This document shows, one piece after another, positions 1 to 64,000 of a stretch of DNA of 64,000 nucleotides (position 1 is its first letter; every line of letters starts with the position of its first letter). The notes under the pieces are model-generated. The model saw only the letters and a program-made list of their open reading frames with translations. It was not told the origin of the DNA and did not search any database. The DNA is taken from positions 139,162 to 203,161 of the forward strand of contig DAHVZI010000002.1 in NCBI GenBank assembly GCA_027330985.1, in the 5' to 3' direction. The stretch is from Candidatus Uhrbacteria bacterium. GTDB lineage: Bacteria; Patescibacteriota; Patescibacteriia; 2-12-FULL-60-25. The position numbers were made by a program, and so were the translations under genes.

Positions 1-133
1 TCGCTTCAGGCCTGAATTGAGGATTAGACGGTACGACATCAGCTTCGGGTAAGACGGGAGAAACAGGGGCTACACTGGAGTCGAGTTGTGTCTCGACAAG
101 ATATGTATTAAAGTCTGGAAAAGAAGCAAACAT

Positions 134-1270
134 ATGTCTACGACATATAAACAGCGGGTCAGCCAAATCCTCGAGGGTACGGGCATAACGCTGAACGGCT
201 CGGAGCCATGGGACATCCATGTAACTGACGAGCGGTTTTATCCTCGTGTCTTGTCGGACGGGTCGATCGGACTCGGCGAGTCCTATATGGACGGTTGGTG
301 GGAGTGTGACCGGATTGATGAAGCGGTTTCCCGTCTTCTTCGATACGACATACCTTCAAGGCTGAAGATAAATCCTGCCTTGGTATGGAGCGTAGTCAGC
401 GCCAAGCTCACGAACAGACAGAGCGAAAAACGCGCTTTCCACATCGGTCAAGTACATTACGATATAGGCAATGACCTGTATCAAACCATGCTCGATAAGC
501 GGATGACGTACACCTGCGGTTATTGGAAATCGGCGGAAGAACCGAATCGGGCGATTACCCTGGACGAGGCGCAGGAAGCCAAACTAGATCTGGTATGCCG
601 TAAGATCGGGTTGAAGGCGGGTCAGCGGGTGCTTGATATCGGTTGCGGCTGGGGGAGCTTCGCGAAGTTCGCCGCGGAAAGATACGGGGCAGAGGTCGTA
701 GGCGTCACCGTCTCAAAGGAACAACAGAAGCTCGGAAAGGAATTGTGCAGCGGGTTGCCGGTAGAGATTCGTCTGCAGGACTATCGCGATGTCAATGAAT
801 CCTTCGACCACGTCGTGTCTTTGGGCATGATCGAACACGTGGGCTGCAAGAACTACCGAACGATGTATCAGGTCGTCGACAGGTGCATGAAGGATGACGG
901 TCTTTTCCTGCTGCATACGATCGGAGGGAACAAGTCAGCCCATACGACCGATCCTTGGATAGAGAAATACATCTTCCCCAACAGCATGCTGCCGTCAGTC
1001 AAGCAGTTGGCGGCTGCGGCGGAACGGATTTTCGTGATGGAGGATTGGCATAACTTCGGTACCGATTATGACAGGACGTTGATGGAATGGGACCGTAATT
1101 TCGAAACGCATTGGGATTCGCTGAAAGACAGATATGACGAGCGCTTCCGCCGCATGTGGCGTTATTATCTGCTGGCTTGCGCCGGTTCGTTCCGTTCACG
1201 CGAAAATCAGTTGTGGCAAATCGTGTATTCCAAAAAAGGCGTGCTCGGCGGATACGTGGCTGTCCGCTGA
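134..1270 (+). CDS. cfa: cyclopropane-fatty-acyl-phospholipid synthase
   Basis: Near full-length similarity to E. coli Cfa: GESYMDGWWEC, LDIGCGWG SAM motif, FVMEDWHNFG, C-terminal QLWQ(I/V)V. ATG at 134 is inside the TTG-initiated ORF 86..1270. Confidence 0.9.
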   Translation: MSTTYKQRVSQILEGTGITLNGSEPWDIHVTDERFYPRVLSDGSIGLGESYMDGWWECDRIDEAVSRLLRYDIPSRLKINPALVWSVVSAKLTNRQSEKRAFHIGQVHYDIGNDLYQTMLDKRMTYTCGYWKSAEEPNRAITLDEAQEAKLDLVCRKIGLKAGQRVLDIGCGWGSFAKFAAERYGAEVVGVTVSKEQQKLGKELCSGLPVEIRLQDYRDVNESFDHVVSLGMIEHVGCKNYRTMYQVVDRCMKDDGLFLLHTIGGNKSAHTTDPWIEKYIFPNSMLPSVKQLAAAAERIFVMEDWHNFGTDYDRTLMEWDRNFETHWDSLKDRYDERFRRMWRYYLLACAGSFRSRENQLWQIVYSKKGVLGGYVAVR

Positions 1271-1283
1271 TGGAGTTGCGTTG

Positions 1284-1314
1284 AAAAAAGAGACTCCCTG
1301 GTCAGGGGAGTCTC
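1284..1314. terminator. bidirectional hairpin between convergent cfa and VanW-like genes
   Basis: Perfect 9-bp stem GAGACTCCC/GGGAGTCTC with a 7-nt loop. It is preceded by an A6 tract, which is a T-tract on the minus strand. It overlaps the minus-strand stop codon. Confidence 0.55.
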
Positions 1315-2131
1315 AGATCATCTCGACTGCCGCATCGGCAGGGGGTTCGTATTTCATCTCGCAGAAGTTATCCATGATCAACTCTTCACCCAGCGGCTGA
1401 CCGGTTTTGGTGTCGCGGCGTTCGCGGAATATCCTGTTCGCCCGGAAATTCTTGCCGTCTATCTTGCGGCGTAGGTAGCGGTGGTCGCGTTCGTTAATGT
1501 GATAGCGTTCGGGGATGTCTTTTTCGGAGCGTATCTCTCCTTTAAGATGTTGGTCCGTGACCCAAACGGAGATCTGGAATGTCTGGTCGGTCGGATTGTA
1601 GCACTGCAAGTCTACGTAATTATAGAAGAGGGTAGCGCCGGTGCCGAACGGTACGGTGCGGCCGGAGTCGGGGAAGGCATCGAAGCCGTGATGGAAACGC
1701 TCGGTAACGATGAGCGGCGTATGCAAAAACATCCAGTGCAACAAGTTGGCCATCTGGCATAACCCACCGCCGATGCCCGAAGTCACTTCGCCATTGGCCA
1801 AAAGCAGACCTTCGACATAGCCTTTATTTTTGGTAGGGCGTCCGACCAGCTTCCAGAGCGAGAACGTTTCATGAGGCCGGATGGTGACTGAATTGATATG
1901 GCGAGACGCTAGCCTTAGGTTTGTGATTTTGTTGCGTTGGAGGCGTAGGTCGGTCGAGCCGAGTTTGCGGATCAAGAGCGACTGGTGACGGAAGATCGTG
2001 ACGGGCAATAGGTCTGAAACGCGGCGATGAGCGTATCTTTTGGAATCCAAATGCCAAGCCAAACGTCGCTTGGCTTGGAGACCAAGTGAACAGGCTGGTG
2101 CAATTTTGGGGAATCGTTTGGCTAAGCTCAT
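1313..2131 (-). CDS. VanW-like domain protein
   Basis: ORF of 272 aa. The central region resembles VanW family proteins (ETFSLWKLVGRPTKNKGY...GGGLCQ). No close named homolog recognised beyond the domain. Confidence 0.55.
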   Translation of the reverse strand: MSLAKRFPKIAPACSLGLQAKRRLAWHLDSKRYAHRRVSDLLPVTIFRHQSLLIRKLGSTDLRLQRNKITNLRLASRHINSVTIRPHETFSLWKLVGRPTKNKGYVEGLLLANGEVTSGIGGGLCQMANLLHWMFLHTPLIVTERFHHGFDAFPDSGRTVPFGTGATLFYNYVDLQCYNPTDQTFQISVWVTDQHLKGEIRSEKDIPERYHINERDHRYLRRKIDGKNFRANRIFRERRDTKTGQPLGEELIMDNFCEMKYEPPADAAVEMI

Positions 2132-2219
2132 AAAAATGCGCTAATTTAGCACTATTTTGTTGTTTTGTCAACCGAATATATCTCGGTTCTTGGTTATATA
2201 ACGGGTAAGTAGCGCATTC

Positions 2220-2250
2220 TTGACAAAAAGGCGAGTTTTTCCTATTGTTT
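2220..2250 (+). promoter_or_regulatory. sigma70-like promoter (TTGACA-17-TATTGT)
   Basis: TTGACA at about 2220, a 17-nt spacer, then TATTGT, upstream of the wHTH fusion gene. Confidence 0.4.
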
Positions 2251-2256
2251 GATTAT

Positions 2257-2289
2257 CAATAAACGTTGATTATGTATCAATATGTTAGA
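2257..2289 (+). promoter_or_regulatory. putative operator: two TTGAT-N-ATCAA inverted repeats
   Basis: ttgattatcaa and ttgattatgtatcaa are arranged in tandem. They overlap the RBS and start codon of the wHTH gene at 2282. Confidence 0.45.
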
Positions 2290-4105
2290 TAAGCTTTTTG
2301 GATCCAAGACACGAGTCGTCATCTTGTCTTTATTCTTCTCTGACCCCGAACAAGAGCTGTATATCCAAGAAGTCATCAAACGTACGGGTTTGGATCCAGC
2401 CAGCGTCCATCGCGAGCTGACTAAATTGAAGGAGCTCGAGATTCTGGCGTCACGAGATAACGGGAACCAGAAGAATTTTTACCTCAACAGCAAGAGTCCG
2501 TATCTTGATGGACTGAAGAATCTGCTCAAGACCTATGAAGCCGAGTCCCATAAGGACGCTTTTTTCCTGTTCGAGGAATTCTTCGGTTACGGCCCTCAGA
2601 TCGCGGCGGATTTCATGAATGTCGCGGTCTCGAACGCTTTGTTCGAAAAGCTTGGGCTGAAGAGCAGGCTGACCAAGACGATCACGATCTACGAAGATGA
2701 GTATTGGAAAGCCCATTTCATCAAGCAGGAATTCGATGATGTTTCGCGGGAGATCGTCGATCTGATGATCCAGCGTCCGGAATTCTTCGTGGATTTCAAC
2801 CGCGAGTTGATGGCCTGCTCGAACGAGTTGATGGATTTTTCGAATAGCGTCCTGGCCACCAACCTTTCGGGAATGACCGATATCCGATTGGGTGAATTGT
2901 ATGAGAAGGCATTTTCCCTGTATGAGAAGGCGCATATGATGGGTTGGCCGCAGAACGCAGCTGATTTCGGACAGGGCATGCTGAGCAAGTATTTGAGGCG
3001 ATATCTCTCGGACAAGCTGGGGCCTGGGCGGCAAGGCGAGTTGAATGACCTGTTCATAGCCCTGACTACTCCTGAGGAAGAAAGCTATGCCCAGAAGGAA
3101 TGGCGCGAGTTGGTGAAGATATATGACCGCATCAGTTCCGATCCAGTCGCCCGGCAACTCTTCGCAGGTTCAGATCTGCATCTGATAACGGAAGAATTGC
3201 CGCAAAAGAACGAGGCTATCCATGCATCGATAAGGAAGCATGCCAAGGAATTCGGTTTTTTGGGTTATGGGGCGACTGGACCTGCCTGGAACGAAGATTA
3301 TTTCATCGATATCCTGGCGAGTTTCGCCCGACAAGGGAAACGGGCGGATGCCTTGTCTGAAGAAGCGGGTCAGAACAGGAAAGCGTCGCAGAAGACCTTG
3401 GCTGATTGGGAGCTCGCGGCGGGATTGGATGAAAAGCATAAAGCGATCTTCAACATAGCCCGAAGCTTCGTGTTCACGAAAGGTTTCCGTAAAGATGTGA
3501 TGTTCCATCATTGGTGGGTAATGGAGAACGTATTGCGGGAAATAGGAAGACGGAAGTATCTCTCGCTCAAGCAGGTCAGGTTCATGCATCCGCGTGAGAT
3601 CTCCGCCATGATGAAAGGCCTGAAAGTGGACACGAGCGATTTGAGCCAAAGGCCGAAGTTCAGCGTATTCTTTTCCGATGGTCCATACGATTCCGACGTC
3701 ATCTTGACCGGCGAGAAGGCAAAGGATTTCCTTTCCCGTTTCGAGTTCGTGACGGATGCGCAAGTCGAAGTGAACGAGCTGCATGGCGAATGCGCGTCAC
3801 CGGGCAAGGTGAGGGGTTTGTGCAAGATCGTGAATAGCGTGGCTGATATGGCGAAGATGGAGAAAGGCGACGTACTTATCTCCTTGGCGACCAGTCCTGA
3901 ATTGGTGCCGGCCATCAAGCAGGCGGCGGCGATCGTGACGAATGCCGGCGGCATAACATGCCACGCGGCGATCATCTCACGTGAGCTAGCCATTCCTTGC
4001 GTCATCGGGACGAAGAACGCGACCAAGGTCTTGAGGGACGGCGATCTGGTGGATGTGGACGCGGGTCATGGCAAGGTCAGCATCCTCGAGAGATCGGCGA
4101 TATGA
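2282..4105 (+). CDS. winged-helix DNA-binding domain fused to a PEP-utilising-enzyme-like kinase core with C-terminal mobile phospho-His domain
   Basis: N-terminus LFGSKTRVVILSLFF...VHRELTKLKELEIL is wHTH-like and shared with the gene at 51821. The C-terminus GGITCHAAIISRELAIPCVIG...DGDLVDVDAGHGKV matches the PEP-utilisers swivel His motif (GGxTSHAAIxAREL). Confidence 0.7.
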   Translation: MLDKLFGSKTRVVILSLFFSDPEQELYIQEVIKRTGLDPASVHRELTKLKELEILASRDNGNQKNFYLNSKSPYLDGLKNLLKTYEAESHKDAFFLFEEFFGYGPQIAADFMNVAVSNALFEKLGLKSRLTKTITIYEDEYWKAHFIKQEFDDVSREIVDLMIQRPEFFVDFNRELMACSNELMDFSNSVLATNLSGMTDIRLGELYEKAFSLYEKAHMMGWPQNAADFGQGMLSKYLRRYLSDKLGPGRQGELNDLFIALTTPEEESYAQKEWRELVKIYDRISSDPVARQLFAGSDLHLITEELPQKNEAIHASIRKHAKEFGFLGYGATGPAWNEDYFIDILASFARQGKRADALSEEAGQNRKASQKTLADWELAAGLDEKHKAIFNIARSFVFTKGFRKDVMFHHWWVMENVLREIGRRKYLSLKQVRFMHPREISAMMKGLKVDTSDLSQRPKFSVFFSDGPYDSDVILTGEKAKDFLSRFEFVTDAQVEVNELHGECASPGKVRGLCKIVNSVADMAKMEKGDVLISLATSPELVPAIKQAAAIVTNAGGITCHAAIISRELAIPCVIGTKNATKVLRDGDLVDVDAGHGKVSILERSAI

Positions 4106-4140
4106 TTTCCAGATAATCGAAATCCAGATATTATATAAGT

Positions 4141-4941
4141 GTGCGACTTTTGATACCGTTGGTTTTCCTTTTGGAAGCCGTATTATTGGCCATGGTCTTG
4201 TCGACCAGCAATCCGAACCTCGACCAGAAGGATCATGCCGGTGGAGCGGCTACGTCAGTCGTCTCTGCCGTCGGACAGACGCAGACCGAGGAAGCGATGC
4301 CGGTTCCCGTCGAGAAAACCAAAGAGACTGAAGCGCCAAGCGTCCAAACTTTTCCGCGAAAGTTGGTTCTTCCCGTACCTTTCGTGACGGAAGCTCCTGA
4401 AGGCAGCTGGAAAAGCCCTTGGATCAACGCTTGCGAAGAAGCGAGCATGGTCATGGTGGACGGTTTCTATTCAGGTAAGGAATCTGTCGAACCGGCTGAT
4501 GCGGCCAAGAAGATGCGTGAGTTGTTCGTCTATCAGAACGATATCTGGGGTTCGAACGCGAATTCCGACGCGGATCGTACGTTAAAGATAATCGAGGACA
4601 ATTTCACAACATATGGCGCCCGAGCTGTGATTAATCCGACGATCGACGGAATCAAGGCGGAACTTCGCGCTAGACATCCCGTCATTTCGCTGCATTACGG
4701 GAAGGATTTGCAGAACAAGAATATCCCGTTCGCCACGTATGGTTCGTATTACCACATGCTAGTCATCATCGGATACGACGATGAGACGAAGGAATTCATC
4801 ACCAATGATGACGGCGATATGAAGACCGGCGCAGGACATCGTTATGGTTACGATCTCCTCATGCATAGCCTGCATGATTATGACTTTGCGACAAAGAAAA
4901 CCGATAAGCCGGCGACGGTGCTCTTCACTTTCACGAAATAA
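4141..4941 (+). CDS. secreted papain-like (peptidase C39-like) domain protein
   Basis: GTG start with an N-terminal hydrophobic segment. Candidate catalytic Cys (WINACEEASMVM) and His (GHRYGYD) have spacing like Peptidase_C39_2/BtrH-like proteins. Confidence 0.5.
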   Translation: MRLLIPLVFLLEAVLLAMVLSTSNPNLDQKDHAGGAATSVVSAVGQTQTEEAMPVPVEKTKETEAPSVQTFPRKLVLPVPFVTEAPEGSWKSPWINACEEASMVMVDGFYSGKESVEPADAAKKMRELFVYQNDIWGSNANSDADRTLKIIEDNFTTYGARAVINPTIDGIKAELRARHPVISLHYGKDLQNKNIPFATYGSYYHMLVIIGYDDETKEFITNDDGDMKTGAGHRYGYDLLMHSLHDYDFATKKTDKPATVLFTFTK

Positions 4942-4962
4942 AAAGAATACGAAAGTATCGAT

Positions 4963-4973
4963 GTGGTATAATA
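4963..4973 (+). promoter_or_regulatory. extended -10 promoter element (TGTGGTATAAT)
   Basis: TGnTATAAT lies about 10 nt upstream of the ATG at 4983. Confidence 0.4.
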
Positions 4974-4982
4974 TCCCAAAAT

Positions 4983-6203
4983 ATGCCACGCAAAATATCC
5001 GTCAAGAAACCCTCTAAGCCCGTTCCGGCGCAGAAGCCGACTCCTGCTCCGGCCCCGGTCTCTTTGCGCATGCCGGAGATGCCGACACTTACCGAGCAGC
5101 CTAAGCCGGCTGTGGCGGTTACATCAAAAAAACCCCGAAGGGTGAGTGTACTTTTCGCGTTGTTCGCCTTTTTGTTGGCTATCGGCTTATTAGTCATGGC
5201 ATATGCGGTTTATCTCACCCAGCTGAATCTGACTTATACGACGGAAGAGAACCGGACTTTGCGCCAAGCCATAACCTTGATGCAGAAAGAGGCTGCCCTG
5301 CCGGCGATCGGCGGTACCATGACGACTACCAGCGGCATCGGTGACGGTACGCTTTCCGCTCAGCTGAAGAGCGCACAAGATCTGCAGAATCAAGTGCTGC
5401 AGAAGCTGTCTGACGACTGGAAGAACGATCCAGGCTTGAGCAACGGAGTCGGTGATCCTTTGGACGAGAAATATGTCTATCCGAATGCTTTCGACAAGGG
5501 TGAAGGCGACGTTCCACCCGCAAACGGAACGCATTACTACAGCCTGCCGTCGAACGGCGGTGATAAGATGTTGAGGGCTTATTTCATCTGCACGAGCGCA
5601 ATCGCGAGTGCCGACGCTCCGGTCTGCGGAAAATGGGAAGAGGAACTTTGGGTATACGATACAAAGACGCAAGGCCTGACTTATGTGGCGAAACTGCAAT
5701 CGGTCATCGGATCCAATTTCGAATACATCGATATGCCGTTCGCTTGGAGCAAGGATGACCGTCTGATCATCGTCAAAGATGTGATTCTGGGTTTGGGCGC
5801 AGGCGGCAGTGCGACAAGACCGGCATATAGGACTCTGGACACAGCAAAAGGCAATAACGCGAATGAGCAGAAGCCGGTTTTCCTTGCCACGGATTCCGCT
5901 GATTTCTATGATACCTTCGGGAAGGTGATCTATCTGGACCAGGGCGATAAGTCGGTCAAATATATCCAACCTGGACCGCCGAACAACAGCAAAATTGTCT
6001 ATAAGAATATCTTGGGCGGGCAGACAAGGGTCTTGTTGGAGGATCCGGATACGGAGTATGAGTTGATGGGCATAGATACCGAGAAGAAAGTAGAGACGTA
6101 CAAGGCGACGAAATATACATTTGACGACAAGTGTCCGCGCGCCGACGGCAACCAGGATTGCGCAAAGAAGGAAACGGCTGACGGTGAGATCGAGTTACCG
6201 TAA
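4983..6203 (+). CDS. membrane-anchored hypothetical protein (Pro-rich N-terminus, one TM helix, extracytoplasmic domain)
   Basis: ORF of 406 aa. Pro/Lys-rich N-terminus, then a TM helix (VLFALFAFLLAIGLLVMAYAVYL). No recognised domain. Confidence 0.55.
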   Translation: MPRKISVKKPSKPVPAQKPTPAPAPVSLRMPEMPTLTEQPKPAVAVTSKKPRRVSVLFALFAFLLAIGLLVMAYAVYLTQLNLTYTTEENRTLRQAITLMQKEAALPAIGGTMTTTSGIGDGTLSAQLKSAQDLQNQVLQKLSDDWKNDPGLSNGVGDPLDEKYVYPNAFDKGEGDVPPANGTHYYSLPSNGGDKMLRAYFICTSAIASADAPVCGKWEEELWVYDTKTQGLTYVAKLQSVIGSNFEYIDMPFAWSKDDRLIIVKDVILGLGAGGSATRPAYRTLDTAKGNNANEQKPVFLATDSADFYDTFGKVIYLDQGDKSVKYIQPGPPNNSKIVYKNILGGQTRVLLEDPDTEYELMGIDTEKKVETYKATKYTFDDKCPRADGNQDCAKKETADGEIELP

Positions 6204-6220
6204 GTATAGACGAATATACG

Positions 6221-6254
6221 AAAACACCTCGGTAATTAGAACCGGGGTGTTTTC
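6221..6254 (+). terminator. rho-independent terminator
   Basis: AAAACACCTCGG-loop-CCGGGGTGTTTT hairpin followed by T-rich sequence, after the stop at 6203. Confidence 0.55.
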
Positions 6255-6322
6255 GTATAAAGGATTGACAAAACTGCGGTTTTGATTTATGTTTTGCCAT
6301 CGCTTGATCATCGATCGGCGAC

Positions 6323-7003
6323 ATGGGCCGGGAAATGTCTTGGTCGGCACTTTCAACGCAGGAAGGGAAAGCTATGAGTACCATCAAAGGCTTGGTCAAC
6401 CTCCCGCACGGTGGGATGTACGCGACGACCGAGGCGGTTCTGCATGAACTCTTCAGGACGATCGGCGACATGGGCTATGTCGCGAAGCCCAGGCAGACCG
6501 ACGGGCATGATCCGCTCCATCCCGAGTGGGTGATCGAGCCAGGAGAGGGATCTTCAGGCAGGCGCTCGAAATATGTGCACGAGGCTTGGCATTGGGCTCC
6601 GCTCGAGCCTGACCCCAAGCTGCACGAGATCATGCTGACGTCGATAGGGATGCCCTATGACTGCGGGATGTATCTGCAGGATGATACCCCGGGTTTCCAC
6701 GAAATCCATCTTACGCGCCTGCGTTTGTTCGTCGCCGGACTCACGAAGCTCGACATCGCGGCGTGGGATGCGATGGTCGCACGGACGCCGAAGTCGGGTC
6801 CGGAGTTCATCCGCGGCATGGCGGCGTTCTGCCATCCGGACGCGGTCGTGACCGACGTACCGAACGAGGGCAACCTCTTCGTAGCGCTCGGACGCGCGCT
6901 GTCGGGCAGGAAGCCGTCGCGACGCGAGATGGAGGCGGCCGGTAATGCCTGGAGACGGCGCGACCGCGGTCCGGCTCTGCGTAAGCTCGTCGATGACCGC
7001 TGA
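6323..7003 (+). CDS. hypothetical protein (GC-rich island)
   Basis: ORF of 226 aa in a visibly GC-rich stretch. An alternative start is at 6374 (MSTIKG). An opposite-strand ORF 6554..7042 is shorter and probably spurious. Confidence 0.45.
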   Translation: MGREMSWSALSTQEGKAMSTIKGLVNLPHGGMYATTEAVLHELFRTIGDMGYVAKPRQTDGHDPLHPEWVIEPGEGSSGRRSKYVHEAWHWAPLEPDPKLHEIMLTSIGMPYDCGMYLQDDTPGFHEIHLTRLRLFVAGLTKLDIAAWDAMVARTPKSGPEFIRGMAAFCHPDAVVTDVPNEGNLFVALGRALSGRKPSRREMEAAGNAWRRRDRGPALRKLVDDR

Positions 7004-7071
7004 AGAAGTCCGAATCTGCTTGAGGCTTGGGAGAAATCCCAAGCCTCTTCTCTTTATGCTAAGCTATCGGC

Positions 7072-8058
7072 ATGCCAGCACAAAAAATCAGTTTGCCGCA
7101 GGACGAGGGAATTCAGAAGGATCCGATCGAATGGTGGTATTGGAGTGGTCATGCCAAAGGTATGGACGGTAATACCTATTCCTTCATGTTGGCCTTGTTC
7201 AAGGTGCGACCGTTGCCCTACCGAAAAGTCCCCGCGGTCTGGTTCGTGCATTCTTTGGTGTCATGCATCGATACGGGAGAGTTCGAGCCGCATATCGAAT
7301 TCTTCCTGAAAGGATTGGATCGGGGCAGCTTCAGCGGCAAGCAATTCAAGGCGAGCGTCAAGGAAAGGCTGAAGGTCGGTAAAAAAGGCGAGGGCAACTA
7401 CCATATCCAGACGCCGCGCATGGAGTTCGATCTGCACGCATTGAAACCGGTGATGTTGGTGGGTGGGACGGGAAACGTGGATCTGAAAAGCTCAACCACG
7501 ACTTATTATTCTTGGCCGCGGATGTCGGCTAAAGGCAGGTTACGGTTGAAGGGAAGCGTCCCGTGGGTAGAAGCCGAGGGCATGGTCTGGATGGACCATC
7601 AATGGAGCCCGATTTCGTTGCACGGCGAACACGTGTGGCGTTGGTTCTGTTTCCAGCTGGACGATGGGACCGACGCGATGTGTTTCGAATATGGACGCAA
7701 GAAGCGCGCAGCCATGGTGACCTTATCCGATGGCCACGGCGGCACGACCTTCAGCCACAAGGTGGATATCATACCTTTGGGCGAGAGCTGGATCAGCCCC
7801 ACGACAGGGGCGGCCTATCCTTTGGAATGGAAGATCACTGCGCCGGAGTTGGATTTCGAAGTGACATGCCGAGCTCGGGTAAAAGAACAGGAGATGCTGT
7901 TCGGTCTGATGAACTATTGGGAGGGGCCTTTGGCCGCTGAAGCTATGCTTAACGGTAAAAAAACCGAAGGCTCGGGTTTCATGGAACTGGTCGGGTTTCC
8001 GAGGCGTCGATCATTGCCTGCGGTAGCCATGGAAGGTTTGAAGAGATTGTTCAAGTGA
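7072..8058 (+). CDS. AttH/CrtC-like (hydroxyneurosporene synthase family, lipocalin-like) protein
   Basis: The IEWWYWSGH motif is characteristic of the CrtC/AttH N-terminal domain. 328 aa. Confidence 0.5.
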   Translation: MPAQKISLPQDEGIQKDPIEWWYWSGHAKGMDGNTYSFMLALFKVRPLPYRKVPAVWFVHSLVSCIDTGEFEPHIEFFLKGLDRGSFSGKQFKASVKERLKVGKKGEGNYHIQTPRMEFDLHALKPVMLVGGTGNVDLKSSTTTYYSWPRMSAKGRLRLKGSVPWVEAEGMVWMDHQWSPISLHGEHVWRWFCFQLDDGTDAMCFEYGRKKRAAMVTLSDGHGGTTFSHKVDIIPLGESWISPTTGAAYPLEWKITAPELDFEVTCRARVKEQEMLFGLMNYWEGPLAAEAMLNGKKTEGSGFMELVGFPRRRSLPAVAMEGLKRLFK

Positions 8059-8070
8059 TCGCAGACGTCT

Positions 8071-8418
8071 CTACATCTTATCCGCCACTCCGTCTATCTT
8101 GGCGGCGAGGATGAAATCATTCTGCGACAATCCGTCGATCTGATCGGTGGTGAGAACTATCGTGACCAGGAACCTTTCGTTCCTAATTTCCGGATAATGT
8201 TTTTCGGTTGTCGCGATTTCGCCGATTCCATTGACGAAAAACAGGACGTCAGAGGAATTCTCGAACTCGAATTTTTTTTGGACTTTTTTTCCGTCCGCGG
8301 AGATGATCCAGTCGCCGGCTTGTTTGGCCAAAGCTAATGCCTCCTGTCTTTCTAACGGTATCGTCCAAGGCAGGATCGGTATGCAGTGTCGTTTCCGCAG
8401 ATCGTTTGCGCCGGGCAT
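8071..8418 (-). CDS. pterin-4a-carbinolamine dehydratase (PCD/DCoH)-like
   Basis: C-terminal half aligns to PCD (EKHYPEIRNERFLVTIVLTTDQIDGLSQNDFILAAKIDGV against the HHPE...ITLSTHE...LSERDINLA core). It carries the variant HYP in place of HHP. Confidence 0.6.
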   Translation of the reverse strand: MPGANDLRKRHCIPILPWTIPLERQEALALAKQAGDWIISADGKKVQKKFEFENSSDVLFFVNGIGEIATTEKHYPEIRNERFLVTIVLTTDQIDGLSQNDFILAAKIDGVADKM

Positions 8419-8485
8419 ATGGCATCATGATAGGCCGTGCGCACGGAAGTGCCAATAATCGCGGTTTCTGCTATGCTTTCCGCAT

Positions 8486-8902
8486 ATGGCCTATTGGCTG
8501 CTCAAAATGGAACCCGCCAAGTATTCGTGGGAACAACTGGAGAAAGACGGCGAAACCCTGTGGACCGGTACCCGGAACTATCAGGCGCGGAATCATCTGC
8601 GCGAGATGAAGAAGGGGGATTCCGTATTCGTCTATCATTCAGGTGAAGAGAGGATGATCGTAGGTCTGGCACAAGTCGTCGGTGATGCCGTAGCTGATCC
8701 GACGGCTTCGAGCGGCGATTGGTCAGCCATCACGATCAAGCCCTTGAAGCCCTTAAGTCGGGTCATTTCGTTGGATGAGATCAGGAACACTTATGGGCTG
8801 TCGGTCATGCCTTTGGCCAGCCAATCGAGGCTGACTGTACATCCGGTGAGCGAAGCCCAGGCGGCGATGCTGCTCAAGATCGGCAAGACCGTGATGGGTT
8901 GA
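8486..8902 (+). CDS. EVE (PUA-like) domain protein
   Basis: YWLLKMEPAKYSW...DSVFVYHSGEER pattern, typical of EVE domain proteins. Confidence 0.65.
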   Translation: MAYWLLKMEPAKYSWEQLEKDGETLWTGTRNYQARNHLREMKKGDSVFVYHSGEERMIVGLAQVVGDAVADPTASSGDWSAITIKPLKPLSRVISLDEIRNTYGLSVMPLASQSRLTVHPVSEAQAAMLLKIGKTVMG

Positions 8903-8933
8903 TTTTTTAGGGTTTTTCAGGTTAAATATCCGC

Positions 8934-11000
8934 ATGAAGAAAGCACAAAAGATAGCTTTGGGTTGTTTTGCGGCCGTCATTTTTTTCCTGTTCGCCGAAT
9001 GGTTTTGGTCGTTGGGCGCAGTCGCATCGGTGGATGTGGCGCAAGTTAGGGTCGAGAAGGTCAATGCGACGGTCGAGATCAGGAAAGCCGGGGAAAAGGA
9101 TTGGCGAGCGGTGGATACGGCGGCTGAAGTCAGCGAAGGCGATACGGTGCGCACCGACGCGGTCGGCAAAGCGGAAATTCGCTGGGGCGACCGTGGAGTG
9201 ACGCGTCTGGATAGCGGCACGGAAGTCGTCATCGATAAGTTACCCGTCGATCTGCCTGTACTTACCAAGATGTCCGTCGGTCTAAGGTTGAATTCAGGAA
9301 GGGTCTGGTCGCGCGTCATGAAGCTCTTGGATCTGGACAGCACCTTCGAAGTCCGGACGAACGAGGTAGCGGCAACGGTACGTGGCACTTCCTTCGGGGT
9401 TATCGATTCCGCAGAAGGCGCGGACGTGGTTGTCACGGATTCTGCGGTCAGCGTGATGCCTGCATCCGGCGAGGGACAGCTTTCCATCGTCCGCGAGGGG
9501 CGCGTCGCCAGGTATTCGACCAGCGGCACGTTGGCAGGCATGCGTGATCTGACGGAACAGGACGAATGGCCGAACGAAAACCGCGCATTGGATGAAAAAT
9601 ACGATGATGAGTTGCGTCAGGAATGGATGCAGCGAGCGAAGAAACTACATATCGCGGTCCCGGATTGGTTGGTTCTGATGTCGGAGAATCTGCATTTGAG
9701 TTTGGCGAAAGGCGAACAACGCAGAGTGTTGGCCTCCGAGTACATCAAGCGCGATTTGGCGACACTCGCCCTGGATCCGGCTCGATATGCTTCCGCGGAA
9801 GCTTTCCGTAACCGGAACAAGCAGGCTTTGCCGCTGGTCCTGTCGGGGAAAGAACGGGATAATTTCCTACTGGAGATTTCTCGGACGTTATTTTTGTTGC
9901 GCGGCCAGGAAAAGCGCATCCTTCCGGCTGAAAAAGCTCTCGTGGATTTACGATCCAGTCTGTTCGCGACAGAGGATAACGGCGAGTCTTTCGCACGCGC
10001 TTTGGATTATGACGACCGGATAGATGACATAGTCCAGGCGTTGAAGAGCGGGGATCAGAAAGCACGCGTGGAGAAAACGACCGTGGCCGGTGAATTGGAA
10101 CAATGGCTGGGCAGACTGGCGATCAAACAAGATTATGAGAAGCCAGATGAGAATATGTGGCTCAAGGTCTCGGCTTTGTATGAGCGGGTGAGGGAAGATG
10201 GCTCGGCGCCGCAAGATGCCGCGAACGAGGATACAACGACTTCTACGGAACAGTCCTTGGATGACCTGATAGAACCTGCAGAACCAGCGATGGATCAGGC
10301 GCCGGTTACGGTGGGGCAGTCCACAAACGAAAAACCTAGCGTAGCCGGTACGACGGAACTTCCTTGCACCTATCAGACATTGACCTTAGCGGCGACTCCG
10401 TCTTCCGGCATAACCATCGGGGATAAGGTCACGTTGACCTTGCTGGCGGCCTGCGCCAACGGAAAAGTCGACGACGTTACGGCGCGTTCCGTGTTTTATC
10501 CTGTGGAGAAAAACGCGGGTCGGATTTCGGGCAATATCTTCTACCCCGGAATCGCGGGCAGCGTCATACTCATCGGTTCGATGACGGAGAGCGGCGTGAG
10601 CCGGACAGCGGAAGCGACTATCGTCGTAGCTCAAGCGACCAGGACTCTCGAATCGGTCCAGGTGACCGCATCCGGACCCACATCGCTCTCTACGGGGCAA
10701 AGCGTTCCTGTGGATGCTGTCGCGATATATTCGGATGACCGTTCGCAGGATGTGACGCAACAATGCAGGTGGTCGACCAGCGATCCCAAGATGGCCGCGG
10801 TGATGGAGCAGAGGATGACTGCACTGACCGGCGCCGGACAAGTCGATGCGATATGCACCTATACCGAAGGCGGAAAGAGCGTCTCCGGAGCCTTGACCTT
10901 CACCATCAGCATAGAATCGGCGGCGCAGCCCTCCAGCGGAACGGCTCCTTCGAACTTGAACTATTCCATTAACCTGTTAAGCATCCCGCCATTACGTTGA
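8934..11000 (+). CDS. membrane-anchored FecR-domain protein with C-terminal bacterial Ig-like (Big_2) domains
   Basis: N-terminal TM helix. FecR-like beta region (DTVRTDAVGKAEIRWGDRGVTRLDSGTEVVI). Long helical middle. C-terminal Big_2-like repeats (VTASGPTSLSTGQSVPVDAVAIYSDDRSQDVTQQCRWSTSDP). Confidence 0.55.
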   Translation: MKKAQKIALGCFAAVIFFLFAEWFWSLGAVASVDVAQVRVEKVNATVEIRKAGEKDWRAVDTAAEVSEGDTVRTDAVGKAEIRWGDRGVTRLDSGTEVVIDKLPVDLPVLTKMSVGLRLNSGRVWSRVMKLLDLDSTFEVRTNEVAATVRGTSFGVIDSAEGADVVVTDSAVSVMPASGEGQLSIVREGRVARYSTSGTLAGMRDLTEQDEWPNENRALDEKYDDELRQEWMQRAKKLHIAVPDWLVLMSENLHLSLAKGEQRRVLASEYIKRDLATLALDPARYASAEAFRNRNKQALPLVLSGKERDNFLLEISRTLFLLRGQEKRILPAEKALVDLRSSLFATEDNGESFARALDYDDRIDDIVQALKSGDQKARVEKTTVAGELEQWLGRLAIKQDYEKPDENMWLKVSALYERVREDGSAPQDAANEDTTTSTEQSLDDLIEPAEPAMDQAPVTVGQSTNEKPSVAGTTELPCTYQTLTLAATPSSGITIGDKVTLTLLAACANGKVDDVTARSVFYPVEKNAGRISGNIFYPGIAGSVILIGSMTESGVSRTAEATIVVAQATRTLESVQVTASGPTSLSTGQSVPVDAVAIYSDDRSQDVTQQCRWSTSDPKMAAVMEQRMTALTGAGQVDAICTYTEGGKSVSGALTFTISIESAAQPSSGTAPSNLNYSINLLSIPPLR

Positions 11001-11001
11001 T

Positions 11002-12618
11002 ATGGATAAACAAAAATTTTTCGTCACGACGCCAGTATATTACGTCAACGACAAACCGCACATCGGTTCGACATATACCACGGTCGTGGCTGATGCTTTG
11101 GCACGGGCATATCGTTTGCGCGGTGTGCCGACGATGTTCCTGACCGGGACGGACGAGAACAGCCAAAAGAACCTCGAAGCTGCGGAAAAAGCCGGAGCGA
11201 AGGATCTGCCGACTTATCTGGACGGCATGGCGGATATTTGGCGGAACACCTGGAAAGAATTAGGCATCTCGTTCGATGATTTCATACGCACGACTGAGCA
11301 GAGGCATCTGGTCGCGGTGGATAAGTTTTGGCGCGCCGTCTCGGCTTCGGGAGACATCTACAAAGCCGAATACGAACGCGAGTATTGCGTCGGTTGTGAA
11401 TCGTTCAAGACGGCAAGCGAATTGGTGGATGGCAGGTGTCCTTTGCATCCCAATCGTCCGCTCGAGAAGGTACGCGAAGAGAATTATTTCTTCCGGGCGT
11501 CAAAATACAAGGAGGAACTGCTCAAGCTCCTGGCCGAAGAGCCGGATTTCGTGCAGCCGAAGAGCCGTTTGAACGAAATAAGGAGTTATATCGAGATGGC
11601 GTTCGAGGATTTTTCGATTTCCCGTGAATCCAAGAAGCTGTCTTGCGGCATATCTGTGCCCGACGACGGAAGCCAACGCATCTACGTGTGGTTCGACGCT
11701 TTGATCAATTACATGTCGGCCGTAGGCTATGGTTCGGATGAGGAGATGTTCGCCAAGTGGTGGCCGGCGGATCTGCATCTCGTGGGGAAAGACATAATCA
11801 AGTTCCATTGCGCCTTATGGCCAGCGATGATCATGAGCGCGGCCAAATCCGACCCAAGCCTGAGGAACGAAGACGGAACGCCGAAGTTGCCGGAGCGCGT
11901 TTTCGCCCACGGTTTCTTCACCATCGACGGTCAGAAGATCAGCAAGTCATTGGGCAATGCCGTCGACCCTCTTGATCTGGCCAAGGAATATCCATTCGAT
12001 GCGATCAGATATTTTTTGCTGCGCGAGATTCCGTTCGGTGAAGACGGTGATTTCTCTTTCGCCAGATTACGCGAGCGGTATTCGGGTGAGCTGGCGAACA
12101 AGCTGGGCAATCTGGTCAATCGGACCTTAGCCATGAGCGCCAAATATTTCGACGGTAAAGTGCCGGAGGTGGATATCGCGCAAGCTGCAGGAATCAGCGG
12201 AGAGACGTGGAAAGGAAAAGCTGGACTGCGGAAATTGTGGGAAAACGTCGAAAACGAATTGACCAAGAACAGATTGGATCTGATGCTCGAAGCGATCTGG
12301 AATTCAGACGGCGCTTCGCTCATCGCCGCGGATAAGCTGGTGGAAGAGACGAAGCCGTTCAAGCTCATCAAAGAAGATCCGGAGAAGACGGCATTGGTCC
12401 TATATGCCTTGTTGGAAGGTTGTAGGCAGTTCGCCTGGATGATCGAACCGGTCATGCCCAACATCGCGAAAGACATCATCGAACAATTGGGTCAGGATGT
12501 CGTGGCTGAAAGGGTAAAGGGTCTGGAGATTCTGAAGGAATGGGGCGGGCTGGCACCGGGAAGCGCGTTGAAGACTGGCACAGTGCTGTTCCCGCGTTTG
12601 GAGGAAGAAAAAGAGTAG
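11002..12618 (+). CDS. metG: methionine--tRNA ligase (short form)
   Basis: HIGH motif (PHIGS), KMSKS motif (KISKS), zinc knuckle CVGCES...CPLH. 538 aa. Confidence 0.9.
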   Translation: MDKQKFFVTTPVYYVNDKPHIGSTYTTVVADALARAYRLRGVPTMFLTGTDENSQKNLEAAEKAGAKDLPTYLDGMADIWRNTWKELGISFDDFIRTTEQRHLVAVDKFWRAVSASGDIYKAEYEREYCVGCESFKTASELVDGRCPLHPNRPLEKVREENYFFRASKYKEELLKLLAEEPDFVQPKSRLNEIRSYIEMAFEDFSISRESKKLSCGISVPDDGSQRIYVWFDALINYMSAVGYGSDEEMFAKWWPADLHLVGKDIIKFHCALWPAMIMSAAKSDPSLRNEDGTPKLPERVFAHGFFTIDGQKISKSLGNAVDPLDLAKEYPFDAIRYFLLREIPFGEDGDFSFARLRERYSGELANKLGNLVNRTLAMSAKYFDGKVPEVDIAQAAGISGETWKGKAGLRKLWENVENELTKNRLDLMLEAIWNSDGASLIAADKLVEETKPFKLIKEDPEKTALVLYALLEGCRQFAWMIEPVMPNIAKDIIEQLGQDVVAERVKGLEILKEWGGLAPGSALKTGTVLFPRLEEEKE

Positions 12619-12619
12619 G

Positions 12620-12928
12620 ATGGGTACGCCGAAGTTCACACGCGTCAAAGAGGATTTCGTCTGCGGGCATTGCGGTTTGCATGTCGAGGGTTCTGGCTAT
12701 ACCAACCATTGCCCTAAGTGCCTGTGGAGCAAGCATGTGGACATAAACCCGGGCGATCGCGCCGCGGAATGCGGAGGTATGATGGAACCTGTCGGTTTCA
12801 GGGTGGAGAAAGGGGAGTATGCGATATTGCATCGCTGTACGGTTTGCGGTCATGAAAAATGGAACAAGACGGACAAGGCAGATGATTTTGATGAGATTTT
12901 GAAACTATCAAGTGTCTTGTCATCCTGA
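12620..12928 (+). CDS. RNHCP domain protein
   Basis: TNHCPKCLWSKHVD motif and paired CxxC motifs. Confidence 0.65.
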   Translation: MGTPKFTRVKEDFVCGHCGLHVEGSGYTNHCPKCLWSKHVDINPGDRAAECGGMMEPVGFRVEKGEYAILHRCTVCGHEKWNKTDKADDFDEILKLSSVLSS

Positions 12929-13291
12929 ACTTATTTCCCTTTTGTCATTCCCGCGAAGGCGGGAATCCAGGAACTTACGTACTCTTTCCTTGCCACCTTT
13001 TTAGTAAAGGTGGCGCCAAAAGCGCCGGCTAGACTCCACTCGCCGGGAAAATCCATCGAGACTCACTACGCCTCCGCCCGCAACGCCTGAGCGTAGCGAT
13101 GGCGGGCAGGTCACTATACGCTGCGCTTGACGTTCGGCGTTTACGCTCGTTTTCGATGGATGTTTCCTTCGGCTCGGTCGTATGCCGGCAAGGGAGAACG
13201 GTGCAGGGGCTGTGATTATAATTGGAACACCCCGCAGCGAGAGAGCCAGGACGGCTTTCGCTACGGGGTGTTGTCGCGTTGAACGCGATGA
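12929..13291. other. hairpin-dense 360-bp convergent intergenic region (candidate structured RNA or repeat cluster)
   Basis: Contains at least five stem-loops: TTCCCGCGAAGGCGGGAA, CCACCTTT-N5-AAAGGTGG, GGCGC-CAAAA-GCGCC, AACACCCCG...CGGGGTGTT (about 47 nt), and CGCGTTGAACGCG. Confidence 0.3.
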
Positions 13292-14791
13292 TTAGGGGGT
13301 GTAACAGACTTGGCAGGCGGTCACGTCGTACGTGTTCACGCCCACGGAGGTAGGAGCGGTCGAGCAGGCAAGACGCGCAGCGTTTCGGCTGTGCGCATTT
13401 CCCTTGTCGACGTATCTTGCCGGGTCCTCGTTGCCCAAGTAGTAGTTGAGCAACGAGGCGGTCACTGGCACGCACGTCTCGACGCCCGGGGTTGCAGTTG
13501 CGGTTGCGACGGTGGGAGTGGTCGCGGTGGGGGTCGGCTGGGACGAAGCGTGGACGCCCTCGGCGAGCTTGAATGCGCCGAGGATGAGCCCGAGCACGAT
13601 GACCACGCCGATCACCGTGAATACGACTGCCGTGAAGCGCCTGTTGCCGACGGGTTTCACGCCCAAGTTGGCGAGCTCGGCGTCGAGTTCGAGCAGCGCT
13701 GCTTTGTGCTCGGCTTCCAGTTGAGCGCGTTCCGTTCCCTCGACGGTGGCGCATGCCGCAGAGTACGCAGCAATGAGACGTAGGCGTTCGCCGCGGAGCT
13801 TGGCGGCGCGTTTGTTGCGCAGGTCTTGCTCGATCTTCGCGACTTCGGCCTTGTCCTCGGCTTCCGCCTTCTTGCGGTTCGCCTCGGCCTGGTCGAATAG
13901 GGAACGGTCGGCAGCCTCTTTCAGCTGCCTTTGACGTTCCTCCTGTTTGGCGAGGCGTGCGGCTTCGGCGTCAGCGGCAGCCTTGGCTTTCGCTGCGTCC
14001 GCGGCCTCTTTGGCCTTGGCGGCGTCAGCGGCAGCCTTGGCTGCTTCGGCCAACTTCGTGTCGGAGGCAGGTCTGGTCGCATCACCGAACCCTCCAGCCG
14101 CAGCTTCGCCGACCTTCATGATGATCTCGGTCGGTGTGGTGCCGCGCCGGCTCACTGTGGAGCCGCTGGTCGTGGCGGGCGCTGGTTTGGCGCTCGCGCT
14201 TGCCTTGGCGGGTTCCACCTTCTTGGGTGGATCCGGAGCCTTGGCGACGAGAACGGGTGCGGGCGTCCTGGGCGCTTCGACCGTCCGTGCGGCCGGGTCG
14301 ACCTTGGGAGGTGCTACGGCGGGCTTCGACAGCTCGTCGACAATTCCCTCAGCGACCTTCAAGGCAGCATCAATGGAATCGCCGCGCCTGCGGGCAGCGG
14401 CGTAAGCCATGAAGCAGATCACGGCCAGGACACAAACACCCTGGTCTGCCGTGAGCTTTCCTGCCTCGACGGCAGGCTTCACCTTGCGCGCCTTCTCGAG
14501 CGCTGCGGTGATCCACTGCGTCGGGGTCGGGGTGTCGTTCCCTGCATTGTTGCGTGCCGCTGCCACTACGGCTTTGGCGAAATCGGCGGGGACGATGATG
14601 CCGAAGTCGAGTTTCTTCGTCTCGCCAGAAGGCTCGAGCTCGATGAACTCCTTGAATTGAGCCTCATCGAACGCGATGTCGAAGCCGATTTCCGGAGTCG
14701 GAGCCGGCTCTACGGGCGGGGCCGTGATGACGGCTGGCGGAGCGGGTGGAGGCGCGACGATCCCTGCAGGACCTTTGCGGGGCATAACCAT
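13292..14791 (-). CDS. low-complexity Ala/Lys/Glu-rich membrane protein (GC-rich island)
   Basis: ORF of 499 aa. Pro/Ala-rich N-terminus, AKAAADAAKAKEAADA repeats, coiled-coil segment, one TM helix (FTAVVFTVIGVVIVLGLILGAF), Cys-containing C-terminal domain. Plus-strand ORFs here are Gly/Arg-rich and judged spurious. Confidence 0.5.
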   Translation of the reverse strand: MVMPRKGPAGIVAPPPAPPAVITAPPVEPAPTPEIGFDIAFDEAQFKEFIELEPSGETKKLDFGIIVPADFAKAVVAAARNNAGNDTPTPTQWITAALEKARKVKPAVEAGKLTADQGVCVLAVICFMAYAAARRRGDSIDAALKVAEGIVDELSKPAVAPPKVDPAARTVEAPRTPAPVLVAKAPDPPKKVEPAKASASAKPAPATTSGSTVSRRGTTPTEIIMKVGEAAAGGFGDATRPASDTKLAEAAKAAADAAKAKEAADAAKAKAAADAEAARLAKQEERQRQLKEAADRSLFDQAEANRKKAEAEDKAEVAKIEQDLRNKRAAKLRGERLRLIAAYSAACATVEGTERAQLEAEHKAALLELDAELANLGVKPVGNRRFTAVVFTVIGVVIVLGLILGAFKLAEGVHASSQPTPTATTPTVATATATPGVETCVPVTASLLNYYLGNEDPARYVDKGNAHSRNAARLACSTAPTSVGVNTYDVTACQVCYTP

Positions 14792-15029
14792 GGACGTTCT
14801 CCTTGTTCGGGGTGGAGCCCAACTCTCTTGGTGAGAGGTCGAGCATTCTGTTACACGTTGTGAAGAGCAAGTTAAGCGTTCTGTAAGTCAAAAAGAGACA
14901 TTACGAGAACGTGTAAAAATAGCATAAAACGAGGTTTTTGTCAAGGTTTTGGTTAACAGCTTAATTTGTCTAAATTAACATACGTCGGTCTTGTACCAAT
15001 TTGACCTAAAAGCTATTATGATTTGACGT

Positions 15030-16595
15030 ATGGTTGCAAAAATTAAGTCCGAAAGGCTTTCAAAAGGGCCTGTTGTGGTGATTGTTTGGGATGGTTTCGG
15101 TATAAGTTCCAATAAAGAAGGCAATGCGGAATATTATGCCAAGATGCCTGTTTGGCATAAGCTTTTGGCGGAATATCCAGATTCTTTGCTTTGGGCTGAT
15201 GGAATCAATGTAGGCTTGCCGCCGGGACAGCCGGGAAATTCCGAAGCAGGACATGCCACGATCGGAGCCGGCAGACCGGTCGAGACCGATCAGGTCGCCA
15301 TAGATCGTTCGATACGCGACAAGTCTTTCGAGAATAACCAAGCTTTGATGCAGGCGGCGGCGCACTGCTTACGTAACAAGAGCACGCTGCACATGATGGG
15401 TCTTTTGACAGACAACAAAAGCGGTCATGCATCGCCTTATCATGTAGATGCCTTGATCGACTTCGCGTCGACGTTCGATCTGCCACGCGTCGGTCTGCAT
15501 CTGTTCACGGATGGACGAGACACCTCTCCGTTCCGTGCGGCTTCCCTGATCGCCGAGCTGGAAAGGAAATTGCCGAGCAACTTCAAGATCGCCACCGTGA
15601 TGGGACGTTTTTATGCGATGGACCGAAATAAGTATTGGGAACGTACGGCAATGGCGTATGCCGCGTTGACCTCGGGTCTGGGCGTAGTCGCGGAATCGGC
15701 GACTGATGCCATAACGAATGCCTATACGCGCGGAGAAAGCGATGAATTCATCACGCCGACGGTCATCTGTCCGGACGATTACTGCGAAGCACCGGTCATG
15801 GATAACGACGCGATGATCTTCTGGAATCTGCGTTCAGACCGTGCGCGTCAGCTGACCAAGCCTTTCGTCATGCCAGACTTCGAGAAGAAAGAACGTCATT
15901 CCTTCAGGCGTAAGGCCAAGCTGAAGAATCTGATGTACGTCACCATGACAGAATTCGCCAAGGATCTGGACAGCGTCATCTCGGCCTTCCCGCATCGTGA
16001 GGTCCCGGGTACGATCGTGGAAGCTCTGCGTTACGATAAGCAGATGTATATCGCCGAGAGCGAGAAGTTCTCGCAAGTGACTTATTTCTTGAACGGCGGT
16101 TATGATAAGCCAAGGTTCCATGAGGAACGTATCCGTATTCCGTCAAGACGTGTCGCACGTTATGACCATTCGCCGCGCATGAAGGCTGATGAGATCGCCA
16201 GGAACGTAGTCAAATCCATCGGCGAGAAGTATGATTTCATCCTTGTGAATTTCGCGAATGCGGATATGGTCGGGCATACGGGTAACCTGAAAGCAGGCAT
16301 CAAAGCCTGTGAAGCTTTGGATGATGCCTTGGGCGTGATCTGGAAAAAATTGAATAAGGTAAAGGGCACGTTGATCGTGACGGCTGATCATGGGAACGTC
16401 GAACGCATGACTTCACCTTCCGGCGGAGCGGATACGGAGCATGACATGAGTCCGGTGCCTTTTCTTGCGGCAGGGGATTGCGTAAAATCAAAGAAGGCCC
16501 AGCGAGGGACGCTCTCCGACATCGCTCCGACCGCGCTGTGGCTGTTGGGCGTCGAAAAACCTAAAGAGATGACAGGGCATAATCTGCTAAGATGA
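15030..16595 (+). CDS. gpmI: 2,3-bisphosphoglycerate-independent phosphoglycerate mutase, divergent paralog
   Basis: Full-length similarity to iPGM: GNSEAGH catalytic Ser region, TDGRDT, ADHGN. More divergent than the downstream copy. Confidence 0.8.
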   Translation: MVAKIKSERLSKGPVVVIVWDGFGISSNKEGNAEYYAKMPVWHKLLAEYPDSLLWADGINVGLPPGQPGNSEAGHATIGAGRPVETDQVAIDRSIRDKSFENNQALMQAAAHCLRNKSTLHMMGLLTDNKSGHASPYHVDALIDFASTFDLPRVGLHLFTDGRDTSPFRAASLIAELERKLPSNFKIATVMGRFYAMDRNKYWERTAMAYAALTSGLGVVAESATDAITNAYTRGESDEFITPTVICPDDYCEAPVMDNDAMIFWNLRSDRARQLTKPFVMPDFEKKERHSFRRKAKLKNLMYVTMTEFAKDLDSVISAFPHREVPGTIVEALRYDKQMYIAESEKFSQVTYFLNGGYDKPRFHEERIRIPSRRVARYDHSPRMKADEIARNVVKSIGEKYDFILVNFANADMVGHTGNLKAGIKACEALDDALGVIWKKLNKVKGTLIVTADHGNVERMTSPSGGADTEHDMSPVPFLAAGDCVKSKKAQRGTLSDIAPTALWLLGVEKPKEMTGHNLLR

Positions 16596-18172
16596 ATATG
16601 AGACCGAAACCTGTAGTGTTGATCGTAGTGGATGGTTTGGGCATAGCCCCGCCTGCCGACGGTAATGCCGTCGTCGAGGCGGAGATGCCGAATTTCAGGC
16701 GCTATGTCGAAAGTTATCCGGCGATGACCGTGCTGGCTTCGGGTTCGGCTGTGGGTCTTTCCTGGGGCATGATGGGTAATTCCGAGGTGGGGCACTTGAC
16801 CATCGGAGCCGGTAGGATCTTCTTCCAAAGCATCCCGCGCATCAGCTTCGCCATCGAGAACGGAGAATTCTACACGAACAAAGTCTTTTTGGACGCCATC
16901 ACGCACTGCAAGAAGACGGGCGGTAAGATACATCTGATGGGGTTGGTCTCGCCTGGCGGCGTGCACTCCTCGGATGCGCATCTGCATGCATTGCTCGATC
17001 TCTACAGCCGCCAGAAATTCGATAAGGTATTCATCCATGCTTTCCTTGACGGACGCGACACCATCTTCAACAGCGCATTAGGTTTCATCCATGACCTGGA
17101 AGAGAAGATAAAAGAATACAAGGTCGGCAAGATAGCGACGGTCTGTGGGCGTTATTTCGCCATGGATCGCGATAACCGTTGGGACCGCATACAGAAGGCC
17201 TACGACGCCATGACCAAAGGAATCGGCGATCTATTGGCGCCGTCCGCAAGCGAAGCGATACAGCATTGGTATGATCAGAAAGTCTACGACGAAGAAATTC
17301 CGCCGACGGTCATAGAGAAGGGCGGTAAGCCCGTGGCTATAGTGGAAGCTGGCGACGCGGTGATATTCTTCAATACCCGTCCTGACCGTGCGCGTGAAAT
17401 CACCAAAGCCTTCGTGCTGCCGAGTTTCGAGAAGTTCCCGCGCGAGCAGATAAAGGATCTATATTTCGGGACCATGACGGAATACGAAAAGGATCTCCCG
17501 GTGTCCGTGGCTTATCCGCCGTTGGCCATAGACAATTGCCTGGCGAAGGTCGTCTCGGATGCCGGTCTGCGTCAGATGCATATCGCGGAGACGGAAAAAT
17601 ACGCCCACGTGACATTCTTCATGAACGGTATGGTCGAATCCGAATTCCCTGGCGAGGACAGGGTCATCATCCCGAGTCCGCGCGTCTCGACTTATGACAA
17701 AGCACCGGAGATGTCGGCGCCGCTCATCGCAGATCGTGTCGTCGAGGAGGTCTCCAAGGGAAGCTATGATCTGATCATCCTGAATTTCGCCAATCCTGAC
17801 ATGGTCGGGCATACGGGCGACGAAAAGGCGACAGTCGAGGCGTGCCAGACGGTCGATAAATCCATCGCGAGGATAGTGGATGCAGTCTTGGCTGTTGGGG
17901 GAGTCGTACTCATCACAGCGGATCACGGTAATGCCGAAGAGGTGAAGAATCTGATGACAGGCGATATGGACAAGGAACATTCGACCAATCCCGTGCCTTT
18001 CATCATCATCGGAAAACAATTCGAAGGCGTACGCGCGCCTATCGGCGACGTGGTGGGAGGGGACCTTTCGTTGACTACACCGGTCGGCATGTTGGCTGAC
18101 GTGGCGCCGACGATATTGAAGATCATGGAACTGCCGCAGCCAGCGGAAATGACAGGAAAGCCGTTGATCTGA
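16592..18172 (+). CDS. gpmI: 2,3-bisphosphoglycerate-independent phosphoglycerate mutase
   Basis: Strong similarity to E. coli GpmI (VVDGLG, GNSEVGH, LDGRDT, YAMDRDNRWDR, ETEKYAHVTFF, ITADHGNAE, EMTGKPL). The start overlaps the upstream stop (ATGA). Confidence 0.9.
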   Translation: MNMRPKPVVLIVVDGLGIAPPADGNAVVEAEMPNFRRYVESYPAMTVLASGSAVGLSWGMMGNSEVGHLTIGAGRIFFQSIPRISFAIENGEFYTNKVFLDAITHCKKTGGKIHLMGLVSPGGVHSSDAHLHALLDLYSRQKFDKVFIHAFLDGRDTIFNSALGFIHDLEEKIKEYKVGKIATVCGRYFAMDRDNRWDRIQKAYDAMTKGIGDLLAPSASEAIQHWYDQKVYDEEIPPTVIEKGGKPVAIVEAGDAVIFFNTRPDRAREITKAFVLPSFEKFPREQIKDLYFGTMTEYEKDLPVSVAYPPLAIDNCLAKVVSDAGLRQMHIAETEKYAHVTFFMNGMVESEFPGEDRVIIPSPRVSTYDKAPEMSAPLIADRVVEEVSKGSYDLIILNFANPDMVGHTGDEKATVEACQTVDKSIARIVDAVLAVGGVVLITADHGNAEEVKNLMTGDMDKEHSTNPVPFIIIGKQFEGVRAPIGDVVGGDLSLTTPVGMLADVAPTILKIMELPQPAEMTGKPLI

Positions 18173-18187
18173 TTAGGGTATTTTCTT

Positions 18188-18247
18188 TGCTGCGGAACTC
18201 CCCCGCCCTTCGCGAAAGGCGGGGTCAGACTTTCCGAGCCGCAGAAG
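18188..18247. repeat. palindromic intergenic element, copy A
   Basis: GCTGCGGAACTCCCCCGCCCTTCGCGAAAGGCGGGGTCAGAC with outer CTGCGG/CCGCAG arms. About 40/43 nt identical to the core of the element at 61010-61102. Confidence 0.6.
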
Positions 18248-18294
18248 CTGGTACGATCCGATCAGTCAAGAAAAGCAAGTAGAAAAATAATAGT

Positions 18295-19128
18295 ATGCCT
18301 GAATTGCCGGAGGTAGAGACTATAACCAGACAGCTGGATGAAGCATTGGCGGGAAAAAGAATCGAGTCCGTCGAACTTTTGAGGTTCGGGAGGGAGGAAC
18401 CGGTGGGAAAAAAGTTCGTCGCATGTTTGACGGGCAAGAAGATCAAGAAGATAGAACGTCGCGCTAAGCTTGTCGTGTGGCGTTTTGCTGACGGGTCGGT
18501 CATGTTTACGCATCTCAAGATGACGGGACGCTTAGTCTTGGCGGATAAAGGGATCAAACCCGGTAAGCACGACCGGGCGATATTCGGCTTTTCGGTACGC
18601 GGTACGAAGAACGCGGCACGAGACGTTTTAGTCTGGTCTGACGTACGACAGTTCGGTTTCATGAAATGCCTTTCGGCGGATGAGGCGAGGAAAGTCTTGG
18701 ACGCATATGGACCTGAACCTTTGGAGATCAGCGTCAAGGAATTCGCGGATCGACTCTTGAAGCCGAAGACACGTAAGGTGAAAGTAGCTTTGATGGATCA
18801 GTCGACCATCGCAGGGATCGGCAATATCTATGCTGACGAGGCTCTGTTCCGGGCTGGAATAAGACCGACTCGTCCATTGGGCAAGCTGACGGCTAAGGAA
18901 CGTTCGGAGATCGCGAAACAGGTCCAAAAATTGCTGAAGCTCTCGATCAAACACCGTGGGACAAGCGCGAACGACTATGTGGATGCGTCCGGCAAGCAAG
19001 GGAATTTTCTTAAGCTGCTGCAGGTTTACGGCAAAGGCGGGGAAAAGTGCGTGAAGTGCGGTACGCCGATAAAACGAATCGTCATCGGTCAACGTGGGAC
19101 GCATTATTGTCCCAGATGCCAGAAATGA
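18295..19128 (+). CDS. mutM: formamidopyrimidine-DNA glycosylase
   Basis: N-terminal MPELPEVE, H2TH region, C-terminal zinc finger CxxC...CxxC. Confidence 0.9.
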   Translation: MPELPEVETITRQLDEALAGKRIESVELLRFGREEPVGKKFVACLTGKKIKKIERRAKLVVWRFADGSVMFTHLKMTGRLVLADKGIKPGKHDRAIFGFSVRGTKNAARDVLVWSDVRQFGFMKCLSADEARKVLDAYGPEPLEISVKEFADRLLKPKTRKVKVALMDQSTIAGIGNIYADEALFRAGIRPTRPLGKLTAKERSEIAKQVQKLLKLSIKHRGTSANDYVDASGKQGNFLKLLQVYGKGGEKCVKCGTPIKRIVIGQRGTHYCPRCQK

Positions 19129-19138
19129 TCGAGAAGTA

Positions 19139-19170
19139 GAGGAGTTATCCTCATTTTTTTCTTGTTTTTG
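19139..19170 (+). terminator. rho-independent terminator
   Basis: GAGGA-GTTA-TCCTC hairpin followed by ATTTTTTTCTTGTTTTTG. Confidence 0.6.
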
Positions 19171-19444
19171 ATTTACGCATGTGCGTATTTTTTATAAGGA
19201 TGTTTTTTCTGATTCCTTGTGGATAAAATCACAAGCTGTTGTTTTGAAATTAGGGCAATGAAAGTAAATGAAAACAGGCTTTTTTTGGCAAAGAGCACTT
19301 TAGGAGCGATACGTGGACACGAGCGTTGTCGTGGTGTCTTAGGGTATCTATACTTTGCACGCACCTACGTGTTCTTTTTCGTTTGGTCGTCACTTTCGTA
19401 GGTGGGGTGCACGACTGTCCGCGACAGATGAAGAGGTTGAGGCT

Positions 19445-20308
19445 ATGCAGACATCGATCCGTAGTACCATCGTAGCAGTGGGCATCGCGGCTCTGGGTTT
19501 TGCCGCCATCGATTGCGGCGGCAAGGTCGAGACGAGTCCCGAGACGGACGTAACCGCCAGTAGCCAGCAGTCGCTGGCCTTCGACGAATACGGAAAGGAT
19601 GCGGTCAGCGGTACCTTCACCGACGGCGACAACAAGCTCATCTTCATCAGCAAGTGGAGCGAAGGCGACAAGAGCGTGGACTTCCTGGCGGACGGCCAGC
19701 CCGTGGGCAGCGTAGGTTACGCGGCATCGAGCGGGCTCTTCACGGCGGACGCGGAGCTTACGCCGATCGGCAAACAGCTGATCCTCGGGCTCATCTCGAA
19801 CCTGAAGACGCTCGACGAGAACGGGATCGCTGCGACCTTCGGTGACGACGTCAGCCAGACCGCGATGGGTCTGCTCTTCAACTATGCCTCGCACTACGCT
19901 TCGGCGCCTCTCGCGCGGGCGGTGCACTACGAGAAGGTTTGGCCGATCGACGGCGCGATGACGGTCAAGTCATACGGCGGCGAGGGCATCAAGTACCTCT
20001 GGGAGTGCAGCCGCAAGTCGTCGTACAAGTACTCGACGGCGGAGTGGACCGATTCTCGCGGCTATGAATCCGCGTACACCACGTGCGGTACCTGGGCTCC
20101 GGAGTGCGAAGGCCGTTGCGGCGCGGGTTGCCCGTGCAACTCGTGGTATTGCGTGAACCGCTATTACACGAAGGACTGCTTCGACCACGACGTGTGCCTG
20201 GACAACAATCCGGGCGACGGACACAACGATCCTTTCGCGCCGAATTGCGGTGACGAGTGGGGCGACGCTTCCGACGACGTGCTGTTCGGATCCTCCAGCG
20301 GTTGGTGA
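19445..20308 (+). CDS. secreted Cys-rich hypothetical protein (GC-rich island)
   Basis: ATG at 19445 gives a signal-peptide-like N-terminus (MQTSIRSTIVAVGIAALGFAAIDCGG). The C-terminal Cys-rich region has a C-x-x-H-D-x-C motif. The ORF track start at 19355 is TTG. Confidence 0.5.
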   Translation: MQTSIRSTIVAVGIAALGFAAIDCGGKVETSPETDVTASSQQSLAFDEYGKDAVSGTFTDGDNKLIFISKWSEGDKSVDFLADGQPVGSVGYAASSGLFTADAELTPIGKQLILGLISNLKTLDENGIAATFGDDVSQTAMGLLFNYASHYASAPLARAVHYEKVWPIDGAMTVKSYGGEGIKYLWECSRKSSYKYSTAEWTDSRGYESAYTTCGTWAPECEGRCGAGCPCNSWYCVNRYYTKDCFDHDVCLDNNPGDGHNDPFAPNCGDEWGDASDDVLFGSSSGW

Positions 20309-20464
20309 GCGCGAGCTGCGCACGCCGACGTCAGACCCCTAAAGAAGAACCGCATCATCCATCTTTGATGATGCGTCCTGCGGCCCGGTGAGCATCCTGC
20401 CCCACCGGGTTTTCCTTTTTCCCGATCGATTGCATATGATGTCTTAAAATGACATCATAACCAG

Positions 20465-21118
20465 ATGAACTCGCAAAGCAATGCTGCGAAAACCGTGGCT
20501 ATACTAATGAAACGTTATCCGCAGAAAGCGGACATGGATTTAGGTAACCCGGCGGATTCCTTGATCGCGACCATCTTTTCCGCCCGGACGACGGATGCGC
20601 AGGTGCTTAAGATGTTTCCGGCTTTCAGGCAGAGATTCCCGGATTGGAAGAGCCTAGCGCGCGCGAAAGAGTCGGATATCGCGAAATCGATCAACACGAT
20701 CGGCTTGTATCGCAATAAGGCAAAGTCCGTGAAAGCTTTGGCAAAGATGATAATCCGAGATTACGATGGTCGTGTGCCTAAGACGATGGATGAATTGGTG
20801 ACGTTACCGGGCGTCGGACGTAAGACCGCAAGCTGTATCTTGTCGGCATGCTTCGATGTGCCGGCGGTGGCCGTCGATACTCACGTGTTCCGTATCGCGC
20901 ATCGTCTGGGTTGGTCGAAAGGCAAGACACCGGAGAAAGTCGAGGCAGACATCAAGAAATTGCTGCCGCAGAAGATGTGGGGCGAGGTGAACCGTACGAT
21001 GGTGCGTTTCGGACGTGAGATCTGCATCGGCGGAAAGAAGCCGAAGTGCTGGATGTGCCCAGTAGCCGAGTGGTGCGCGTATAAGCCGAAGACGAAAGAG
21101 CCTACGGAAAGACGTTGA
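20465..21118 (+). CDS. nth: endonuclease III
   Basis: HhH-GPD motif (LPGVGRKTA), catalytic Lys/Asp region, 4Fe-4S cluster loop C-x6-C-x2-C-x5-C. Confidence 0.9.
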   Translation: MNSQSNAAKTVAILMKRYPQKADMDLGNPADSLIATIFSARTTDAQVLKMFPAFRQRFPDWKSLARAKESDIAKSINTIGLYRNKAKSVKALAKMIIRDYDGRVPKTMDELVTLPGVGRKTASCILSACFDVPAVAVDTHVFRIAHRLGWSKGKTPEKVEADIKKLLPQKMWGEVNRTMVRFGREICIGGKKPKCWMCPVAEWCAYKPKTKEPTERR

Positions 21119-21165
21119 ATTTCGGATTTCGTTTACCGAATGCTAAACTGATTACGCACAAGGAT

Positions 21166-21726
21166 ATGATTAGTGCATCTTTAGATTTGTTTTCTGTGAG
21201 CCTGATCCAAGGTATTTTTTTGGCTAGTCCGATGTCTAAAGCGGTCGCCGTATTTTTGGCGCGTTGGGCGATTTATCTGTTTCTGATCCCTATCCTTTAT
21301 TTCGTGAAGACGAGGAAGCAGGACCTGCATCACGCCGTCGCCGAAGCCGCTTGGGGTGGAGGTGTCGCGTTGATACTCACGACCGTGATGGCTTATTTCC
21401 TCCAAAGGCCTCGTCCTTATATCGACGCGTCGGGGATCGCGTTGCTGATCCCGTCGCCGCTCAACACATCATTCCCTTCCGGGCACACCGCGGCGTCATT
21501 CGCTATCGCGTTCGCCATCCTGTATGCCGATAAGCGCTGGGGGATTTTCGCTCTGGTGTTGGCTTGTTCGATAGCGCTTGGTAGAATCGCAGTCGGAGTG
21601 CATTATCCGAGCGACATAGTCGGAGGTGTGTTGGTCGGTTTCGCCAGTTTCGCGTTGGTCAGGTTCATGCATGGCGAATTGACGCGTCGCGATGTCGCAC
21701 CACATAACGGCAAAGCAAAAAGATGA
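21166..21726 (+). CDS. PAP2 family phosphatase (BcrC/undecaprenyl-diphosphatase-like)
   Basis: PAP2 motifs RPRPY, PSGHT, GVHYPSDIVGG. ATG at 21166 has AGGA 6 nt upstream. The ORF track start at 21115 is TTG. Confidence 0.75.
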   Translation: MISASLDLFSVSLIQGIFLASPMSKAVAVFLARWAIYLFLIPILYFVKTRKQDLHHAVAEAAWGGGVALILTTVMAYFLQRPRPYIDASGIALLIPSPLNTSFPSGHTAASFAIAFAILYADKRWGIFALVLACSIALGRIAVGVHYPSDIVGGVLVGFASFALVRFMHGELTRRDVAPHNGKAKR

Positions 21727-22751
21727 AAAAGATAATCTTCGTGTTGGCGTTGATTCTGCTTTTTACGGCGGGCTTTTTTTCTTGGTTCGCGCCGGCGGCT
21801 TGGCTGTCCAAACCTGACCAGAATGCCCAGAGCATGAAGTTCACGGTCCCGGAGGGCGCGACGGCCAGCGAAGTGGGGCAGGCGTTGCAGCAAAGAGGGG
21901 TCATCGCTTCGGCTTGGGGATATGGCCTTTACATCAAGATGGATGCTACGGCGCAACGCCCGAAGGCAGGCGATTATCAGGTGAAGACGGGAATGAGTTA
22001 TCGCAGCCTTGCGCGGCTCTTCGCTTTAGGCCCGGAGAGGAACGAGATAGGCGTGAAGATAATCGAAGGTTGGAACCTAAGCGATGAAGAGGGCGCTTTG
22101 GCTAAGTTGGGCGTGGCAGGTAAGGACTTCCGTGCGTTGACGGGTAACTATAAGGCCAGACAACCGTATGCCTCCAGTCTGAAAAACGACTATCTGTTCT
22201 TGTCGGAGTTGCCTGAAGGAGCGTCACTCGAAGGTTTTTTGTTCCCGGATACGTATCGTGTGTGGCAAGACCAGCTGCCGGAAAGCCTGGTGCGTAAGCA
22301 ATTAACGCAGTTCTCTAAGGTCTATGACGAAATTTCTCCGGAGCTGAAGAAGCAGGGGAAGGGCCTGGATGACGTCATCATCCTTGCCTCCATCGTGGAG
22401 CGCGAAGCGACGGACTTGGCGGATAAGAAGATGATCGCAGGAATATACCTGAATCGCATCAAGCGCGGGATGCTGTTGCAATCCGATGCGACGGTGAATT
22501 ACGTGACCGGCGCCGGACGTGCCAGACCGACTTTGGATGATTTGGCCGTCGATTCACCATTCAATACCTATAAATATAAGGGCCTGCCTCCCGCGCCGAT
22601 CTGCAACCCGGGCAAGGATTCGATCATGGCAGCGTTGGATCCTACGCCGTCGGATTATCTATACTATCTGCACGATGCCGACGGAAAAAGCTACTACGCC
22701 AAGACCCTGGATGAACATATCAAAAATCGTTATAAGGCCTACGGGGAGTAA
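21723..22751 (+). CDS. mltG: endolytic murein transglycosylase MltG (YceG family)
   Basis: N-terminal TM helix. YceG-like domain with the conserved Glu region (IIEGWN...) and C-terminal PP..P motif (KYKGLPPAPICNPG). Confidence 0.85.
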   Translation: MKKIIFVLALILLFTAGFFSWFAPAAWLSKPDQNAQSMKFTVPEGATASEVGQALQQRGVIASAWGYGLYIKMDATAQRPKAGDYQVKTGMSYRSLARLFALGPERNEIGVKIIEGWNLSDEEGALAKLGVAGKDFRALTGNYKARQPYASSLKNDYLFLSELPEGASLEGFLFPDTYRVWQDQLPESLVRKQLTQFSKVYDEISPELKKQGKGLDDVIILASIVEREATDLADKKMIAGIYLNRIKRGMLLQSDATVNYVTGAGRARPTLDDLAVDSPFNTYKYKGLPPAPICNPGKDSIMAALDPTPSDYLYYLHDADGKSYYAKTLDEHIKNRYKAYGE

Positions 22752-22881
22752 TCAGTAATCATTATCAGATTCCTTTGTTTTTACTTGTTTTTGATATTCT
22801 TAGGTTGACATTTTCAACAGTTCTAGTTAACTTTACCCATTCCATTTACGGAATGAGGCTCTTTCCACGAAAGGGTTGGCC

Positions 22882-24186
22882 ATGCTCTGTTATCTCCCGG
22901 AGGAAGTGACGGTCAGGAATTCCAAGGGTAGTCTGACGGCAGTACTTGGCAGGTTGCCTTGGGGCGGGGACCATATGGTCCTGAAAGACGGTGCGCTCGA
23001 GCAGCCGCCGGGCAAGAACGGCGAGGTGCTCGTACCCGCCGGATCATTCTGGCGCAGCAACGCAGAGTTGAGGTCGCGGACCAAGGGCAAGTCCACGCAT
23101 GCGCAACTCGTCGATCTGTATGAGTTGGAGCTTGCAGGCCGGCATACGTTGCTCTTCGAGAAGTTCGACAAGGATGAGATGCGGCAGCGGATCGCGGCGC
23201 AACGGGATTTCTCGATCTTCATGCTGAACTTCCCGGCGACGACGGAGGACGAGCGCCGCCTGCTTTTCGAGACGCATTACGGTCTGGCGGGTACGCTCGC
23301 CAAGGTCCGCGACAGCGACAAGATCGCAGCGCGCGAGATGATGCATGCAGCGTTCAGCCTCCTCGATTCGAGCGGCCGGCCGAACCCGGTAGCGAAGGCC
23401 ATGCAGAGCGGCGGCGCCATCGGGCGCTTCAAGACGCGCAGCGCACGGGCGACGGCCATCGCTGATTTCGAGAAGTGGCGCACCGAAAAGGTCGTCGAGG
23501 TGATCGACGACCATCTGTATCTGTATGGGCGCCTGTGGATGGCGCTCAGCATGGCACAGAGGTCAGGAGTGGCTGACGTCGCGGAGAGGATTTTCACGGA
23601 AGACACCTACTTGAGGATCGGCCCGGACAACTGGCTGAGCGACGTACGAGGTCAGGATGGGTTGCGCGCAGCCGCGCAGGTCATCCGATCCTTCATCGAT
23701 CCGCTCTCGACCATCCAGGTGTTGCCGTTCCGCAAGAACACAGCGCATGTGCTGAAGGAGCTCAGGCTCGCGCAGCAACTCTGCGAGCAGGGCAAAAGGC
23801 TGGAGCTCGTCTCCCTGTTGCGCAAGACGCGTCGCGGCTTGCGCTGGGTCTTCGCCCTGCATGCACTACAGCACGACGTGAACATGCCTCTCTCATTGCT
23901 CTTGGACGCCCTGCGCAAGCTCTACTCCAAGAATCTCGTGGAGGATGGTACCGGGCGGCGCAGGGTCGTGATCCCTCGTTCTGCGGCGCCGGATCACTTC
24001 GCCGTGATCGAGAGCGCTCTCGAGTCGGTCAGGACCAGGATCGAAGAAAAGTGCAACGAGGACGACCTCGACCACAAGATCAAGAAGCAGGTCGAGATCT
24101 ACCTCGCCACAGCGCAGGTGGCCCTCGCCGAGGACAACTGGACAGTGGCCCAGAAGAACATAGTCAAAGCGGCCAGGCTCATGTAG
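22882..24186 (+). CDS. hypothetical all-helical protein (GC-rich island)
   Basis: ORF of 434 aa from ATG 22882 (TTG at 22876 in the track). No recognised domain. Strongly GC-rich codons. Confidence 0.5.
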   Translation: MLCYLPEEVTVRNSKGSLTAVLGRLPWGGDHMVLKDGALEQPPGKNGEVLVPAGSFWRSNAELRSRTKGKSTHAQLVDLYELELAGRHTLLFEKFDKDEMRQRIAAQRDFSIFMLNFPATTEDERRLLFETHYGLAGTLAKVRDSDKIAAREMMHAAFSLLDSSGRPNPVAKAMQSGGAIGRFKTRSARATAIADFEKWRTEKVVEVIDDHLYLYGRLWMALSMAQRSGVADVAERIFTEDTYLRIGPDNWLSDVRGQDGLRAAAQVIRSFIDPLSTIQVLPFRKNTAHVLKELRLAQQLCEQGKRLELVSLLRKTRRGLRWVFALHALQHDVNMPLSLLLDALRKLYSKNLVEDGTGRRRVVIPRSAAPDHFAVIESALESVRTRIEEKCNEDDLDHKIKKQVEIYLATAQVALAEDNWTVAQKNIVKAARLM

Positions 24187-24206
24187 CCCAGCCGCCCTCA
24201 TGGCAC

Positions 24207-24237
24207 GCGCCGCCCACCGAATCTGGTGAGGCGGCGC
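24207..24237. terminator. bidirectional terminator hairpin between convergent genes
   Basis: GCGCCGCCCACC-GAATCT-GGTGAGGCGGCGC followed by a T-rich tract. Confidence 0.55.
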
Positions 24238-24246
24238 TCTTCAATT

Positions 24247-25260
24247 TTATTTCTTAAATTTTTTGGCTATCCACTTGGCGAGCCTGTAGATCACATACAG
24301 GATGAGTAGGATCGGCAAGAGTAGGCCGATGCCGTAGAAAAACGCTGCGATGAGGAAATCGACTAGGCCTTGCAGGGCGATGACGAGTCCGCGGAAAGAC
24401 AGCCGTATCGTCTCCAGCGGTTTCCAGGTGCGTGTGGGTATCTCGATCTGGGTTTCCTCGGTGATGGTCAGATTAAGCGTAGCGTAATCCGTCTTGTCGG
24501 TCAGATAACGCAACTGTCCCTGCATCTGTTCGATGCGCGTGCGGACTTGGCTCAAAGCACTTGTGACTTTCAGCGTATCCTCCACGGTCTTGGCTTCTTT
24601 GAGGATGTCGAGATATTGCGCTTCTTCGGCTTGGGCGGCTTTCAGGCGCGCATTCAGGTCCACGAACTGATCCGTCACGTCATCCGCATTGGATGATTCG
24701 GAAAGGACCACGACCGAGAGTTTCTTCGCTGCGGCAACGAGCTCGTCGAATTTATCCGAGGCGACACGGATGGTGATGTAAGCGGTCTTTACTCCGGCGT
24801 TATCCTGCAGGTTGGAGCTGGCGACGAATCCGCCATATTGGGAAGCCAGACCTTTCGCTTCTTCCAGACGTTTCTCCGTATTATCGACGCGGATCGACAG
24901 ATATCCGTTGCGGATGATCTTCTGTCCGACATCGGCGCGTTCTTCGGCGGTTGCGCCGCTGCCTCCATAGTACGGCATGATCTCCGGCATGGCGGAATCC
25001 ATCATGTCGTAGGCCGGACTTGGCGCTGCGCTCGGGGCAATGGCTTTGCTCGAGGCGATCCCACTGGAGACGGAGTAATCCATCATCCCCATTCCGGTTC
25101 CAGCGGTCTGGAGGCTATTGCGGGATGAGGAAGTGGTGCCGAAAGACCAGGCGAGAATTAAGATGACGATAAATGAGACGACGATCGTACCGATGATCGT
25201 CAAAACCACGGTGCGTCCGGTATGCGGACGGACCGGAGGGGGCGTGTTTGGTGTAGGCAT
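24247..25260 (-). CDS. DUF4349-like membrane protein
   Basis: Pro-rich N-terminus, TM helix, central domain with a coiled-coil, and a C-terminal TM helix with a basic tail. This architecture resembles DUF4349. The start is placed at the internal Met (MPTPNTPPP). Confidence 0.5.
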   Translation of the reverse strand: MPTPNTPPPVRPHTGRTVVLTIIGTIVVSFIVILILAWSFGTTSSSRNSLQTAGTGMGMMDYSVSSGIASSKAIAPSAAPSPAYDMMDSAMPEIMPYYGGSGATAEERADVGQKIIRNGYLSIRVDNTEKRLEEAKGLASQYGGFVASSNLQDNAGVKTAYITIRVASDKFDELVAAAKKLSVVVLSESSNADDVTDQFVDLNARLKAAQAEEAQYLDILKEAKTVEDTLKVTSALSQVRTRIEQMQGQLRYLTDKTDYATLNLTITEETQIEIPTRTWKPLETIRLSFRGLVIALQGLVDFLIAAFFYGIGLLLPILLILYVIYRLAKWIAKKFKK

Positions 25261-25480
25261 ATGTGAATAGGATAGCAGGAAACGGGGGGAGGGGCGAGGG
25301 GAGAAGGGAGGTATTTTTGAGATTAAGCTGCGGTATTTATAGGGGAGCGGAATATTTCGGCACAACGTTTGGCAGCTAGCCGAAGTGCCCGCGCCATATA
25401 CGTGTCCGCCGAAGCGTTAGCGGAGGCAATATACAAAAAAGCGGGCATTTTGGCTAGGTGCCGTTATAGCCAGTACGCAT

Positions 25481-26227
25481 TCACGAATAAATGAAATTCT
25501 GAAACGGGTCACGTTCATTTTGGAGTATCTGCCAATCGAAGTCATATCGCAAGTCTGCCGGCCAATTTGTCGGAAATTTTACACGAAAGTAATCGCCGAT
25601 TGCCGATTCTGTACCGTCATTAGGGCCTTCTAAAGTTAAGCAGCTATTTCCTGGGCCGAAATCCTCTGTCCTAAATTGTGATGATAAAACTATAACTAAT
25701 GCAGAAACTGCATCAAGCAGATTGTCAAAATTGGCAAGTTGAAACTTTGAATGTCTGTCGTGCTTTGATTTATTGTATGCCTGATACCAGTCGAGTCCAC
25801 TCTCACTGTCCCATGTCGAGAACGGCCGTCGCACGCGTTTATCACCATGCCATAAAGGAAAACTCACCTCATAAGCTGAAAGAAGGTGAGATTCATTCAC
25901 TTTTCGATAATCGGACATGTTCCAGTTGCCTGATTCATTGTAACCGTTTTCGGTTAAAATAGCGACAAAATTAGCTTCAATTTCAACACATGTCCGTAAA
26001 AGGAGTTCATGAATTCGGAACGAAAATGTCTGAAGATTGGTGTCCGCTGGTTCGACGTAATCAAAAAGAGTGAGGAGGTCTTTCTGTATAAGAAGAAATG
26101 CCCGAACATAATGTTCTGGAGCTACAGCAAATTTGGGATGCGAAATGTATCTTGCCCGTCCGCCTTCAGCGTAATGTCCGTCGACAAATTGTCTAACGGT
26201 TCGTCGATATGGTCTTTGGATAGTCAT
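25481..26227 (-). CDS. orphan hypothetical protein in an AT-rich island (several Rx5H motifs)
   Basis: ORF of 248 aa. Visibly lower GC than its neighbours. Motifs RQFVDGH, RARYISH, RKVNESH. No recognised family. Confidence 0.5.
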   Translation of the reverse strand: MTIQRPYRRTVRQFVDGHYAEGGRARYISHPKFAVAPEHYVRAFLLIQKDLLTLFDYVEPADTNLQTFSFRIHELLLRTCVEIEANFVAILTENGYNESGNWNMSDYRKVNESHLLSAYEVSFPLWHGDKRVRRPFSTWDSESGLDWYQAYNKSKHDRHSKFQLANFDNLLDAVSALVIVLSSQFRTEDFGPGNSCLTLEGPNDGTESAIGDYFRVKFPTNWPADLRYDFDWQILQNERDPFQNFIYS

Positions 26228-26365
26228 GTCGTTGCGTATTGGCTATAACTCGTTTTTATGTGCAATGTTTAGCTGGTAATACTGATTATGCGTATGTTAT
26301 GTGAGATTTTGGCGATGGTTAATGGCAGCCACCGCGATTGTGCTGAACTGTCTTGGGTAAAGATA

Positions 26366-27112
26366 TCATTTTTCGACGTATCCTCCATCCACGACAAAGG
26401 TCGAGCGGGTGATGAAACTGGCGTCATCCGAGACTAAGAATAGGATCGCCTGCGCTATCTCTTCGGGTTTGCCGAACCTGCCAAGCAGAATCTTCTTCGT
26501 TTCGCTTTCCACGTAATCCTTATCAAGGTCTTTGTTTATTTCGGTTTCGACCCAGCCCGGCGCGACTGCGTTGACTCGGATGGTCGGCGCGAGTTGCGTC
26601 GCAAGATTCTTGGTCAAGCTGATGACGCCGGATTTCGATGCATCATAATCCATGGAGTCGGGACTCAACGTGTCGATTCCGTTCGTAGAAGCGATGTTCA
26701 CGATGTTGCCTGAACCATTCTTGAGCATATGCTGCGAGGCATATTTAGAACATAGGTATGTACCGATGAGGTTGACGTCTAGAGTCCTCTTCCATTGTTC
26801 GACGGTTCGTTCCTCAAAAGGGACGTCATAGACGATGCCTGCGTTGTTGACCAAGATATCGATCTTACCGAAAGCCTCGATACATTTTTCGACCATGGAT
26901 TTAACCTGGTCTTCTTGGGCGACGTCGGCCTGTACGATCATCGCTACGCCATTCATTTTTACAATCTCGTCAGCTACCTCTTGGGCCCTTTGTTTTTCTT
27001 TCTCGAAGTTTATGACCACTTTTGCGCCTTCTTTGGCGAAAAGCAGGGCGGTGGCTCTGCCGATGCCTCGGCTCGCGCCGGTGATGAGAGCGACTTTGTT
27101 GTTTAGTTTCAT
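26366..27112 (-). CDS. SDR family oxidoreductase (FabG-like)
   Basis: TGASRGIG Rossmann motif, NNAG, catalytic YxxxK (YDASK). Confidence 0.85.
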   Translation of the reverse strand: MKLNNKVALITGASRGIGRATALLFAKEGAKVVINFEKEKQRAQEVADEIVKMNGVAMIVQADVAQEDQVKSMVEKCIEAFGKIDILVNNAGIVYDVPFEERTVEQWKRTLDVNLIGTYLCSKYASQHMLKNGSGNIVNIASTNGIDTLSPDSMDYDASKSGVISLTKNLATQLAPTIRVNAVAPGWVETEINKDLDKDYVESETKKILLGRFGKPEEIAQAILFLVSDDASFITRSTFVVDGGYVEK

Positions 27113-27306
27113 AAAATGTTTAGTTTATCCTTAGCTTAGTCGAATCATGTGGTGTGGTAAAGATGGGTTTTGTTGCGGGTCGAGGACAAGATCCCGGGTC
27201 AGTGCCCGGGATGACAGAGGAGGGTCGGGAGACTGCGGGTGTGGGTCTGGATTCCCGTTTTCGTGGGAACAACGAAGGAAAAATTAGGATTTTGGGGGTC
27301 TTCTCA

Positions 27307-27335
27307 TTGACAGGACGGCCATTTTGTGGTTTAAT
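27307..27335 (+). promoter_or_regulatory. sigma70-like promoter (TTGACA-17-TTTAAT)
   Basis: TTGACAGG, 17 nt, TTTAAT. An 85-nt 5' UTR with GCCCAT-TTTT-ATGGGC hairpin and GGAGAGGGAAG RBS precedes the ATG at 27429. Confidence 0.4.
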
Positions 27336-27428
27336 CATCCATCAGCTCCTTGAGAATTCAGCCCATTTTTATGGGCATGTCGTTTCATCCAACCCGTAGA
27401 ATCAAGTTCAACCGGAGAGGGAAGAAAG

Positions 27429-28652
27429 ATGCATATCAACATCCGTAGTTTCGTGGTCGCAATCGTTGGTCTCATGTTCCTCGGAATCGCGTCGAGTGCC
27501 TCGGCTGACAACGCCAAGTGGCGCGTGGCTACGGGTAGCGCGAGATCGAGCGTCCGGTGCGACGAGATCGGCGATGTCGTGATCGGCGGGGAAGATGGGA
27601 AAACTCCCATCTACTCGTGCCGGAATGGCGAGGATTGGCAGGCGGTCAAGGGATCGCAGGCCTACACTCCGCGCTGCAAGAGCATGGATCGCATCTGGTG
27701 GTCGTCCGAGAACCGCTCGGTGATGTACACCTGTACAAGCGGTGCAATCTTTATCGGCAACCAGCCGCAACCGGCTGATGGTCCGTGGAAGATGGATTAC
27801 GTGGATGGCGAGGGCTACGTGTGTGGCTATGTGCAGGCTGAGCCTGGTTTTATCAGGTTCACGAACCACTACGCAAACGAGTGCCCTTGGTCATTGATCA
27901 ACCAGAATCATCGCGACGCTGGGCGCTATCAAACCGTGAAGCCGCGTCGCTTCCCGGACGGCGTAGTCGAGCTGAGCTTTGAGTGGACGCCTCCTGCCAC
28001 GGCTGTACCTGCGGAAAGCGACGATCCAGACGTGGAGGTGATTCCGCGTAGCGAGAGCAGCCGTTCCTACGGTAGAGGCTTGGGCTTGGCAGACCTTGGC
28101 ATCAGTCGTCGTTCGGCACCTCCTCGCATTAGGATGTTCGGCAGCGACAGATCTCAACCTATTCCAGTTGGGATGCCGAGCGCGGATCCGACGTCGATTC
28201 CAGGCGAACAAGACGCTGTGGTCTCATGCGGCAATCAGGTTGTCACTCACTATCTACTGGCGAAGGATGCTCCAGTGTGGATCGATAGTCAGACCGGCAG
28301 CGTCCGCGTATGTACCGGCAAGACCTTCGGCAAGAGCTGGCAGAGCACTTGGGATCTAGCTGTTTATGACGACGGGACGTCGAGCTACTTCGCCGGGTCG
28401 GCTGACGGCAATTGGCGTCTGGTCCACGGCTCGGTCGAGGCGACTGCGTTCGGCAATATCCGTTGGCATGAGTGGGTAGAGGTGCGCGGTGCGGCCAAGC
28501 GCGCCTATCTCGCAACAGACAAGGCGGGTGAGACCGCTGATGCGCTCTACCTCATGCTCGATAACCAGCAGCTCGCGCGCGTCACGAAACCGACCAGGCT
28601 GTGGCGTTTCATCCCTGCGGCGGGGAACTTCGTCTACGCCGTGCAGGAGTGA
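27429..28652 (+). CDS. secreted hypothetical protein (GC-rich island)
   Basis: Signal peptide (MHINIRSFVVAIVGLMFLGIASSASA), multiple Cys, 407 aa. No recognised domain. Confidence 0.55.
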   Translation: MHINIRSFVVAIVGLMFLGIASSASADNAKWRVATGSARSSVRCDEIGDVVIGGEDGKTPIYSCRNGEDWQAVKGSQAYTPRCKSMDRIWWSSENRSVMYTCTSGAIFIGNQPQPADGPWKMDYVDGEGYVCGYVQAEPGFIRFTNHYANECPWSLINQNHRDAGRYQTVKPRRFPDGVVELSFEWTPPATAVPAESDDPDVEVIPRSESSRSYGRGLGLADLGISRRSAPPRIRMFGSDRSQPIPVGMPSADPTSIPGEQDAVVSCGNQVVTHYLLAKDAPVWIDSQTGSVRVCTGKTFGKSWQSTWDLAVYDDGTSSYFAGSADGNWRLVHGSVEATAFGNIRWHEWVEVRGAAKRAYLATDKAGETADALYLMLDNQQLARVTKPTRLWRFIPAAGNFVYAVQE

Positions 28653-28771
28653 GTGGTTCCTCACCGCTCCTCGAGACCGTCCGGAGACTTCATAAGAAGC
28701 TTCTTCTCCGGGCGGTCTTTTCAGTTCACTAAAGTACGCGTCATCCTTTAATCGATTAAACGCCGAGGGCG

Positions 28772-29446
28772 CTATTTGTTATCCGTCGCGTTTCCGTCTC
28801 CGGTAATCGGTATCGCCGGACCCAGATAAGTCGGCGCGGGTTTGAAGAATTTGGCGATAAGGAAATCTTTGTCCCTGGCTGCGATCTCACGTAAACGGTA
28901 CGAAGTCATGACCGAGCCGTAATCGCGGAGGTCGGATGGTACTCCGTAAGCTTCCAGACCAAGTTCCCTGGCATCGAACACTGCCCGCATCAAATGATAT
29001 CCCTGGGTGACGACAATTATCTTCTTGGCTTCAAATATATCCCTTGCTCTGTACAAACTCTCATATGTACTGAAACCTGCATGGTCCATGAAGATGTCTC
29101 TGGAAGGTACTCCTTTGTCGATAAGGAATTTTTTCATGGCGTTCACCTCGTCATAATCCTTACTGCCGTGATCGCCACTCACTATTATCTTGTCGGCTTT
29201 CCCTAGTCTGTAGAGATCGAACGCCTCGAGTAAGCGGTCATTCAGCATAGGCGTCGGTGTACCGTCCGATAAGACGTGGGCGCCAAGCACTAATATGGCG
29301 TCTGCCTTGGTGACTTCAGTGGGATTGGTGATGTATATAGAACCTATGTATTTGACGTACTGGTTGATCCCCAAGATCGATCCTACGGCAATAATCATCA
29401 GGCTGGAGAGGACAATCAGGGAACGTTTAAGCCAAGGCTTCAGCAT
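28772..29446 (-). CDS. SanA/YdcF (DUF218) family protein
   Basis: N-terminal TM helix. DUF218 core (ADAILVLGAHV...IIVSGDHGSKDYDEVNAMKKFL..GVP...IFMDHAGFST). Confidence 0.7.
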   Translation of the reverse strand: MLKPWLKRSLIVLSSLMIIAVGSILGINQYVKYIGSIYITNPTEVTKADAILVLGAHVLSDGTPTPMLNDRLLEAFDLYRLGKADKIIVSGDHGSKDYDEVNAMKKFLIDKGVPSRDIFMDHAGFSTYESLYRARDIFEAKKIIVVTQGYHLMRAVFDARELGLEAYGVPSDLRDYGSVMTSYRLREIAARDKDFLIAKFFKPAPTYLGPAIPITGDGNATDNK

Positions 29447-29524
29447 ATTTCTGCATGTTATGTGAACGTAGGGCGTGAGTAAAGGCGGGTTCCGTTATTC
29501 GCGACGCTGGGTTAACATGGCGCC

Positions 29525-31690
29525 ATGTCGGTTTTCGTATTACAGGATGGCGGTGTGCCGGTTTCACGCCGTATAGATTATTCCCGTGAATTGAACCAGG
29601 AACAGCTGGATGTGGTGCTGAACGGCGATGGGCCGTGTTTGGTGTTGGCTGGAGCCGGGTCGGGCAAGACACGCACCGTGACGTATCGCGTGGCCTATCT
29701 TCTGGAGCAGGGCGTAGATCCGCAATCCATCATGCTCCTGACCTTCACCAACAAGGCTGCGCGCGAGATGATGCAGCGCGTCGAATCCCTCCTTGGTCAG
29801 ACGGCGCGCGGCGTGTGGGGCGGGACGTTCCATTCGACGGCGAACCGCATCCTGCGATCGGGGCATGCCCTGTCAGATTATGGACGCAACTTCACGATCC
29901 TGGACCAGGAAGATTCGCAGAGCCTAATCAAGGCTGTGATGAAGGAACTGAAGATCGATCCGAAAGCGCGCAGGTTCCCGACCGCTGCGGTGCTGCAGAA
30001 TGTAGTATCTTTCGCGCGTAACACGCTGCAGAGCGTGGGGAGCGCCTTGGAATTGAAGCACGAGAATTTTTTGCCGCTCCTGTCCGATATCGAAGCCGTG
30101 GCCGAAATCTATGCGCGGCGCAAACGTGAGGCGAACGTGATGGATTTCGACGATCTGCTCGCCAATTGGCTCGGCCTGCTGAACCATCCCGATATCGGTC
30201 CGGCGATCGCCGGTCGGTTCAAGTATGTCCTGGTCGATGAGTATCAGGACACGAATGCGATCCAGGCGGCGATCATCCGACAATTAGGTGGGGTGCATGG
30301 GAATGTACTCGTCGTCGGTGATGATGCGCAGTCTATCTACGCCTTTCGCGGCGCGGATGTGAAGAACATCCTGGATTTCCCGAACGAGTGGCCGAAGGCG
30401 AAGATCTTCAAGCTGTTGACGAACTACCGCAGCGCGCCGGAGATACTCGAGCTCGCCAACGAATCTCTGCAGCACAACACCAAGCAGTTCCAAAAGGATC
30501 TGCGGGCCGTACGAGGGGCGGGCGTCAAACCGAACATGGTCGCCGTCGCTTCGGCCAGTCAGGAAGCGCGTTATGTCGCGGAACAGATCCTGTCTTTGCG
30601 TGCGCAAGGCACGGCTCTCGGCAACATGGCCGTACTCTTCCGTTCGTCGGCGCATTCGCAGGCGTTGGAATTCGAATTGATGAAACGCGACGTGCCGTAT
30701 GAATACCGCGGCGGCATGAAGTTCTTCGAGCGCGCCCACATCAAAGATGCGTTGTCGCATCTGAGGGTCATCCATAACGTACATGATGAAGTCGCTTGGT
30801 TGCGCATCCTGAATCTGCAGACGGGGATCGGCGCAGCGACGGCCGGAACTTTGGTCAACCGTATCCGGGGCATGGAAAGCATCGAGATGGTCTTGGATAA
30901 GGCGGGACAGGAATTGCCGTCACGCGCGACACAGGGATTCCAAGTCTTGGTCGAGATGGAGCGCGACATGCTGGCGCAAGCGCCGGCTCCGGCTTTCATG
31001 CTACGTACTTTCTTGCAGTCGCCATACCGCGATTATCTTGAGCGTGAATATCCTGATTGGCGTGATCGTTTCGAGGATCTGGAGCAATTGGTCGTGTTCG
31101 CCGAGAACTATCATGATCTTTCGTCTTTTTTGGCGGACATCGCATTGTACGATGAGGTGGCGGCGAAGCGTGAAGAGGCTGATGCTTCGGGGGAAAGCGA
31201 GAGGATAATCCTTTCCACCATACATCAAGCCAAAGGTCTTGAGTGGGATACGGTGTTCATCATCCATCTGGCGGATTCGTTCTTCCCGAACAAGCGGGCT
31301 ATGGGCGAAGAAGGGGGGATAGAGGAAGAACGGCGTCTGTTTTATGTCGCTGTGACACGTGCCAAGCAACGGTTGTTCTTGTGTTATCCAGTGACGGCGG
31401 GATATGACGCGCTCATGTTCAATCAGCCGTCGCTTTTTATTGAAGAGCTTTCGCCGCGCTTGATGGAGAGGATCGAAGTCAGGGAAGAGGGGGCGAGTCG
31501 TACCGCGTACCGCGCACCGCGTACGTCAGATGATTGGAGTTGGGATGAAGGTTACGAAGAACCATCGATCGAAATAGATAGGTACGGGAACAGGAATCAG
31601 GGTTCGGCGAGCAAGACGGTGTGGAAGTCGTCGACGAGTAATGACAAGAAGAAACCCTCGTCATTTTTGAGAGATGTGGATGAGCTTTAA
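29525..31690 (+). CDS. pcrA: UvrD/PcrA/Rep-family ATP-dependent DNA helicase
   Basis: Helicase motifs I (AGAGSGKT), Ia (TFTNKAAREM), II (VDEYQDTN), III, and QAKGLEWD. 721 aa. Confidence 0.85.
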   Translation: MSVFVLQDGGVPVSRRIDYSRELNQEQLDVVLNGDGPCLVLAGAGSGKTRTVTYRVAYLLEQGVDPQSIMLLTFTNKAAREMMQRVESLLGQTARGVWGGTFHSTANRILRSGHALSDYGRNFTILDQEDSQSLIKAVMKELKIDPKARRFPTAAVLQNVVSFARNTLQSVGSALELKHENFLPLLSDIEAVAEIYARRKREANVMDFDDLLANWLGLLNHPDIGPAIAGRFKYVLVDEYQDTNAIQAAIIRQLGGVHGNVLVVGDDAQSIYAFRGADVKNILDFPNEWPKAKIFKLLTNYRSAPEILELANESLQHNTKQFQKDLRAVRGAGVKPNMVAVASASQEARYVAEQILSLRAQGTALGNMAVLFRSSAHSQALEFELMKRDVPYEYRGGMKFFERAHIKDALSHLRVIHNVHDEVAWLRILNLQTGIGAATAGTLVNRIRGMESIEMVLDKAGQELPSRATQGFQVLVEMERDMLAQAPAPAFMLRTFLQSPYRDYLEREYPDWRDRFEDLEQLVVFAENYHDLSSFLADIALYDEVAAKREEADASGESERIILSTIHQAKGLEWDTVFIIHLADSFFPNKRAMGEEGGIEEERRLFYVAVTRAKQRLFLCYPVTAGYDALMFNQPSLFIEELSPRLMERIEVREEGASRTAYRAPRTSDDWSWDEGYEEPSIEIDRYGNRNQGSASKTVWKSSTSNDKKKPSSFLRDVDEL

Positions 31691-31751
31691 TGGCTTGACA
31701 AGACGGCTTGGATAATCTAGCTTGCGCTTGTACTTTCTGGAGGAATTCGTC

Positions 31752-32789
31752 ATGCGCAAACTATCGTTCAAGCGGTTCGCCGGGATGATGAGTGAAGAAG
31801 TGGTGCAGGTCCTGCGTCTGGAGCAGGAGATGTTTCATCAAAGCTACTCCACTGATTTCATGAAGTGGTTCAAGCAGCACGGCGCAAAGCTCTCGACGGA
31901 GTGGCTGCGCTACTGCGCGGACAACGACGTCAAGAACTGCAACCGGTTCCATGTCTTGATGGCTTACGCCGAGAGGACAGGGGACCGCGAGAAGCTGTTC
32001 CGCTACCTCGTGCGCACGAATTGGCTCTCGGCTCTGCGCAAGCATTTCTCGGAACGGCTCACTCCGCAGCTGCTCCGCAGCATCGCTGAACGCAACTGGG
32101 CACAGTTGCGCAAGGAGCCGAACGGTGTGAAGTACTCCATAGATGCCTACGAGGCGTACCAGCTGCTGGGCGACGAAGAGGCTGCCGCGGCCGTTCGGGC
32201 ATTCGTCGTCAACCGTGGTCAATGTTCATTCTTCGGACTGCTGCCCAGCCTGCATCTCGACGAGGCAGAACGCGAGATTCTTGTCAGCGTCGTGCTGAAG
32301 AGCGGGAGACACGAGGGCTTGGTCGAGCGCTGCGTGAAGGATCACCACATGGTGCGGTTCTATCGGGCTTACCTCGAAGCCAAGGCGTCCACTTACGGAT
32401 ATCGGGTGTGGCTCGAGGAGGGCCCTGAACTGGGGATCACACCCACGGTCAAGCACCTCTTGGCTTTGGCGCAAAAACAGCACGACATAGACGACGAGAT
32501 CAAGATCTATCGGGTGCTGGCACAGCGCAACCCCAAGTACCAAACAAAGGTTCGGGCATTGTGGCTGGAGAAACGGGAGCACTACCTTGGTCGTCTCGAT
32601 GTCGAGCGGGCGATGGAAGCGGCAACCGAAGCCGGTCAGCCGCTGACGCCGGAGGAACTGCTCGCAGCCAGCCATACTTCCAACGACGAAGAAGCCCAGA
32701 AGGCGCTCAACCTCGCGGCCAAGCTCATCGTCGCGCAACTCGGCGACAAGCCGAGCAAACGCGCGCGTAAGCTCACGGCAGCAGCGTGA
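31752..32789 (+). CDS. hypothetical helical protein, paralog A (GC-rich cassette)
   Basis: ATG at 31752 with GGAGG SD. Paralogous to 33307-34365 (KHFSERLTPQLLRSIAERNW vs KYFPEQVTPKLLRSFARHWL; AGQPLTPEEL vs CGQPLTWNEL; Lys/Ala-rich C-terminal tails). Confidence 0.6.
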   Translation: MRKLSFKRFAGMMSEEVVQVLRLEQEMFHQSYSTDFMKWFKQHGAKLSTEWLRYCADNDVKNCNRFHVLMAYAERTGDREKLFRYLVRTNWLSALRKHFSERLTPQLLRSIAERNWAQLRKEPNGVKYSIDAYEAYQLLGDEEAAAAVRAFVVNRGQCSFFGLLPSLHLDEAEREILVSVVLKSGRHEGLVERCVKDHHMVRFYRAYLEAKASTYGYRVWLEEGPELGITPTVKHLLALAQKQHDIDDEIKIYRVLAQRNPKYQTKVRALWLEKREHYLGRLDVERAMEAATEAGQPLTPEELLAASHTSNDEEAQKALNLAAKLIVAQLGDKPSKRARKLTAAA

Positions 32790-32803
32790 CGCTCCAACCA
32801 AAG

Positions 32804-32845
32804 ACAGCGGTTCGTGGAAACTCCACGGACCGCTTTTCCGTTTGT
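32804..32845 (+). terminator. rho-independent terminator
   Basis: CAGCGGTTCGTGG-AAACT-CCACGGACCGCTTTTCCGTTT. The tail is almost identical to that of the terminator at 34412. Confidence 0.6.
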
Positions 32846-32914
32846 GAGGTTTTTTGACTTTCCGTATAACATGAAATAGGCTTGAGTCGTTCCTTTCAGT
32901 CGAAGGAGGATGTT

Positions 32915-33286
32915 ATGCCGATTACATGCGCTGAGTGTCAGACGGAGCTCTCCATGGGTTTCAACTTTTTCGTGGCCCACCAGGTCATGTTGACCGGGGA
33001 AGTCGCGGAGCTGCCTGACCCTGAAGACAAGACGCGGACAGCGAACGCTTTCGTCTGTCCTGGTTGTCTGGCCAAGGTGCCGGATCACGCCAAGCACGTC
33101 GAGGCGAAGCGCGCCAGACAGCCGCATTGGCACTCGATCATCGCGATTGCGCCTGTCGATACGGCCAAATGCGACTATTCGGCGTTCGGCAAGGCGCCGG
33201 TCACCGGAGAATACACGTTCGTCAAACTCGGCGTGTTCAAGCGACGGCTGCCCAAAGCCATGCTGGAGATCACGAAGAACTTCTAG
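32915..33286 (+). CDS. zinc-ribbon-containing small protein
   Basis: ATG at 32915 with AAGGAGGA SD. CAEC...CPGC zinc ribbon, then an ~80-aa C-terminal domain. No recognised family. Confidence 0.55.
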   Translation: MPITCAECQTELSMGFNFFVAHQVMLTGEVAELPDPEDKTRTANAFVCPGCLAKVPDHAKHVEAKRARQPHWHSIIAIAPVDTAKCDYSAFGKAPVTGEYTFVKLGVFKRRLPKAMLEITKNF

Positions 33287-33306
33287 AGGCGAGGGAGGAT
33301 AAGACG

Positions 33307-34365
33307 ATGGAAACTGAAGTGGGTCGGTTCAGCGGGATGGATCAGAGCCAGATCAAGCAGATGCTTGTGCTGATGAACGGAGTGGTGTTCGGCCACTTCA
33401 AGGATTACGACGAATTCGTAGCGTTCATCGAGCGAGGGGGGCTGACGTTCTTGCCGCGAGACATCCTGGCCTGTGCCCGGCAACGCGAGAAAACCTTCGT
33501 CACGACCTACGCCTACCGGTACTACGGTGCGCAGACCGGGGACATGGGGCTGTTTTTCGACTACCTGGTGCGGCATCATCACCTCGAGACGATCAAGAAG
33601 TATTTTCCGGAGCAAGTGACGCCCAAACTTCTGCGCTCTTTCGCGCGTCATTGGCTTGCGCGGGCGAAAGAGGAGCACAATAAGTGGCCGCTCTATACCG
33701 CCTACGAAGTCTTGTGCGAGGTGCACGACAAGCCGGCGATGGCTCGTGTCCGCAAGCTGGCGATCGAGTTTGGGGATGTCAAGTTCTTTTCGCACTATCG
33801 GATCGTTCTGCGGCAGGAGGAAGGAGAAGCACTTGTCCGGTCGTGTTTCCGTGTGGGCATACCTGATCCTGACGATCTGGCCATATTCCTGATGGTGAAC
33901 GGCTTGAAGCGGCACTACCGCCTTTTCCTGAACGAGGTCTCACGGAAACAAGGTTTCGGTCAGTGCATGCACTTTAGCAGGAAACTGCATGTCAGGCCGA
34001 GTAGCAGACTCCTAGCCGCTATGCTGGACGACTCTTTGACGAAGAGGGACGGCTACGACGCCTTCGGGATCTGCGAAGAACTCCATCGACGGAACCCGCG
34101 CAAGTGGCAAGGCAAGCTGCGCGAGTTGGCGGCCGAGGATAGAGGCAAATGGCTCAAGCTTGGAGAGCCGGAGGAAGCGTACAAGATGGCCGTAATCTGC
34201 GGCCAACCGCTGACCTGGAACGAGCTCGTGGACATCTACTCCAGGTTCGAAAAGGACGACCGGCCGGTCATGCGTGAGAAGGCGGAGCAGGCGCTCGATA
34301 TGGCGGCTGCGCTCATCGCCCGTCAGACAGGAGCTCCTGGGCCCAAGAAAGCGAAGGCGGCGTGA
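33307..34365 (+). CDS. hypothetical helical protein, paralog B (GC-rich cassette)
   Basis: ATG at 33307 with GGGAGG SD. Paralogous to 31752-32789. The upstream part of track ORF 33064.. overlaps the zinc-ribbon gene and is discarded. Confidence 0.6.
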   Translation: METEVGRFSGMDQSQIKQMLVLMNGVVFGHFKDYDEFVAFIERGGLTFLPRDILACARQREKTFVTTYAYRYYGAQTGDMGLFFDYLVRHHHLETIKKYFPEQVTPKLLRSFARHWLARAKEEHNKWPLYTAYEVLCEVHDKPAMARVRKLAIEFGDVKFFSHYRIVLRQEEGEALVRSCFRVGIPDPDDLAIFLMVNGLKRHYRLFLNEVSRKQGFGQCMHFSRKLHVRPSSRLLAAMLDDSLTKRDGYDAFGICEELHRRNPRKWQGKLRELAAEDRGKWLKLGEPEEAYKMAVICGQPLTWNELVDIYSRFEKDDRPVMREKAEQALDMAAALIARQTGAPGPKKAKAA

Positions 34366-34411
34366 CAAAGCATCAGGGCGAGGCGATATGTCTCGACCCT
34401 GCATCAACGAA

Positions 34412-34446
34412 GCGACTCGTGGCTCAACGGGTCGCTTTTCCGTTTC
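34412..34446 (+). terminator. rho-independent terminator
   Basis: GCGACTCG-TGGCTCAA-CGGGTCGCTTTTCCGTTTC. Confidence 0.55.
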
Positions 34447-34483
34447 AGATGACTTGAGGTTCTATTTGGCATACAATCTCCAC

Positions 34484-35056
34484 ATGATTTATTTCCTTTG
34501 GTTTGTCCTGATCGCATTGATCGTATCGACGACGACATCGCTCGCGTTGATCCTGAATGAGACGTGGCGCATCACGATCAGGCGCGGCGTGCCGGCGGTG
34601 TCATCTTCTTGGCCGGTGGTGGATAAGGTCATTAAAGCACAAGTTTTTCCTCGTGAAGGCCTTATCTTGGATTTGGGTTGTGGTACGGGTTGGGCGTTGC
34701 GGAGGATTTGGCGTGCGGGATACAACGGACCGTTCATCGGATATGAGACGGCGTTGTTGCCGTATCTTGTCGGTAGATCCTGGAACTGGATCACGCGCGC
34801 GCCGGTGAAGATCGTGAGGCAGGATTTTTCCGCAGCGCCGTTCGAGAAGGCGAAGGGAATATATCTTTTCCTTTTGCCGCGGATGCTGCCGGAAGTCGGC
34901 AAGATGATCACAACAAAATCTCGCATCGGTACAGTCGTGGTTTCGGCGGAGTTCGCGATCCCGGGATGGGAAGCGGAGAAGGTACTGGAAGCCAGAGGTG
35001 TGACCGCACGGCAAGCGAAAATCCATGTTTACCGCGTGAAAGCCCAGGAATCTTGA
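34484..35056 (+). CDS. class I SAM-dependent methyltransferase with N-terminal TM helix
   Basis: SAM-binding motif I (ILDLGCGTGW). ATG at 34484 lies downstream of the terminator, so the longer track ORF from 34274 is rejected. Confidence 0.6.
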   Translation: MIYFLWFVLIALIVSTTTSLALILNETWRITIRRGVPAVSSSWPVVDKVIKAQVFPREGLILDLGCGTGWALRRIWRAGYNGPFIGYETALLPYLVGRSWNWITRAPVKIVRQDFSAAPFEKAKGIYLFLLPRMLPEVGKMITTKSRIGTVVVSAEFAIPGWEAEKVLEARGVTARQAKIHVYRVKAQES

Positions 35057-35088
35057 GTTTTTACGGGTAAAATGGTAAAGAATCAAGC

Positions 35089-36075
35089 ATGAGATCAGCC
35101 AGGACAAGGCTTCCCGGGCATCCGGATAAGGCGTGTGATTTGGTCGTCGAAGCGATAGTGGACGAATATCTGCGTCGTGATCCGGAGTCGCGATTGAGCA
35201 TCAACGCCATCGGTGGGCGTGGTGCTATTTTTGTTTGTGGTGACGTGAAGAGTGATGCGGATTTCGACGTCACCTCGATCGTGAGACAGACTTTGGGCAA
35301 GGCCGGGGTGATCCAGGAATTCGAGCCCTTCATCGCCATCGAGCAGGTCGCGCCGGAACAAAGGGAGCAGATGACTACGGGTCCGGCCGAAAGCGTCACC
35401 GTAGTGGGATATGCAACGCAGGATACGGTCGATATGTTGCCGCGACCGGTTTCGTTGTCGCGCGTGATCGCCAAGCGCCTGTACGATCTGAGGACGGGCG
35501 ATGAGACGTGGTTTTGGCTAGGTGCGGATGGCGAGGTCGCGGTACATGAGGAGGGTAATGACGTCTATGTACGTCTTTTGATAGAACACGGAAGCCACGA
35601 CTTGAGCTTGGCGAGGAATAAATTGACGGAAGTCGTACGCGCTCTGGCGCCGGAGGCGAAGATAAAGATCAATCCGCTCGGCCCGAACGAAGTGCGTGGG
35701 TTGCATAATGTGTCCGGAGCATCAGGCAAAGACATGTCGGCGTATGGTCCGATGTTGCCGGCGGTGCGCGGAGGGATCGGATATGATTTGCGTCATCCGG
35801 AAAAATCCGGCGCTTGGTTGGCTCGTGCAGCGGCGCGAAAGCTGGTGGCCCAAGGCGCGAAGTCGGCCATGGTGCAGCTGGTCTACGAAGCCGGTGACTC
35901 GTTCCCGTCGCATATCACGGCGCGCGACGAGAAAGGCAACGACCTTTCGTCGTCTTTGGATAAAGAGGAACTATCGATCAAGCGCGTACTCTCCGATTGG
36001 CAGAGACCGGGCCTGAATTCAGAGGCGGCTCTGTGGGGATTCGCCGGTCAAGCTGGGTTGCCTTGGGAAGAATAG
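35089..36075 (+). CDS. divergent, shortened S-adenosylmethionine synthetase (MetK)-like protein
   Basis: GHPDK signature at the N-terminus. The YATQDTVDMLPRPVSLSRVIAKRL..WFWLGADGEV segment aligns to the MetK central domain. GASGKD...SGAWLARAAARKLVAQG aligns to MetK [23 protein letters not shown]. The GAGDQG loop is missing. 328 aa against about 384. Confidence 0.55.
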   Translation: MRSARTRLPGHPDKACDLVVEAIVDEYLRRDPESRLSINAIGGRGAIFVCGDVKSDADFDVTSIVRQTLGKAGVIQEFEPFIAIEQVAPEQREQMTTGPAESVTVVGYATQDTVDMLPRPVSLSRVIAKRLYDLRTGDETWFWLGADGEVAVHEEGNDVYVRLLIEHGSHDLSLARNKLTEVVRALAPEAKIKINPLGPNEVRGLHNVSGASGKDMSAYGPMLPAVRGGIGYDLRHPEKSGAWLARAAARKLVAQGAKSAMVQLVYEAGDSFPSHITARDEKGNDLSSSLDKEELSIKRVLSDWQRPGLNSEAALWGFAGQAGLPWEE

Positions 36076-36100
36076 TTCGGTCTGCTAGAATGAAGCGGTT

Positions 36101-36877
36101 ATGAAAAATAATTGGTTAGCCTATACATCCATTTCTGTCTTATTATTGTTCGGCGCCGGATGCTCCAATGATAATCCGACTGCATTGGACAGACCGTTGC
36201 AGGCCGGAGGAACGGATCAGAGCCAAAACGGGTTGGTCGAACCTCCGCCGAGTCCGCCTCAAGAACAAACTAATAGCGAAGAACAAAATATGTCACAAGC
36301 CAATCCGAGCGATATAACCAATGCCGAAGAGAAAGCGGCTGAAACGACCAGCACGCAGCCTGAAGTCAAGGATGAGCCTTTAGCCTTCCCTGGAGTATTG
36401 CCGAGCGCAGAAATCACGAATAAACAGATCAGGGTCAAGACGTCCAAGGGCGATATCGTTTTCGAGTTGTTGCCCAAGGAAGGGCCGAATGCCGCGTCCA
36501 ATTTCGTCTATCTGGCCAAACGTAAATTCTACGACGGTCTGATGTTCCATCGTGTAGTGCCGCACTTCGTGATCCAGGGAGGCGATCCTTTGACGCGTTA
36601 TCCGCAGGATCCGTATCATCCGTACGGTTCAGGCGATCCCGGCTACAAATTCGCGGACGACAAAGTCACGCAATGGTATACGACGGGAACCGTGGCGATG
36701 GCCAATTCCGGCCCGAACACGAACGGTTCGCAGTTCTTCATCATGCTGGAGACGCCCAACTGGGACATGCCCAAAAGCTATTCGATCTTCGGACGTGTGA
36801 CCAAGGGCATGGATGTGGTCGGCAAGATCGCAGTCGGCGATAAGATAATATCCGTCACAGTGGAGCCGAAGAAGTGA
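36101..36877 (+). CDS. ppiB: cyclophilin-type peptidyl-prolyl cis-trans isomerase lipoprotein
   Basis: Lipobox (LLFGAGC). Cyclophilin core (FHRVVPHFVIQGGDP, GTVAMANSGPNTNGSQFFI). Confidence 0.85.
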   Translation: MKNNWLAYTSISVLLLFGAGCSNDNPTALDRPLQAGGTDQSQNGLVEPPPSPPQEQTNSEEQNMSQANPSDITNAEEKAAETTSTQPEVKDEPLAFPGVLPSAEITNKQIRVKTSKGDIVFELLPKEGPNAASNFVYLAKRKFYDGLMFHRVVPHFVIQGGDPLTRYPQDPYHPYGSGDPGYKFADDKVTQWYTTGTVAMANSGPNTNGSQFFIMLETPNWDMPKSYSIFGRVTKGMDVVGKIAVGDKIISVTVEPKK

Positions 36878-36909
36878 CGTAAAGCCGTTTTTCGGTGTAA
36901 AATGATGGT

Positions 36910-37164
36910 ATGAAGAAATCATCCATCATTTTGGTTTTGGGGCTTTTATTGGTCGCGGCGGGTTTTTTGGTATATTTCGCGTCACGTAGCGAAAATCAGC
37001 CGCAAGAGCAGGCGATGACCACGGAAAAGACGGAAGAAGCCACGCAAGCTACGGGCACGGAGGCGCCTTATGGCGACTACTCTTTGGTCGAAGGCGGGGT
37101 AGCCACGTCGGAACATTTCATGCTCGAATCGACTCCGCAGAACGCTAAGAAAAACGACAAATGA
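36910..37164 (+). CDS. small membrane-anchored hypothetical protein
   Basis: 84 aa. N-terminal TM helix and an acidic, Thr/Glu-rich tail. Confidence 0.4.
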   Translation: MKKSSIILVLGLLLVAAGFLVYFASRSENQPQEQAMTTEKTEEATQATGTEAPYGDYSLVEGGVATSEHFMLESTPQNAKKNDK

Positions 37165-38312
37165 TTATGCAAAAGGTGAATAAATTAGTCCTAGCCGTGA
37201 TCGGTCTGATAGGTTTAGCCGTGCTTTTGGCTTTGTTCGTCGTTTGGCGGAACCAGCTGATGTCGCCATCGAATCAAGCGAAAGAGCCGATGACGCAAAA
37301 AGTCGAGGAGACAGCTACGCAACAAGACAAAAAAGCAGAGGGGACCGGAGTCGAGGCTTTAAGTGCAGAGACGTGCAGGGCACAAGGCGGGACGTGGAAT
37401 GACTGCGGAAGTCTGTGCAGGGGCAAACCAGCCGGGACGGTATGTGCACAGATCTGTGTCCCACAGTGTGAGTGCAGGAGCCAGGACCAATGTCAGAGCG
37501 GGTATGCATGTACTGAATTTTTGAGTGATGGTGTGGGGATCTGTACGGCGAAACAGAGCGGAGAAGAAACCTCTGCTGCTAATCCGGACGAATGGGTAAA
37601 TAAGGAATACAGAAGTTCGGACGGTGTGACCAGCGTCGTGTTGCCGGAAGAGGCGCTCTTCAATCCATTCACCTTCTACGGCACTTCGACGGCTTTCGAG
37701 AATATGATCTCGTGGACAGTCGTACAGTCAGATGACCTGGAGGTGGCTCGCGGAAACGCATATGTTAACAGCCCTGATATCGGGATACCGGGATCTTTCA
37801 AAGTAAAAGGTTATTACGAAAGATTGCCTACGGCCGCTTCCGGTACGTTGAATGTCTTCGAAGCTTCGGCGAAAGACGGCACGCCGATCCATGCAGTCGT
37901 CATCCCGGTGAACCTGATGGTGATGGAAAAATCAAACACCAGGACGCTGCAACTGTATTTCGGCAACAGCAAGAAGAACCCTGACATGTTGGATTGCGGA
38001 AAAGTCTATCCCGTCAAACGAGTCGTGCCGGATGATGAGTATGAGCCCGAAGTGCTGATGCATTATCTTTTGGCTGGTCCGACGGAAGAGGAGAAGAAGG
38101 CGGGATATTTCACTAGCCTTCCTGAATACATCTCGGATCCCGAAGTGTCGGGCGATGAGCTGAAATTCAAGGAAGATCTCGAGGCAGGAGTCGCCGGATC
38201 CTGCAGGGTAAGCGCCATCAGGGCGCAGATCATCGAGACGTGGAAGAACGAATATAAAACCGATCCAGTCATCTCCATCGACGGCAGGACCGAAGATATA
38301 TTGCAACCGTGA
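37161..38312 (+). CDS. membrane-anchored Cys-rich protein with Gmad2/GerMN-like domains
   Basis: TM helix, 12-Cys module (CRAQGGTWNDCGSLC...CECRSQDQCQSGYAC), Ig-like region, and a C-terminal region resembling GerMN (PVNLMVMEKSNTRTLQLYFGN). Confidence 0.45.
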   Translation: MIMQKVNKLVLAVIGLIGLAVLLALFVVWRNQLMSPSNQAKEPMTQKVEETATQQDKKAEGTGVEALSAETCRAQGGTWNDCGSLCRGKPAGTVCAQICVPQCECRSQDQCQSGYACTEFLSDGVGICTAKQSGEETSAANPDEWVNKEYRSSDGVTSVVLPEEALFNPFTFYGTSTAFENMISWTVVQSDDLEVARGNAYVNSPDIGIPGSFKVKGYYERLPTAASGTLNVFEASAKDGTPIHAVVIPVNLMVMEKSNTRTLQLYFGNSKKNPDMLDCGKVYPVKRVVPDDEYEPEVLMHYLLAGPTEEEKKAGYFTSLPEYISDPEVSGDELKFKEDLEAGVAGSCRVSAIRAQIIETWKNEYKTDPVISIDGRTEDILQP

Positions 38313-38737
38313 ATATGCTTTTTCTAGGAGCGGCATCAGGGGTAATAGCGGCATCGATCATGCTGCTTTTCTCCCATCTGGCGCCGTTCTTCGGAGCCGG
38401 GAATTTCGTCCGTGATCTGGACGAACCCAGGGTCTTCGGGAAAGAGATATCGTACCGTGAGGCGCATTATCTCGGCGTATTGCTGCATGTCATGTTCTGC
38501 TTGGTCTCCGGCGGGCTGTTCGGCGCTTTCTTCGACGCCGGTCTGATCAGCGGGGTAGGGCTCTTGAGTGTCATGGGTTGGAGCCTTGTTGCGTTCTTAT
38601 TCTATGGTGGTGTGTTGATGCCGCTCGAAGGGCACGGCGTCTTCGGCGTCAAAGAGGATGCATGGTTTCCGGTCGATCTGTTCTTGACGAACGTGCTTTG
38701 GGGAGTATTGTTCTGGTGGATCATAAATTTGTGGTGA
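38309..38737 (+). CDS. hypothetical integral membrane protein
   Basis: 142 aa with four predicted TM segments. Confidence 0.45.
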   Translation: MNMLFLGAASGVIAASIMLLFSHLAPFFGAGNFVRDLDEPRVFGKEISYREAHYLGVLLHVMFCLVSGGLFGAFFDAGLISGVGLLSVMGWSLVAFLFYGGVLMPLEGHGVFGVKEDAWFPVDLFLTNVLWGVLFWWIINLW

Positions 38738-39840
38738 AAAAACATCTGCTTTTGGCCTTGTTCATGGTCTCGGGTCTGATGCTGGGGACGGTTTTGATGT
38801 TGTTGCCTTTGGTCGGTTTCACCCGAGCCGATACTTTGCCGCGGCAGATGGCCGAAATACCACAGGTAGTGACGCCGGTGTTGACGTTTTTCCATACTTT
38901 GCCGCAAGCCGCGGAGGCCGAACGCGGCATCCATGATGTTTCTCTGCTTTTCGTCGGCGACATGATGTTCGATCGTACAGTTGCGACCAGGATGAAGAAC
39001 GCCGGCTCGAGCTATTATCCTTTCGGTAAGATATCAGGATTCCGCGACGGGACATTCGGGCATGTGGACTTGCTCGTCGGCAACCTGGAAGGGCCGGTGA
39101 CCGGGAAAAAAGCAGCGCCGCTTAAAAGCATCGACTTCAGTTTCGATCCGTTCATGGCTAAAGTACTTAAAGATGAGGGTTTCGATGCCGTGTCTCAAGC
39201 GAACAACCACACCTTGGATCAAGGGCGTAATGGAGCGGATGAATCGCGCAAGACGCTGCAAGAGAACGGATTGAGCGTCTTCGGTGATGAAGTCAGGGAC
39301 GATGCGGAGGATTCCTTGACCATATTGCAGGCCAACGGCAGGAAGATCGCGCTCGTCGGATTCAACATCACCGATAACGCCCTGGACAAGGATGCGGCGC
39401 GCGCATCAATCGACCAGGCCCTGATCAAGGCGGATAAGACAGTGGTATTCATACATTGGGGCAACGAGTACAAGGATAAACCGAACGCGGATCAAATCGC
39501 GTTGGCGCATTGGTTCATCGATCTGGGTGCCGATGCGGTGATCGGCGGTCATCCGCACTGGATGCAGGGTATCGAATCATACGACGGAAAACCGATCGTC
39601 TATTCCCTGGGTAATTTCATCTTCGATCAGGATTGGTCGGAAGAGACAGGCTATGGGCTATCCGTCGTCCTGAATTTCGGCGACAAACGAAGCTCGTTGG
39701 ACCTTTATCCGATTCACATTGAGGCGAGTCAGCCGACGGTGCTCACCGGGGCTGTACGAGATGTGAGGCTGGAGAAGCTGGCGCAGATCTCAGATGCCGC
39801 GCTGCAGGACGGGATCAAGAGCGGGACTCTGGAATTCTGA
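38731..39840 (+). CDS. CapA/PGA_cap family metallophosphatase-like protein
   Basis: GTG start overlapping the upstream stop. TM helix, then the CapA core (LLFVGDMMFDR, GNLEGP, ANNHTLDQG, IHWGNEY, IGGHPHWMQG, SLGNFIFDQ). Confidence 0.7.
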   Translation: MVKKHLLLALFMVSGLMLGTVLMLLPLVGFTRADTLPRQMAEIPQVVTPVLTFFHTLPQAAEAERGIHDVSLLFVGDMMFDRTVATRMKNAGSSYYPFGKISGFRDGTFGHVDLLVGNLEGPVTGKKAAPLKSIDFSFDPFMAKVLKDEGFDAVSQANNHTLDQGRNGADESRKTLQENGLSVFGDEVRDDAEDSLTILQANGRKIALVGFNITDNALDKDAARASIDQALIKADKTVVFIHWGNEYKDKPNADQIALAHWFIDLGADAVIGGHPHWMQGIESYDGKPIVYSLGNFIFDQDWSEETGYGLSVVLNFGDKRSSLDLYPIHIEASQPTVLTGAVRDVRLEKLAQISDAALQDGIKSGTLEF

Positions 39841-39908
39841 TGTTGGTCTGATGCGAGTCTGGACAGCCGGCTCTTTTTCGGTTATGGTCGAATGACCCTG
39901 GCCAGGAG

Positions 39909-40154
39909 GTGATAATGTCTGAAAGGTCCAGACGCGGGGTGACACTGCGCAGCAATCACGTATCCATCGCAGCTTCAGCCGCGTATTTCCGTGAGCACGA
40001 GCCGAGTACCGGGACCAGAACCCGGGAGGACAACGAAGTACGCGAAGACGGCGTATGCAGCGAATGCGGCAGGACGATGTCGAAGCTAAACCTCTGCGTC
40101 TGCGGCAAATGCATCGTAAGATGCTGTACGTGTCCCACCTGCGGCTATCGTTGA
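39909..40154 (+). CDS. small Cys-rich hypothetical protein
   Basis: 81 aa. C-terminal CSECG...CVCGKCIVRCCTCPTCGY metal-binding-like cluster. Low confidence that it is expressed. Confidence 0.3.
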   Translation: MIMSERSRRGVTLRSNHVSIAASAAYFREHEPSTGTRTREDNEVREDGVCSECGRTMSKLNLCVCGKCIVRCCTCPTCGYR

Positions 40155-40205
40155 CCAGCAGGGCTTCCATATTTAGCGCATTAAGGCGCGCGTTCCATCT
40201 CTTAC

Positions 40206-40250
40206 ATCCCAGCTTGCCGAAGCTGGGATAACTCTTTTTGGAATTTTTTT
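40206..40250 (+). terminator. rho-independent terminator
   Basis: ATCCCAGCTT-GCCG-AAGCTGGGAT 10-bp stem followed by CTCTTTTTGGAATTTTTTT. Confidence 0.6.
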
Positions 40251-40358
40251 CTATTCCCGATTCCTGCTTTCGTGGGAATGAGAAAAAAGGGGTCAGGACG
40301 ACGTAAGGCAGTGAATCATCTTTTTGCCTAAGTTTCGCCGGTTGTCTATCATGGCCTG

Positions 40359-41585
40359 ATGCGAGTTCTGCAGGTCAGCGAATTCATCGAGATCGTCAAC
40401 GGCATACTGCGCGAGACCTTGAGCGGTGAGGCTTTTGCCGTGGAAGGCGAGATATCCGGATATCGGGTGAATCAAGGGCAATGGGTGACTTTCGATCTCA
40501 AGGATGACAAATCGTTACTCAACATCTTCATGCCTCTGTGGAATCTCGATGTGCCTTTGGAAGACGGCGCACGCGTCAAGGTCTATGGGATGCCGCGGAT
40601 TTATCCCAAGTACGGAAAATTCTCCATCTCCGCAGAACGCGTAGAGCTTTCTGGCGAAGGTGCATTGAAAAAAGCTTTGGCCGCATTGCGTCTCAAGCTC
40701 GAAAAGGAAGGGATGTTCGACGCAGCCAGGAAAAGGGAATTGCCGCGATTCCCCCGACGCATCGCTCTTATCGCCTCGCGCGAAAGCGCGGCATACGGAG
40801 ATTTCATCAAGATACTGGGCGAAAGATGGGGCGGTCTGGAGATAGATTCGTATCACGTCTTGGTCCAGGGCCAGCGCGCACCGCAGGATATCGTGCAGGC
40901 GATCGAATCGGCGAACTCCCACCCCCTTTCGCTCCCCCTCGGGCAGGGGGAGAGTAATTATTATGACGTACTCGTGATGACGCGCGGCGGAGGCTCGCTC
41001 GAAGAACTGATGGCGTTCAACGACGAAAAAGTCGTGCGTGCAATCCACGGTTCAAAAATCCCTACGTTGGTCGCCATAGGACATGAGCGTGATCTGACTT
41101 TGGCCGAAGAGGCGGCTGATGTGCGTGGGTCGACTCCGACGGATTGTGCACGTCGCTTGGTTCCGGATAGACGTGACGTGCTTTATGAGTTGGCGATGGT
41201 GATGGAGAAAATCGAGGGTTCGGTAACCTCGGATATCGAGGAGAAACACGCCGTCCTGGAACGAGCCATCAGCGCGCCGAGCGTTTGGATTGCGGGCAGG
41301 AAAGTCGAGTTGGAAGGTGTCAGCGCCAGAGTCGTATCATCCGTCGATTCCTGGTTGGATCAGCTCAAGCAGGGGCTGACGGGCAAGATGCGGTTGTTAC
41401 AGTCCTTGGATCCGAAAGCAGTCCTGCGACGGGGTTATGCGGTGGTCATGGATAAGGCAGGAAAAGCCGTGGCTTCAGCCAAGTCGCTGAAGGCAGGGGA
41501 TGCGGTGAAGCTGCTTTTGCAGGATGGCGAGGTTGGGGCTACTATTGATGGTGGCGAAACGAAGATTCAGCCGAAATTGTTATGA
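40359..41585 (+). CDS. xseA: exodeoxyribonuclease VII large subunit
   Basis: N-terminal OB fold (VEGEISGYRVNQGQWVTFDLKD). Catalytic core (RIALIASRESAAYGDF, VMTRGGGS.EEL..FN, IGHERD). Confidence 0.85.
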   Translation: MRVLQVSEFIEIVNGILRETLSGEAFAVEGEISGYRVNQGQWVTFDLKDDKSLLNIFMPLWNLDVPLEDGARVKVYGMPRIYPKYGKFSISAERVELSGEGALKKALAALRLKLEKEGMFDAARKRELPRFPRRIALIASRESAAYGDFIKILGERWGGLEIDSYHVLVQGQRAPQDIVQAIESANSHPLSLPLGQGESNYYDVLVMTRGGGSLEELMAFNDEKVVRAIHGSKIPTLVAIGHERDLTLAEEAADVRGSTPTDCARRLVPDRRDVLYELAMVMEKIEGSVTSDIEEKHAVLERAISAPSVWIAGRKVELEGVSARVVSSVDSWLDQLKQGLTGKMRLLQSLDPKAVLRRGYAVVMDKAGKAVASAKSLKAGDAVKLLLQDGEVGATIDGGETKIQPKLL

Positions 41586-42208
41586 ATGATAAGGATATAT
41601 CGGAAAAACAGGCCATCCTACAATCGGAGGCGAAGAAAGTGTTGGATGTGTTGGGAATACTTACGTTTCTGTCTGAATTCGGTCGGGTTGAGGTCGTTGG
41701 TAGTTACGCTCTTGGACTCATGACCTGGCGAGACGTTGATATCGATTTGGCTGTAGATGAGATCAGGGAAGACGATTTTTTTCAGGCAGTTCGTTTTATG
41801 TTCGGTCGTGAGTCCATCAAACGGTTGGTCTTAGCGGATAACCGGAACGTCGAATCGGATCTTGCTGATCGGGGCATTCCTGCGAGCCTCTATCTAGGCG
41901 TCTTTGTAGCCGCTGTAGATGGAGGGGAATGGAAAATTGATATCCGATTTGTAGAGGGTGGGGATATTAGGACAAAAAACTATCTTGAACAGATAAAGAG
42001 CAGGTTAACAGATGAGAAGCGACTAAAAATCCTTGAAATCAAAGATGCAGTTTGTTTACATCCGAAATATCAGAAAAAGGAAATTTGCGGGGTTGATGTC
42101 TACACTTCAGTCCTAGATGATGGCGTCACGGATGTCGAGGGCTTTGAAAAATTTCTCGCTAGAAAAGGAATTGAATTATTGTCTGACGAACTTGGAGAGA
42201 TGGCTTAG
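41582..42208 (+). CDS. minimal nucleotidyltransferase (NTP_transf_2-like) domain protein
   Basis: GS-x9-DxD motif (VVGSYALGLMTWRDVDIDLAV). 208 aa. Start overlaps the xseA stop. Located between xseA and xseB. Confidence 0.6.
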   Translation: MNDKDISEKQAILQSEAKKVLDVLGILTFLSEFGRVEVVGSYALGLMTWRDVDIDLAVDEIREDDFFQAVRFMFGRESIKRLVLADNRNVESDLADRGIPASLYLGVFVAAVDGGEWKIDIRFVEGGDIRTKNYLEQIKSRLTDEKRLKILEIKDAVCLHPKYQKKEICGVDVYTSVLDDGVTDVEGFEKFLARKGIELLSDELGEMA

Positions 42209-42250
42209 ATCCCGGCTCGATGACCGGGATGACATAATAAACAACAAAAT

Positions 42251-42460
42251 ATGACAGCAAAAAAAGAAGCGAAAGAAATAGACATGGGTAAAGGTTTCGA
42301 GGAGCTCGAAAACATCGCTACCTGGTTCGAGAGCGGTGAGACTGATTTGGATCAGGGTCTGCAGAAATTCGAGCGGGCTTTGGAGATCGCCTCCACGCTC
42401 AAGAAGAAGCTGTCAGATGCCGAGAACAAGATAAAAGAGATCAAAAAGAAATTCGAATAA
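42251..42460 (+). CDS. xseB: exodeoxyribonuclease VII small subunit
   Basis: 69-aa helical protein with the XseB pattern (FEELENIATWFESGETDLDQGLQKFERALEIASTLKKKL). Confidence 0.8.
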   Translation: MTAKKEAKEIDMGKGFEELENIATWFESGETDLDQGLQKFERALEIASTLKKKLSDAENKIKEIKKKFE

Positions 42461-42475
42461 TAATTTAATAACTAT

Positions 42476-42817
42476 ATGTATCTACTTTTAAGATGGCTCA
42501 TCAGCGCGGGATCGGTCATGGCAGCGGCATATCTGGTGCCAGGCGTGCACGTGGCTAATCTGTGGAGCGCTTTGATCGCGGCGCTCGTCATAGGTCTCAT
42601 CAACGCATTGATCAGGCCTTTGATACTTCTGCTCACCTTGCCGGTAAATATCCTGACCCTCGGACTTTTCACCTTGGTCATCAACGCTTTGATGTTCTGG
42701 TTGGCTTCATCCATCGCAAAGGGTTTTGACGTCTCCAGTTTCAGTGCAGCGTTCTGGGGCGCTTTGGTCTATTGGTTGGTTTCATGGATCGCTAACGGCT
42801 TGTTGGGTAAGGAATGA
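42476..42817 (+). CDS. DUF360/phage-holin-4_2-like small membrane protein
   Basis: 113 aa with four TM segments (AAYLVPGVHV...LIAALVIGLINALIRPLILLLTLP...). Confidence 0.55.
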   Translation: MYLLLRWLISAGSVMAAAYLVPGVHVANLWSALIAALVIGLINALIRPLILLLTLPVNILTLGLFTLVINALMFWLASSIAKGFDVSSFSAAFWGALVYWLVSWIANGLLGKE

Positions 42818-43332
42818 GCGTCACAGCATCGAAAAAGAGTCTTATCTGGTCGATTGTCGTCTCGACGGCGTTTTGTCTAACCTCGGTGTGGTTCGTCTTC
42901 GGTCCTTTGATAACCGCCTATCAGCACAAATCGACATGGACCAGGGCGGCTGCGACTATCGAGGACGTCGGTTATTCGAGGTATTACGGCATCACAAACA
43001 GGACGCAGCTGATACATCATCTGATCCCTCAATATCAAGTCAGACTAAGATATGTCTATGCCTTTGGAGGCAAGACCTATGTGGGATATGCGCATAAGTC
43101 ATTGATGATATCGGAAGCCCGAGCTGAAAGGTTCGTCGGCAACTTTGAGGGCAAGGGCATCGAGATAGCGGTGGACCCGCAGAATCCAATGCATAGCGAA
43201 ATCCTGGGGATAGTTGATTTTGAAGGTTATCTACCGCTGCTCGTCCTCAGCTTGATCCTGTTATCTTTGAGTCTGTATAACTATTCATTAGCCAAGAAGA
43301 ATCTATGGCGAAACAAAGCGAAAAACCAATAG
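42814..43332 (+). CDS. DUF3592 domain membrane protein (paralog 1)
   Basis: TM helix, beta-rich domain, C-terminal TM helix. This architecture is shared with 44011 and 44907. Confidence 0.5.
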   Translation: MSVTASKKSLIWSIVVSTAFCLTSVWFVFGPLITAYQHKSTWTRAAATIEDVGYSRYYGITNRTQLIHHLIPQYQVRLRYVYAFGGKTYVGYAHKSLMISEARAERFVGNFEGKGIEIAVDPQNPMHSEILGIVDFEGYLPLLVLSLILLSLSLYNYSLAKKNLWRNKAKNQ

Positions 43333-44006
43333 TGCTGTCCGTCGGCGGTTCCTTGGTCGTGCCGAAAGACGGTATCGCCATCGATTATCTGCGCGAATTG
43401 AATAAGTTCATCCGTAGCCAAATCAAAAACGGAAAACGTTTCATCATCGTTATCGGCGGAGGGTATACGGCGCGACAATATCAGAGCGCGGCGAAAAGCA
43501 TCGCGAAACTGATGGATGACGATGCGGACTGGTTGGGCATACACTCGACCAGGCTCAATGCACAGCTCGTACGCACGATATTCAAGGACATCGCTAATCC
43601 ACGCATCTGCAAAGATCCGACCAAGCGCATGTCCTGGAACGAGCCGGTACTTGTAGCTGCAGGTTGGAAGCCAGGATGGAGCACGGATTATGTGGCGGTA
43701 CGTCTGGCGCGAAAATATGGTGCAGAAAGAGTCGTAAACCTGACCAATATCGACGCTGTTTATGACAAGGATCCGGCGCGGTATGATGATGCGGTGGCGA
43801 TAAAACGTATCGCATGGAAAGATTTTAGGAAGATCGTGGGCGATAAATGGTCGCCGGGAGCGAATGCGCCGTTCGATCCGATAGCCTCGAAACTAGGCCA
43901 GAGGTGGGGGCTGGAGGTCATCATCGCATCAGGGCATGATCTGAAGAACGTCAAATCTATAATCGAAGATAAGAAATTCAATGGAACCGTCATAGACGGG
44001 GAATAA
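43305..44006 (+). CDS. pyrH: UMP kinase, archaeal-type
   Basis: Amino-acid-kinase fold (VLSVGGSLVVP, IVIGGGYTARQY, LVAAGWKPGWSTD). About 233 aa and aligns to archaeal UMPK. Confidence 0.8.
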   Translation: MAKQSEKPIVLSVGGSLVVPKDGIAIDYLRELNKFIRSQIKNGKRFIIVIGGGYTARQYQSAAKSIAKLMDDDADWLGIHSTRLNAQLVRTIFKDIANPRICKDPTKRMSWNEPVLVAAGWKPGWSTDYVAVRLARKYGAERVVNLTNIDAVYDKDPARYDDAVAIKRIAWKDFRKIVGDKWSPGANAPFDPIASKLGQRWGLEVIIASGHDLKNVKSIIEDKKFNGTVIDGE

Positions 44007-44010
44007 AAAT

Positions 44011-44466
44011 ATGAATTGGCAACGCATCATAATGGGGATAATAGGCGCGGCTTTGTTGGTAGGCGCGGGATATTTTACCTATCACCAATATCAATTCCAG
44101 AAGAGCGCCCTTGTCACCAAAGGCCGTGTGACGGCACAGGCAGAACACAGCGGCAGCAAGGGAAGGACGATGTACGCGCCGAAGGTCAGCTTCAAGGCGG
44201 CAGACGGCAACACATATGAATTCACCTCCAAACTGTCCTCATCATCACCGAGCTATGGGGTAGGCGAGACGGTGGAGGTGCAGTATGACCCGGCCGATCC
44301 CAAGAACGCGGAAGTGAAAAGTTTCTTGGCTGCCTGGCTCGTGTCGATCGTTTTCCTCATCATGGGCGGATTCATGTTCTTCTTCAGCGTGTTTGGAGGC
44401 AAATTCTATCAGAAGAAAAACATCGGAACACCGAAAGCGATGACGGATAATAATCAGGCGCAGTAA
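44011..44466 (+). CDS. DUF3592 domain membrane protein (paralog 2)
   Basis: TM helix, beta domain (GETVEVQYDPADPKNAEV), TM helix. Confidence 0.55.
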   Translation: MNWQRIIMGIIGAALLVGAGYFTYHQYQFQKSALVTKGRVTAQAEHSGSKGRTMYAPKVSFKAADGNTYEFTSKLSSSSPSYGVGETVEVQYDPADPKNAEVKSFLAAWLVSIVFLIMGGFMFFFSVFGGKFYQKKNIGTPKAMTDNNQAQ

Positions 44467-44526
44467 GGCATAAAAAAGCAGACCTGACACCCCAGGGTAT
44501 CAGGTCGAGCGACGACGACTGCATAT

Positions 44527-44865
44527 TCAGTTCTCCGGTTTGGGTTCCTCGGGCGGGAGAGATCCGTCCGCATCGTCATAGGTCAGGTTGACCAGCTTTT
44601 CCTGGTCGAGATCGGCGATCACCTCCAGCCGCTTGTCGAAGATGAACATCTTGAATCCTCTGCCTAGAGTACGGAAGAGGTACATGTAGAGGATGACCCC
44701 GCGCATGAATAGGTCGCGCAGGCTAGCCGCACGCGTTTCGTCGGCCATGTGTTGAAGCTGTTCCGCCAGATGATCCGGCACCTCGATCGTGATCTTCATC
44801 GGACACCTACCTTCCACGAATGAATGAACTTTCCATAGAATGAGGTCGCTGCGCGGATATGTCAA
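44527..44865 (-). CDS. small hypothetical protein
   Basis: 112 aa. An internal Met (MKITIEVPDHLAEQL) gives an 89-aa alternative. No recognised domain. Confidence 0.35.
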   Translation of the reverse strand: MTYPRSDLILWKVHSFVEGRCPMKITIEVPDHLAEQLQHMADETRAASLRDLFMRGVILYMYLFRTLGRGFKMFIFDKRLEVIADLDQEKLVNLTYDDADGSLPPEEPKPEN

Positions 44866-44906
44866 AGTCAGTTGTCTTAAGGACGGTTTCGTATTAATGT
44901 CACCAA

Positions 44907-45350
44907 ATGAACGAAAAACATATTCCTTGGATAGTAGGTGCGACGGGGATCGTCTCTTTACTCGTAGGGATGTTTTTGACGCTCCAGACTAGCCACGGTC
45001 TGAAGGGCATGGAAGTTGGGAGGGGGAAGGTGATCTCCAATGTGCTGATAGGCGGAGGGAAGAGCCGTGGCCAGAGGATCGATGTGCAATTTGAGTCAAA
45101 AGAAGGGAAGGTCTACAGAATTACCGACACTGTGCCGTCATTCGTCGAAATCCCCGATATAGGCCAGCAGGTCGAAGTTCTGTATCAACCCGGCCAGCCG
45201 CAGCAAGCACAGGTCAAGAATACCCTGATCCAATGGTTTTATCCGATATTCTTCAGCGGAATGGGATTATTCCTGCTCGCCTCTTCAGCTCTGTTTTTTG
45301 TGTTGTTCAGCAAGCTTTTTCCGCCTAAGAAGGCTCTTGACATAGGTTGA
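44907..45350 (+). CDS. DUF3592 domain membrane protein (paralog 3)
   Basis: TM helix, beta domain (QQVEVLYQPGQPQQAQV), TM helix. Confidence 0.5.
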   Translation: MNEKHIPWIVGATGIVSLLVGMFLTLQTSHGLKGMEVGRGKVISNVLIGGGKSRGQRIDVQFESKEGKVYRITDTVPSFVEIPDIGQQVEVLYQPGQPQQAQVKNTLIQWFYPIFFSGMGLFLLASSALFFVLFSKLFPPKKALDIG

Positions 45351-45379
45351 GATTCCTGTTATTTTGCTGCCAACACTCT

Positions 45380-45540
45380 AAGGTCCTGAGACAGCAGGTG
45401 CTCCAAAAAAGGAGCTTAATCACCACGTAGAACGTGGATAGCCTGCCGAGGCGCATCAGTTCGATTCCAGATTCCGGCCTACGCCGGAACAGCGGAACTA
45501 GGATTGGAAGCCCACAGGAAGCCTGTGGGTGTTTTTATCC
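45380..45540 (+). promoter_or_regulatory. ribosomal protein L10 leader-like 5' UTR with attenuator hairpin
   Basis: Structured 5' region upstream of rplJ, ending in CCCACAGG-AAG-CCTGTGGG plus TGTTTTTA. The L10 leader call is by position and structure only. Confidence 0.45.
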
Positions 45541-45572
45541 CAAAGGTCGAACGTTAAAAGAAAGAAATATTT

Positions 45573-46259
45573 ATGCCAAAAACAAGACAACAGAAAGAAG
45601 CGGAGATCAGCGACCTGGTACAAGAGTTCAAAGGTGCCAAATCGGTCGTGTTCGCCGACTATCAGGGTTTGACCGTGGCTAAGGCAGACGAGTTGCGTAA
45701 CAAAGCGCGCGAATCGGGTGTCCGCTATCTGGTCGCCAAGAAAACCCTCTTGTCCAAGGCGGCCAAACAGGCAGGTTTCGAGTTGGACACTTCCAAACTG
45801 ACCGGCATGTTGGGCGCCGCTTTCGGCAAAGAGGATGAAGTCGCTCCGGCCAAGGTGCTCGGTGACATGACCAAGGATACTCCGATCAAACTGGTCGGTG
45901 GCATCTTCGAAGGCCAGGTCGTCGGTGCCGATAAGGCCATCGCACTGTCCAAGCTGCCCTCCAAGCAGCAATTGCTCGGTCAGTTGGTCGGTACCATGTA
46001 TGCTCCGGTCTCGGCTTTTGTCCGCGCTTTGAACGCAATCCGTGAATCGATGGAGAAGGGTTCTCCGGCAGCTGCCGAGGCAACAGCTCCTGAAGAGAAG
46101 AAGGAAGAGCCAAAGGCGGAAGAAAAGTCCGTTGAAGAACCTAAGACCGAAGAAAAGCCAGCCGAGCCAGAAGCCACACCGGAAGTCTCCGGTGATGCGC
46201 CTGCCGCTCCGGCAGAGACGGCAGAAGCTCCCGCAGCGGATGTACCGCCTGCGGCGTAA
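45573..46259 (+). CDS. rplJ: 50S ribosomal protein L10 with low-complexity C-terminal extension
   Basis: L10 core (SVVFADYQGLTVAKADELR). About 60 aa of extra E/K/P/A-rich tail (EEKKEEPKAEEKSVEEPKTEEKPAEPE...). Confidence 0.85.
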   Translation: MPKTRQQKEAEISDLVQEFKGAKSVVFADYQGLTVAKADELRNKARESGVRYLVAKKTLLSKAAKQAGFELDTSKLTGMLGAAFGKEDEVAPAKVLGDMTKDTPIKLVGGIFEGQVVGADKAIALSKLPSKQQLLGQLVGTMYAPVSAFVRALNAIRESMEKGSPAAAEATAPEEKKEEPKAEEKSVEEPKTEEKPAEPEATPEVSGDAPAAPAETAEAPAADVPPAA

Positions 46260-46289
46260 GATAATTCACAGGAAGATAAACCAAATATT

Positions 46290-46688
46290 ATGTCTGACGA
46301 AATGAAGAACGTCGAAGTGCCGGAGAAATTCAAGGCCTTCGTCGAATCAATCGAGAAACTCTCCGTCCTCGACTTGGCCGAATTGGTCAAGGTCCTGGAA
46401 GATAAGTTCGGCGTATCCGCTGCCGCTCCGGTCATGATGGCCGCAGCAGGCGCCGGTGCAGCAGCAGCTGAAGAGAAGACCTCATTCGATGTCGAATTGG
46501 CGGAAGCCGGCGGCAACAAGATCGGTGTCATCAAGGTCGTGCGCGAGGTGACCGGTTTGGGTCTCAAAGAGGCCAAGGACTTGGTCGATGGCGCGCCTAA
46601 GATGATCAAGGAAGGTGCCGATAAGGCCACAGCTGAAGAGATCAAGAAGAAGGTCGAAGAGGCTGGCGGTAAGGTCAACCTCAAATAA
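46290..46688 (+). CDS. rplL: 50S ribosomal protein L7/L12
   Basis: N-terminal dimerisation helix, Ala-rich hinge, C-terminal domain ([25 protein letters not shown]). Confidence 0.9.
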
Positions 46689-46706
46689 CCATAGGTTTTA
46701 GAAGAA

Positions 46707-46737
46707 AAGAGGCGTCCTGCGGGGCGTCTTTTTTCGT
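46707..46737 (+). terminator. rho-independent terminator after rplL
   Basis: GGCGUCC-UGCG-GGGCGUC stem with G-U pairs, followed by T6. Confidence 0.5.
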
Positions 46738-46849
46738 ATCCGGCATCTTGACCTGTGGCTGTAAAAATGGTGGTGTAATGGGGGTCTTTGGTATGCTTAA
46801 GACGGTACATTCCATCACCTAGAAACTCTGGCGCCAGACAGGAGGTAGC

Positions 46850-48946
46850 ATGCTGGTCCTAAAGGTCGTTTTCAGGTCGCTGCTTCGCGGCGCATGGCGC
46901 GCCAGACGGAGTGGCCTGATGGCGCTCATCGGCGTCATCACCTTCATCGCTTTCGCGGTCGTGCCGCGAAGCGCATCCGCCGCTAATAGCGGTTACTGTT
47001 TCCGCGTGCTCAGCGAGACGGATCAGGCCTATCGGGTAATCACCGAAGCGCATTCGGGCTGTGATATCTACAAGATGATCAGGCTTTACCCTCAGAAGGA
47101 TGGGCAAGGCAACGTGTTGCCGGATCAGGTCCAGCTGCGGAGCATCCATGCCGCTAACCTGATCGACGAGGGGAACGGTAAGTTCTCAGACGGTAGCATC
47201 AAACGTAGGTGTACGAAAGACGGACGGCCGAGCCCTGATAGCAACGCTGAAGAGCTCGCGATCTGCAAACACCTGGTGTTCTTCTATGACCTGCCCAACG
47301 TGTCGTATGTCGTGCCGAAAGCGCGCGTGTACACGCCGGCTGAGAATAGGGTGAGGCAAGCGGCGGAAGAAGCCGAGAAAGCCAAGCGCGATGCCGCTGC
47401 AGCCAAGGCGGCGGAAGAAGCGCATCAGGAGTCGGAAGCTTTCAAGCGTGCCGCCAAGGCGGAAGACGAGCTTAAGCTCGAGCGCAAGAGGTCGGCTGGC
47501 CTGCAAAGCGAGCTGAACGACATCGCGGACAAAGCCTGGCGCGTCGCGACCTTCCCTGAATTGGCGGGTGCATTCATCTGCGCTTTGGCCTATGCATTGC
47601 TGGCTTCGATGCTGGCGGCCCATTATCGCTTCAAGCTGCGGCCATTGACGGTCGATGGTTATGGCTATCCTGATCCGCTCGCTGCCGTGCAGGAGCTGAA
47701 CATGAAGCTTTTGGCACTGCGTGATGAAGTCGCACGGTGGCGTAGGGCCGATTCAGATCGGAGAAGCCTTGAGGCAGCTGAGCAGAAGAAGGGAAGCCAA
47801 GAGCTCCAGGATCTCCAGCAGCGAGCGGAAGCGGCTGAAGCGGAAGCTCTCGCCCTCAAGAAAGAGAACGAGGGTATAAAGAGCAATCTGGAAGCCCTGC
47901 GGAAAGCGCGCGCGAGCGAATCGGGCGGTACGCCTGCGACTGTGAAGCTTCTGGAAGAACGTCTCTCTACCGCGACCATGCAGTACAACGAGCTGGATGG
48001 GCTGCATAAAGGGCTCCAGGAAACGCGGCGTCGACAGGCTGTAGAGATCCAGCGGCTCCAGCAGGAGAACGATGAGGTGCGTGCATGTATGGCGCGCGTC
48101 GAGACCGAGAAACAGGGTCTGTCCGATCGTCTGAAGGCAATCCAAGACGAGCGATTGGCGGAGAATAGTGCGAGTTGGCACCTCGCATCTGTCGCTGACC
48201 CTGAAGAGGCAGTGACGCAGGTCAGGACGCCAAGCAGGGACTCGGTGACGCCGGATTCAGTTGCTGACGCGATCGGGTTCGCCAAACAGGAAGCGCGACC
48301 GCAAGAACCGGAAGAGCTCTTCGCCGGCCTGGCACAGGAGCTGACGGATGCGCGCAGAGAACGCGATCTGTTCCGTGGTGGCTTGCTCAGGATCTCCGGC
48401 CTGCTTTCTTGGGTAGAGGATCTTGAAGCCGAATCGTTCGATGTGCTGCGCACGAAGACTGACAAGATCATCGTAGCGGTGACGGACGCTTGCCGTAATT
48501 GGGCATCGACCGGGCATCCGACGACGGCCAGCGAAGTGCAGGTGGAGAGCAATATCCCCACGGTCAGCGCTTCAGAGGTCGTACGCATCGCGAAGATGTC
48601 CGATATGCTGCAGGAGAGAGCGGTGGATATCCAGGCTTTCCGCGGCATCATGGGTGACGTTTCGACGGCATCAGTCGGGCAATGCCTCAAGGCCTGCATC
48701 CATGAGTGGGCCATCAGGTCGGAGGGCGAACCTTTGGCCTTTGTCCTCGAAGAGCCTCATGAGGCATTCGATCTGAACAGACTCCTGCTATCCCACTTGG
48801 GCTTTGGCCCCAGGTTTTCTTCCACGGTGACATCAAGGTTTGCGGAAGCGGTGGATCGAGTCCATCTCGCGTGTGCTCCGGAATTCAGCCGTAGAGCCGT
48901 GAGTGGATCGGTACCTCCGTCGGCCGTACCTCAAGCAGCCGGATAG
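46850..48946 (+). CDS. large hypothetical protein with signal/TM segments and long coiled-coil (GC-rich island)
   Basis: ORF of 698 aa. N-terminal hydrophobic segment, Cys-containing domain, mid TM helix (LAGAFICALAYALLASMLAA), extended coiled-coil (EAEALALKKENEGIKSNLEALRKAR...). The antisense ORF 47665..48714 is judged spurious. Confidence 0.5.
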   Translation: MLVLKVVFRSLLRGAWRARRSGLMALIGVITFIAFAVVPRSASAANSGYCFRVLSETDQAYRVITEAHSGCDIYKMIRLYPQKDGQGNVLPDQVQLRSIHAANLIDEGNGKFSDGSIKRRCTKDGRPSPDSNAEELAICKHLVFFYDLPNVSYVVPKARVYTPAENRVRQAAEEAEKAKRDAAAAKAAEEAHQESEAFKRAAKAEDELKLERKRSAGLQSELNDIADKAWRVATFPELAGAFICALAYALLASMLAAHYRFKLRPLTVDGYGYPDPLAAVQELNMKLLALRDEVARWRRADSDRRSLEAAEQKKGSQELQDLQQRAEAAEAEALALKKENEGIKSNLEALRKARASESGGTPATVKLLEERLSTATMQYNELDGLHKGLQETRRRQAVEIQRLQQENDEVRACMARVETEKQGLSDRLKAIQDERLAENSASWHLASVADPEEAVTQVRTPSRDSVTPDSVADAIGFAKQEARPQEPEELFAGLAQELTDARRERDLFRGGLLRISGLLSWVEDLEAESFDVLRTKTDKIIVAVTDACRNWASTGHPTTASEVQVESNIPTVSASEVVRIAKMSDMLQERAVDIQAFRGIMGDVSTASVGQCLKACIHEWAIRSEGEPLAFVLEEPHEAFDLNRLLLSHLGFGPRFSSTVTSRFAEAVDRVHLACAPEFSRRAVSGSVPPSAVPQAAG

Positions 48947-49037
48947 ATGGTCCGAAGAAAAAACCATCCGAACTCAAATCCCCGATGCGGACACGCCTCG
49001 GGGATTCGTTTATTTCGTACCTAGGTAGGGTCTTGGT

Positions 49038-49556
49038 TCAAGCCTTCGGCCGCTGTTTTTCCAGCTCTGTCTTGATCAGCCCTACGATATTTTCTGCATC
49101 AGGGTGAGGTAGGACGTAATTGTTCTTGGATCCGCGGCAGAGCAGCAAAATGGCTTGCGGTGCGCCCATCCAGGGATAGGCCGGTTCATAGGCCGCCAGG
49201 ATCCTTACCGGAAGTGGTGTCCTGGGGATATCTATCTGCACGGCTGACGCACTGTCGTTCGGGAAGTCCGGAGTCGGTATGCAACGCACCTCTTCGATCA
49301 CGGAAAACGGGAAATGTGAGATGCCTACGCCCTGGCGTATGTCGACTCCTTTGTCGTCTATGGTCAAGATGAAGAAAGACGAAACCATGGCCCAGATACC
49401 GAGGAAACTGAATATCAGGGCAGAACCTAATGGTTTAGTCTCGATATCCTGGTGGCGCATCGCGGCCATCGCGACGGGAAAGAAGGCTATGACGAAACTG
49501 GCGAAGCTCAAGGCGATATATGGCCAAGCGATCGTCTTAGATCGGTAGACCTTCAT
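49038..49556 (-). CDS. hypothetical membrane protein
   Basis: 172 aa with two N-terminal TM helices. Confidence 0.45.
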   Translation of the reverse strand: MKVYRSKTIAWPYIALSFASFVIAFFPVAMAAMRHQDIETKPLGSALIFSFLGIWAMVSSFFILTIDDKGVDIRQGVGISHFPFSVIEEVRCIPTPDFPNDSASAVQIDIPRTPLPVRILAAYEPAYPWMGAPQAILLLCRGSKNNYVLPHPDAENIVGLIKTELEKQRPKA

Positions 49557-49558
49557 AT

Positions 49559-51682
49559 TTAGGGTAAGGGGACCACGAGCAGCCGGTTGCCGTCTATAAC
49601 TAGGATGCGCTTGCCGGATTCGTCGACCGACACGTCGCGCAGTTCATGGAATTCGGGTGAAGTGATCTGGGCTTTCAGCGTGCCGCTTTTGTCGAAGACC
49701 AGGATGCGTTTTTCCGTCAGGTCAGTGATCACCAAAAGCGATGAGTCCGTCTCCGTCCAGAGCGATGAAGCGGCTTTGAGCGGCGGGTCGATCGTCGGCA
49801 AGCTGAAACTGACTTGACCGCCGGAGAGGAACTGCATGAGCTGGCCGTCATTCTTCAGCACGTATACGTTGGAATCGATGGCCAAGGAGACTGCACCGTT
49901 CAAACTGACGTCGCTGGCTTTGATATAGGAGACTTCGCCGCTGAAGCCGCCGCCGACTGCGTTGTAGCGCCAGATCTGGTTGCCGTTGGCATCAAGACTG
50001 TAGATGCGGTTGGCGTAAAGATATGTGTCCTGTACCGGCGTCTTAGTCGTGCTCCAATTGAGCGTCTTGAGCAGATCGGTGGTTTTGCTCAAAGAGTACA
50101 TCTTGCCGTCTTTCGTAGCGAAATAGATCGAGTCCTTGCCTTCGTTGGCCGAGACCACGGGTTCTCCGCTTGCCGGGATATTTATAGGTTTGATGGATTT
50201 GTCAGCCAGGCTGATCTTCAGGATGTTGTTACTGGATTTATCCGCCACATAGGCCGTATCCTTCATGAGGAGCAGGCCAGAGAGGCTGCCGGAAGGCGTA
50301 CCTTCGGGGAGGGAGTAGAGCACGCTGACGTTATCCGCTTTGACCACCTTCTTGAGTTTTTCCTTTAGCGTGAGCAAGTCTTGATTGACTTTGTCCAATC
50401 TGGCTTTGCGATCAGCGTCATTCTGGTCCGAAGCGAGGCTTGCGACTATCTTGTCGGCTTGGTCGATCTCGTTACGGGCACGCAGCTCGTTGCCGTACAC
50501 CAAGTCGGACTCGGCTCGGTTGCGGTTGTCGACGGCCGTGTCGTAAGTCGAATTCCAGGCAGCGATCTCGGCGGCGACGCGTTTGGAATGTTGCCACCAA
50601 TAATATCCGATGATGGAACCCGTCAGGACGATGCCGACGGCGGCGATGATGAGTTTATGTTTGCGCGTCAGGGCGCTGCGGTAACCGGCGTTCATGCTGC
50701 GCAGGCTGGCCATCGCGACCGGATCCGCCGGTTCGCGTTTTTTGGCCAAACGGCCGATGACCCCAATGGTTTTTTTTGCGCCGGTCTGGATCAATGCGGA
50801 CAATTTAGCGGCAAGTTCCTTGCCTCCCTTCAGCCCATCCAGGGGGGTGAGCACGGGAGCCAGATTCTGTTCGGCTTCCTCTTCGGCTTCCTGAAGCTTG
50901 TGTATGGAATCGGTGCTTGCGTCAGTCTCCGGGAGCTCATCTTTCTTCAGTTCCAGGGTGAGTTGCGGTTCCTGCGGTTTCGTCTCGTAGCAGGCGATGA
51001 TGGCGGCGACGAAATCATCCGGAATGCCGCGACGTTCCAGGTCGTGCTTGAGTTCCATGGCCGCCGTCACCGGTGGCATGGCAGTCAGCCGTTCGGCGAT
51101 ACGGAGTTCACCGCGCAAGCGGTCGAGGTTCGAACTGCCCGCGATGAGCATGTCGCCTGGGTGGACGTCTCCGCAGACGATGGAGGAAAAAGGTTTCTGC
51201 GGATCGGTGTGCGCCGGCTGTTCGAGCGAACCGAAGATATCGAAAGCCTTGAAACTGCCGTCGGTTTGCTTCTGCAGGAAGGTGTTCATCAGGCGGCCGG
51301 TGCCGGTGAAGCACATGTGGCCTTCCGAAAGCTCTATGACGTAGATGTTGATGCGTTGCCATTGCAGCGGAGCGGCTTCTTCATCGACGAATCCGGCGGC
51401 CGTCTCGTTGAGTTGTTGAACCAGTTTCTCGAATCGTGCGAGTGGATCTTGATCGACTTGGCTGACCAGATGGCGAGTCCGTTCAGCTGCGGAGTTCAGG
51501 GCATCCAAAAGACGCTCATAAGCATAGAGCGTGGATTTGATGTCGGCGATCACCAAAAGCGTCGGTCCGACTTTAGGGCGACTTGGGTTGTCGAAACGAA
51601 AAATGCCGACGATGGTGTCGTCGCTTAGGCTTTTGGCCACCTCGAGTTCGGCAATTCGGAATTGTTGTTTTTCGTCGCTCAT
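49559..51682 (-). CDS. large membrane protein with cytoplasmic N-terminal domain and C-terminal beta-propeller-like repeats
   Basis: 707 aa. Single TM helix (IIAAVGIVLTGSIIGYYWW). The C-terminal third has repeated beta-strand blocks (IYFATKDGKMYSL, IYSLDANGNQIWRY, VYVLKNDGQLMQF, ILVFDKSG). Confidence 0.5.
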   Translation of the reverse strand: MSDEKQQFRIAELEVAKSLSDDTIVGIFRFDNPSRPKVGPTLLVIADIKSTLYAYERLLDALNSAAERTRHLVSQVDQDPLARFEKLVQQLNETAAGFVDEEAAPLQWQRINIYVIELSEGHMCFTGTGRLMNTFLQKQTDGSFKAFDIFGSLEQPAHTDPQKPFSSIVCGDVHPGDMLIAGSSNLDRLRGELRIAERLTAMPPVTAAMELKHDLERRGIPDDFVAAIIACYETKPQEPQLTLELKKDELPETDASTDSIHKLQEAEEEAEQNLAPVLTPLDGLKGGKELAAKLSALIQTGAKKTIGVIGRLAKKREPADPVAMASLRSMNAGYRSALTRKHKLIIAAVGIVLTGSIIGYYWWQHSKRVAAEIAAWNSTYDTAVDNRNRAESDLVYGNELRARNEIDQADKIVASLASDQNDADRKARLDKVNQDLLTLKEKLKKVVKADNVSVLYSLPEGTPSGSLSGLLLMKDTAYVADKSSNNILKISLADKSIKPINIPASGEPVVSANEGKDSIYFATKDGKMYSLSKTTDLLKTLNWSTTKTPVQDTYLYANRIYSLDANGNQIWRYNAVGGGFSGEVSYIKASDVSLNGAVSLAIDSNVYVLKNDGQLMQFLSGGQVSFSLPTIDPPLKAASSLWTETDSSLLVITDLTEKRILVFDKSGTLKAQITSPEFHELRDVSVDESGKRILVIDGNRLLVVPLP

Positions 51683-51820
51683 GAGCCGTGGTTTCCGCAG
51701 GGCGAATGTACTGCGAAGTATACGTTATGCAAGCATTTAAGTCTATCCTAGACGACTGTGAGGCAAAACGCACACCCCTTGTCAAGAGCCGTTTATGCAG
51801 GCAGTATGGAGGCATGGAAT

Positions 51821-52408
51821 ATGCTTGAACACTTATTTGGCTCAAGAACTAGACTAAAATTGCTCATGTTGTTCATACAGTCACCCGACGAGGTGTTTTA
51901 TGTGCGCGAATTGACCCGTCGCGTGGGCACGCAGATCAATGCCGTCAGACGAGAAATCCAGAACCTAAGCGGCATAGGATTGATAATGGAAGGCGCCTCA
52001 AAGGACGATGAAGCCAAGTTGCCTGGCTTGAAGCGTAAGTACTACACGGCCAACATGGATTTCCCGCTCATGCAGGAAGTCCGGGCTTTGTTGCTCAAGG
52101 CTTATGCCTTGATGGAATGGAAGTTGGAGGACCGCATCAAGTCTTTGGGGGACATCCGGTTTCTTGCGCTCATGGGCTATTTCATCGGACAGACCAACCA
52201 GCCGGTCGATGTGTTTGTCGTCGGCGAGGTAAGCAAGTCGGAGCTGAAGGAACTGATGAAGCAAGCCGAAGAAAAATTGGGCGCAGAGATCAACTATACG
52301 GTCATGACCTCGCAGGAGTATGCTTACCGTAAGGAGATGGCCGATCGTTTCCTGGAGGGTATACTGAAAGCGCCAAAGAGCGTGGTCATCGACAAGTTGG
52401 ATAAGTAA
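51821..52408 (+). CDS. winged-helix transcriptional regulator-like protein
   Basis: MLEHLFGSRTRLKLLMLFIQSPDEVFYVRELTRRVG is paralogous to the N-terminus of the gene at 2282. ATG at 51821 was chosen by that analogy. The track ORF begins at 51758. Confidence 0.55.
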   Translation: MLEHLFGSRTRLKLLMLFIQSPDEVFYVRELTRRVGTQINAVRREIQNLSGIGLIMEGASKDDEAKLPGLKRKYYTANMDFPLMQEVRALLLKAYALMEWKLEDRIKSLGDIRFLALMGYFIGQTNQPVDVFVVGEVSKSELKELMKQAEEKLGAEINYTVMTSQEYAYRKEMADRFLEGILKAPKSVVIDKLDK

Positions 52409-52412
52409 CCAA

Positions 52413-52808
52413 GTGACTATGGGTTGGCTTTTCATCGAGACGACCAGACCGGGTGAGTTCCGGTTGGGGTTATTGACGCCAAAGGACGTCAAGGTGAAGA
52501 CCTTCAAAGGGCGCTCTAATTCGGTGTTGACGCGCCTGTCGTCTTTGGTGAAACGGACGGCGCTCAGCAGCCTGAACGGCATCTGCGTAGTCTGCGGTTC
52601 TGGTTCTTTCACTTCGGTGCGCACGGGTGTGCTCATCGCGAACATCCTGGCGCGCAAACTCAAGAAACCGTTAGTTGGGATCAATGCCGAACAGGCGCAA
52701 GACATGGACGAGTTGGTCGCTAAACTGTCGCATGGCAAGCTAAAGCGAAGTACATACGTCAAACCTGTGTATGACGCCGAACCTAATATTACGTTGCCTT
52801 CAGCATGA
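52413..52808 (+). CDS. truncated TsaB/YeaZ-like protein (ASKHA N-terminal half only)
   Basis: LFIETT...SLNGICVVCGSGSFTSVRTGVLIANILA matches the TsaB/TsaD N-terminal motif (GPGSFTGVRIG). Only 131 aa. Confidence 0.5.
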   Translation: MTMGWLFIETTRPGEFRLGLLTPKDVKVKTFKGRSNSVLTRLSSLVKRTALSSLNGICVVCGSGSFTSVRTGVLIANILARKLKKPLVGINAEQAQDMDELVAKLSHGKLKRSTYVKPVYDAEPNITLPSA

Positions 52809-54313
52809 ATACGGATAGGTTGAAAATGCGTCTCTACGAGATCCTGCCCGGCGCATTAGTCTGGCTGACGCTCATCGCGTCGGTTGTTTTGTCTTTCTTC
52901 CAACCGCTGTGGGTCATCTATTTCGTGGTGGTGTTCGATCTATATTGGCTCTTCCGCGTGGCTTACTACATGCCATTCCTATTGATCTCTTGGTGGCGTT
53001 ATCGCACCGCGCTGAAGAAGGATTGGCAGGCTGAGGCGGAGAAGCTCCAAGGTTACGATGACATAAGGCATCTGATTTTACTTCCGACGCTCAAAGAAGA
53101 TGAGGTAGTCGTCAGGGAGACGCTGGAATCATTATACAAAAGTCCATATCCCGCGGATCGCATGATAGTGGTCTTGGGTGGGGAAGCTCGGGCCCATGAC
53201 CATTTCGTACCGATAGCGGAGGCGATGCGGAAAGAGTTCGGCGATAAGTTCATGAAACTCTGCATCACGGAGCATCCGGTTGGTTTGCCCGAAGAGATCA
53301 GCGGCAAAGGATCGAACCTGAACTGGTCGGGCCACCAAGTCTTGCCTGTGGTGACGGAGGAGCTCGGTCTCAATCCGGACAAGGTAATAGTCTCTTCATT
53401 CGACGTGGATACGCTCGTGCATCCGCAATATTTTTCTTGCCTGACTTATTTATATCTGACTACGCCGGAACCGACGCGCAGCTCTTTCCAACCGATCCCT
53501 CTCTACAACAACAACCTGTGGGATTCTCCGGCCGCTGTGCGCGTCGCCATGTTCGGTACGACCTTCTGGCTGATGACCGAATTATCGCGTCCGGAAGGCA
53601 TGATGACGTTCTCTTCGCACTCGATGAGTCTGCGCATGCTGATCGATGTGGATTTTTGGCAGAAGGATATCGTCAGCGAAGACTCAAGGATTTTCCTGCA
53701 GGGACTGATGCATTATCACGGACGCTATCGGGTGACGCCGATGTATCTGCCGGTCTCGATGGATACGGTCATGACGGGGGATTACTGGAAGGCATTATGG
53801 GCTTTGTATAAACAATTGAGACGTTGGGCTTGGGGGGTCGAGAATTTTCCGTACATGATGCGTGAGTTCTCGAAAGACAAGGAGATGCCATGGAACCTTA
53901 AGGTATTCTTCATCTTCAAACAGCTCGAAGGCATGTATACCTGGGCCACGGCGCCGATCTTGATTTTCGTCCTCGGGCGCATGCCCTTTTGGGTTGCCCC
54001 TGATGCTTTCCGCGAATTCGCCGTGTTCCAGAACACGCCATTCATGCTCCAATGGCTGATGCGCTTCGCCATGGTCGGTGTTTTCGTCTCGGCCGGTCTG
54101 GCTTTTACCTTGTTGCCTCCAAAACCTTCGCACATCGCACGTCGTCAATATGTCGTGGTGACCATCCTGCAGTGGGTTCTGTTGCCGATTACTTTCGTGA
54201 TTTTCGGAGCCATCCCGGCCATCGATGCCCAGACAAGACACATGCTTGGCGGGAAGTGGCGTTTAGGGTTTAATGTGAGTCCGAAGAGGGCAGGCAAGGT
54301 CGGAAAGGAGTGA
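52805..54313 (+). CDS. processive family-2 glycosyltransferase (cellulose/chitin-synthase-like membrane GT)
   Basis: Multiple TM helices, DxD region (SFDVDT), and the Q(L)RRWAWG motif (QxxRW) typical of processive beta-glycosyltransferases. Confidence 0.65.
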   Translation: MNTDRLKMRLYEILPGALVWLTLIASVVLSFFQPLWVIYFVVVFDLYWLFRVAYYMPFLLISWWRYRTALKKDWQAEAEKLQGYDDIRHLILLPTLKEDEVVVRETLESLYKSPYPADRMIVVLGGEARAHDHFVPIAEAMRKEFGDKFMKLCITEHPVGLPEEISGKGSNLNWSGHQVLPVVTEELGLNPDKVIVSSFDVDTLVHPQYFSCLTYLYLTTPEPTRSSFQPIPLYNNNLWDSPAAVRVAMFGTTFWLMTELSRPEGMMTFSSHSMSLRMLIDVDFWQKDIVSEDSRIFLQGLMHYHGRYRVTPMYLPVSMDTVMTGDYWKALWALYKQLRRWAWGVENFPYMMREFSKDKEMPWNLKVFFIFKQLEGMYTWATAPILIFVLGRMPFWVAPDAFREFAVFQNTPFMLQWLMRFAMVGVFVSAGLAFTLLPPKPSHIARRQYVVVTILQWVLLPITFVIFGAIPAIDAQTRHMLGGKWRLGFNVSPKRAGKVGKE

Positions 54314-54345
54314 GGCGGCATCCGACCAAGAATAAGGGTTAAAGC

Positions 54346-55398
54346 ATGCAAGAAGCGAAGAAAACAATCATCAATGTAGTCACCTGGAACGGGCTGGCAT
54401 ATCTGCCCAATTTTTTTGCATCCCTGGATGAGCAGACGTATCGGGATTTCACGGTGTCGGTGGTGGATAATGCTTCGGACGACGGGACTCTTGCTTGGTT
54501 GGAGAGTGAACGGCCGGACACGGCTTTATTGCGGAATTTCAAGAATCAGGGGTTTGCCCGAGCGAATAATCAGGCGATCACCTTGGCTTTATCGCGTTGG
54601 CCTGAAGAGACCTGGAAAGACCATTACATCCTGATCGCTAACCAAGATCTGGAGCTTGCGCCGGATTGTCTTCGTCAGTTGGTGGCGGCTTTGGATGCTG
54701 ATCCTGATTTAGCTGGAGTCCAACCAAAGTTGCTGCAAGCAAGCTTCGTGGCTGAGACGGACGGTACGCGCGAAACGGAACGCGGTAACTCCATCGATTC
54801 CGTAGGTATAGTCCTGACCAAGGCACGTCGTGCGTACGAGCGCGGAGCAGGCGAGACAGATCGCGGGCAATATGATGTCGCCTGTGAAGTTTTTGCCCTG
54901 ACTGGCGCTTTGGCGATGTACCGCGCATCGGCTCTGGCTGAGGCGAAGCTGGCCGGAGAATTTTTCGATGAGGATTTCGGATCGTATAAGGAGGATATAG
55001 ATTTGGGTTGGCGCATGCGTAGATTGGGTATGCGGGTGAGTTTGGTGCCGGGCGCCGTAGCTTGGCACCATCGCAGTGCGGCGAGCTCCAAGCAGGGGTT
55101 GCTTTGGCTGAAAGCCTTTTTTCGTCGCTTCAAGAAACCCAAGAGGATAAATTTCGCTTCCACCCGGAATCATCTCTGGCTGACCTGGAAGAACGATGAG
55201 ACGGTCGATCGTCTAGTCCACGCTTTTTGGATCGTGCCTTATGAGACCGGTAAGTTCATTTCGTATATCTTCACCCCGAGTTCGTTCAAGGCGACTTTTG
55301 CGGCGTGGGGTGGTTATCTCAAGATGAAACGTAAGCACAAAGAGCTGGCGCAGAGGACTAAGGTGTCAGGATCGGAGATGCGCAAGTGGTACGTATGA
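54346..55398 (+). CDS. family-2 glycosyltransferase
   Basis: GT-A fold N-terminus (VVTWNGLAYL, VSVVDNASDDGT), DxD-like EDID. Confidence 0.7.
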   Translation: MQEAKKTIINVVTWNGLAYLPNFFASLDEQTYRDFTVSVVDNASDDGTLAWLESERPDTALLRNFKNQGFARANNQAITLALSRWPEETWKDHYILIANQDLELAPDCLRQLVAALDADPDLAGVQPKLLQASFVAETDGTRETERGNSIDSVGIVLTKARRAYERGAGETDRGQYDVACEVFALTGALAMYRASALAEAKLAGEFFDEDFGSYKEDIDLGWRMRRLGMRVSLVPGAVAWHHRSAASSKQGLLWLKAFFRRFKKPKRINFASTRNHLWLTWKNDETVDRLVHAFWIVPYETGKFISYIFTPSSFKATFAAWGGYLKMKRKHKELAQRTKVSGSEMRKWYV

Positions 55399-56237
55399 GC
55401 GAGGCTTATCCAGTGAAGGTCACGTTCGTCACCGTGGCTTATCGGACGCCGGACCTTATCCGGACGTTGCTTTCAGGTATCGAAAAGTTGGGTTTCGATT
55501 TTCCCTTCGAGTACATATTGGTGAACAACGCACCGGGTGACGGGACGAGCGAGATGGCGCGCGAGAGATTTCCCTGGGTGAAGGTATTGGACGCGCCGGG
55601 AAACGTTGGTTTCGCCGGTGGACATAATATCGCGTTCCGTGAAGCACGGGGTGAGTACATCATGTTCATCAACCCTGATCTGATCGTGTTCAAAGGCGAG
55701 ATGGAGAAATTGCTGGCAGCGGCGGAGCGTCTGCCTAAGTCCGGCATCGTCGGTCCGCGCCTCATGTATCCCAACCATGAGATGCAGCGCTCGTTCCATC
55801 GTTATCCGAAGCTCATGACGCCGGTTTATCGCCGTACGTTCCTGGGGCGTACATCATGGGGGAAGCGACACGTGGACTGGTACTTCATGCGGGATGTGGA
55901 TGAGAAAAAGACGATAGATGTAGACGGCATCTTCGGGGCGGCGTGTCTGATCAGACACGATGTGCTTAAGGAGGTCGGATTTTTCGATGAGCGCTATTTC
56001 ATGTATTTCGAGGATGTGGATCTATGTAGACGCACACGCGAGAAGGGCTGGCGCGTAATCTATTTTCCAGACGCGGTTTTCGTGCATTATCACACGCGCG
56101 AAAGCAAAGTTTCTCGCCCTTGGCTCATCCTGACCAACCGCCTGGCTCGCGCACATATCTCAAGCGCGGTAAAATACTTCTGGAAGTTCCGCGGCAAGGC
56201 TCTGCCTGCCGTGCCCGAGCCGATACATGAAACATAA
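55386..56237 (+). CDS. family-2 glycosyltransferase
   Basis: VTVAYRTPDL, ILVNNAPGDGT, DVDLC motifs. The start overlaps the upstream gene. Confidence 0.7.
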   Translation: MVRMSEAYPVKVTFVTVAYRTPDLIRTLLSGIEKLGFDFPFEYILVNNAPGDGTSEMARERFPWVKVLDAPGNVGFAGGHNIAFREARGEYIMFINPDLIVFKGEMEKLLAAAERLPKSGIVGPRLMYPNHEMQRSFHRYPKLMTPVYRRTFLGRTSWGKRHVDWYFMRDVDEKKTIDVDGIFGAACLIRHDVLKEVGFFDERYFMYFEDVDLCRRTREKGWRVIYFPDAVFVHYHTRESKVSRPWLILTNRLARAHISSAVKYFWKFRGKALPAVPEPIHET

Positions 56238-58443
56238 AGCTCCAAATTTTTTGACCTGTCCGATATATCCGGATTCACCTTCGCCTGAAAAGCATGAGGA
56301 AGAGGTTAGGCGTGCCGAAGCCGCAAAAGAAACGCCTAAGGCCAATAGCCCTGTGCCGCAGGAGTCTTTCGCGTTGAGGCCCGTGCTTCAAACGGGTGCG
56401 TCCCAAGACAACGCAAAGCACCCAGGTCACGCATCGGATGACAGGCGGGGGTCAAGCGAAGGGAAGAAGACCGGTGGGGCGGGCCCGAAATTCGGAGTGA
56501 GAAAATTGATCTTGGCGGGAGTCATGGCCATCATATTGATCATGGCCATCTTTACGGTTCCGGCTGTCGTAGCCGGCGTGCAGGCTTTGATACGTTTCAA
56601 TTCCGCAAAGGTGGCTTTGAATGATGCGGCAGATAGCCTCAAGAAATTGGATGTCGGAGGTGCTGCGGATAAATTGGATGAAGCTCGCAACGAACTCACT
56701 GCGGCGCAGGACGACCTGAAGGGCGTCGGTTTTTGGCGGGATATGCCGGGTGTCGGCGTACAGATCAAAGGTTTGGAAGGTGCGACTGCAGCGGGTATCA
56801 GTACCCTCGATGGCGTAGGCGATCTGTTGCAGGTGTTCCGCGTAGTGACGGATGCCTTGCAAGTCGGTGCTGAGGCCGAAGGCAGCGTGCCGCAAGTCGG
56901 TGCGACCCGGAGCTTCGGCGATCTGTCGCCGCAGGAAAAGCATGACATGCTGCAGAAGCTGAATGACGCGCTGCCTAAATTGCGTTTGGCACGGGACAAC
57001 ATCGATTTGGCCATGGAACTCTGGAGCCGTGTCCCGCAGGATGAGCTTTATGCGCCGCTCAAGAGCGCACTCAAACCTTTGGCCGATAATCTGCCGGTTC
57101 TGCGCCAAGCGCTCGATCAGTCGGTGCCTTTGGCGGAAGTGTTGATCCCGCTCGCCGGTTATCCCAACCAGATGCATTATCTGTTGCTTTTACAGAACAC
57201 CGACGAGATACGTCCGACGGGTGGTTTCATCGGCAATATCGGCCTCATGACATTGGATGCCGGAGAGATGACGGATATCTCATTCGCCGATGTCTATAAG
57301 CTGGACGGTCCGGCGGAAGGAAGATGGAAGGCAGCGCCGCCCTTACCCATCAAAGAACGATTGGGCTTGTCGACATGGTATTTCCGTGACGCCAACTGGT
57401 CGCCTGATTTCCCCACATCAGCCGAGACCCTGTTGGATTTCTATTCCGGTGAGCTTGCGTCGTATGGCGTCAAGGATCCGAATCCTCCGACAGCGGTCAT
57501 TGCGTTGAATCCGTCCTTCTTCAAATCGTTGTTGCATCTGACGGGTGCGTTGGAGGTTGATGGGAAGATCTTCGACGAGAACAACTTCTTCGATCAGATC
57601 CAGTACGAAGTGGAGCAGGGATTCTTCAAGGAGGGCGTGCCGGTTTCGGAGCGCAAAGCCATCATCTCGAAGTTGGGTGAGCAGATGGTATCCAAGATAG
57701 AAGCATTGCCGGCAGCGCGTTGGGGGGATCTCTTGGATATCGCGACGAAATCCTTGGAGCGCAAACAGATCATGGCATATGCGCGTGATCCCGCCGTGCT
57801 TTCGGTCTTGGACAAGCGCGGTTGGACGGCGCGGGCCAAACCGACACAAGACGACTATCTCTGGATCGTGGATGCGAACCTGGCGGCGCTCAAGACCGAT
57901 GGTGTGATGGACAAGAACGTGAAGTATGAACTTGATGCGACCGATCCGCAGGGTCCGGTGGCGACCGTCACCCTGACATATAAGAACACGAACAAGATCA
58001 TCGACTGGAGATATACGCGTTACAGAAGCTATACGCGCGTCTATGTGCCTGACGGCAGCCAGTTGATATCATCTTCCGGTGCCATGAAGGACGACCGCTA
58101 TAAGACAGGGGGTGTCGCGGTGCCGGGTCGCGTGGATGTGACGCATGAGTTGGGCAAGACCGTGTTCGGTGCGTTCTGGTCCATCGAACCGGGACAGACG
58201 GGTACGCTCCAATACAAATACCGCCTTCCGTCGTCGGTCGCGGAGAAAGCCTCGCAGGGCGGATACATACTGGATTGGCAAAAGCAATCAGGAGCGGATA
58301 AAACGGGATTGACTCTTGACCTCAAATTCGGTAAGAACATAGTGTCTGCCGTACCGGGAGAAGACCAGGAAAAGTGGGGAGATAACCGGTATCAGTATGT
58401 GACGGATTCGTTGGTCGACAGGACGTTCGAGATAAAATTTTAG
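56227..58443 (+). CDS. DUF4012 domain membrane protein
   Basis: TM helix, then the conserved LLLLQNTDEIRPTGGFIGN motif of DUF4012. 738 aa. Confidence 0.6.
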   Translation: MKHKAPNFLTCPIYPDSPSPEKHEEEVRRAEAAKETPKANSPVPQESFALRPVLQTGASQDNAKHPGHASDDRRGSSEGKKTGGAGPKFGVRKLILAGVMAIILIMAIFTVPAVVAGVQALIRFNSAKVALNDAADSLKKLDVGGAADKLDEARNELTAAQDDLKGVGFWRDMPGVGVQIKGLEGATAAGISTLDGVGDLLQVFRVVTDALQVGAEAEGSVPQVGATRSFGDLSPQEKHDMLQKLNDALPKLRLARDNIDLAMELWSRVPQDELYAPLKSALKPLADNLPVLRQALDQSVPLAEVLIPLAGYPNQMHYLLLLQNTDEIRPTGGFIGNIGLMTLDAGEMTDISFADVYKLDGPAEGRWKAAPPLPIKERLGLSTWYFRDANWSPDFPTSAETLLDFYSGELASYGVKDPNPPTAVIALNPSFFKSLLHLTGALEVDGKIFDENNFFDQIQYEVEQGFFKEGVPVSERKAIISKLGEQMVSKIEALPAARWGDLLDIATKSLERKQIMAYARDPAVLSVLDKRGWTARAKPTQDDYLWIVDANLAALKTDGVMDKNVKYELDATDPQGPVATVTLTYKNTNKIIDWRYTRYRSYTRVYVPDGSQLISSSGAMKDDRYKTGGVAVPGRVDVTHELGKTVFGAFWSIEPGQTGTLQYKYRLPSSVAEKASQGGYILDWQKQSGADKTGLTLDLKFGKNIVSAVPGEDQEKWGDNRYQYVTDSLVDRTFEIKF

Positions 58444-58493
58444 TCGTTTTCGGCGCATCATGCACGGTGAGCTGTGAGTGAGTAGCAATATTT

Positions 58494-59498
58494 ATGTTCT
58501 CAAAAAAAATTGGAATCGATCTGGGCACGACAACGGTGCTCGTTTATATCCCCAAAAAGGGGATCGTATTGAACGAACCTTCGGTGGTTGCGGTGTCTTT
58601 GGCCGATAAGCGCGTCTTGGCCGTGGGTAAGGAAGCGAAAGAGATGCTTGGCCGCACCCCTGATACGATCGTGGCACGACGTCCGCTCAAAGATGGCGTC
58701 ATCGCCGACTATCGGACGACCGAGGCGATGCTGCGATATTTCATCAATAAAGCCGTGGGCGGCGTAAGGCTGTTCCGACCCGAAGTCATGGTCGCGGTCC
58801 CGGGCGGCATCACATCGACCGAACGGCGCGCCGTCATCGATGCGACGATCTCCGCGGGCGCACGGGCCGCCTACATCATCAAAGAACCGGTCGTGGCGGC
58901 CATCGGTGCGGATATCCCGATCGGTTCCGCTTCGGGCCACATGATCGTCGATATCGGCGGTGGCACTTCGGAGATCGCGGTCATCTCGCTCGGCGGAATA
59001 GTGTCCTCTTCTTCCGTACGTATCGGCGGCAACAAGATCGACTTGGCGATACAGGAGCATGTCCGCAGGAAATATGGATTGGCGATCGGCGAACGTTCAG
59101 CGGAAGAGATCAAGATACGCATCGGTTCCGCTCTGTATCTGGAAGAGAAGATGGAGATGCAGGCCAAGGGTCGTGACATGATCACGGGTCTGCCGCGCAT
59201 CATAACCGTGACGAGCGATGACGTAACCGATGCCATACAACACGAACTGCAAGGCATCATCGAAGCCGTCAAAGATGTGCTGCATGCCACGCCTCCGGAG
59301 CTTTCAGCTGACGTGATGGAAAAGGGCATGGTGATGTCCGGAGGCACTTCGCAACTGCGCAATCTCGATCGTCTGATCTCGGAAGCCACGGGCGTGCCTG
59401 TATTCATGGCCGATACGCCGCAGCTTTGCGTGGCCAAGGGGACAGGCATCGCTTTGGAGAATCTGGAGAGCTATAAGCGATCGATTTTCAGTTCGTAA
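58494..59498 (+). CDS. mreB: rod shape-determining protein MreB
   Basis: Actin-fold motifs (IGIDLGTTTVLVY, MIVDIGGGTSEIAVIS, MSGGTSQLRNLD). Confidence 0.9.
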   Translation: MFSKKIGIDLGTTTVLVYIPKKGIVLNEPSVVAVSLADKRVLAVGKEAKEMLGRTPDTIVARRPLKDGVIADYRTTEAMLRYFINKAVGGVRLFRPEVMVAVPGGITSTERRAVIDATISAGARAAYIIKEPVVAAIGADIPIGSASGHMIVDIGGGTSEIAVISLGGIVSSSSVRIGGNKIDLAIQEHVRRKYGLAIGERSAEEIKIRIGSALYLEEKMEMQAKGRDMITGLPRIITVTSDDVTDAIQHELQGIIEAVKDVLHATPPELSADVMEKGMVMSGGTSQLRNLDRLISEATGVPVFMADTPQLCVAKGTGIALENLESYKRSIFSS

Positions 59499-59544
59499 GG
59501 ATCAAGGGCGCGAAGGAGTCCCGTGCATTGACGCGCGGGCTTTT

Positions 59545-60324
59545 TTGGTCTACTTTCCCAGCGGAGGTAAAGGTATGCCTGCACCCAAGAAATCACGCCG
59601 CAAGCTGTTCGACCCGACGTCCGACAAGCCGTACGAGCTGAGCCGCAGCAAGCTCGACCTGTTGATGCGCTGTCCAAGGTGTTTCTACCTGGATCGTCGC
59701 CTCGGCATCAAGCGTCCCTCCGGTGCGCCGTATACGCTCAATAACGTCGTCGACACGCTCCTCAAGAAGGAGTTCGACATCCATCGCGTCGACGGTTCGC
59801 GCCATCCGCTCTTTGATCAGTACGGTATCGATGCCGTCCCATTCGAGCACGAGGAATTGGACACCTGGCGCGACAACTTCAAAGGCGTGCGTCACCTTCA
59901 TCCCGGCACCAACCTGATCCTCACCGGCGCCGTCGATGATCTCTGGGTTAGGCCTGTCGCCAAGAAGTTGGTGGTAGTGGACTACAAGGCGACGGGTAAG
60001 GAAGCGACGGTGACCGCTCTCGACGATAGCCCATGGCACGATGGCTACAGGCGGCAGATGGAGATTTACCAGTGGCTCCTGCGCCGCAACGGGTTCGACG
60101 TCGACGACACGGGATATTTCGTCTATTGCACGGGAAAGGCTGACCGGTCAGCCTTCGACGGCAAGATCGAGTTCGATATCGCGGTGATCCCTTACGTCGG
60201 CGACGACAAGTGGGTCGAGCCGCTCGTGCGCAAGGCCAAGCGGATCCTCATGGCGGATGCGCCTCCTGCATCCGCCAAGGCCTGCGAGTACTGCAGCTAT
60301 GTCTCACAGGCGTCCGGCGTCTAG
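59545..60324 (+). CDS. PD-(D/E)XK nuclease superfamily protein with Cas4/RecB-like Cys cluster
   Basis: D...VVVDYK motif (motif II/III). N-terminal CPRCFY and C-terminal CEYCSY Cys pairs, as in Cas4/AddB Fe-S nucleases. No CRISPR context. Confidence 0.5.
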   Translation: MVYFPSGGKGMPAPKKSRRKLFDPTSDKPYELSRSKLDLLMRCPRCFYLDRRLGIKRPSGAPYTLNNVVDTLLKKEFDIHRVDGSRHPLFDQYGIDAVPFEHEELDTWRDNFKGVRHLHPGTNLILTGAVDDLWVRPVAKKLVVVDYKATGKEATVTALDDSPWHDGYRRQMEIYQWLLRRNGFDVDDTGYFVYCTGKADRSAFDGKIEFDIAVIPYVGDDKWVEPLVRKAKRILMADAPPASAKACEYCSYVSQASGV

Positions 60325-60441
60325 CCGAAACGACATCGAGCCCCGGTCAGCACAAACTGTGCGCCGGGGCTCTTGCTTTTGATAAGCAAACGAACGGAGG
60401 TTGTCCGTTCGTGAGCGCGACGTGAGTCGTCGCGAGGTAGG

Positions 60442-60966
60442 TCAGCCGTGTCTCGGTGTCTTGAGGCCGTTCGCGCTCAATACATCGAGGTCGAAGCAGA
60501 CGGCCATGATGGCATCGCCTTGGCTTACGGGGAAGTAGTAGTCAAGGAAATTCCTGTCCTGGACGACTAACGGACTGCCCGCGTCCAAAGATTGCAGCAG
60601 ATCGCGGTAAGCCTGGACGTAGAGGTGCTCATCCACCATCAAGCGGCTGAAAAAAGCTTGGGCTTCGGTCAGCGTCGATACGTCGGCCAGTGTAGTGTTG
60701 GCCGAGTAGTCGTGCGCCGCTTGGCATTTCCACCAGACGTTAACGATGGGGTGACGTTCATCGCGTGTTCCGACATCAGGGTCGGTCGAGCTGCGTTCGT
60801 ACAGCAGGGAGATGAGGAACGCATTCTCATCCGCATGTCCGAAATGCATCCGTAGGACGCGTTTCCCGGCGAAGTGGACGGCCAGGATATCGGCGTAGCA
60901 GAGGGTGATGGTTGGAGCTGAACGACTGACTGGGCGAAAAGTACGTTCTTGCATGGCGACGGGCAT
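60442..60966 (-). CDS. hypothetical protein
   Basis: 174 aa from the internal ATG (MPVAMQERTF). The longer track ORF to 61509 would read through the palindromic repeat element and is rejected. Confidence 0.4.
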   Translation of the reverse strand: MPVAMQERTFRPVSRSAPTITLCYADILAVHFAGKRVLRMHFGHADENAFLISLLYERSSTDPDVGTRDERHPIVNVWWKCQAAHDYSANTTLADVSTLTEAQAFFSRLMVDEHLYVQAYRDLLQSLDAGSPLVVQDRNFLDYYFPVSQGDAIMAVCFDLDVLSANGLKTPRHG

Positions 60967-61009
60967 ACAGTAGGCACGATGTAGGTTGGGGGTCAAGAGA
61001 GGGGGGTGA

Positions 61010-61102
61010 CCAGATGAAAATGGTTTTTTGGGCTGCGGAACCCCCCGCACTTCGCGAAAGGCGGGGTCAAACAGTCCTCGCCTCAAAAAACCATTTTCAT
61101 CT
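61010..61102. repeat. palindromic intergenic element, copy B, with perfect 20-bp terminal inverted repeats
   Basis: CAGATGAAAATGGTTTTTTG ... CAAAAAACCATTTTCATCTG flank the core GCTGCGGAACCCCCCGCACTTCGCGAAAGGCGGGGTCAAAC, which is shared with 18188-18247. Confidence 0.65.
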
Positions 61103-61204
61103 GGTCTTAGAAAGGAAAGAAAAAGGCTGCGGGGCGAGAGTCTCGTTCTTGAAAAATAGTTCGTTTTACGGTACAAGCGTGTTGGCTCTTTTTTTACGGA
61201 GGTT

Positions 61205-61891
61205 GTGATGGATGACGACGACCATGAGACCGACGATGAGGGTCGGGCAGGGAATTCCGGCTGGCCCTTCAGCTCGCTTGTCGGCGTGGCGCCGATAACT
61301 TTCCTTACGTTCGCATTGAGCGTGTGGGTGCTGAACCTGATCCGGTTCAAGTGGCAGATAGATTTGCCGGCTGATTGGCTATTGGATTGGATGCTGTTCA
61401 TCTTCCTGCCATACTTGTGCATCGCTGGGGCCGCGAACAATGGGATCGTCCCACGCGTCTCTGGCCCGGCTTTCATCTGGGTGACGCGATTAATGCTGCT
61501 GGCGAACACGTCCGCGATCCTGTCTTTTCCCGTGTTCCATGCGTGGACGTTCGGTCCGGATCATTGGGATTGCTTTAGGGACCCCGGTATATGGAAAGAA
61601 CATCATCCCGAGGTCGGGGGTAAAGTCAGCGGTTATCTTTGCGACTCGAACCTGCGCGAATGCGTCGTCGGCGTCCTTGCGGAACCAAAGTCGGCGTATA
61701 AGGTAGAGATGGATGTGTTGCCTTGGTATGAGCCGCACTTCGCCGTCGATGAGGAAGACTGCAGGAATATGGTCGCACGACCGTTCAGCGGTGAGGCTTT
61801 GCCAGCCATCGGGCGCCGAGTCGTCATCAAGCGTGAACTCTGCACGACCCTACGCCGACTTCCGCCTGGCACTTTCCGTGTTTCGCCTTAG
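61205..61891 (+). CDS. hypothetical membrane protein
   Basis: 228 aa. Asp-rich N-terminus and three or four TM helices. Confidence 0.45.
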   Translation: MMDDDDHETDDEGRAGNSGWPFSSLVGVAPITFLTFALSVWVLNLIRFKWQIDLPADWLLDWMLFIFLPYLCIAGAANNGIVPRVSGPAFIWVTRLMLLANTSAILSFPVFHAWTFGPDHWDCFRDPGIWKEHHPEVGGKVSGYLCDSNLRECVVGVLAEPKSAYKVEMDVLPWYEPHFAVDEEDCRNMVARPFSGEALPAIGRRVVIKRELCTTLRRLPPGTFRVSP

Positions 61892-62073
61892 GGCAGCACG
61901 GTGTATCGCCGTTCCGGATCCTTTCGGGGCGGCGTTTTCTTTATCATGCTATAATCGCCTTGATTATGTCCCGTTAGAAGTCCGACGGGACGCATAAGCA
62001 TGCCTCAGTCGAAGAGGACTTAAGTCTGGAGTGATTGTCTGTCGAGATTTTAACTTAATACTTCTAACGGGAT

Positions 62074-63201
62074 ATGATGATCGGAATAGAGGCGACGCGC
62101 GCCAACAAACCCGGCAAAACCGGGGTAGAATGGTACGCTTGGCATATAATCCAAGAGCTCAAGACCCTGACCGCTGGCGACGGGAATTCATGGATCCTTT
62201 ATTCGAATAAGCCGTTGACCGGGGGGTTGGAGAAGTTACCGGAAAATTGGTATGAAGTGCGGCTAAAATGGCCGCTGCCTTACGGTTGGACGCAGATCCC
62301 TTTTTCATACGAGCTCCATCGGCACAAGATAGATGTCTTGTGGATGCCGGGGAGCACATTGCCGAGGATTTTTCCGGCCAAGACGGTCGTGACCGTCCAT
62401 GACATCGGCTTCCATCGCTTGCCTCATCTGTACAAAAAACGTCAGGTCCATATCCACGAACGGGCGATGAAGGAGATCGCGAAAAAGGCGGCGCGAGTGA
62501 TCAGCGTCTCGGAATTTTCCGGACGCGAGATCTCCGAAGCCTATGGGATCAACTCGAATAAAATCGCCATCGCCTATAACGGCATAGATCATGGGACGTA
62601 TAAACAGATCAAAGATGGGGATGCGGTGGAAGAGAGATTACGGCGCTATCGCGTCAACCAACCGTTCTTTTTGGCCATCGGCAGACAGGAGGCGAAGAAG
62701 AACATCGCCATGCTGGTCAAGGCATTCACGCAATTCAAGGTTCGCCGTGGCGTAGGCGATCCTTTCAAACTTGTGTTGATGGGACCGCAGGGATTCGGAT
62801 ACGAAGACATCAAACGCGAAATAGCGAATTCGAGCGTCAAATCCGACATCCTTGAGTTGGGATATGTGCCGGAGGTTGATAAACCGTACATAATCTCGGC
62901 GGCGCACGCCTTGATCCATCCTGCATTCTACGAGGGGTTCGGCATCCCGCCGATCGAAGCGATGGCCTGCGGTACGCCGGTGATTTCGTCGAATGCCGCT
63001 TCATTGCCCGAGATCATGGGCGACGCGGCCCTGTATTTTTCGCCGGAAGAACCGGAACAGCTGATAGGCATGATGGACAGGCTGATCCAGGAGCCGAATC
63101 TGCGGACAACGCTCTCGACGGCTGGTCTTGAGATGGCGAAACGCTATACATGGAAATCAGCAGCCGAGAAGATCTTGCCGGTACTTACACGATGGGCGTA
63201 G
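62074..63201 (+). CDS. family-4 (GT-B) glycosyltransferase
   Basis: EGFGIPPIEAMACGTPVISSN E-x7-E motif region typical of GT4. Confidence 0.8.
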   Translation: MMIGIEATRANKPGKTGVEWYAWHIIQELKTLTAGDGNSWILYSNKPLTGGLEKLPENWYEVRLKWPLPYGWTQIPFSYELHRHKIDVLWMPGSTLPRIFPAKTVVTVHDIGFHRLPHLYKKRQVHIHERAMKEIAKKAARVISVSEFSGREISEAYGINSNKIAIAYNGIDHGTYKQIKDGDAVEERLRRYRVNQPFFLAIGRQEAKKNIAMLVKAFTQFKVRRGVGDPFKLVLMGPQGFGYEDIKREIANSSVKSDILELGYVPEVDKPYIISAAHALIHPAFYEGFGIPPIEAMACGTPVISSNAASLPEIMGDAALYFSPEEPEQLIGMMDRLIQEPNLRTTLSTAGLEMAKRYTWKSAAEKILPVLTRWA

Positions 63202-63207
63202 AGAAAA

Positions 63208-63276
63208 TTACGAATGACGAATGACGAATGACGAATTGTTGGAAGGGGTTGGGTTAATTACGAATTACGAATTGAC
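63208..63276. repeat. short tandem heptamer repeats (ACGAATG x3, ACGAATT, then TTACGAA x2)
   Basis: Direct repeats immediately downstream of the GT4 stop and upstream of a TTGACA box and the TrmB-like gene. Confidence 0.6.
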
Positions 63277-63282
63277 ATCGGT

Positions 63283-64000
63283 ATGCATGAGGCGACATTG
63301 AGGTTGTTGGAACTTGGGTTGAGCAATAAAGAGGCAAGCGTGTATCTTGCGATGTTGGAGATCGGACCAGCTGGCGTACAGGATATAGCGCAGAAAGCCG
63401 GGGTAAACCGCTCGACGACTTATCTGACATTGGATGAACTAAAGAAGCGGGGGTTGGCTTCATCCAGTACGGAGAACAAAAAGACCCTGTTCACGGCGGA
63501 ATCGCCCTCGCGACTTTCTGCTGTCTTGAACAGGGAACGTGATGAGCTGGAGAGCAGGAAGAAGAAACTGCAGGAATCGATTCCTTATTTCATGGCGCTC
63601 TACAATGCGATCGATGACAAACCGCAGGTCAGGTTCTTTGAGGGCGAAGAGGGGATAGTGGCCTTGCGGGAATTCATGGCCCAATCCAGAGGGGAATATC
63701 TGAGCTTCACCGCGATCGATGAAGGGACGTTGCGCATGGCCAACATCAATCCTGCACAACGTCTCAAGATGTCGCGTAAAGTGCATGGGAGGTATATTTT
63801 TTCGTTGAAGCCTAAGTTCGCGATCCCGAAGATGGATCTGACGAATTGGCAGGTCAAACAGCTCCCGTACGGCGCTTATCCTTTTACGGGCGAGATAAAT
63901 ATCGTGGATAATAAAGTCGCGGCCTATGTGGTCAAGAACAAGCCGCTCGGGATCTTGGTCGAGAACAAAGAGATGACGGATCTGTTTCGCGCCATGTTCA
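63283..64000 (+). CDS. TrmB-family transcriptional regulator (3'-truncated at window edge)
   Basis: Not in the ORF track because it is open-ended. My translation gives MHEATLRLLELGLSNKEASVYLAMLEIGPAGVQDIAQKAGVNRSTTYLTLDELKKRGL..., the TrmB N-terminal HTH. Confidence 0.6.
   Translation, partial: MHEATLRLLELGLSNKEASVYLAMLEIGPAGVQDIAQKAGVNRSTTYLTLDELKKRGLASSSTENKKTLFTAESPSRLSAVLNRERDELESRKKKLQESIPYFMALYNAIDDKPQVRFFEGEEGIVALREFMAQSRGEYLSFTAIDEGTLRMANINPAQRLKMSRKVHGRYIFSLKPKFAIPKMDLTNWQVKQLPYGAYPFTGEINIVDNKVAAYVVKNKPLGILVENKEMTDLFRAMF

Follow-up and report, generated by a model that had tools for sequence, protein, structure and literature searches.

A gene from Patescibacteria predicted to join a DNA-binding winged helix to part of a phosphotransfer enzyme, with inverted repeats in front of its start, raises the question of whether its 607-aa product is an enzyme, a regulator or both. 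We analysed this gene within a 64-kb stretch of DNA (the window) and compared it with related loci. The explanation that we somewhat favour is that it encodes one half of a split, two-component small-molecule dikinase, the half that carries the phosphoryl group and binds the acceptor, and that it is autoregulated through a fused ArsR-like winged helix. The features on which the argument turns are collected in Table 1.

Table 1. Position and strand of the gene, its domains, its promoter elements and a paralogue within the window
Feature	Position	Strand	Basis or description
Sigma-70-type promoter	2220..2248	+	-35 TTGACA 2220-2225, 17-nt spacer, -10 TATTGT 2243-2248
Palindrome 1, TTGAT-T-ATCAA = TTGATTATCAA	2249..2259	.	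Candidate operator directly 3' of -10 box
Palindrome 2, TTGAT-TATGT-ATCAA = TTGATTATGTATCAA	2266..2280	.	Candidate operator, ends 1 nt before ATG
CDS, 607 aa	2282..4105	+	Winged helix, then acceptor-binding domain, then swivel phospho-His domain
ArsR/SmtB-like winged helix-turn-helix, aa 1-88	2282..2545	+	Five helices and a beta-hairpin wing
Middle domain, mostly alpha-helical, aa ~92-495	2555..3766	+	Equivalent to the RIF/acceptor-binding domain found in RPH-type dikinases
KGFRKD motif, aa 400-405, conserved	3479..3496	+	phmmer alignment to RPH
PEP-utilizer swivel phosphohistidine domain, aa ~500-603	3779..4090	+	PF00391; motif GGITCHAAIISR at 3947-3982
Paralogous winged-helix protein, 195 aa	51821..52408	+	BLASTP 32% identity, E 3e-13

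A swivel domain and a helical middle domain

Pfam placed a PEP-utilizers mobile domain (PF00391) at aa 527-597 of the protein (E 9.5e-23; 80 bits, with the cut-off at 23.1), and the PEP synthase structure 8a8e of the PDB matched the same domain with an E value of 6.6e-24. The swivel motif GGxT[SC]HAA[IV][IV][AS]R, which carries the phospho-accepting His (PMC12167813), is present as GGITCHAAIISR at aa 556-567, within GGITCHAAIISRELAIPCVIG at aa 556-576; the catalytic His561 is encoded by the CAC codon at 3962-3964 and lies 46 residues from the protein end. These results bear out the original prediction of a phosphohistidine swivel motif at the C-terminus. It had also noted that the PEP/pyruvate TIM barrel was missing, and indeed PEP-utilizers_C (PF02896) gave no match in the 607-aa protein with either Pfam or NCBIfam. 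The domain search that it had proposed as a check returned PF00391 above threshold, no match to PPDK_N and only sub-threshold Pfam HTH matches.

The middle of the protein had been read as resembling the nucleotide-binding part of such kinases. This reading was rejected, because the ATP-grasp family PPDK_N (PF01326) had no match in the 607-aa protein at E<=1 and the predicted structure of the middle domain is all-alpha, not the alpha/beta fold of an ATP-grasp. The proposal of a self-contained kinase core likewise fell, since the protein has no ATP-grasp domain. An RPH-like architecture, also part of the prediction, was upheld as far as an acceptor-binding domain followed by a swivel domain without a TIM barrel is concerned, but not for the ATP-grasp, which is missing. 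The architecture is that of RPH minus its ATP-grasp with a winged helix added, that is, of a subunit of the HpeH/PpsA/CreH type. It differs in the same way from the single-chain dikinases, namely RPH, PigC/RedH and PRK06241, whose three-domain chain is incomplete here.

RPH (PDB 5HV1/5FBS; PMC4844700) was the best global structural match, with alignments to 5hv1 of 446 aa and 323 aa, and in both proteins the swivel His lies at most 50 residues from the C-terminus. In a phmmer alignment whose confidence is moderate in that stretch, K400 aligned with Arg666 of RPH-Lm and K404 with Lys670, two residues of the phosphate-binding network of the acceptor site (PMC4844700); K400, R403 and K404 are each conserved in at least 90% of 25 homologues. 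RPH Glu667, in contrast, aligned to Gly401, which we counted against the explanation that we favour, and RPH further differs in being a single chain that begins with its ATP-grasp (aa 1-314) and has no DNA-binding domain. At the sequence level, all RPH-type family scores were far below their cut-offs (RIF_Ptrans_rph of NCBIfam, 67 bits against 999), the NCBIfam PEP-synthase models matched only at positions 354-460, which is their swivel part, and a profile of the isolated middle domain found no match in the PDB. What ties the middle domain to RPH is structure, together with collinear architectures and the stretch aa 391-500.

A two-component mechanism has been established for HpeHI, PpsAB (phenylphosphate synthase) and CreHI (PMC12167813). 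Like HpeH, PpsA and CreH, which have ~500-600 aa, our protein combines an RPH-like acceptor-binding domain with a swivel His domain at its C-terminus and lacks both ATP-grasp and TIM barrel; in most relatives a neighbouring gene encodes the ATP-grasp as a separate protein of ~310-390 aa. Unlike them, it carries a winged helix at its N-terminus, has no partner gene next to it in the window, and belongs to a Patescibacteria host and not to a degrader of aromatic compounds. Its middle domain, moreover, is too diverged for detection by sequence: the PRK08296 models of NCBIfam, similar to HpeH/PpsA/CreH in length and likewise ending in a swivel domain, match its swivel domain only.

A putative ATP-grasp partner and the extent of the family

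In nine related loci (L004, L005/6, L009, L010, L012, L013, L014, L016 and L019) a stand-alone PPDK_N gene of 312 aa lies at most 3.6 kb downstream of the fused gene. It follows directly in seven of the nine, after a gap of 11-72 nt, and is separated by other genes in the remaining two; pairwise identity among the partners is 65-81%. Proteins of this kind form at least 7,992 clusters at 90% identity, and the few clusters with an organism name nearly all bear the label Patescibacteria or that of a candidate phylum belonging to it. No stand-alone PPDK_N was found by tblastn and local HMM searches in the 64-kb window, the 10 kb upstream or the flanks (~70 kb), nor within 2-6 kb in L003, L022 and L023, the closest relative being among these three. 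Two fused paralogues often stand before one common ATP-grasp gene. The 312-aa PPDK_N serves dispersed paralogues, for which adjacency is unnecessary, and we assume that the source genome encodes such a partner.

The gap in the window could also mean that the gene is a degenerate or orphan remnant, whose ATP-grasp partner was lost in this lineage, which is no longer catalytic and whose promoter palindromes arose by chance in AT-rich DNA. The missing PPDK_N, the short 5-bp arms of the palindromes and neighbourhood genes that differ between the window and L003 would all fit such decay. Against it, the open reading frame and all catalytic motifs are intact, the protein is 99% identical between strains and 52% identical over its full length to a homologue (P0002), shuffling seldom produces the tandem palindrome (see below), and the partner need not be adjacent. 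We regard a remnant as very improbable.

The family is large. A profile of aa 1-495 retrieved 5,338 representative proteins in an exhaustive search, whereas a word-index search returned only six members and so greatly understated its size, and the acceptor/swivel module makes up thousands of 50%-identity clusters. About one-sixth of the best-scoring representatives of the module carry a repressor-type DNA-binding domain, and their own promoters have palindromes to match; the majority of the family, of ~500 aa, have none and resemble plain enzymes, and some members are tandem fusions or fusions with a HAD phosphatase. Two proteins, P0076 and P0160, unite PPDK_N, middle domain and swivel domain in one chain, P0160 aligning collinearly with the RPH-type model PRK06241.1-3 across positions 7-522, and P0020 combines PPDK_N with four modules. 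Source annotations of the fused proteins read "PEP-utilizing enzyme" or "hypothetical".

The winged helix and the repeats at the promoter

The start codon at 2282 can be taken as fixed because the N-terminus ML(D/E/N)xL(F/I)xS is kept in 25 fused homologues. In the structure model the N-terminal domain matches dimeric ArsR/SmtB repressors in fold and topology, including the C-terminal alpha5 helix, and is followed by a flexible linker (aa 85-92). ArsR-family profiles stayed below threshold (HTH_5 15.4 against 22, HTH_20 16.3 against 27, NF033788 21.1 against 55). The winged helix had been predicted to be shared with a regulator at 51821, and BLASTP bears this out (Table 1), the N-terminal domain being all that the two proteins have in common. 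This paralogue matches the PADLOC profile PDC-M05A over its full length (E 4.9e-26); in the 607-aa protein only aa 3-83 match, on profile positions 8-87 of 201. As the PADLOC match is limited to the winged helix, a known defence system was rejected. The protein thus resembles the repressors ArsR, CzrA, SmtB and BigR in its fold and in having palindromes, candidate operators, at its own promoter; it differs from them in its sub-threshold Pfam scores, in having no recognisable metal-sensing sites, and in bearing the winged helix on a 520-aa enzyme module, not as a stand-alone protein.

The promoter matches the consensus at 10 of 12 positions, and a TTGACA-17-TAnnnT arrangement is likewise present before orthologous genes. 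Both predicted TTGAT/ATCAA inverted repeats were found, although not quite where they had been placed: they abut the ATG without overlapping it, and no Shine-Dalgarno sequence is recognisable that they could cover. Instead they directly follow the promoter and therefore cover the expected transcription start, which falls in palindrome 1, and the short leader. Palindrome 2 is a direct repeat of TTGATTAT, 17 nt from palindrome 1. The two are the sole matches to TTGAT-N0-7-ATCAA in 64 kb, against 0.78 expected; when the 60-nt promoter region was shuffled 20,000 times, a tandem pair with a common half-site arose 15 times, and the whole window contains only two such pairs. By the longest-arm measure, however, the 5-bp arms are not significant, 383 of 500 shuffles being as good. 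The suggestion that this arrangement is consistent with autoregulation therefore stands, the palindromes being present at the promoter and non-random by shuffling of the tandem pair. The leader RNA does not fold better than shuffled sequences (z -0.46), which makes a role of the repeats at the DNA level more likely; with no Rfam match in the window either, a structured 5' leader or riboswitch was rejected.

Another reading is a transcription factor controlled by phosphorylation and not an enzyme, which comes near the original idea that His phosphorylation may control DNA binding. An ATP-grasp kinase would charge His561, and DNA binding by the winged helix would depend on the phospho-state or on a ligand of the middle domain. 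The protein would then be a non-canonical one-component regulator of the His-phosphorelay kind, with a loose likeness to the PRD regulators phosphorylated by the PTS. Besides the winged helix and the promoter palindromes, this reading can draw on the homology of the swivel domain to the His domain of PTS enzyme I and on the paired fused paralogues that share an ATP-grasp gene. It is also consistent with six fused proteins (P0032, P0034, P0046, P0050, P0055 and P0065) that have lost the catalytic His and kept the winged helix and middle domain, one such protein standing alone at its locus without PPDK_N; the scaffold can therefore work without phosphotransfer, as fits a ligand-sensing regulator. 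We nevertheless consider it unlikely, given the conserved basic motif K400/R403/K404 of the acceptor site, the enzyme-like majority of the family with its tandem and HAD-phosphatase fusions, and the lack of a visible regulon, the TTGAT/ATCAA pattern occurring nowhere else in 64 kb.

Orthologous promoters carry repeats of their own. In 8-10 of 14, an inverted repeat with arms of 8-22 bp places its left arm over the -10 box and extends its right arm to the ATG. Shuffling equalled these repeats at most 3 times in 500 at six loci, 13 times at L005 and 27 times at L013; L023 has a similar repeat with 12-bp arms, L007 has 5-bp arms only, which are not significant by the longest-arm measure (397/500), and no clear repeat was seen in the L012 promoter. 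A second fused paralogue (626 aa) keeps the layout with a different repeat sequence. Arms upstream of fused genes had a median of 8 nt, compared with 5 nt in 82 control genes (p = 4e-8), a comparison against which counts the higher AT content upstream of the fused genes (0.80 versus 0.62). Perfect repeats with arms of up to 22 bp are unusual for an ArsR-type operator. A DNA operator is favoured, because the likely transcription start falls downstream of the left arm and the fold of the leader is not significant; that most orthologues have a different inverted repeat of their own, reaching from -10 box to ATG, supports autorepression.

Whether the winged helix acts as a transcription factor at all bears on the same data. 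It might instead serve dimerisation, docking of the ATP-grasp protein or tethering to a nucleic-acid or polymer substrate, the repeats being bound by another factor or structural. Carbohydrate-binding modules tether glucan water dikinase to its polymer substrate in this manner. Every Pfam HTH match is below its gathering threshold, the closest match, PDC-M05A, is a candidate-defence protein, the repeats differ greatly among orthologues while the core of the recognition helix, (H/K)-R/K-E-L, is rather conserved, and some perfect arms of 15-22 bp look more like hairpins or cruciforms than operators. HpeH-HpeI complexes, moreover, are only transient (PMC12167813), so that an added docking domain could help. 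We think this reading rather improbable: the fold and topology, alpha5 included, are those of dimeric repressors; long repeats are enriched upstream of winged-helix genes, the unfused paralogues and PPDK_N genes being without promoter and repeat of their own; and an identical recognition helix, ANVHKELANL, goes with a common half-site centred on TATAAT/ATTATA.

A proposed mechanism and its meaning

Taken together, these data lead us to prefer the autoregulated split dikinase. The analysis shows which domains the protein has, that it has no ATP-grasp, that its catalytic motif is conserved, that relatives are linked to PPDK_N and that inverted repeats are enriched at these promoters; phosphorylation in trans, the acceptor, DNA binding and a coupling of the two activities are inferred. 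The separately encoded ~312-aa ATP-grasp protein would present ATP; His561 of the swivel domain would be pyrophosphorylated and then left with the beta-phosphate; and the swivel domain would dock on the helical middle domain, where the phosphate would pass to a bound small-molecule acceptor, the K400/R403/K404 patch acting as Arg666/Lys670 do in RPH. Support for such a phosphotransfer comes from the conserved His motif and the basic patch K400/K404. The winged helix would bind the TTGAT/ATCAA palindromes 3' of the -10 box, probably as a dimer, and repress its own promoter, and substrate occupancy or phosphorylation state would presumably tune this binding.

The protein would then be an autoregulated bifunctional enzyme-regulator, or trigger enzyme, like BirA and RbkR. 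BirA, a trigger enzyme, combines an N-terminal winged helix with a small-molecule-activating enzyme and regulates the genes of its own pathway. A precedent is the archaeal riboflavin kinase/regulator RbkR, whose kinase part bears a winged helix (PMC5397151). Our protein shares with both an N-terminal winged helix on a small-molecule enzyme and a putative self-regulation; the catalytic folds are unrelated, and the enzyme part here is half of a split dikinase. The fusion of a winged helix to a dikinase subunit recurs in Patescibacteria, and literature searches found no description of a winged helix-swivel fusion, in line with the original remark that the combination was not known to have been described.

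It was not until 2025 that two-component small-molecule dikinases were recognised as a subfamily, and then only in the catabolism of aromatic compounds; the locus reveals a very large, unstudied branch of this family in Patescibacteria. A hitherto unrecognised phosphorelay of Patescibacteria, in which one very highly conserved ATP-grasp protein charges a family of swivel-His carriers and the winged-helix members, ours included, are transcription factors set by phosphorylation or by the phospho-acceptor ligand, seems to us rather improbable; if true, gene regulation that depends on His phosphorylation would here have been assembled in a new form from parts of dikinases, in hosts with few classical regulators. 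If the preferred explanation is true, the locus would offer a case in which the coupling of autoregulation to an enzyme can be tested, in organisms that do not grow in culture by themselves. Synthetic biology would gain a compact repressor/operator pair that responds to a ligand, and the phospho-acceptors, which may be scavenged metabolites or toxins, would become easier to trace.

Swivel and middle domains of the 607-aa protein

The only above-threshold Pfam match in the 607-aa protein was the PEP-utilizers mobile domain at aa 527-597 (E 9.5e-23), and the motif GGITCHAAIISR at aa 556-567, which includes His561, agrees with the published swivel consensus of two-component dikinases, GGxT[SC]HAA[IV][IV][AS]R (PMC12167813). 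These results bore out the original prediction of a C-terminal phosphohistidine swivel motif of the PEP synthase, PPDK and rifampin phosphotransferase (RPH) type. As in RPH, the histidine lies 46 residues from the C-terminus. The middle domain had been taken for the nucleotide-binding part of such a kinase, a reading that was ruled out because the Pfam search gave no match there to PPDK_N, the ATP-grasp domain, and because the domain is almost wholly alpha-helical, unlike the alpha/beta ATP-grasp. A profile of the isolated middle domain gave no sequence match in the PDB. A phmmer alignment ran from the swivel back to aa 391, covering RPH 657-866, and placed K400 and K404 opposite RPH Arg666 and Lys670, which are part of the network holding the transferred phosphate (PMC4844700). 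K400, R403 and K404 are each at least 90% conserved across the family.

A profile of aa 1-495, searched exhaustively, matched 5,338 representative proteins; for 433, E was 1e-30 or lower. The top matches were mostly ~500-520 aa long and without a winged helix, which was present in ~25 of the top 150. Two longer homologues, P0076 (808 aa) and P0160 (829 aa), share the domain architecture of RPH, with PPDK_N, the same middle domain and the swivel; over positions 7-522, P0160 also aligns collinearly with PRK06241.1-3, a model of the RPH type. This architecture and collinearity identify the middle domain as the second-substrate (acceptor) domain of a dikinase. The 607-aa protein is RPH minus its ATP-grasp, and it has the two-component dikinase layout of HpeH, PpsA and CreH (PMC12167813). 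Other homologues join two to four acceptor-plus-swivel modules in tandem: P0015 (1506 aa; three modules), P0020 (2309 aa; four modules and an internal PPDK_N), P0021, P0027, P0044 and P0112, the last with a fused HAD phosphatase. At one related locus (L015), the winged helix (687-1004, 105 aa) and the middle-plus-swivel part (1007-2446, 479 aa) are separate adjoining ORFs, through either a natural split or an assembly frameshift.

Promoter and inverted repeats

The start codon was fixed by the N-terminus ML(D/E/N)xL(F/I)xS, which is kept across 25 homologues; no Shine-Dalgarno sequence was visible upstream of the 2282 ATG. A VanW gene diverges from the 607-aa gene, from a back-to-back promoter. 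As a strain difference, two 99%-identical relatives have an alpha/beta-hydrolase gene of 233-259 aa placed between a CMAS methyltransferase and VanW (L001 8168-9029, L002 4216-5077); it is missing at window 1270-1313, where the window is ~0.8 kb shorter.

Features of the 607-aa gene and other winged-helix genes in the window
Feature	Position	Strand	Remarks
-35 box, TTGACA	2220-2225	+	near-consensus promoter; 17-nt spacer
-10 box, TATTGT	2243-2248	+	
Palindrome 1, TTGATTATCAA	2249-2259		directly after -10 box
Palindrome 2, TTGATTATGTATCAA	2266-2280		ATG begins at 2282
CDS, 607 aa	2282..4105	+	
Paralogous winged-helix protein, 195 aa	51821-52408	+	full-length PADLOC PDC-M05A match, E 4.9e-26
Next ORF	52413-52808		TsaD-fragment match only
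Third winged-helix protein	63283-63999	+	cut by window end; Pfam TrmB, E 4.4e-14

PDC-M05A is a candidate anti-phage defence protein without assigned function, and the TrmB-type protein is weakly similar to the winged-helix profile of the family. A relative of the 195-aa protein with at least 90% identity carries the source label "Patescibacteria group bacterium", and the host itself probably belongs to the Patescibacteria.

The pattern TTGAT-N0-7-ATCAA occurs twice in the 64 kb (G+C ~54%), both times at the 607-aa promoter, against 0.78 occurrences expected. When the 60-nt promoter was shuffled 20,000 times, tandem palindromes with a common half-site appeared in 15 cases, and the whole window holds two such pairs, this one included; the 5-bp arms do not reach significance when only the length of the longest arm is scored. 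The other pair (TTCCG, 9791-9817), inside a FecR-domain ORF (8934-11000), is probably fortuitous.

Comparison with the relatives provides a stronger argument than the window's own repeats. The TTGACA-17-TAnnnT core recurs in orthologous promoters, and after it comes an inverted repeat with its left arm overlapping the -10 box and its right arm extending to the ATG. Arms measure 11 bp in L003, 16 in L004, 11 in L005, 12 in L010, 8 in L013, 22 in L014, 15 in L015, 12 in L016 and 12 in L023. Repeats were equalled in at most 3 of 500 shuffles each for L003, L004, L010, L014, L015 and L016, in 13 of 500 for L005 and in 27 of 500 for L013. Median arm length was 8 for fused genes (n=23) versus 5 for 82 controls (p = 4e-8), a difference weakened by the more AT-rich regions of the fused genes. 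Repeat sequences vary from lineage to lineage; a half-site centred on TATAAT/ATTATA is common to those proteins that have exactly the recognition helix ANVHKELANL. The 626-aa paralogue shows the same promoter layout with a different repeat, and the unfused paralogues and PPDK_N genes are without promoter or repeat of their own.

A candidate DNA operator is the better reading of the repeats: their left arm precedes the probable transcription start, the window leader RNA folds no better than shuffles (z = -0.46) and an Rfam search gave no match. In L004, L009, L010, L012, L013, L015, L016 and L020, the 604-aa gene has a second conserved inverted repeat, TAT(T/A)GTA-N3-7-TAC(A/T)ATA, immediately before its -35 box, at ~-60 to -80 relative to the ATG; this could be a further operator or an UP-like element. 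At ~-40 to -27 relative to an ATG at 6001, L009 also carries TTGAT-ATAT-ATCAA, with half-sites identical to those of the window's palindromes; the homologue there is only 35% identical, and this may be AT-rich chance.

Putative stand-alone ATP-grasp partner

A 312-aa stand-alone PPDK_N gene follows the fused gene by 11-72 nt in L005/6, L009 (7875-8816), L010, L012, L013, L014 and L016. In L004 (8799-9737) one gene intervenes, and in L019 the two are 3.6 kb apart. In the related loci, unfused swivel paralogues and a second fused one (~626 aa) are often encoded upstream, and some clusters (L004, L022) include His_Phos_1 and HD hydrolase genes. The partner protein is unusually conserved (65-83% identity; 65-81% between the partners themselves) and occurs very widely among Patescibacteria, with at least 7,992 protein clusters. 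Only a few clusters carry an organism name, and nearly all of these are labelled Patescibacteria or one of its candidate phyla. The source labels of the partner are "pyruvate, water dikinase" or "PEP/pyruvate-binding domain-containing protein" only. No stand-alone PPDK_N gene was found in the 64-kb window or in the 10 kb upstream, which encodes a canonical 803-aa PEP synthase, nor within the 2-6 kb available at the remaining non-adjacent loci (L003, L022 and L023, the closest relative included).

A possible enzyme-regulator

We propose that the 607-aa protein may be an autoregulated bifunctional enzyme-regulator. A separate ATP-grasp protein would charge His561, the swivel domain would pass the phosphate to an acceptor in the middle domain, and the winged helix would repress the gene's own promoter and, in most relatives, the co-transcribed ATP-grasp gene. 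BirA is a functional precedent for an enzyme-regulator. So is the archaeal riboflavin kinase/regulator RbkR (PMC5397151). That the protein is instead a pure regulator seems unlikely; this alternative is kept alive by a fused subgroup (P0032, P0034, P0046, P0050, P0055 and P0065) whose catalytic TCH histidine motif is gone in alignment A3 of the homologues, and in which the scaffold can thus persist without phosphotransfer. One member, P0046 (L021 3940-5721), has no PPDK_N nearby; its leader is very short. The subgroup mostly keeps the KxxRK(E/D) patch, lost in P0032.

Source annotations call the fused proteins "PEP-utilizing enzyme" or "hypothetical" only. Full-text literature searches brought up papers on two-component dikinases, but none on a DNA-binding fusion or such a Patescibacteria branch, in keeping with the original view that the combination is not known to be described. 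The proposed enzyme-regulator would be of greater interest if it is true that His phosphorylation controls DNA binding.

Follow-up and report, generated by a model that had tools for sequence, protein, structure and literature searches.

The seven GC-rich stretches in a 64,000-nucleotide segment of DNA from Candidatus Uhrbacteria (Patescibacteria), the whole of which we call the window, are probably lineage-restricted, rapidly diverging genes of this group and not foreign DNA, with a gene-bound pressure on synonymous sites that keeps their composition. High GC belongs lastingly to each family of these genes and is no leftover from a donor. Most of the islands (2, 4, 1 and 6) have been inherited vertically, each in a fixed position, and some vary between strains, either by presence and absence (5 and 6a) or by replacement of a whole-gene allele (6b). 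The pressure on synonymous sites, being bound to the gene, would preserve the G/C-ending codons.

Composition of the islands

Island 1, 6323..7003, forward strand: 226 aa (209 aa if the start is at 6374); GC 0.626
Island 2, 13292..14791, reverse strand: 499-aa membrane-anchored protein; GC 0.648
Island 3, 19445..20308, forward strand: 287 aa, Pfam PF26641 DUF8213 (precomputed match); GC 0.623, GC3 0.82
Island 4, 22882..24186, forward strand: 434 aa; GC 0.615, GC3 0.81
Island 5, 27429..28652, forward strand: 407 aa; GC 0.596
Island 6a, 31752..32789, forward strand: 345 aa, paralogue of 6b (29% identity); GC 0.594
Island 6s, 32882..33286, forward strand: small ORF between 6a and 6b, 123-134 aa, 5 Cys; GC 0.578
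Island 6b, 33304..34365, forward strand: 353-aa paralogue of 6a; GC 0.581
Island 7, 46850..48946, forward strand: 698 aa, 3' of rplJ-rplL; GC 0.593

A sequence-only reading of the window had singled out these stretches by eye. All seven are confirmed in a quantitative GC profile, where the difference between islands and backbone is significant, be it by pooled GC (0.606 vs 0.529 for the remainder of the window), by 200-bp windows inside and outside the islands (Mann-Whitney p 4e-18) or by random placement (0 of 20,000 placements of same-length segments attain the observed contrast; z 5.7). The run of sequence which that reading quoted lies at 13967. Gene by gene, GC is 0.578-0.648 in the islands, and the backbone has a mean of 0.530 (sd 0.023) and a maximum of 0.575; gpmI (two copies), metG, mreB (58494-59498) and the glycosyltransferases have an ordinary composition, as had been stated for the housekeeping genes. 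Island 6, on the other hand, had been taken for two genes and actually consists of three. Long chance ORFs occur in the GC-rich DNA, for example antisense to islands 2 and 7.

Each GC-rich stretch corresponds to one to three genes, and island borders are ORF borders. The spacers on either side of the islands have no raised GC (0.48 vs 0.51 in other spacers), and GC3 is even along the island genes, falling at the gene edges and in adjoining genes. GC-rich status goes with the absence of a Pfam domain (Fisher p 6e-5); about nine further genes without a Pfam match have ordinary or low GC. One gene that was not on the earlier list is GC3-rich despite a recognised domain:

PD-(D/E)XK nuclease-family gene, 59545..60324, forward strand: Pfam PF12705, E 7e-15; GC 0.597, GC3 0.78

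It has the codon signature of the islands (GC3 z +5.2; two-fold-site GC +0.22 over backbone). Two AT-rich genes, at 25481-26227 and 41582-42208, had also been overlooked.

What is clearly foreign in this region is rich in A and T, not in G and C. Between DUF4349 and the SDR gene, where the DNA is clearly replaceable, GC is only 0.42 in the window, and strain B, which is 98.5% identical, has 0.34 and 0.26 there.

One might suspect mis-assembled or mis-binned fragments, or GC-rich non-coding DNA misread as genes, as the source is a metagenome-assembled genome and GC-rich DNA has long chance ORFs. We find this hardly conceivable. The same arrangement is present in an independent Logan assembly of SRR13189623 and in the strain B records (JAJYXM, DAIBWE and the Logan assembly of SRR13201255), and it recurs in other species. 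Furthermore, island dN/dS values of 0.17-0.32 (against 0.03-0.18), together with conserved motifs, indicate coding sequences under purifying selection. For islands 1 to 6, an artefact is refuted.

The island proteins

The statement that the island proteins have no recognisable domain stands for the Pfam copy searched, PHROGs, NCBIfam and PADLOC, where none has a match, but the DUF8213 family of a newer Pfam fits island 3. Signal peptides and TM helices, said to be frequent, appear in a simple hydrophobicity scan of four of nine proteins (islands 2, 3, 5 and 7) and in none of islands 1, 4, 6a, 6s and 6b; islands 1 and 4 also have no known domain. Structure prediction gave no functional match. 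The signal- or anchor-like proteins of islands 2, 3, 5 and 7 are mostly Cys-rich or coiled-coil-like, and from such sequence features only we would infer a conflict or surface function: the island genes may be interaction or conflict genes, encoding surface proteins and possibly toxin/immunity-type cassettes.

Islands kept in place across species

Synteny extends over 7-10 species for islands 2 and 4 and to a single related species for each of islands 1 and 6. Conservation throughout the lineage, which the sequence-only reading had named as speaking against its own proposal, is what we find for islands 2 and 4.

The island 2 protein begins with a Pro/Ala-rich part, and its central portion is coiled-coil-like and rich in Ala, Glu and Lys; it also has one strong TM segment (389-407) and, at the C-terminus, a small Cys motif. 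Between RNHCP and gpmI, six further species (L041, L004, L046, L008, L006 and L005) have positional orthologues of 450-730 aa; these have the architecture and the C-terminal motif in common, and each is GC-richer than its own locus. Between strains, an Ala-rich 300-bp segment (13600-13899) differs by 31%.

Orthologues of island 4 (dN/dS 0.17) are found directly 3' of yceG (mltG) in the mapped loci. Its relatives in 10 species show 24-74% identity, in a rank order that tracks the one for GpmI (rho 0.92). At two-fold sites, 7 of 8 orthologues exceed the backbone of their own species in GC by +0.12 to +0.32 (mean +0.176, mean z +4.4); the two most distant orthologues (L017 and L020, in higher-GC loci) show little or no excess.

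Island 1 (GC3 z +3.7, dN/dS 0.32) is 99% identical at the amino-acid level in strain B. Its counterpart in the sister species L041, upstream of AttH, shows 55% identity over the part aligned at the locus edge and is likewise GC-rich (0.642); no copy was found in relatives more distant than L041.

L090 has the island 6 trio too, and there as here the metK-like to xseA block lies downstream of it. The orthologue of 6a (43% identity, GC3 0.74) has matching surroundings on the upstream side of the metK-like gene, and 6s matches a 125-aa gene (50% identity, GC3 0.80); GC3 of these L090 homologues is 0.74-0.80 vs 0.52-0.70 for most neighbours.

Islands that vary

The comparison of island presence between strains gives a divided picture: islands 5 and 6a are missing from strain B and 6b is replaced there, and islands 1, 3 and 6s are present.

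In place of 6a, strain B has about 14 bp; since orthologues of both paralogues exist in the L090 species, strain B has more likely lost the gene. Next to it, 6s is 97% identical at the nucleotide level, with two-fold-site GC +0.19 over backbone in the window. Opposite window positions 33299-34341, strain B carries an equal-length segment of 1042 bp with a replacement 6b allele, 39% identical to the window copy and 62% to that of L090, and also G/C-rich at two-fold sites.

Island 3 encodes a protein that has 11 Cys and begins with a signal-peptide-like segment; the invariant motif of DUF8213 is CEGRCGxGCP...DCxxHDxCL. The gene is inserted between fpg and nth and is identical in strain B, within a 3.3-kb block identical between the strains. 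It is absent from the fpg-nth site in L041 and L004, and at this site it is confined to this species. Homologues in L087 and L089 (48-56% identity) lie in other contexts, and their GC3 is 0.83 and 0.885 vs about 0.63-0.70, in loci of 0.53-0.56 GC.

Island 5 (signal-peptide-like N-terminus, 8 Cys, two beta-rich domains) belongs to a 2.3-kb strain-specific block (~27216-29507), together with one further gene:

DUF218 gene, 28772-29446, reverse strand: GC 0.489

Island 5 homologues in L083 and L085 share the groEL-prfA slot, are 52% identical to each other and have a GC of 0.59-0.61 inside loci of 0.475-0.49; in the window the gene sits at another site. Over the whole family, absolute GC stays at about 0.60 throughout hosts of 0.475-0.54 GC.

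These observations (island 3 in three contexts, island 5 at differing sites, a strain B 6b allele nearer to L090) tell us that gene flow within the Uhrbacteria pool is real, and it could contribute to island composition. A stronger version would have the islands exchanged like cassettes within the Uhrbacteria/Patescibacteria pool via conserved flanks, staying in each host for too short a time to ameliorate, so that their GC reflects the pool or its GC-rich members (genomes up to 0.64 GC) and not the current host. The gene-bounded replacement of 6b, the three contexts of island 3 being unrelated and the strain-specific island 5 would all fit. A shared mobile pool also predicts a constant GC for the island 5 family, and recombination tracts, such as the identical block around island 3, are pervasive between the two strains. 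We nevertheless regard this version as rather unlikely. The identities of island 4 follow the order of species, islands 2 and 4 have kept their positions in 7-10 species, the island 5 homologues of L083 and L085, in one slot, fit divergence in place, and no mobility genes were found. Finally, the codon signature of the islands matches no sampled genome backbone (0 of 74), so averaging over hosts cannot yield it.

No sign of a high-GC donor

The sequence-only reading had proposed that the islands might come from a high-GC donor, for instance an actinobacterial host if the bacterium is an episymbiont, the GC excess then being recent, un-ameliorated donor composition. The atypical composition is indeed sharply bounded at single genes without known domains, islands 5 and 6a are lacking from an almost identical strain and island 3 from the sister species. 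We consider such a donor highly improbable all the same. A search of 5.8 billion proteins gave 6 relatives for island 5, 13 for island 3 and 2 for island 6a. The three relatives of these islands that carry an organism name are all Patescibacteria, and every context fetched is Patescibacteria-like. The island proteins have no relatives in PHROGs, PADLOC or viral contigs and no phage or defence-system family match; no tRNA genes were found in the window, and no clear flanking repeats at the island 5 indel junction, the sole junction examined. Islands 1, 2, 4 and 6 are syntenic in other species, and as L090 has an orthologue of 6a, a loss explains more simply why strain B is without this gene.

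The fate of the GC excess over time points the same way. When the window is compared with the sister species, almost all genes have a dS above 1 (island 4, 0.95, and PAP2, 0.78, being below), and yet in all cases examined, save the two distant orthologues of island 4, the orthologue has a higher GC than the genes around it, even in genomes of 0.475-0.49 GC. An excess that persists past saturation of synonymous sites is not un-ameliorated donor composition but a lasting property of each family.

Two components of the GC excess

Amino-acid composition, which dominates in islands 7, 5 and 2, and a shift to G/C-ending codons both contribute to the excess. Island proteins contain more Ala, Arg, Gly and Pro and less Ile, Lys, Asn, Phe and Tyr (Ala accounts for 12.5% of residues vs 9.1% in the backbone). 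Could Ala/Arg/Gly/Pro-rich disordered or coiled-coil sequence explain everything, with nothing acting on synonymous sites? Codon position 3 gives only 16% of the excess in island 7, 28% in island 5 and 29% in island 2 (about 70% coming from positions 1 and 2 in the latter), and GC3 exceeds the amino-acid-conditioned expectation weakly in islands 7 (z +1.6) and 5 (z +2.2). Such an effect is very unlikely as the whole story, given that position 3 contributes 65-81% in islands 3, 4, 6a, 6s and 6b and the PD-(D/E)XK gene, that z reaches +3.7 to +7.6 in six genes (islands 1 to 4, 6a and 6b; +4.6 for island 2, +5.0 for 6a, +4.5 for 6b), and that all two-fold amino acids are individually shifted towards the G/C-ending codon. 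As a general explanation it is refuted; it stands for island 7 only.

In the island 7 protein, an N-terminal signal/TM segment and a Cys-containing N-terminal domain are combined with another hydrophobic segment and a long coiled-coil-like region rich in Ala, Glu and Arg. A search of 1.84 billion representatives gave 34 matches, only two of them full-length (32-35% identity) and about 25 of the others sharing the N-terminal stretch only; family databases gave only weak coiled-coil-type matches. As amino-acid composition explains island 7, and largely island 5 here, these two may fall outside the common phenomenon.

The codon shift is strongest at two-fold sites (GAC, AAC, TAC, CAC, GAG, AAG and CAG, plus CTC and ATC), so that two-fold-site GC about equals four-fold-site GC in the islands. 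The difference, two-fold minus four-fold, is about -0.05 to +0.07, with the exceptions of islands 1 (-0.11), 6s (-0.09) and 7 (-0.13). Over the 74 sampled loci it ranges from -0.37 to -0.02, and where four-fold GC is >0.6 it is never above -0.05. Neighbouring genes (FecR, YceG, PAP2, Nth and others) have a two-fold-site shift of about zero: -0.019 for YceG (n=48) and -0.004 for FecR (n=14), though the latter is only 36-40% identical in the more distant species compared. Since equally fast-evolving neighbours lack the shift, rate alone does not account for it. In a survey of 79 related species, it was seen in 24-27% of narrowly distributed ORFs vs 1-2% of conserved ones (p 9e-10), with the proviso that simple longest-ORF calls were used and some "orphans" may be spurious. 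The alternative suggestion of the sequence-only reading, a fast-evolving class of genes under a different mutational regime, is apt as a description (dN/dS, family-specific codon shift); the regime itself may or may not be mutational.

Nature of the pressure

Recombination-associated GC-biased gene conversion deserves attention here: hypervariable genes would recombine more, and biased mismatch repair would push their synonymous sites to G/C. In many bacteria, recombining genes have higher GC3, mainly via non-optimal G/C-ending codons (PMC4450053); the codons enriched in the islands are likewise not those of highly expressed genes, and several islands are foci of strain-level change. We find this mechanism improbable, however. 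The excess ends at gene borders, with no spill-over into adjoining gene ends or spacers, the strain divergence of islands 4 and 1 is ordinary, the same as that of their neighbours, and recombination tracts are genome-wide, not island-specific. In the swap of a whole divergent allele, moreover, heteroduplex forms in flanking sequence, outside the gene body, and an increase of +0.10 to +0.25 in GC3 appears to us large for such a process.

Our leading guess for the gene-bound pressure is selection on codon choice, i.e. a distinct codon-usage programme for this class of genes; we place reduced transcription-associated AT-biased mutation and recombination-linked biased gene conversion below it. Such a programme would not be that of highly expressed genes, from which the island signature differs, since NAG codons are not enriched in GroEL/ES and L10/L12.

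Composition and borders of the GC-rich genes

The sequence-only reading had picked out seven stretches as markedly GC-richer than the housekeeping genes between them, and measurement bears this out. The window as a whole has a GC of 0.541; the seven stretches pooled reach 0.606 against 0.529 in the remaining window, a difference that is highly significant in 200-bp windows (Mann-Whitney p 4e-18) and was attained by none of 20,000 random placements (z 5.7). The nine genes concerned (hereafter the islands, all other genes being the backbone) are the following.

6323-7003: I1, island gene
13292-14791: I2, island gene
19445-20308: I3, island gene
22882-24186: I4, island gene
27429-28652: I5, island gene
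31752-32789: I6a, first gene of the island 6 trio
32882-33286: I6s, second gene of the trio
33304-34365: I6b, third gene of the trio
46850-48946: I7, island gene

Taken gene by gene, GC runs from 0.578 to 0.648 in the islands and is 0.530 ± 0.023 in the backbone, where the maximum is 0.575. The GC-rich run quoted in that reading is found at 13967, on the strand opposite the Ala-rich part of I2, and the housekeeping genes it regarded as compositionally normal are indeed so (gpmI, present as two tandem copies, metG, mreB and the glycosyltransferases). The effect has sharp borders: GC3 stays level throughout each island gene and drops once the adjoining gene ends are reached, and the spacers flanking islands have a GC of 0.48 versus 0.51 for other spacers.

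GC-rich status is associated with the absence of a Pfam domain (Fisher p 6e-5). This association is incomplete: about nine further domain-less genes are normal or AT-rich, and the PD-(D/E)XK gene (59545-60324) is GC3-rich despite having a domain. A 707-aa protein encoded at 49559-51682 (minus strand), with GC3 of 0.70 (z +3.3) and sub-threshold beta-propeller matches only, may belong to this compositional class as a weaker representative.

Two side observations concern the housekeeping genes. At 15030-18172 the two copies of 2,3-bisphosphoglycerate-independent phosphoglycerate mutase (521 and 526 aa) overlap in tandem, and the pair is also adjacent in the relatives mapped. MetG, at the same syntenic position, is either 74% or 41-45% identical to the window protein in relatives that are equally close by GpmI (loci L008, L013, L010 and L009 compared with L046 and L005), which points either to two types of MetG in the group or to a replacement.

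The island proteins

That the islands encode proteins with no recognisable domain holds for eight of the nine. No island protein belongs to a family of the Pfam copy searched, PHROGs, NCBIfam or PADLOC, where the scans returned only weak coiled-coil-type matches, for I7, and no phage or defence family match (PHROGs, PADLOC); no toxin, immunity or secretion-system domain was detected either. However, a newer Pfam family, DUF8213 (PF26641), covers I3. This family is absent from the Pfam copy used for direct scanning, and the assignment is that of precomputed matches, which exist for the window protein itself and for 12 of the 13 homologues. The frequent signal peptides and membrane helices proposed by the same reading are likewise confined to part of the set: signal-peptide-like or TM-like segments, with 7-11 Cys, occur in I2, I3, I5 and I7, but there are none in I1, I4, I6a, I6s and I6b.

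The I2 orthologues are built alike: the N-terminal part is disordered, one TM segment is present, and the C-terminus has the motif C..VT..L..Y.G...P..F....C....YD[IV]..C.[IV]CY, and most of them have an Ala/Glu/Lys-rich repeat. I5 is predicted to consist of two beta-rich domains with only generic propeller-blade similarity, and a PDB sequence profile search with the I4 family gave no relevant match. I3 contains the invariant DUF8213 motif CEGRCGxGCP...DCxxHDxCL, elements of which we take to recall the Ca-loop and His-Asp motifs of phospholipase A2. The comparisons made nevertheless gave no support to I3 being a secreted phospholipase A2-like protein: searches of PDB sequences with one profile for the full family and one for its C-terminal domain found no relevant match at E up to 10, none of the phospholipase A2 Pfam families scored, and AF2 models this domain with pLDDT below 50.

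On one Logan contig (L089, 2375-3937) the DUF8213 homologue adjoins a GC-rich gene with a match to Pfam Imm5_like, a family of polymorphic-toxin immunity; I3 in the window is without such a neighbour. The arrangement on L089 hints that DUF8213 proteins may be secreted toxins. More generally, the island proteins may act in surface interaction or conflict, a role that we infer from their secretion signals and Cys content, from their paralogy, and from allele replacement and variability between strains.

Codon make-up of the excess

Position 3 accounts for 65-81% of the GC excess in I3, I4, I6a, I6s, I6b and the PD-(D/E)XK gene. Its share is 40% for I1, about 29% for both I2 and I5, and 16% for I7. 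When the expected GC3 is calculated from backbone codon usage conditioned on the amino-acid content of each gene, the observed value exceeds it with z of +3.7 (I1), +4.6 (I2), +7.1 (I3), +7.6 (I4), +5.0 (I6a) and +4.5 (I6b); the excess is weak in I5 (z +2.2) and I7 (z +1.6).

The shift is concentrated at two-fold sites, where all two-fold amino acids move (island versus backbone fractions: GAC 0.61/0.41, TAC 0.66/0.34, AAC 0.77/0.57, GAG 0.65/0.47, AAG 0.76/0.57), and GC at four-fold sites rises from 0.68 in the backbone to just 0.74. As a consequence, two-fold GC is about equal to four-fold GC in island genes, compared with 0.52 and 0.68 in the backbone. In addition, CTC is used in place of TTG, and ATA is avoided.

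Across 74 sampled backbones, two-fold minus four-fold GC ranges from -0.37 to -0.02, and it never exceeds -0.05 in those with four-fold GC above 0.6. Most islands lie between -0.05 and +0.07, with I1 at -0.11, I6s at -0.09 and I7 at -0.13. We therefore reject the idea that island codon usage was borrowed from GC-rich Uhrbacteria, a high-GC backbone with two-fold GC close to four-fold GC being absent among the 74 sampled. A related explanation is the exchange of cassettes within an Uhrbacteria pool. This process has indeed taken place at I6b and is plausible at I3 and I5, but it fails to account for a codon signature found in none of the sampled backbones.

The shift extends beyond this locus. 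Among the long ORFs of 79 species, a two-fold shift above +0.12 is seen in 24-27% of narrowly distributed ORFs versus 1-2% of conserved ones (Mann-Whitney p 9e-10), and a mean shift at four-fold sites is absent. The overall GC of orphans deviates in both directions (26% high, 14% low).

Distribution, synteny and the question of a foreign origin

Two contigs assembled from run SRR13189623 (L001 and L002) are 100% identical to the window. A second strain, hereafter strain B, is represented by JAJYXM010000016.1 ("bacterium isolate FK3.bin42", L003; 98.3-98.7% identity), by DAIBWE010000001 (L107) and by a contig of SRR13201255 (L105). A GpmI scan with one genome per species gave 80 loci, whose informative titles are Candidatus Uhrbacteria or other Patescibacteria-group taxa; among them L041 (isolate Ess09-17; GpmI 93%) is the sister species. 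In the relatives, locus GC spans 0.30 to 0.64.

The sequence-only reading had put forward horizontal acquisition from a high-GC donor. Lawrence and Ochman reportedly set out in 1997 an amelioration model in which horizontally acquired islands are recognised by atypical base composition, and atypical composition is certainly present here (GC 0.58-0.65 versus 0.53; GC3 z up to +7.6). As for a donor lineage of matching composition, the search found only relatives in Patescibacteria, and the codon signature in 0 of the 74 backbones. We recovered six homologues of I5 (48-53% identity), thirteen of I3 and two of I6a; the three that carry an organism name are all from Patescibacteria, and all contexts fetched are Patescibacteria-like. 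Viral contigs scanned with the I5 and I3 families yielded no relatives. For I7 there are 34 representatives among 1.84 billion proteins, two of which are full-length relatives, and a metagenome scan with I7 found none. A similar scan with XseA returned only short or distant contigs, and look-ups with RplL and the 172-aa neighbour of I7 retrieved the same strain only. The 64-kb window contains no tRNA gene or Rfam match, and the sole junction inspected, that of the I5 indel, has a terminator-like hairpin only, with no clear target duplication.

Most of the islands keep their position. I1, I2 and I4 are at the same site in strain B and L041, I2 and I4 in 7-10 species, and I6 in L090, a locus from another relative. 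I4 follows yceG in the loci mapped and has relatives in ten species (24-74% identity), whose identity ranking parallels that of GpmI (rho 0.92); six further species have a positional orthologue of I2 between RNHCP and gpmI; I1 is present in the sister species only. The I6 trio also precedes the metK-like to xseA block in L090, although its genes are arranged differently there. In two species an I5 homologue occupies a single slot, groEL-mamF-X-prfA, and the two are 52% identical versus 75-87% for most of the conserved flanking genes. At the same sites, I5 and I6a are missing in strain B and I3 in L041. At 45573-48946, rplJ-rplL is followed by the 698-aa membrane/coiled-coil gene I7 and not by rpoB, the usual bacterial neighbour after this pair.

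When the window is compared with L041, nearly every gene has a dS above 1 (I4 0.95, PAP2 0.78), so that a donor signature ought to have decayed, yet the excess persists. The I4 orthologues have two-fold GC +0.12 to +0.32 over that of their own backbone in 7 of 8 species (mean z +4.4), and the I2 orthologues are GC-richer than their own loci in all six. The I5 homologues have GC of 0.61 and 0.59 (GC3 0.75 and 0.72) in loci of GC 0.488 and 0.475, the DUF8213 homologues GC3 of 0.83 and 0.885 in loci of GC 0.53 and 0.56, and the I6 homologues of L090 GC3 of 0.74-0.80 versus 0.52-0.70 in most neighbours. The distribution, the synteny and a composition kept beyond the distance of decay lead us to reject import from a high-GC donor for I1, I2, I4 and I6 and to consider it unsupported for I3 and I5. 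The high-GC genes are native, most of them syntenic, and their composition outlasts the distances at which a donor signal should vanish.

The dN/dS values (0.17-0.32 for islands, 0.03-0.18 for the backbone) indicate that the islands are real genes, kept under purifying selection but with a higher rate of evolution than the genes around them. Together with the survey of 79 species (24-27% versus 1-2%), they support, as a description, the other option of the sequence-only reading, a distinct class of fast-evolving genes.

Variation between strains

With two strain types compared, I2, I5 and I6 are variable and I1 and I4 ordinary, with recombination tracts throughout. Strain B is without a 2.3-kb block carrying I5 and a DUF218 gene, and also without I6a. 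Since L090 has an I6a orthologue and each of its paralogues matches one specific window paralogue, loss of I6a in strain B is the simpler reading. In I6b, exactly 1042 bp are swapped in strain B for an allele that is 39% identical to that of the window and 62% to the L090 copy, and that also bears the codon signature. A 300-bp Ala/Lys/Glu-rich repeat segment of I2 (13600-13899) shows 31% divergence between the two strains, against an identity of about 98.5% elsewhere, and across species it varies widely in both length and sequence. No difference between strains is seen in the fpg-I3-nth block, whose flanks differ by 1-5%.

From 6400 to 46100 the comparison of the window with L003 and L107 gives a mosaic of 0% blocks (17.8-21.1 kb, 37.9-40.3 kb and 41.5-43.3 kb) and blocks of 2-5%, with short spikes at 37300-37599 (9%) and 41200-41499 (12%). 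The mosaic runs throughout, so recombination is pervasive and not specific to islands, which indicates frequent homologous recombination in the population of the window and strain B.

There is one locus where unrelated genes replace each other, and it holds AT-rich genes. This slot and a further AT-rich gene are as follows.

Window 25300-26370, L003 18709-20419, L107 3124-4431: DUF4349-SDR replaceable slot
25481-26227, minus strand: AT-rich 248-aa gene in this slot (GC 0.42, GC3 0.36; PHROG 19461)
41582-42208, plus strand: AT-rich 208-aa gene between xseA and xseB (GC 0.44, GC3 z -6.6; no family match)

In strain B the slot contains two unrelated AT-rich genes, one of 266 aa (GC 0.34) and an ORF of 90-124 aa (GC 0.26). 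The slot has the appearance of a small, variable hotspot for foreign, possibly phage-related or defence-type genes. The 208-aa gene, present in both strains, overlaps the end of xseA by 4 bp; in L090, xseB directly follows xseA without it. Further along, a holin-like gene (Phage_holin_4_2, 42476-42817) precedes DUF3592 paralogues at 42814-43332, 44011-44466 and 44907-45350, with an amino-acid kinase family gene among them.

Possible causes of the codon shift

A heritable, gene-bounded pressure toward synonymous G/C acts on a lineage-specific gene class. Relaxed constraint that would make two-fold sites behave like four-fold sites was rejected: in the species concerned FecR has diverged as far as I4, yet its shift at two-fold sites is -0.004 (n=14); YceG stands at -0.019 (n=48), with PAP2, Nth, Fpg, MetG, GpmI and UvrD each around 0. 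Nor are the island codons the optimal codons of highly expressed genes, as GroEL/ES and L10/L12 raise NAC slightly but not NAG.

GC-biased gene conversion raises GC3 in recombining bacterial genes (PMC4450053), and in agreement with it GC3 rises here through G/C-ending codons irrespective of their optimality, in all two-fold amino acids and unlike in highly expressed genes. It fits poorly, however, with the sharp borders, with neighbouring spacers whose GC shows that the effect does not reach adjacent non-coding DNA, and with I4 and I1, whose divergence between strains is ordinary. We rank selection on codon choice first, because the shift stays within gene borders, does not vary along a gene and does not depend on evolutionary rate. 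Reduced transcription-associated, AT-biased mutation in rarely expressed genes would likewise be gene-bound, and we rank it behind selection.

If selection on codon choice is the cause, one could imagine a programme of G/C-ending codons in split boxes, kept in Uhrbacteria and perhaps in Patescibacteria more widely, that couples translation of surface, conflict or interaction genes to the tRNA pool or to wobble modification, for example upon host contact or with nutrient supply; we consider this specific proposal improbable. The alternative to it is a gene-targeted GC-biasing process, so far undescribed.

Implications

Atypical GC is routinely taken as evidence of horizontal transfer, and GC-rich orphans in episymbiotic Patescibacteria invite a story of genes from a high-GC host, which is unsupported here. 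With GC-rich genes that are native and exchangeable DNA that is AT-rich, composition-based island finders would mislabel this class in such genomes. The two-fold G/C shift in a quarter of the narrowly distributed ORFs of 79 species points to an unexplained force at synonymous sites. Literature searches on GC or codon-usage heterogeneity in Patescibacteria gave no relevant result. The biology of this lineage is mostly deduced from sequence, and the class supplies compact candidate interaction genes for experiments.

Comparison with known systems

The islands resemble genomic islands in their sharp-bordered atypical GC and codon usage and in carrying accessory genes of unknown function, some of them strain-variable. 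They differ in consisting of single genes or, once, of a trio, and in lacking an integrase, a tRNA gene and clear flanking repeats; their homologues are confined to the lineage, most islands are syntenic, and the composition is kept past saturation. The deviation is also GC-ward, while the clearly replaceable DNA of the region is AT-rich.

Hypervariable loci of surface-protein, polymorphic-toxin and immunity-type cassettes swap by recombination in conserved flanks. The tandem paralogues I6a and I6b, the swap of a whole-gene allele 39% identical between strains 98.5% identical, the variation in presence and absence, some secreted Cys-rich proteins and the Imm5-like neighbour of the L089 DUF8213 homologue all recall such loci; on the other hand, the islands lack detectable toxin, immunity or secretion-system domains, and to our knowledge no conserved GC-rich codon signature has been associated with cassette loci.

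Split two-fold codon boxes are read by wobble-modified tRNAs, and in mycobacteria and yeast there are codon-biased gene sets tunable by tRNA modification. By analogy, a preference of a gene subset in split two-fold boxes, unlike that of average and of highly expressed genes, may be comparable. Here, however, Leu, Ile and, more weakly, four-fold sites shift too, so that it looks like a general G/C preference and not a specific codon choice.

Lassalle et al. 2015 (PMC4450053) attributed GC3 heterogeneity in bacterial core genes to GC-biased gene conversion. Our case shares with theirs a within-genome variation of GC3 through non-optimal G/C-ending codons, stronger at synonymous sites, that translational selection does not explain. 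It differs in being confined to particular lineage-specific genes with sharp borders and spacers that are not raised; the effect also appears larger in our judgement, and I4 and I1 are as strong as the hypervariable genes.

Finally, in a survey of gut-microbiome orphans (Vakirlis and Kupczok 2024, PMC11293555), orphans on average match the GC and GC3s of their genome, and the candidates that are virus-related or arose de novo are short and richer in AT. Like these ORFans, the island genes are lineage-restricted and domain-less, evolve faster under weaker purifying selection and use codons unlike those of conserved genes; unlike them, they are 226-698 aa long (plus one of about 130 aa) and lie 5-12 GC points above the backbone, an excess that is kept across species. 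Long, GC-rich and conserved in position, these lineage-specific genes, of a kind for which we found no earlier account in Patescibacteria, depart from the picture of orphans drawn in that survey.

Follow-up and report, generated by a model that had tools for sequence, protein, structure and literature searches.

To our knowledge, methionine adenosyltransferase (MAT) is among the most conserved enzymes known, with active-site residues that effectively do not vary between bacteria and humans. These active sites are formed by both subunits over a large, flat dimer interface. A catalytically dead paralogue that regulates an enzyme of the SAM pathway is known from trypanosomatids, the AdoMetDC 'prozyme'. 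The MAT dimer is the obligatory catalytic unit (PMC9202080), and the roles of H14, F230, D163, D238, E55, Q98 and K269 in MATs have been described (PMC3853416). Archaeal MATs diverge strongly in sequence yet are active; the catalytic His is retained in them, as are the aromatic stacker and the two ribose aspartates (PMC3853416). In the literature searched, we found no description of a MAT pseudoenzyme or of a Patescibacteria MetK paralogue.

We analysed a 64-kb stretch of DNA from a Candidatus Uhrbacteria bacterium (hereafter the window), in which a sequence-only reading had described a shortened MetK-like gene behind a methyltransferase gene, and had taken it for either a minimal MAT that still works or a degenerate copy. 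The relevant features are as follows.

29525..31690, + strand: UvrD/PcrA-type helicase, the upstream synteny anchor; 22 of the 23 related loci have it 5' of the MetK-like gene
31722..34365, + strand: strain-variable insert from UvrD to the methyltransferase, with two ~350-aa paralogues and a 123-aa Cys-pair protein
34419..34477, + strand: 5' of the methyltransferase start, a terminator-like hairpin (34419-34435) and then a promoter-like site (34449-34477); from a consensus scan only
34484..35056, + strand: aKMT-like class I SAM methyltransferase of 190 aa with an N-terminal hydrophobic helix (motif I, PDB aKMT match, orthologue starts)
35089..36075, + strand: MetK-like protein of MAT fold, 328 aa, predicted to be catalytically degenerate (ORF, Pfam/TIGRFAM, AlphaFold, Foldseek, residue table, dN/dS)
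35116..35130, + strand: GHPDK motif, residues 10-14 (E. coli H14, D16, K17), present in the window protein
35380..35397, + strand: GPAESV, residues 98-103, at the GAGDQG position (D118 to E101, Q119 to S102)
35779..35817, + strand: GYDLRHPEKSGAW, residues 231-243, replacing the canonical segment (K265 to Y232, K269 to H236, D271 to E238)
36101..36877, + strand: cyclophilin-type peptidyl-prolyl isomerase (Pfam Pro_isomerase, 130.6 bits), the downstream synteny anchor in nearly all loci

The closest described system is bacterial MetK (EC 2.5.1.6; TIGR01034; PF00438, PF02772, PF02773), and within it the short Patescibacteria MATs of a 345-aa type, such as P0378 and P0355. Like these, the window protein has the three-domain fold (TM 0.8-0.86), GHPD, GYAT, NP.G and a C-terminal PWE; its gene occupies the same position, with UvrD upstream and cyclophilin downstream, and the protein is nested in their lineage in our tree. 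Unlike MetK, it lacks E42, Q98, D118/Q119, K165, F230, D238, K245, K265, K269 and D271, and its score is well short of the equivalog cut-off. The resemblance to the AdoMetDC prozyme is one of circumstance: a homologue of a SAM-pathway enzyme has lost catalytic residues and is selected beside an active counterpart (seen in the closest relative), and the active site of the parent enzyme spans a dimer interface. The fold and the enzyme differ, however, any interaction or activation by the MetK-like protein would be hypothetical, and the dead copy is the gene at the ancestral locus while the active one comes from another lineage. From these sequence comparisons, the MetK-like gene probably encodes a conserved MAT-fold protein that has lost SAM synthesis, and our best guess for its role is non-catalytic binding or regulation.

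The MetK-like protein and its family

The 328-aa ORF at 35089-36075 had been called a MetK homologue carrying GHPDK, and this holds: in Pfam, S-AdoMet_synt_N (57.3 bits) and S-AdoMet_synt_M (31.1 bits) both exceed their cut-offs, and S-AdoMet_synt_C reaches 19.5 bits, below its cut-off of 25. TIGR01034 (metK) is matched at 89.8 bits, where the cut-off is 309.4. Because the protein matches PDB MATs at E = 7e-24 by sequence search and MATs at E = 4e-28 by Foldseek, these similarities are far above chance. The absence of GAGDQG is also borne out by alignment, with GPAESV standing at that site. Further toward the C terminus, residues 231-253 (GYDLRHPEKSGAWLARAAARKLV) differ from the canonical MAT segment, and the 'HP' replacement in the GYDLRHPEKSGAW region is common to the window protein and the intermediate forms P0139 and P0145.

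The description of the gene as shortened needs a correction: the reduction is mostly a lineage trait, since canonical Patescibacteria MATs themselves measure only 345-350 aa. A wider alignment of E. coli MetK, canonical Patescibacteria MATs and intermediate forms likewise finds length reduction common to canonical CPR MATs. We rejected a gating-loop deletion, which the E. coli MetK alignment alone had suggested; in the wider alignment the loop is present but unconserved. Some pipelines (JGI names) label homologues of the MetK-like protein 'S-adenosylmethionine synthetase'.

The three-domain MAT architecture is fully kept in the predicted structure. The AlphaFold model has a pLDDT of 96.1 and a pTM of 0.93, and its top PDB matches by Foldseek are all MATs, at TM 0.79-0.86 and 22-25% identity. 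The gene is under strong purifying selection, with a dN/dS of 0.051, compared with 0.032 for UvrD and 0.058 for the peptidyl-prolyl isomerase. At least 150 intact homologues of 323-335 aa occur in Patescibacteria/Uhrbacteria, at 39-89% identity. Members of the family share 39-57% identity with one another, and canonical Patescibacteria MATs 57-80%. When 1.84 billion cluster representatives were searched with a profile, 103 matched at E <= 1e-30; roughly the 35 best-scoring full-length proteins among them belong to the degenerate or intermediate forms, and the remainder are canonical MATs.

Catalytic residues across the family

We counted residues by sequence alignment in 118 members of the MetK-like family and 63 canonical Patescibacteria MATs. 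In the canonical set each catalytic residue is kept in 63/63 proteins, except F230 (62/63). Applied to canonical MATs of only 317-360 aa, this alignment method still returns the complete catalytic signature. Within the MetK-like family, E42, Q98, K165, the adenine stacker F230 and K245 are each kept in 0/118 members, the window protein having N39, V87, E149, N200 and D215 at these positions. D118 survives in 2/118 and Q119 in 0/118, compared with 63/63 canonical MATs for both. D238 is kept in nine of the 118 (V208 in the window protein), K265 and D271 in two each, and K269 in none.

Other positions are retained. H14 is found in 102/118 members (86%) and D16 in 115/118 (97%), with K17 of the same GHPDK motif in just 29/118. 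The E55 position is D or E in 108/118 (92%; D52 in the window protein), D266 is retained in 86% of the family, and the D163 equivalent, D147, is retained in the window protein. R244 is the canonical residue in 79/118 and R or K in 79%, with K214 in the window protein. Two replacements are specific to the family: E in place of K165 in 90/118 members, and R at the G233 position in 92/118. No new conserved polar cluster is evident in the family, and most invariant residues are structural and shared with canonical MATs.

By this alignment, most of the residues that contact the triphosphate, the Mg2+ and K+ ions, adenine and methionine are lost. The sequence-only reading had itself said that missing ATP- and methionine-binding residues would point to a pseudo-enzyme; most of the residues that bind ATP, metal and methionine are gone, which by that reading's own criterion counts against a working enzyme. 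The retained positions may still belong to a ligand site that has been remodelled, and some chemistry might even persist.

Locus history and canonical MATs in relatives

The order UvrD, an interval of 0-4 kb, the MetK-like gene and cyclophilin is found in 23 related loci, and the distant, partly degenerate P0149 likewise lies between UvrD and cyclophilin. Canonical MATs of the 345-aa type are found near the same genes: P0355 lies next to UvrD, P0397 is separated from UvrD by three genes, and P0378 has cyclophilin directly 3'. By neighbour-joining, the degenerate and intermediate forms, a long-branched clade, are monophyletic in 100/100 bootstraps. In a second neighbour-joining run this same long-branched clade is sister to P0378 in 179/200 replicates, and the common ancestor of the degenerate clade and P0378 excludes the core of a second, 349-aa MAT type in 194/200. 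Synteny and the neighbour-joining tree point to the dead MetK-like copy as the occupant of the ancestral metK locus, and place the co-resident enzyme in a different MAT lineage. Origin as a recent duplicate is at odds with this position.

In the closest relative, a second, canonical metK does lie elsewhere in the genome. There, P0423 is a canonical MAT of 350 aa with all three Pfam domains (JAVHLR010000001.1, 1,077,063-1,078,115), and the same contig bears an 89%-identical MetK-like gene (within 961,773-982,756), ~105 kb away. P0423 shares 49% identity with E. coli MetK, and only 30% with the window's MetK-like protein. Co-residence is thus known from this closest relative; the window organism itself was covered by the 64-kb window. 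By tblastn, neither the 64-kb window nor 23 related 20-kb loci contain a second metK, and the window organism's own canonical metK was not found among the retrieved proteins, the nearest of which to P0423 stands at 74%. Four further canonical MATs come from assemblies that all lie outside the set of loci with the MetK-like gene. In a metagenome scan, whose patterns were over-general and which carries no information on UvrD linkage, ~20 of 80 loci were of Patescibacteria type and nearly all of these of the 349 type.

Within the window we found no SAM riboswitch or other RNA family (Rfam) and no tRNAs. The genes of the strain-variable insert (31722..34365) have no match in Pfam, PADLOC or PHROG.

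The neighbouring methyltransferase and candidate roles

The ORF directly upstream of the MetK-like gene had been read as a membrane-anchored class I SAM methyltransferase, and the class I assignment holds. It carries motif I (ILDLGCGTG) and an N-terminal hydrophobic segment, MIYFLWFVLIALIVSTTTSLALIL, and matches the crenarchaeal lysine methyltransferase aKMT (5fa8, 5jwj) at E = 1.7e-5 over ~135 residues (68-203). With aKMT (NF041081) it shares the compact class I methyltransferase core that includes motif I; unlike aKMT, it has an added N-terminal hydrophobic helix, and all its family scores fall below curated cut-offs (Methyltransf_25, 18.6 bits against 27 in Pfam; NF041081, 29.3 bits against 200). 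Because orthologues begin MIYLLW or MIFLWLL and terminator- and promoter-like sites lie just 5', the start at 34484 is preferable to the gene caller's 34388. In a consensus scan, the interval from the methyltransferase stop (35056) to the MetK-like start (35089) is free of terminator-like sites.

This arrangement is not a conserved pairing of two genes. The aKMT-like methyltransferase adjoins the MetK-like gene in only 4 of 22 species (L005, L006, L007 and L015). In seven other loci the same slot holds an unrelated methyltransferase-GNAT protein of ~480 aa, and in nine UvrD directly abuts the MetK-like gene with no methyltransferase between. Because the two slot methyltransferases have no detectable similarity outside motif I, the slot is not occupied by one ancestral methyltransferase gene. 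Matches of both to 'mad2' in a PADLOC/PHROGs search were set aside as weak, generic similarity of methyltransferase domains. The idea that the locus couples a SAM producer to a SAM consumer loses its producer, and what may be left of it is a weak functional link through the recurrence of unrelated methyltransferases at the seven further loci.

Two explanations for the MetK-like gene that do without a new role fare poorly. It is very improbable that the gene encodes a minimal functional MAT fitted to a reduced genome. An intact MAT fold, GHPDK and purifying selection would suit such an enzyme, and archaeal MATs show how far a sequence can diverge while activity persists; yet those enzymes keep the His, stacker and ribose aspartates (PMC3853416), whereas here F230, D238, K165, K245, K265, K269 and D271 are lost. 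Truly minimal Patescibacteria MATs, at 345-350 aa, retain all these residues, the TIGR01034 score is far under its cut-off, and the nearest relative has a canonical MAT on the same contig. A decaying duplicate or pseudogene would account for the missing catalytic residues and for the faster evolution seen in the lower family identity. Selection and conservation data refute this in practice, and we give it the least credence of all: the dN/dS is low, at least 150 homologues carry an intact ORF of uniform length, the fold is predicted very confidently, and the gene holds a conserved position over the clade as the copy at the ancestral locus and not as a new duplicate. If 'degenerate copy' is taken to mean decay, the term does not apply.

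Another possibility, which we regard as unlikely, is a neofunctionalised enzyme or ligand-binder with a rebuilt pocket, for example for an adenosyl compound, that may serve the adjacent methyltransferases. Pocket residues are retained (H14, D16, D163, E55 as D, R244 and D266), and the family-specific residues replacing K165 and G233 lie at the old active site. A class I methyltransferase of one or other of two unrelated families lies directly 5' in 11 of 22 loci, and in locus L030 an aKMT-like homologue is found 1.4 kb downstream of a canonical MAT. However, the invariant residues are mostly structural, as in canonical MATs, and form no evident new polar cluster, and nine loci have no methyltransferase neighbour. 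Adenosyl binding is also made less likely by the lack of conservation at F230, the adenine stacker, and at D238, the ribose/amino ligand.

For a MAT-fold protein that has lost SAM synthesis, the preferred reading, we can propose a course of events. An ancestral metK of the 345-aa type, linked to uvrD and cyclophilin, would have become the MetK-like gene in place; once a second MAT, of the 349-aa type, supplied SAM, the copy at the ancestral locus could have lost catalysis. The protein might now work by binding and not by catalysis, a step that we propose only tentatively. Because active sites are shared across the MAT dimer, the simplest such role would be that of a regulatory or scaffold subunit, homodimeric or heterodimerising with MAT in the manner of a prozyme, and possibly tied to the methyltransferases that recur in the neighbouring slot. 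More specifically, and with little confidence, it could act as a regulator of SAM metabolism that gates the canonical MAT by pairing with it, or that hands ligand to the adjacent methyltransferases.

Redundant genes are usually lost from very small genomes. If the regulatory or ligand-handing reading is true, this would be the first pseudoenzyme of the MAT fold, and an ancestral gene of core metabolism would have been kept for a new role once a second copy took over its job. The name 'S-adenosylmethionine synthetase' means that metabolic reconstructions of Patescibacteria could assign SAM synthesis to the wrong gene. With the ancestral copy apparently dead and the active one from another lineage, the history of the locus would clearly exemplify functional displacement within such small genomes, and a clade that keeps a selected MAT fold without its active site would offer a natural experiment on the other uses of this scaffold.

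A MAT fold under purifying selection

35089-36075, plus strand: MetK-like protein, 328 aa, assigned from Pfam, TIGR01034 and matches to solved methionine adenosyltransferases (MATs)

The sequence-only reading had placed a divergent MetK homologue at this position, and domain searches agree: the product matches two MAT Pfam domains above cut-off, the N-terminal one at 57.3 bits and the central one at 31.1 bits, keeps GHPDK, and carries a GKD...AAYAARY C-terminal segment that is altered and still recognisable. The C-terminal Pfam domain scores 19.5 bits, below its cut-off of 25, and the metK equivalog TIGR01034 reaches 89.8 bits where its cut-off is 309.4. Solved MATs match with E = 7e-24 to 4e-10, at 22-25% identity by structure comparison. 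The GAGDQG loop, reported as not evident, is indeed missing, with GPAESV occupying its position. Alignment to the E. coli enzyme alone suggested a gating-loop deletion; bridging sequences show that this loop is present and unconserved. The protein is shortened, as had been said, by ~22 aa relative to canonical Patescibacteria MATs, but this is mostly a lineage trait, since those enzymes are themselves only 345-350 aa (mutual identity 57-80%).

An identical protein is encoded on JAJYXM010000016.1 (1.52 Mb, MAG FK3.bin42), as well as on several contigs from Logan and NCBI; related loci are labelled 'Candidatus Uhrbacteria' or 'Patescibacteria group'. We retrieved at least 150 homologues, all ~323-335 aa, at 39-89% identity. 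A family profile search of 1.84 billion representatives returned 103 cluster representatives at E <= 1e-30; ~35 form the degenerate clade, and canonical MATs come after. The phage profile phrog_1569 (346 positions, function unassigned) also matches the protein (E = 1e-26), indicating that a MAT-homologous family is present in phages.

An AlphaFold model computed from 78 family members reached pLDDT 96.1 and pTM 0.93, and its top PDB structural matches are exclusively MATs (TM 0.79-0.86). Compared with its 89%-identical relative, the MetK-like gene has a dN/dS of 0.051, similar to UvrD (0.032) and cyclophilin (0.058) from the same pair, a ratio to be read qualitatively because dS is ~1.2 and near saturation. 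A decaying pseudogene is ruled out. The suggestion that this is a degenerate copy undergoing decay therefore does not survive purifying selection, the even length of the homologues and the confident MAT fold.

Loss of catalytic residues

The alignment combined 118 family members, three intermediates, 63 canonical Patescibacteria MATs and E. coli MetK, whose numbering is used here. In MATs, H14 is the catalytic acid and F230 the adenine stacker; D163 and D238 bind ribose; of the methionine, the amino group is bound by D238 and E55 and the carboxylate by Q98 and K269 (PMC3853416). Even archaeal MATs, at ~20% identity, keep the histidine, the aromatic stacker and both aspartates (PMC3853416).

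All 63 canonical Patescibacteria MATs have H14, D16, K17, E42, E55, Q98, D118, Q119, K165, D238, R244, K245, K265, D266, K269 and D271, and 62 have F230. Not one of the 118 family members has E42, Q98, Q119, K165, F230, K245 or K269; D118, K265 and D271 each persist in two and D238 in nine, and the K165 position is glutamate in 90, a charge reversal. Retained are H14 (102/118), D16 (115/118) and D266 (101/118), together with D or E at position 55 (108/118) and R244 (79/118, plus lysine in 14). D147, which corresponds to D163, likewise persists in both the window protein and the family consensus. Substitutions in the window protein are N39, D52, V87, E101, S102, E149, N200, V208, K214, D215, Y232, H236 and E238, so that, checked by sequence alignment against E. 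coli MetK, most methionine, ATP and metal ligands are gone. The same method recovered the full catalytic signature in every canonical match, including MATs of 317-360 aa; thus neither shortness nor alignment error accounts for the loss.

In mutagenesis of E. coli MetK by the Markham laboratory, single changes at D16, D118, D238 or D271 reportedly lowered kcat by orders of magnitude, as did those at K165, K245, K265 or K269. Because most of these residues are absent at once, the window protein, judged from its sequence, should be unable to perform canonical MAT chemistry. The proposal of a minimal functional MAT is very unlikely for the same reason: most catalytic residues are absent, and canonical MATs of comparable length keep the complete signature.

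The intermediates P0139, P0145 and P0149 (L039 6001-7044) are homologues of 347-353 aa whose branches are basal to the dead clade. They keep some ligands, such as K265, F230 and K165 (K or R), and have already lost D238, K269 (now H or Q) and D271. These shared partial losses suggest stepwise decay of the active site, and the three sequences may record in what order the catalytic residues disappeared.

Proposed locus history and a canonical MAT in the nearest relative

The window, from a Patescibacteria (Candidate Phyla Radiation) genome, has a G+C of ~54%, and its genes, including nearly all long ORFs, lie almost entirely on the plus strand. Every 2-kb bin of 1-64000 has positive GC skew, and the cumulative curve climbs monotonically; together with the strand-biased ORFs, this assigns the whole window to a single replichore, its genes strongly biased to one strand. 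Features beyond the MetK-like gene include:

7072-8058: CrtC N-terminal lipocalin and Lipocalin_9 protein, 328 aa, hydroxyneurosporene-synthase-like, unusual for a Patescibacteria genome; its length, equal to that of the MetK-like protein, is a coincidence
37161-38312: Gmad2/Germane-domain protein (domains named for spore germination), in clade-wide conserved synteny 3' of cyclophilin
38716-39840: PGA_cap protein (capsule-synthesis-like), in the same clade-wide synteny

The order UvrD, a variable slot of 0-4 kb, MetK-like gene, cyclophilin, Gmad2-domain protein, 142-aa protein and PGA_cap recurs in 23 species-level loci. A matching layout surrounds the partly degenerate P0149 (347 aa), from a different Uhrbacteria MAG: UvrD, the MetK-like gene and cyclophilin, then XseA/XseB and an amino-acid kinase. 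Canonical Patescibacteria MATs divide into a 345-aa type, scoring 220-257 bits with the family HMM, and a 349-aa type, scoring ~176 bits. All three 345-type loci inspected preserve parts of the UvrD/cyclophilin synteny: P0355 is directly 3' of UvrD, P0397 four genes 3' of UvrD, and P0378 directly 5' of cyclophilin.

Neighbour-joining recovered the degenerate and intermediate sequences as one clade in 100 of 100 bootstraps and, in a second run, as sister to P0378 in 179 of 200. The common ancestor with P0378 leaves out the 349-type core in 194 of 200, and that with the 349-type P0423 takes in 345-type sequences in all 200. Long-branch attraction would draw the dead clade towards the outgroup, so this nested position is conservative.

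P0423 is a canonical MAT of the nearest relative (350 aa, three of three Pfam domains, 49% identity to E. coli MetK). It lies at 1,077,063-1,078,115 of JAVHLR010000001.1, ~105 kb from the MetK-like gene of 89% identity, which falls inside 961,773-982,756 on the same contig. The idea that a canonical metK exists elsewhere thus holds for the nearest relative, while the 64-kb window contains no second MAT; we strongly infer one in the window organism's own genome. In the degenerate clade, the ancestral metK, with its linkage to uvrD and cyclophilin, would have lost catalysis, and a MAT of a different lineage would now supply SAM, the old gene being retained for some other role.

The upstream slot and a candidate role

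34484-35056: aKMT-like class I methyltransferase, carrying motif I and, at the N-terminus, a hydrophobic segment

Motif I upholds the earlier assignment of the upstream gene as a class I methyltransferase. Among solved structures it is closest to aKMT, a lysine methyltransferase of crenarchaea (E = 1.7e-5), and every curated family score is below threshold. The start at 34484 is backed by orthologue starts and by terminator-like and promoter-like sites just 5'.

Nine loci have nothing between UvrD and the MetK-like gene. In 4 species, that of the window among them, the aKMT-like gene fills this slot; in 7 loci (L008 8515-9969, L009 7514-8953, L010, L012, L013, L016 and L017) it is taken by an unrelated protein of 476-484 aa, and in 3 by other genes. 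The 476-484-aa protein joins an N-terminal Methyltransf_25/spermine-synthase-like domain to a C-terminal GNAT-like (Acetyltransf_6) region and is 41-59% identical across genomes, bar one 91% pair (L010/L013); the two slot methyltransferases share no similarity past motif I. Since slot contents differ between genomes, the specific methyltransferase pairing that had seemed functionally telling is not conserved. A different Patescibacteria genome has a 185-aa homologue of the window's aKMT-like gene (L030 8426-8983, also L029; 24% identity, E = 1e-13) 1.4 kb 3' of the canonical 349-type MAT P0388. Repeated placement of class I methyltransferases next to MAT-fold genes may hint at a functional link, yet it represents only about two independent events.

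Just upstream, 31685-34340 diverges sharply from the FK3.bin42 locus (L005 7749-9252), although the strain flanks are 98.5% identical. An additional 1.17 kb in the window codes for a 355-aa protein, and FK3.bin42 carries a replacement allele, only ~38% identical, of the 354-aa gene at 33301-34365. These two ~350-aa proteins are paralogues (29-30% identity) on either side of a 123-aa protein that carries CxxC...CxxC pairs; Pfam, PADLOC and PHROG gave no match for any of the three. A homologue occupies the same slot of L016. The insert looks like a hypervariable cassette.

Our literature search found no description of a MAT pseudoenzyme or Patescibacteria MetK paralogue. NCBI calls the family members either hypothetical or just 'S-adenosylmethionine synthetase N-terminal domain-containing protein'; the JGI label 'S-adenosylmethionine synthetase' is probably wrong as a functional name. 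The main alternative to a partner-directed role is that the pocket was rebuilt as a ligand site, consistent with the retention of H14, D16, D163, R244 and D266 and with the conserved E149 and R203. On the reading we favour, the protein, from its residues, probably no longer catalyses SAM synthesis and would work through binding instead. The MAT dimer is the obligatory functional unit (PMC9202080), and because its active sites span a large dimer interface, a dead subunit that still dimerises could affect a canonical partner. Such a subunit may regulate or poison the canonical MAT, or may instead serve as a scaffold.
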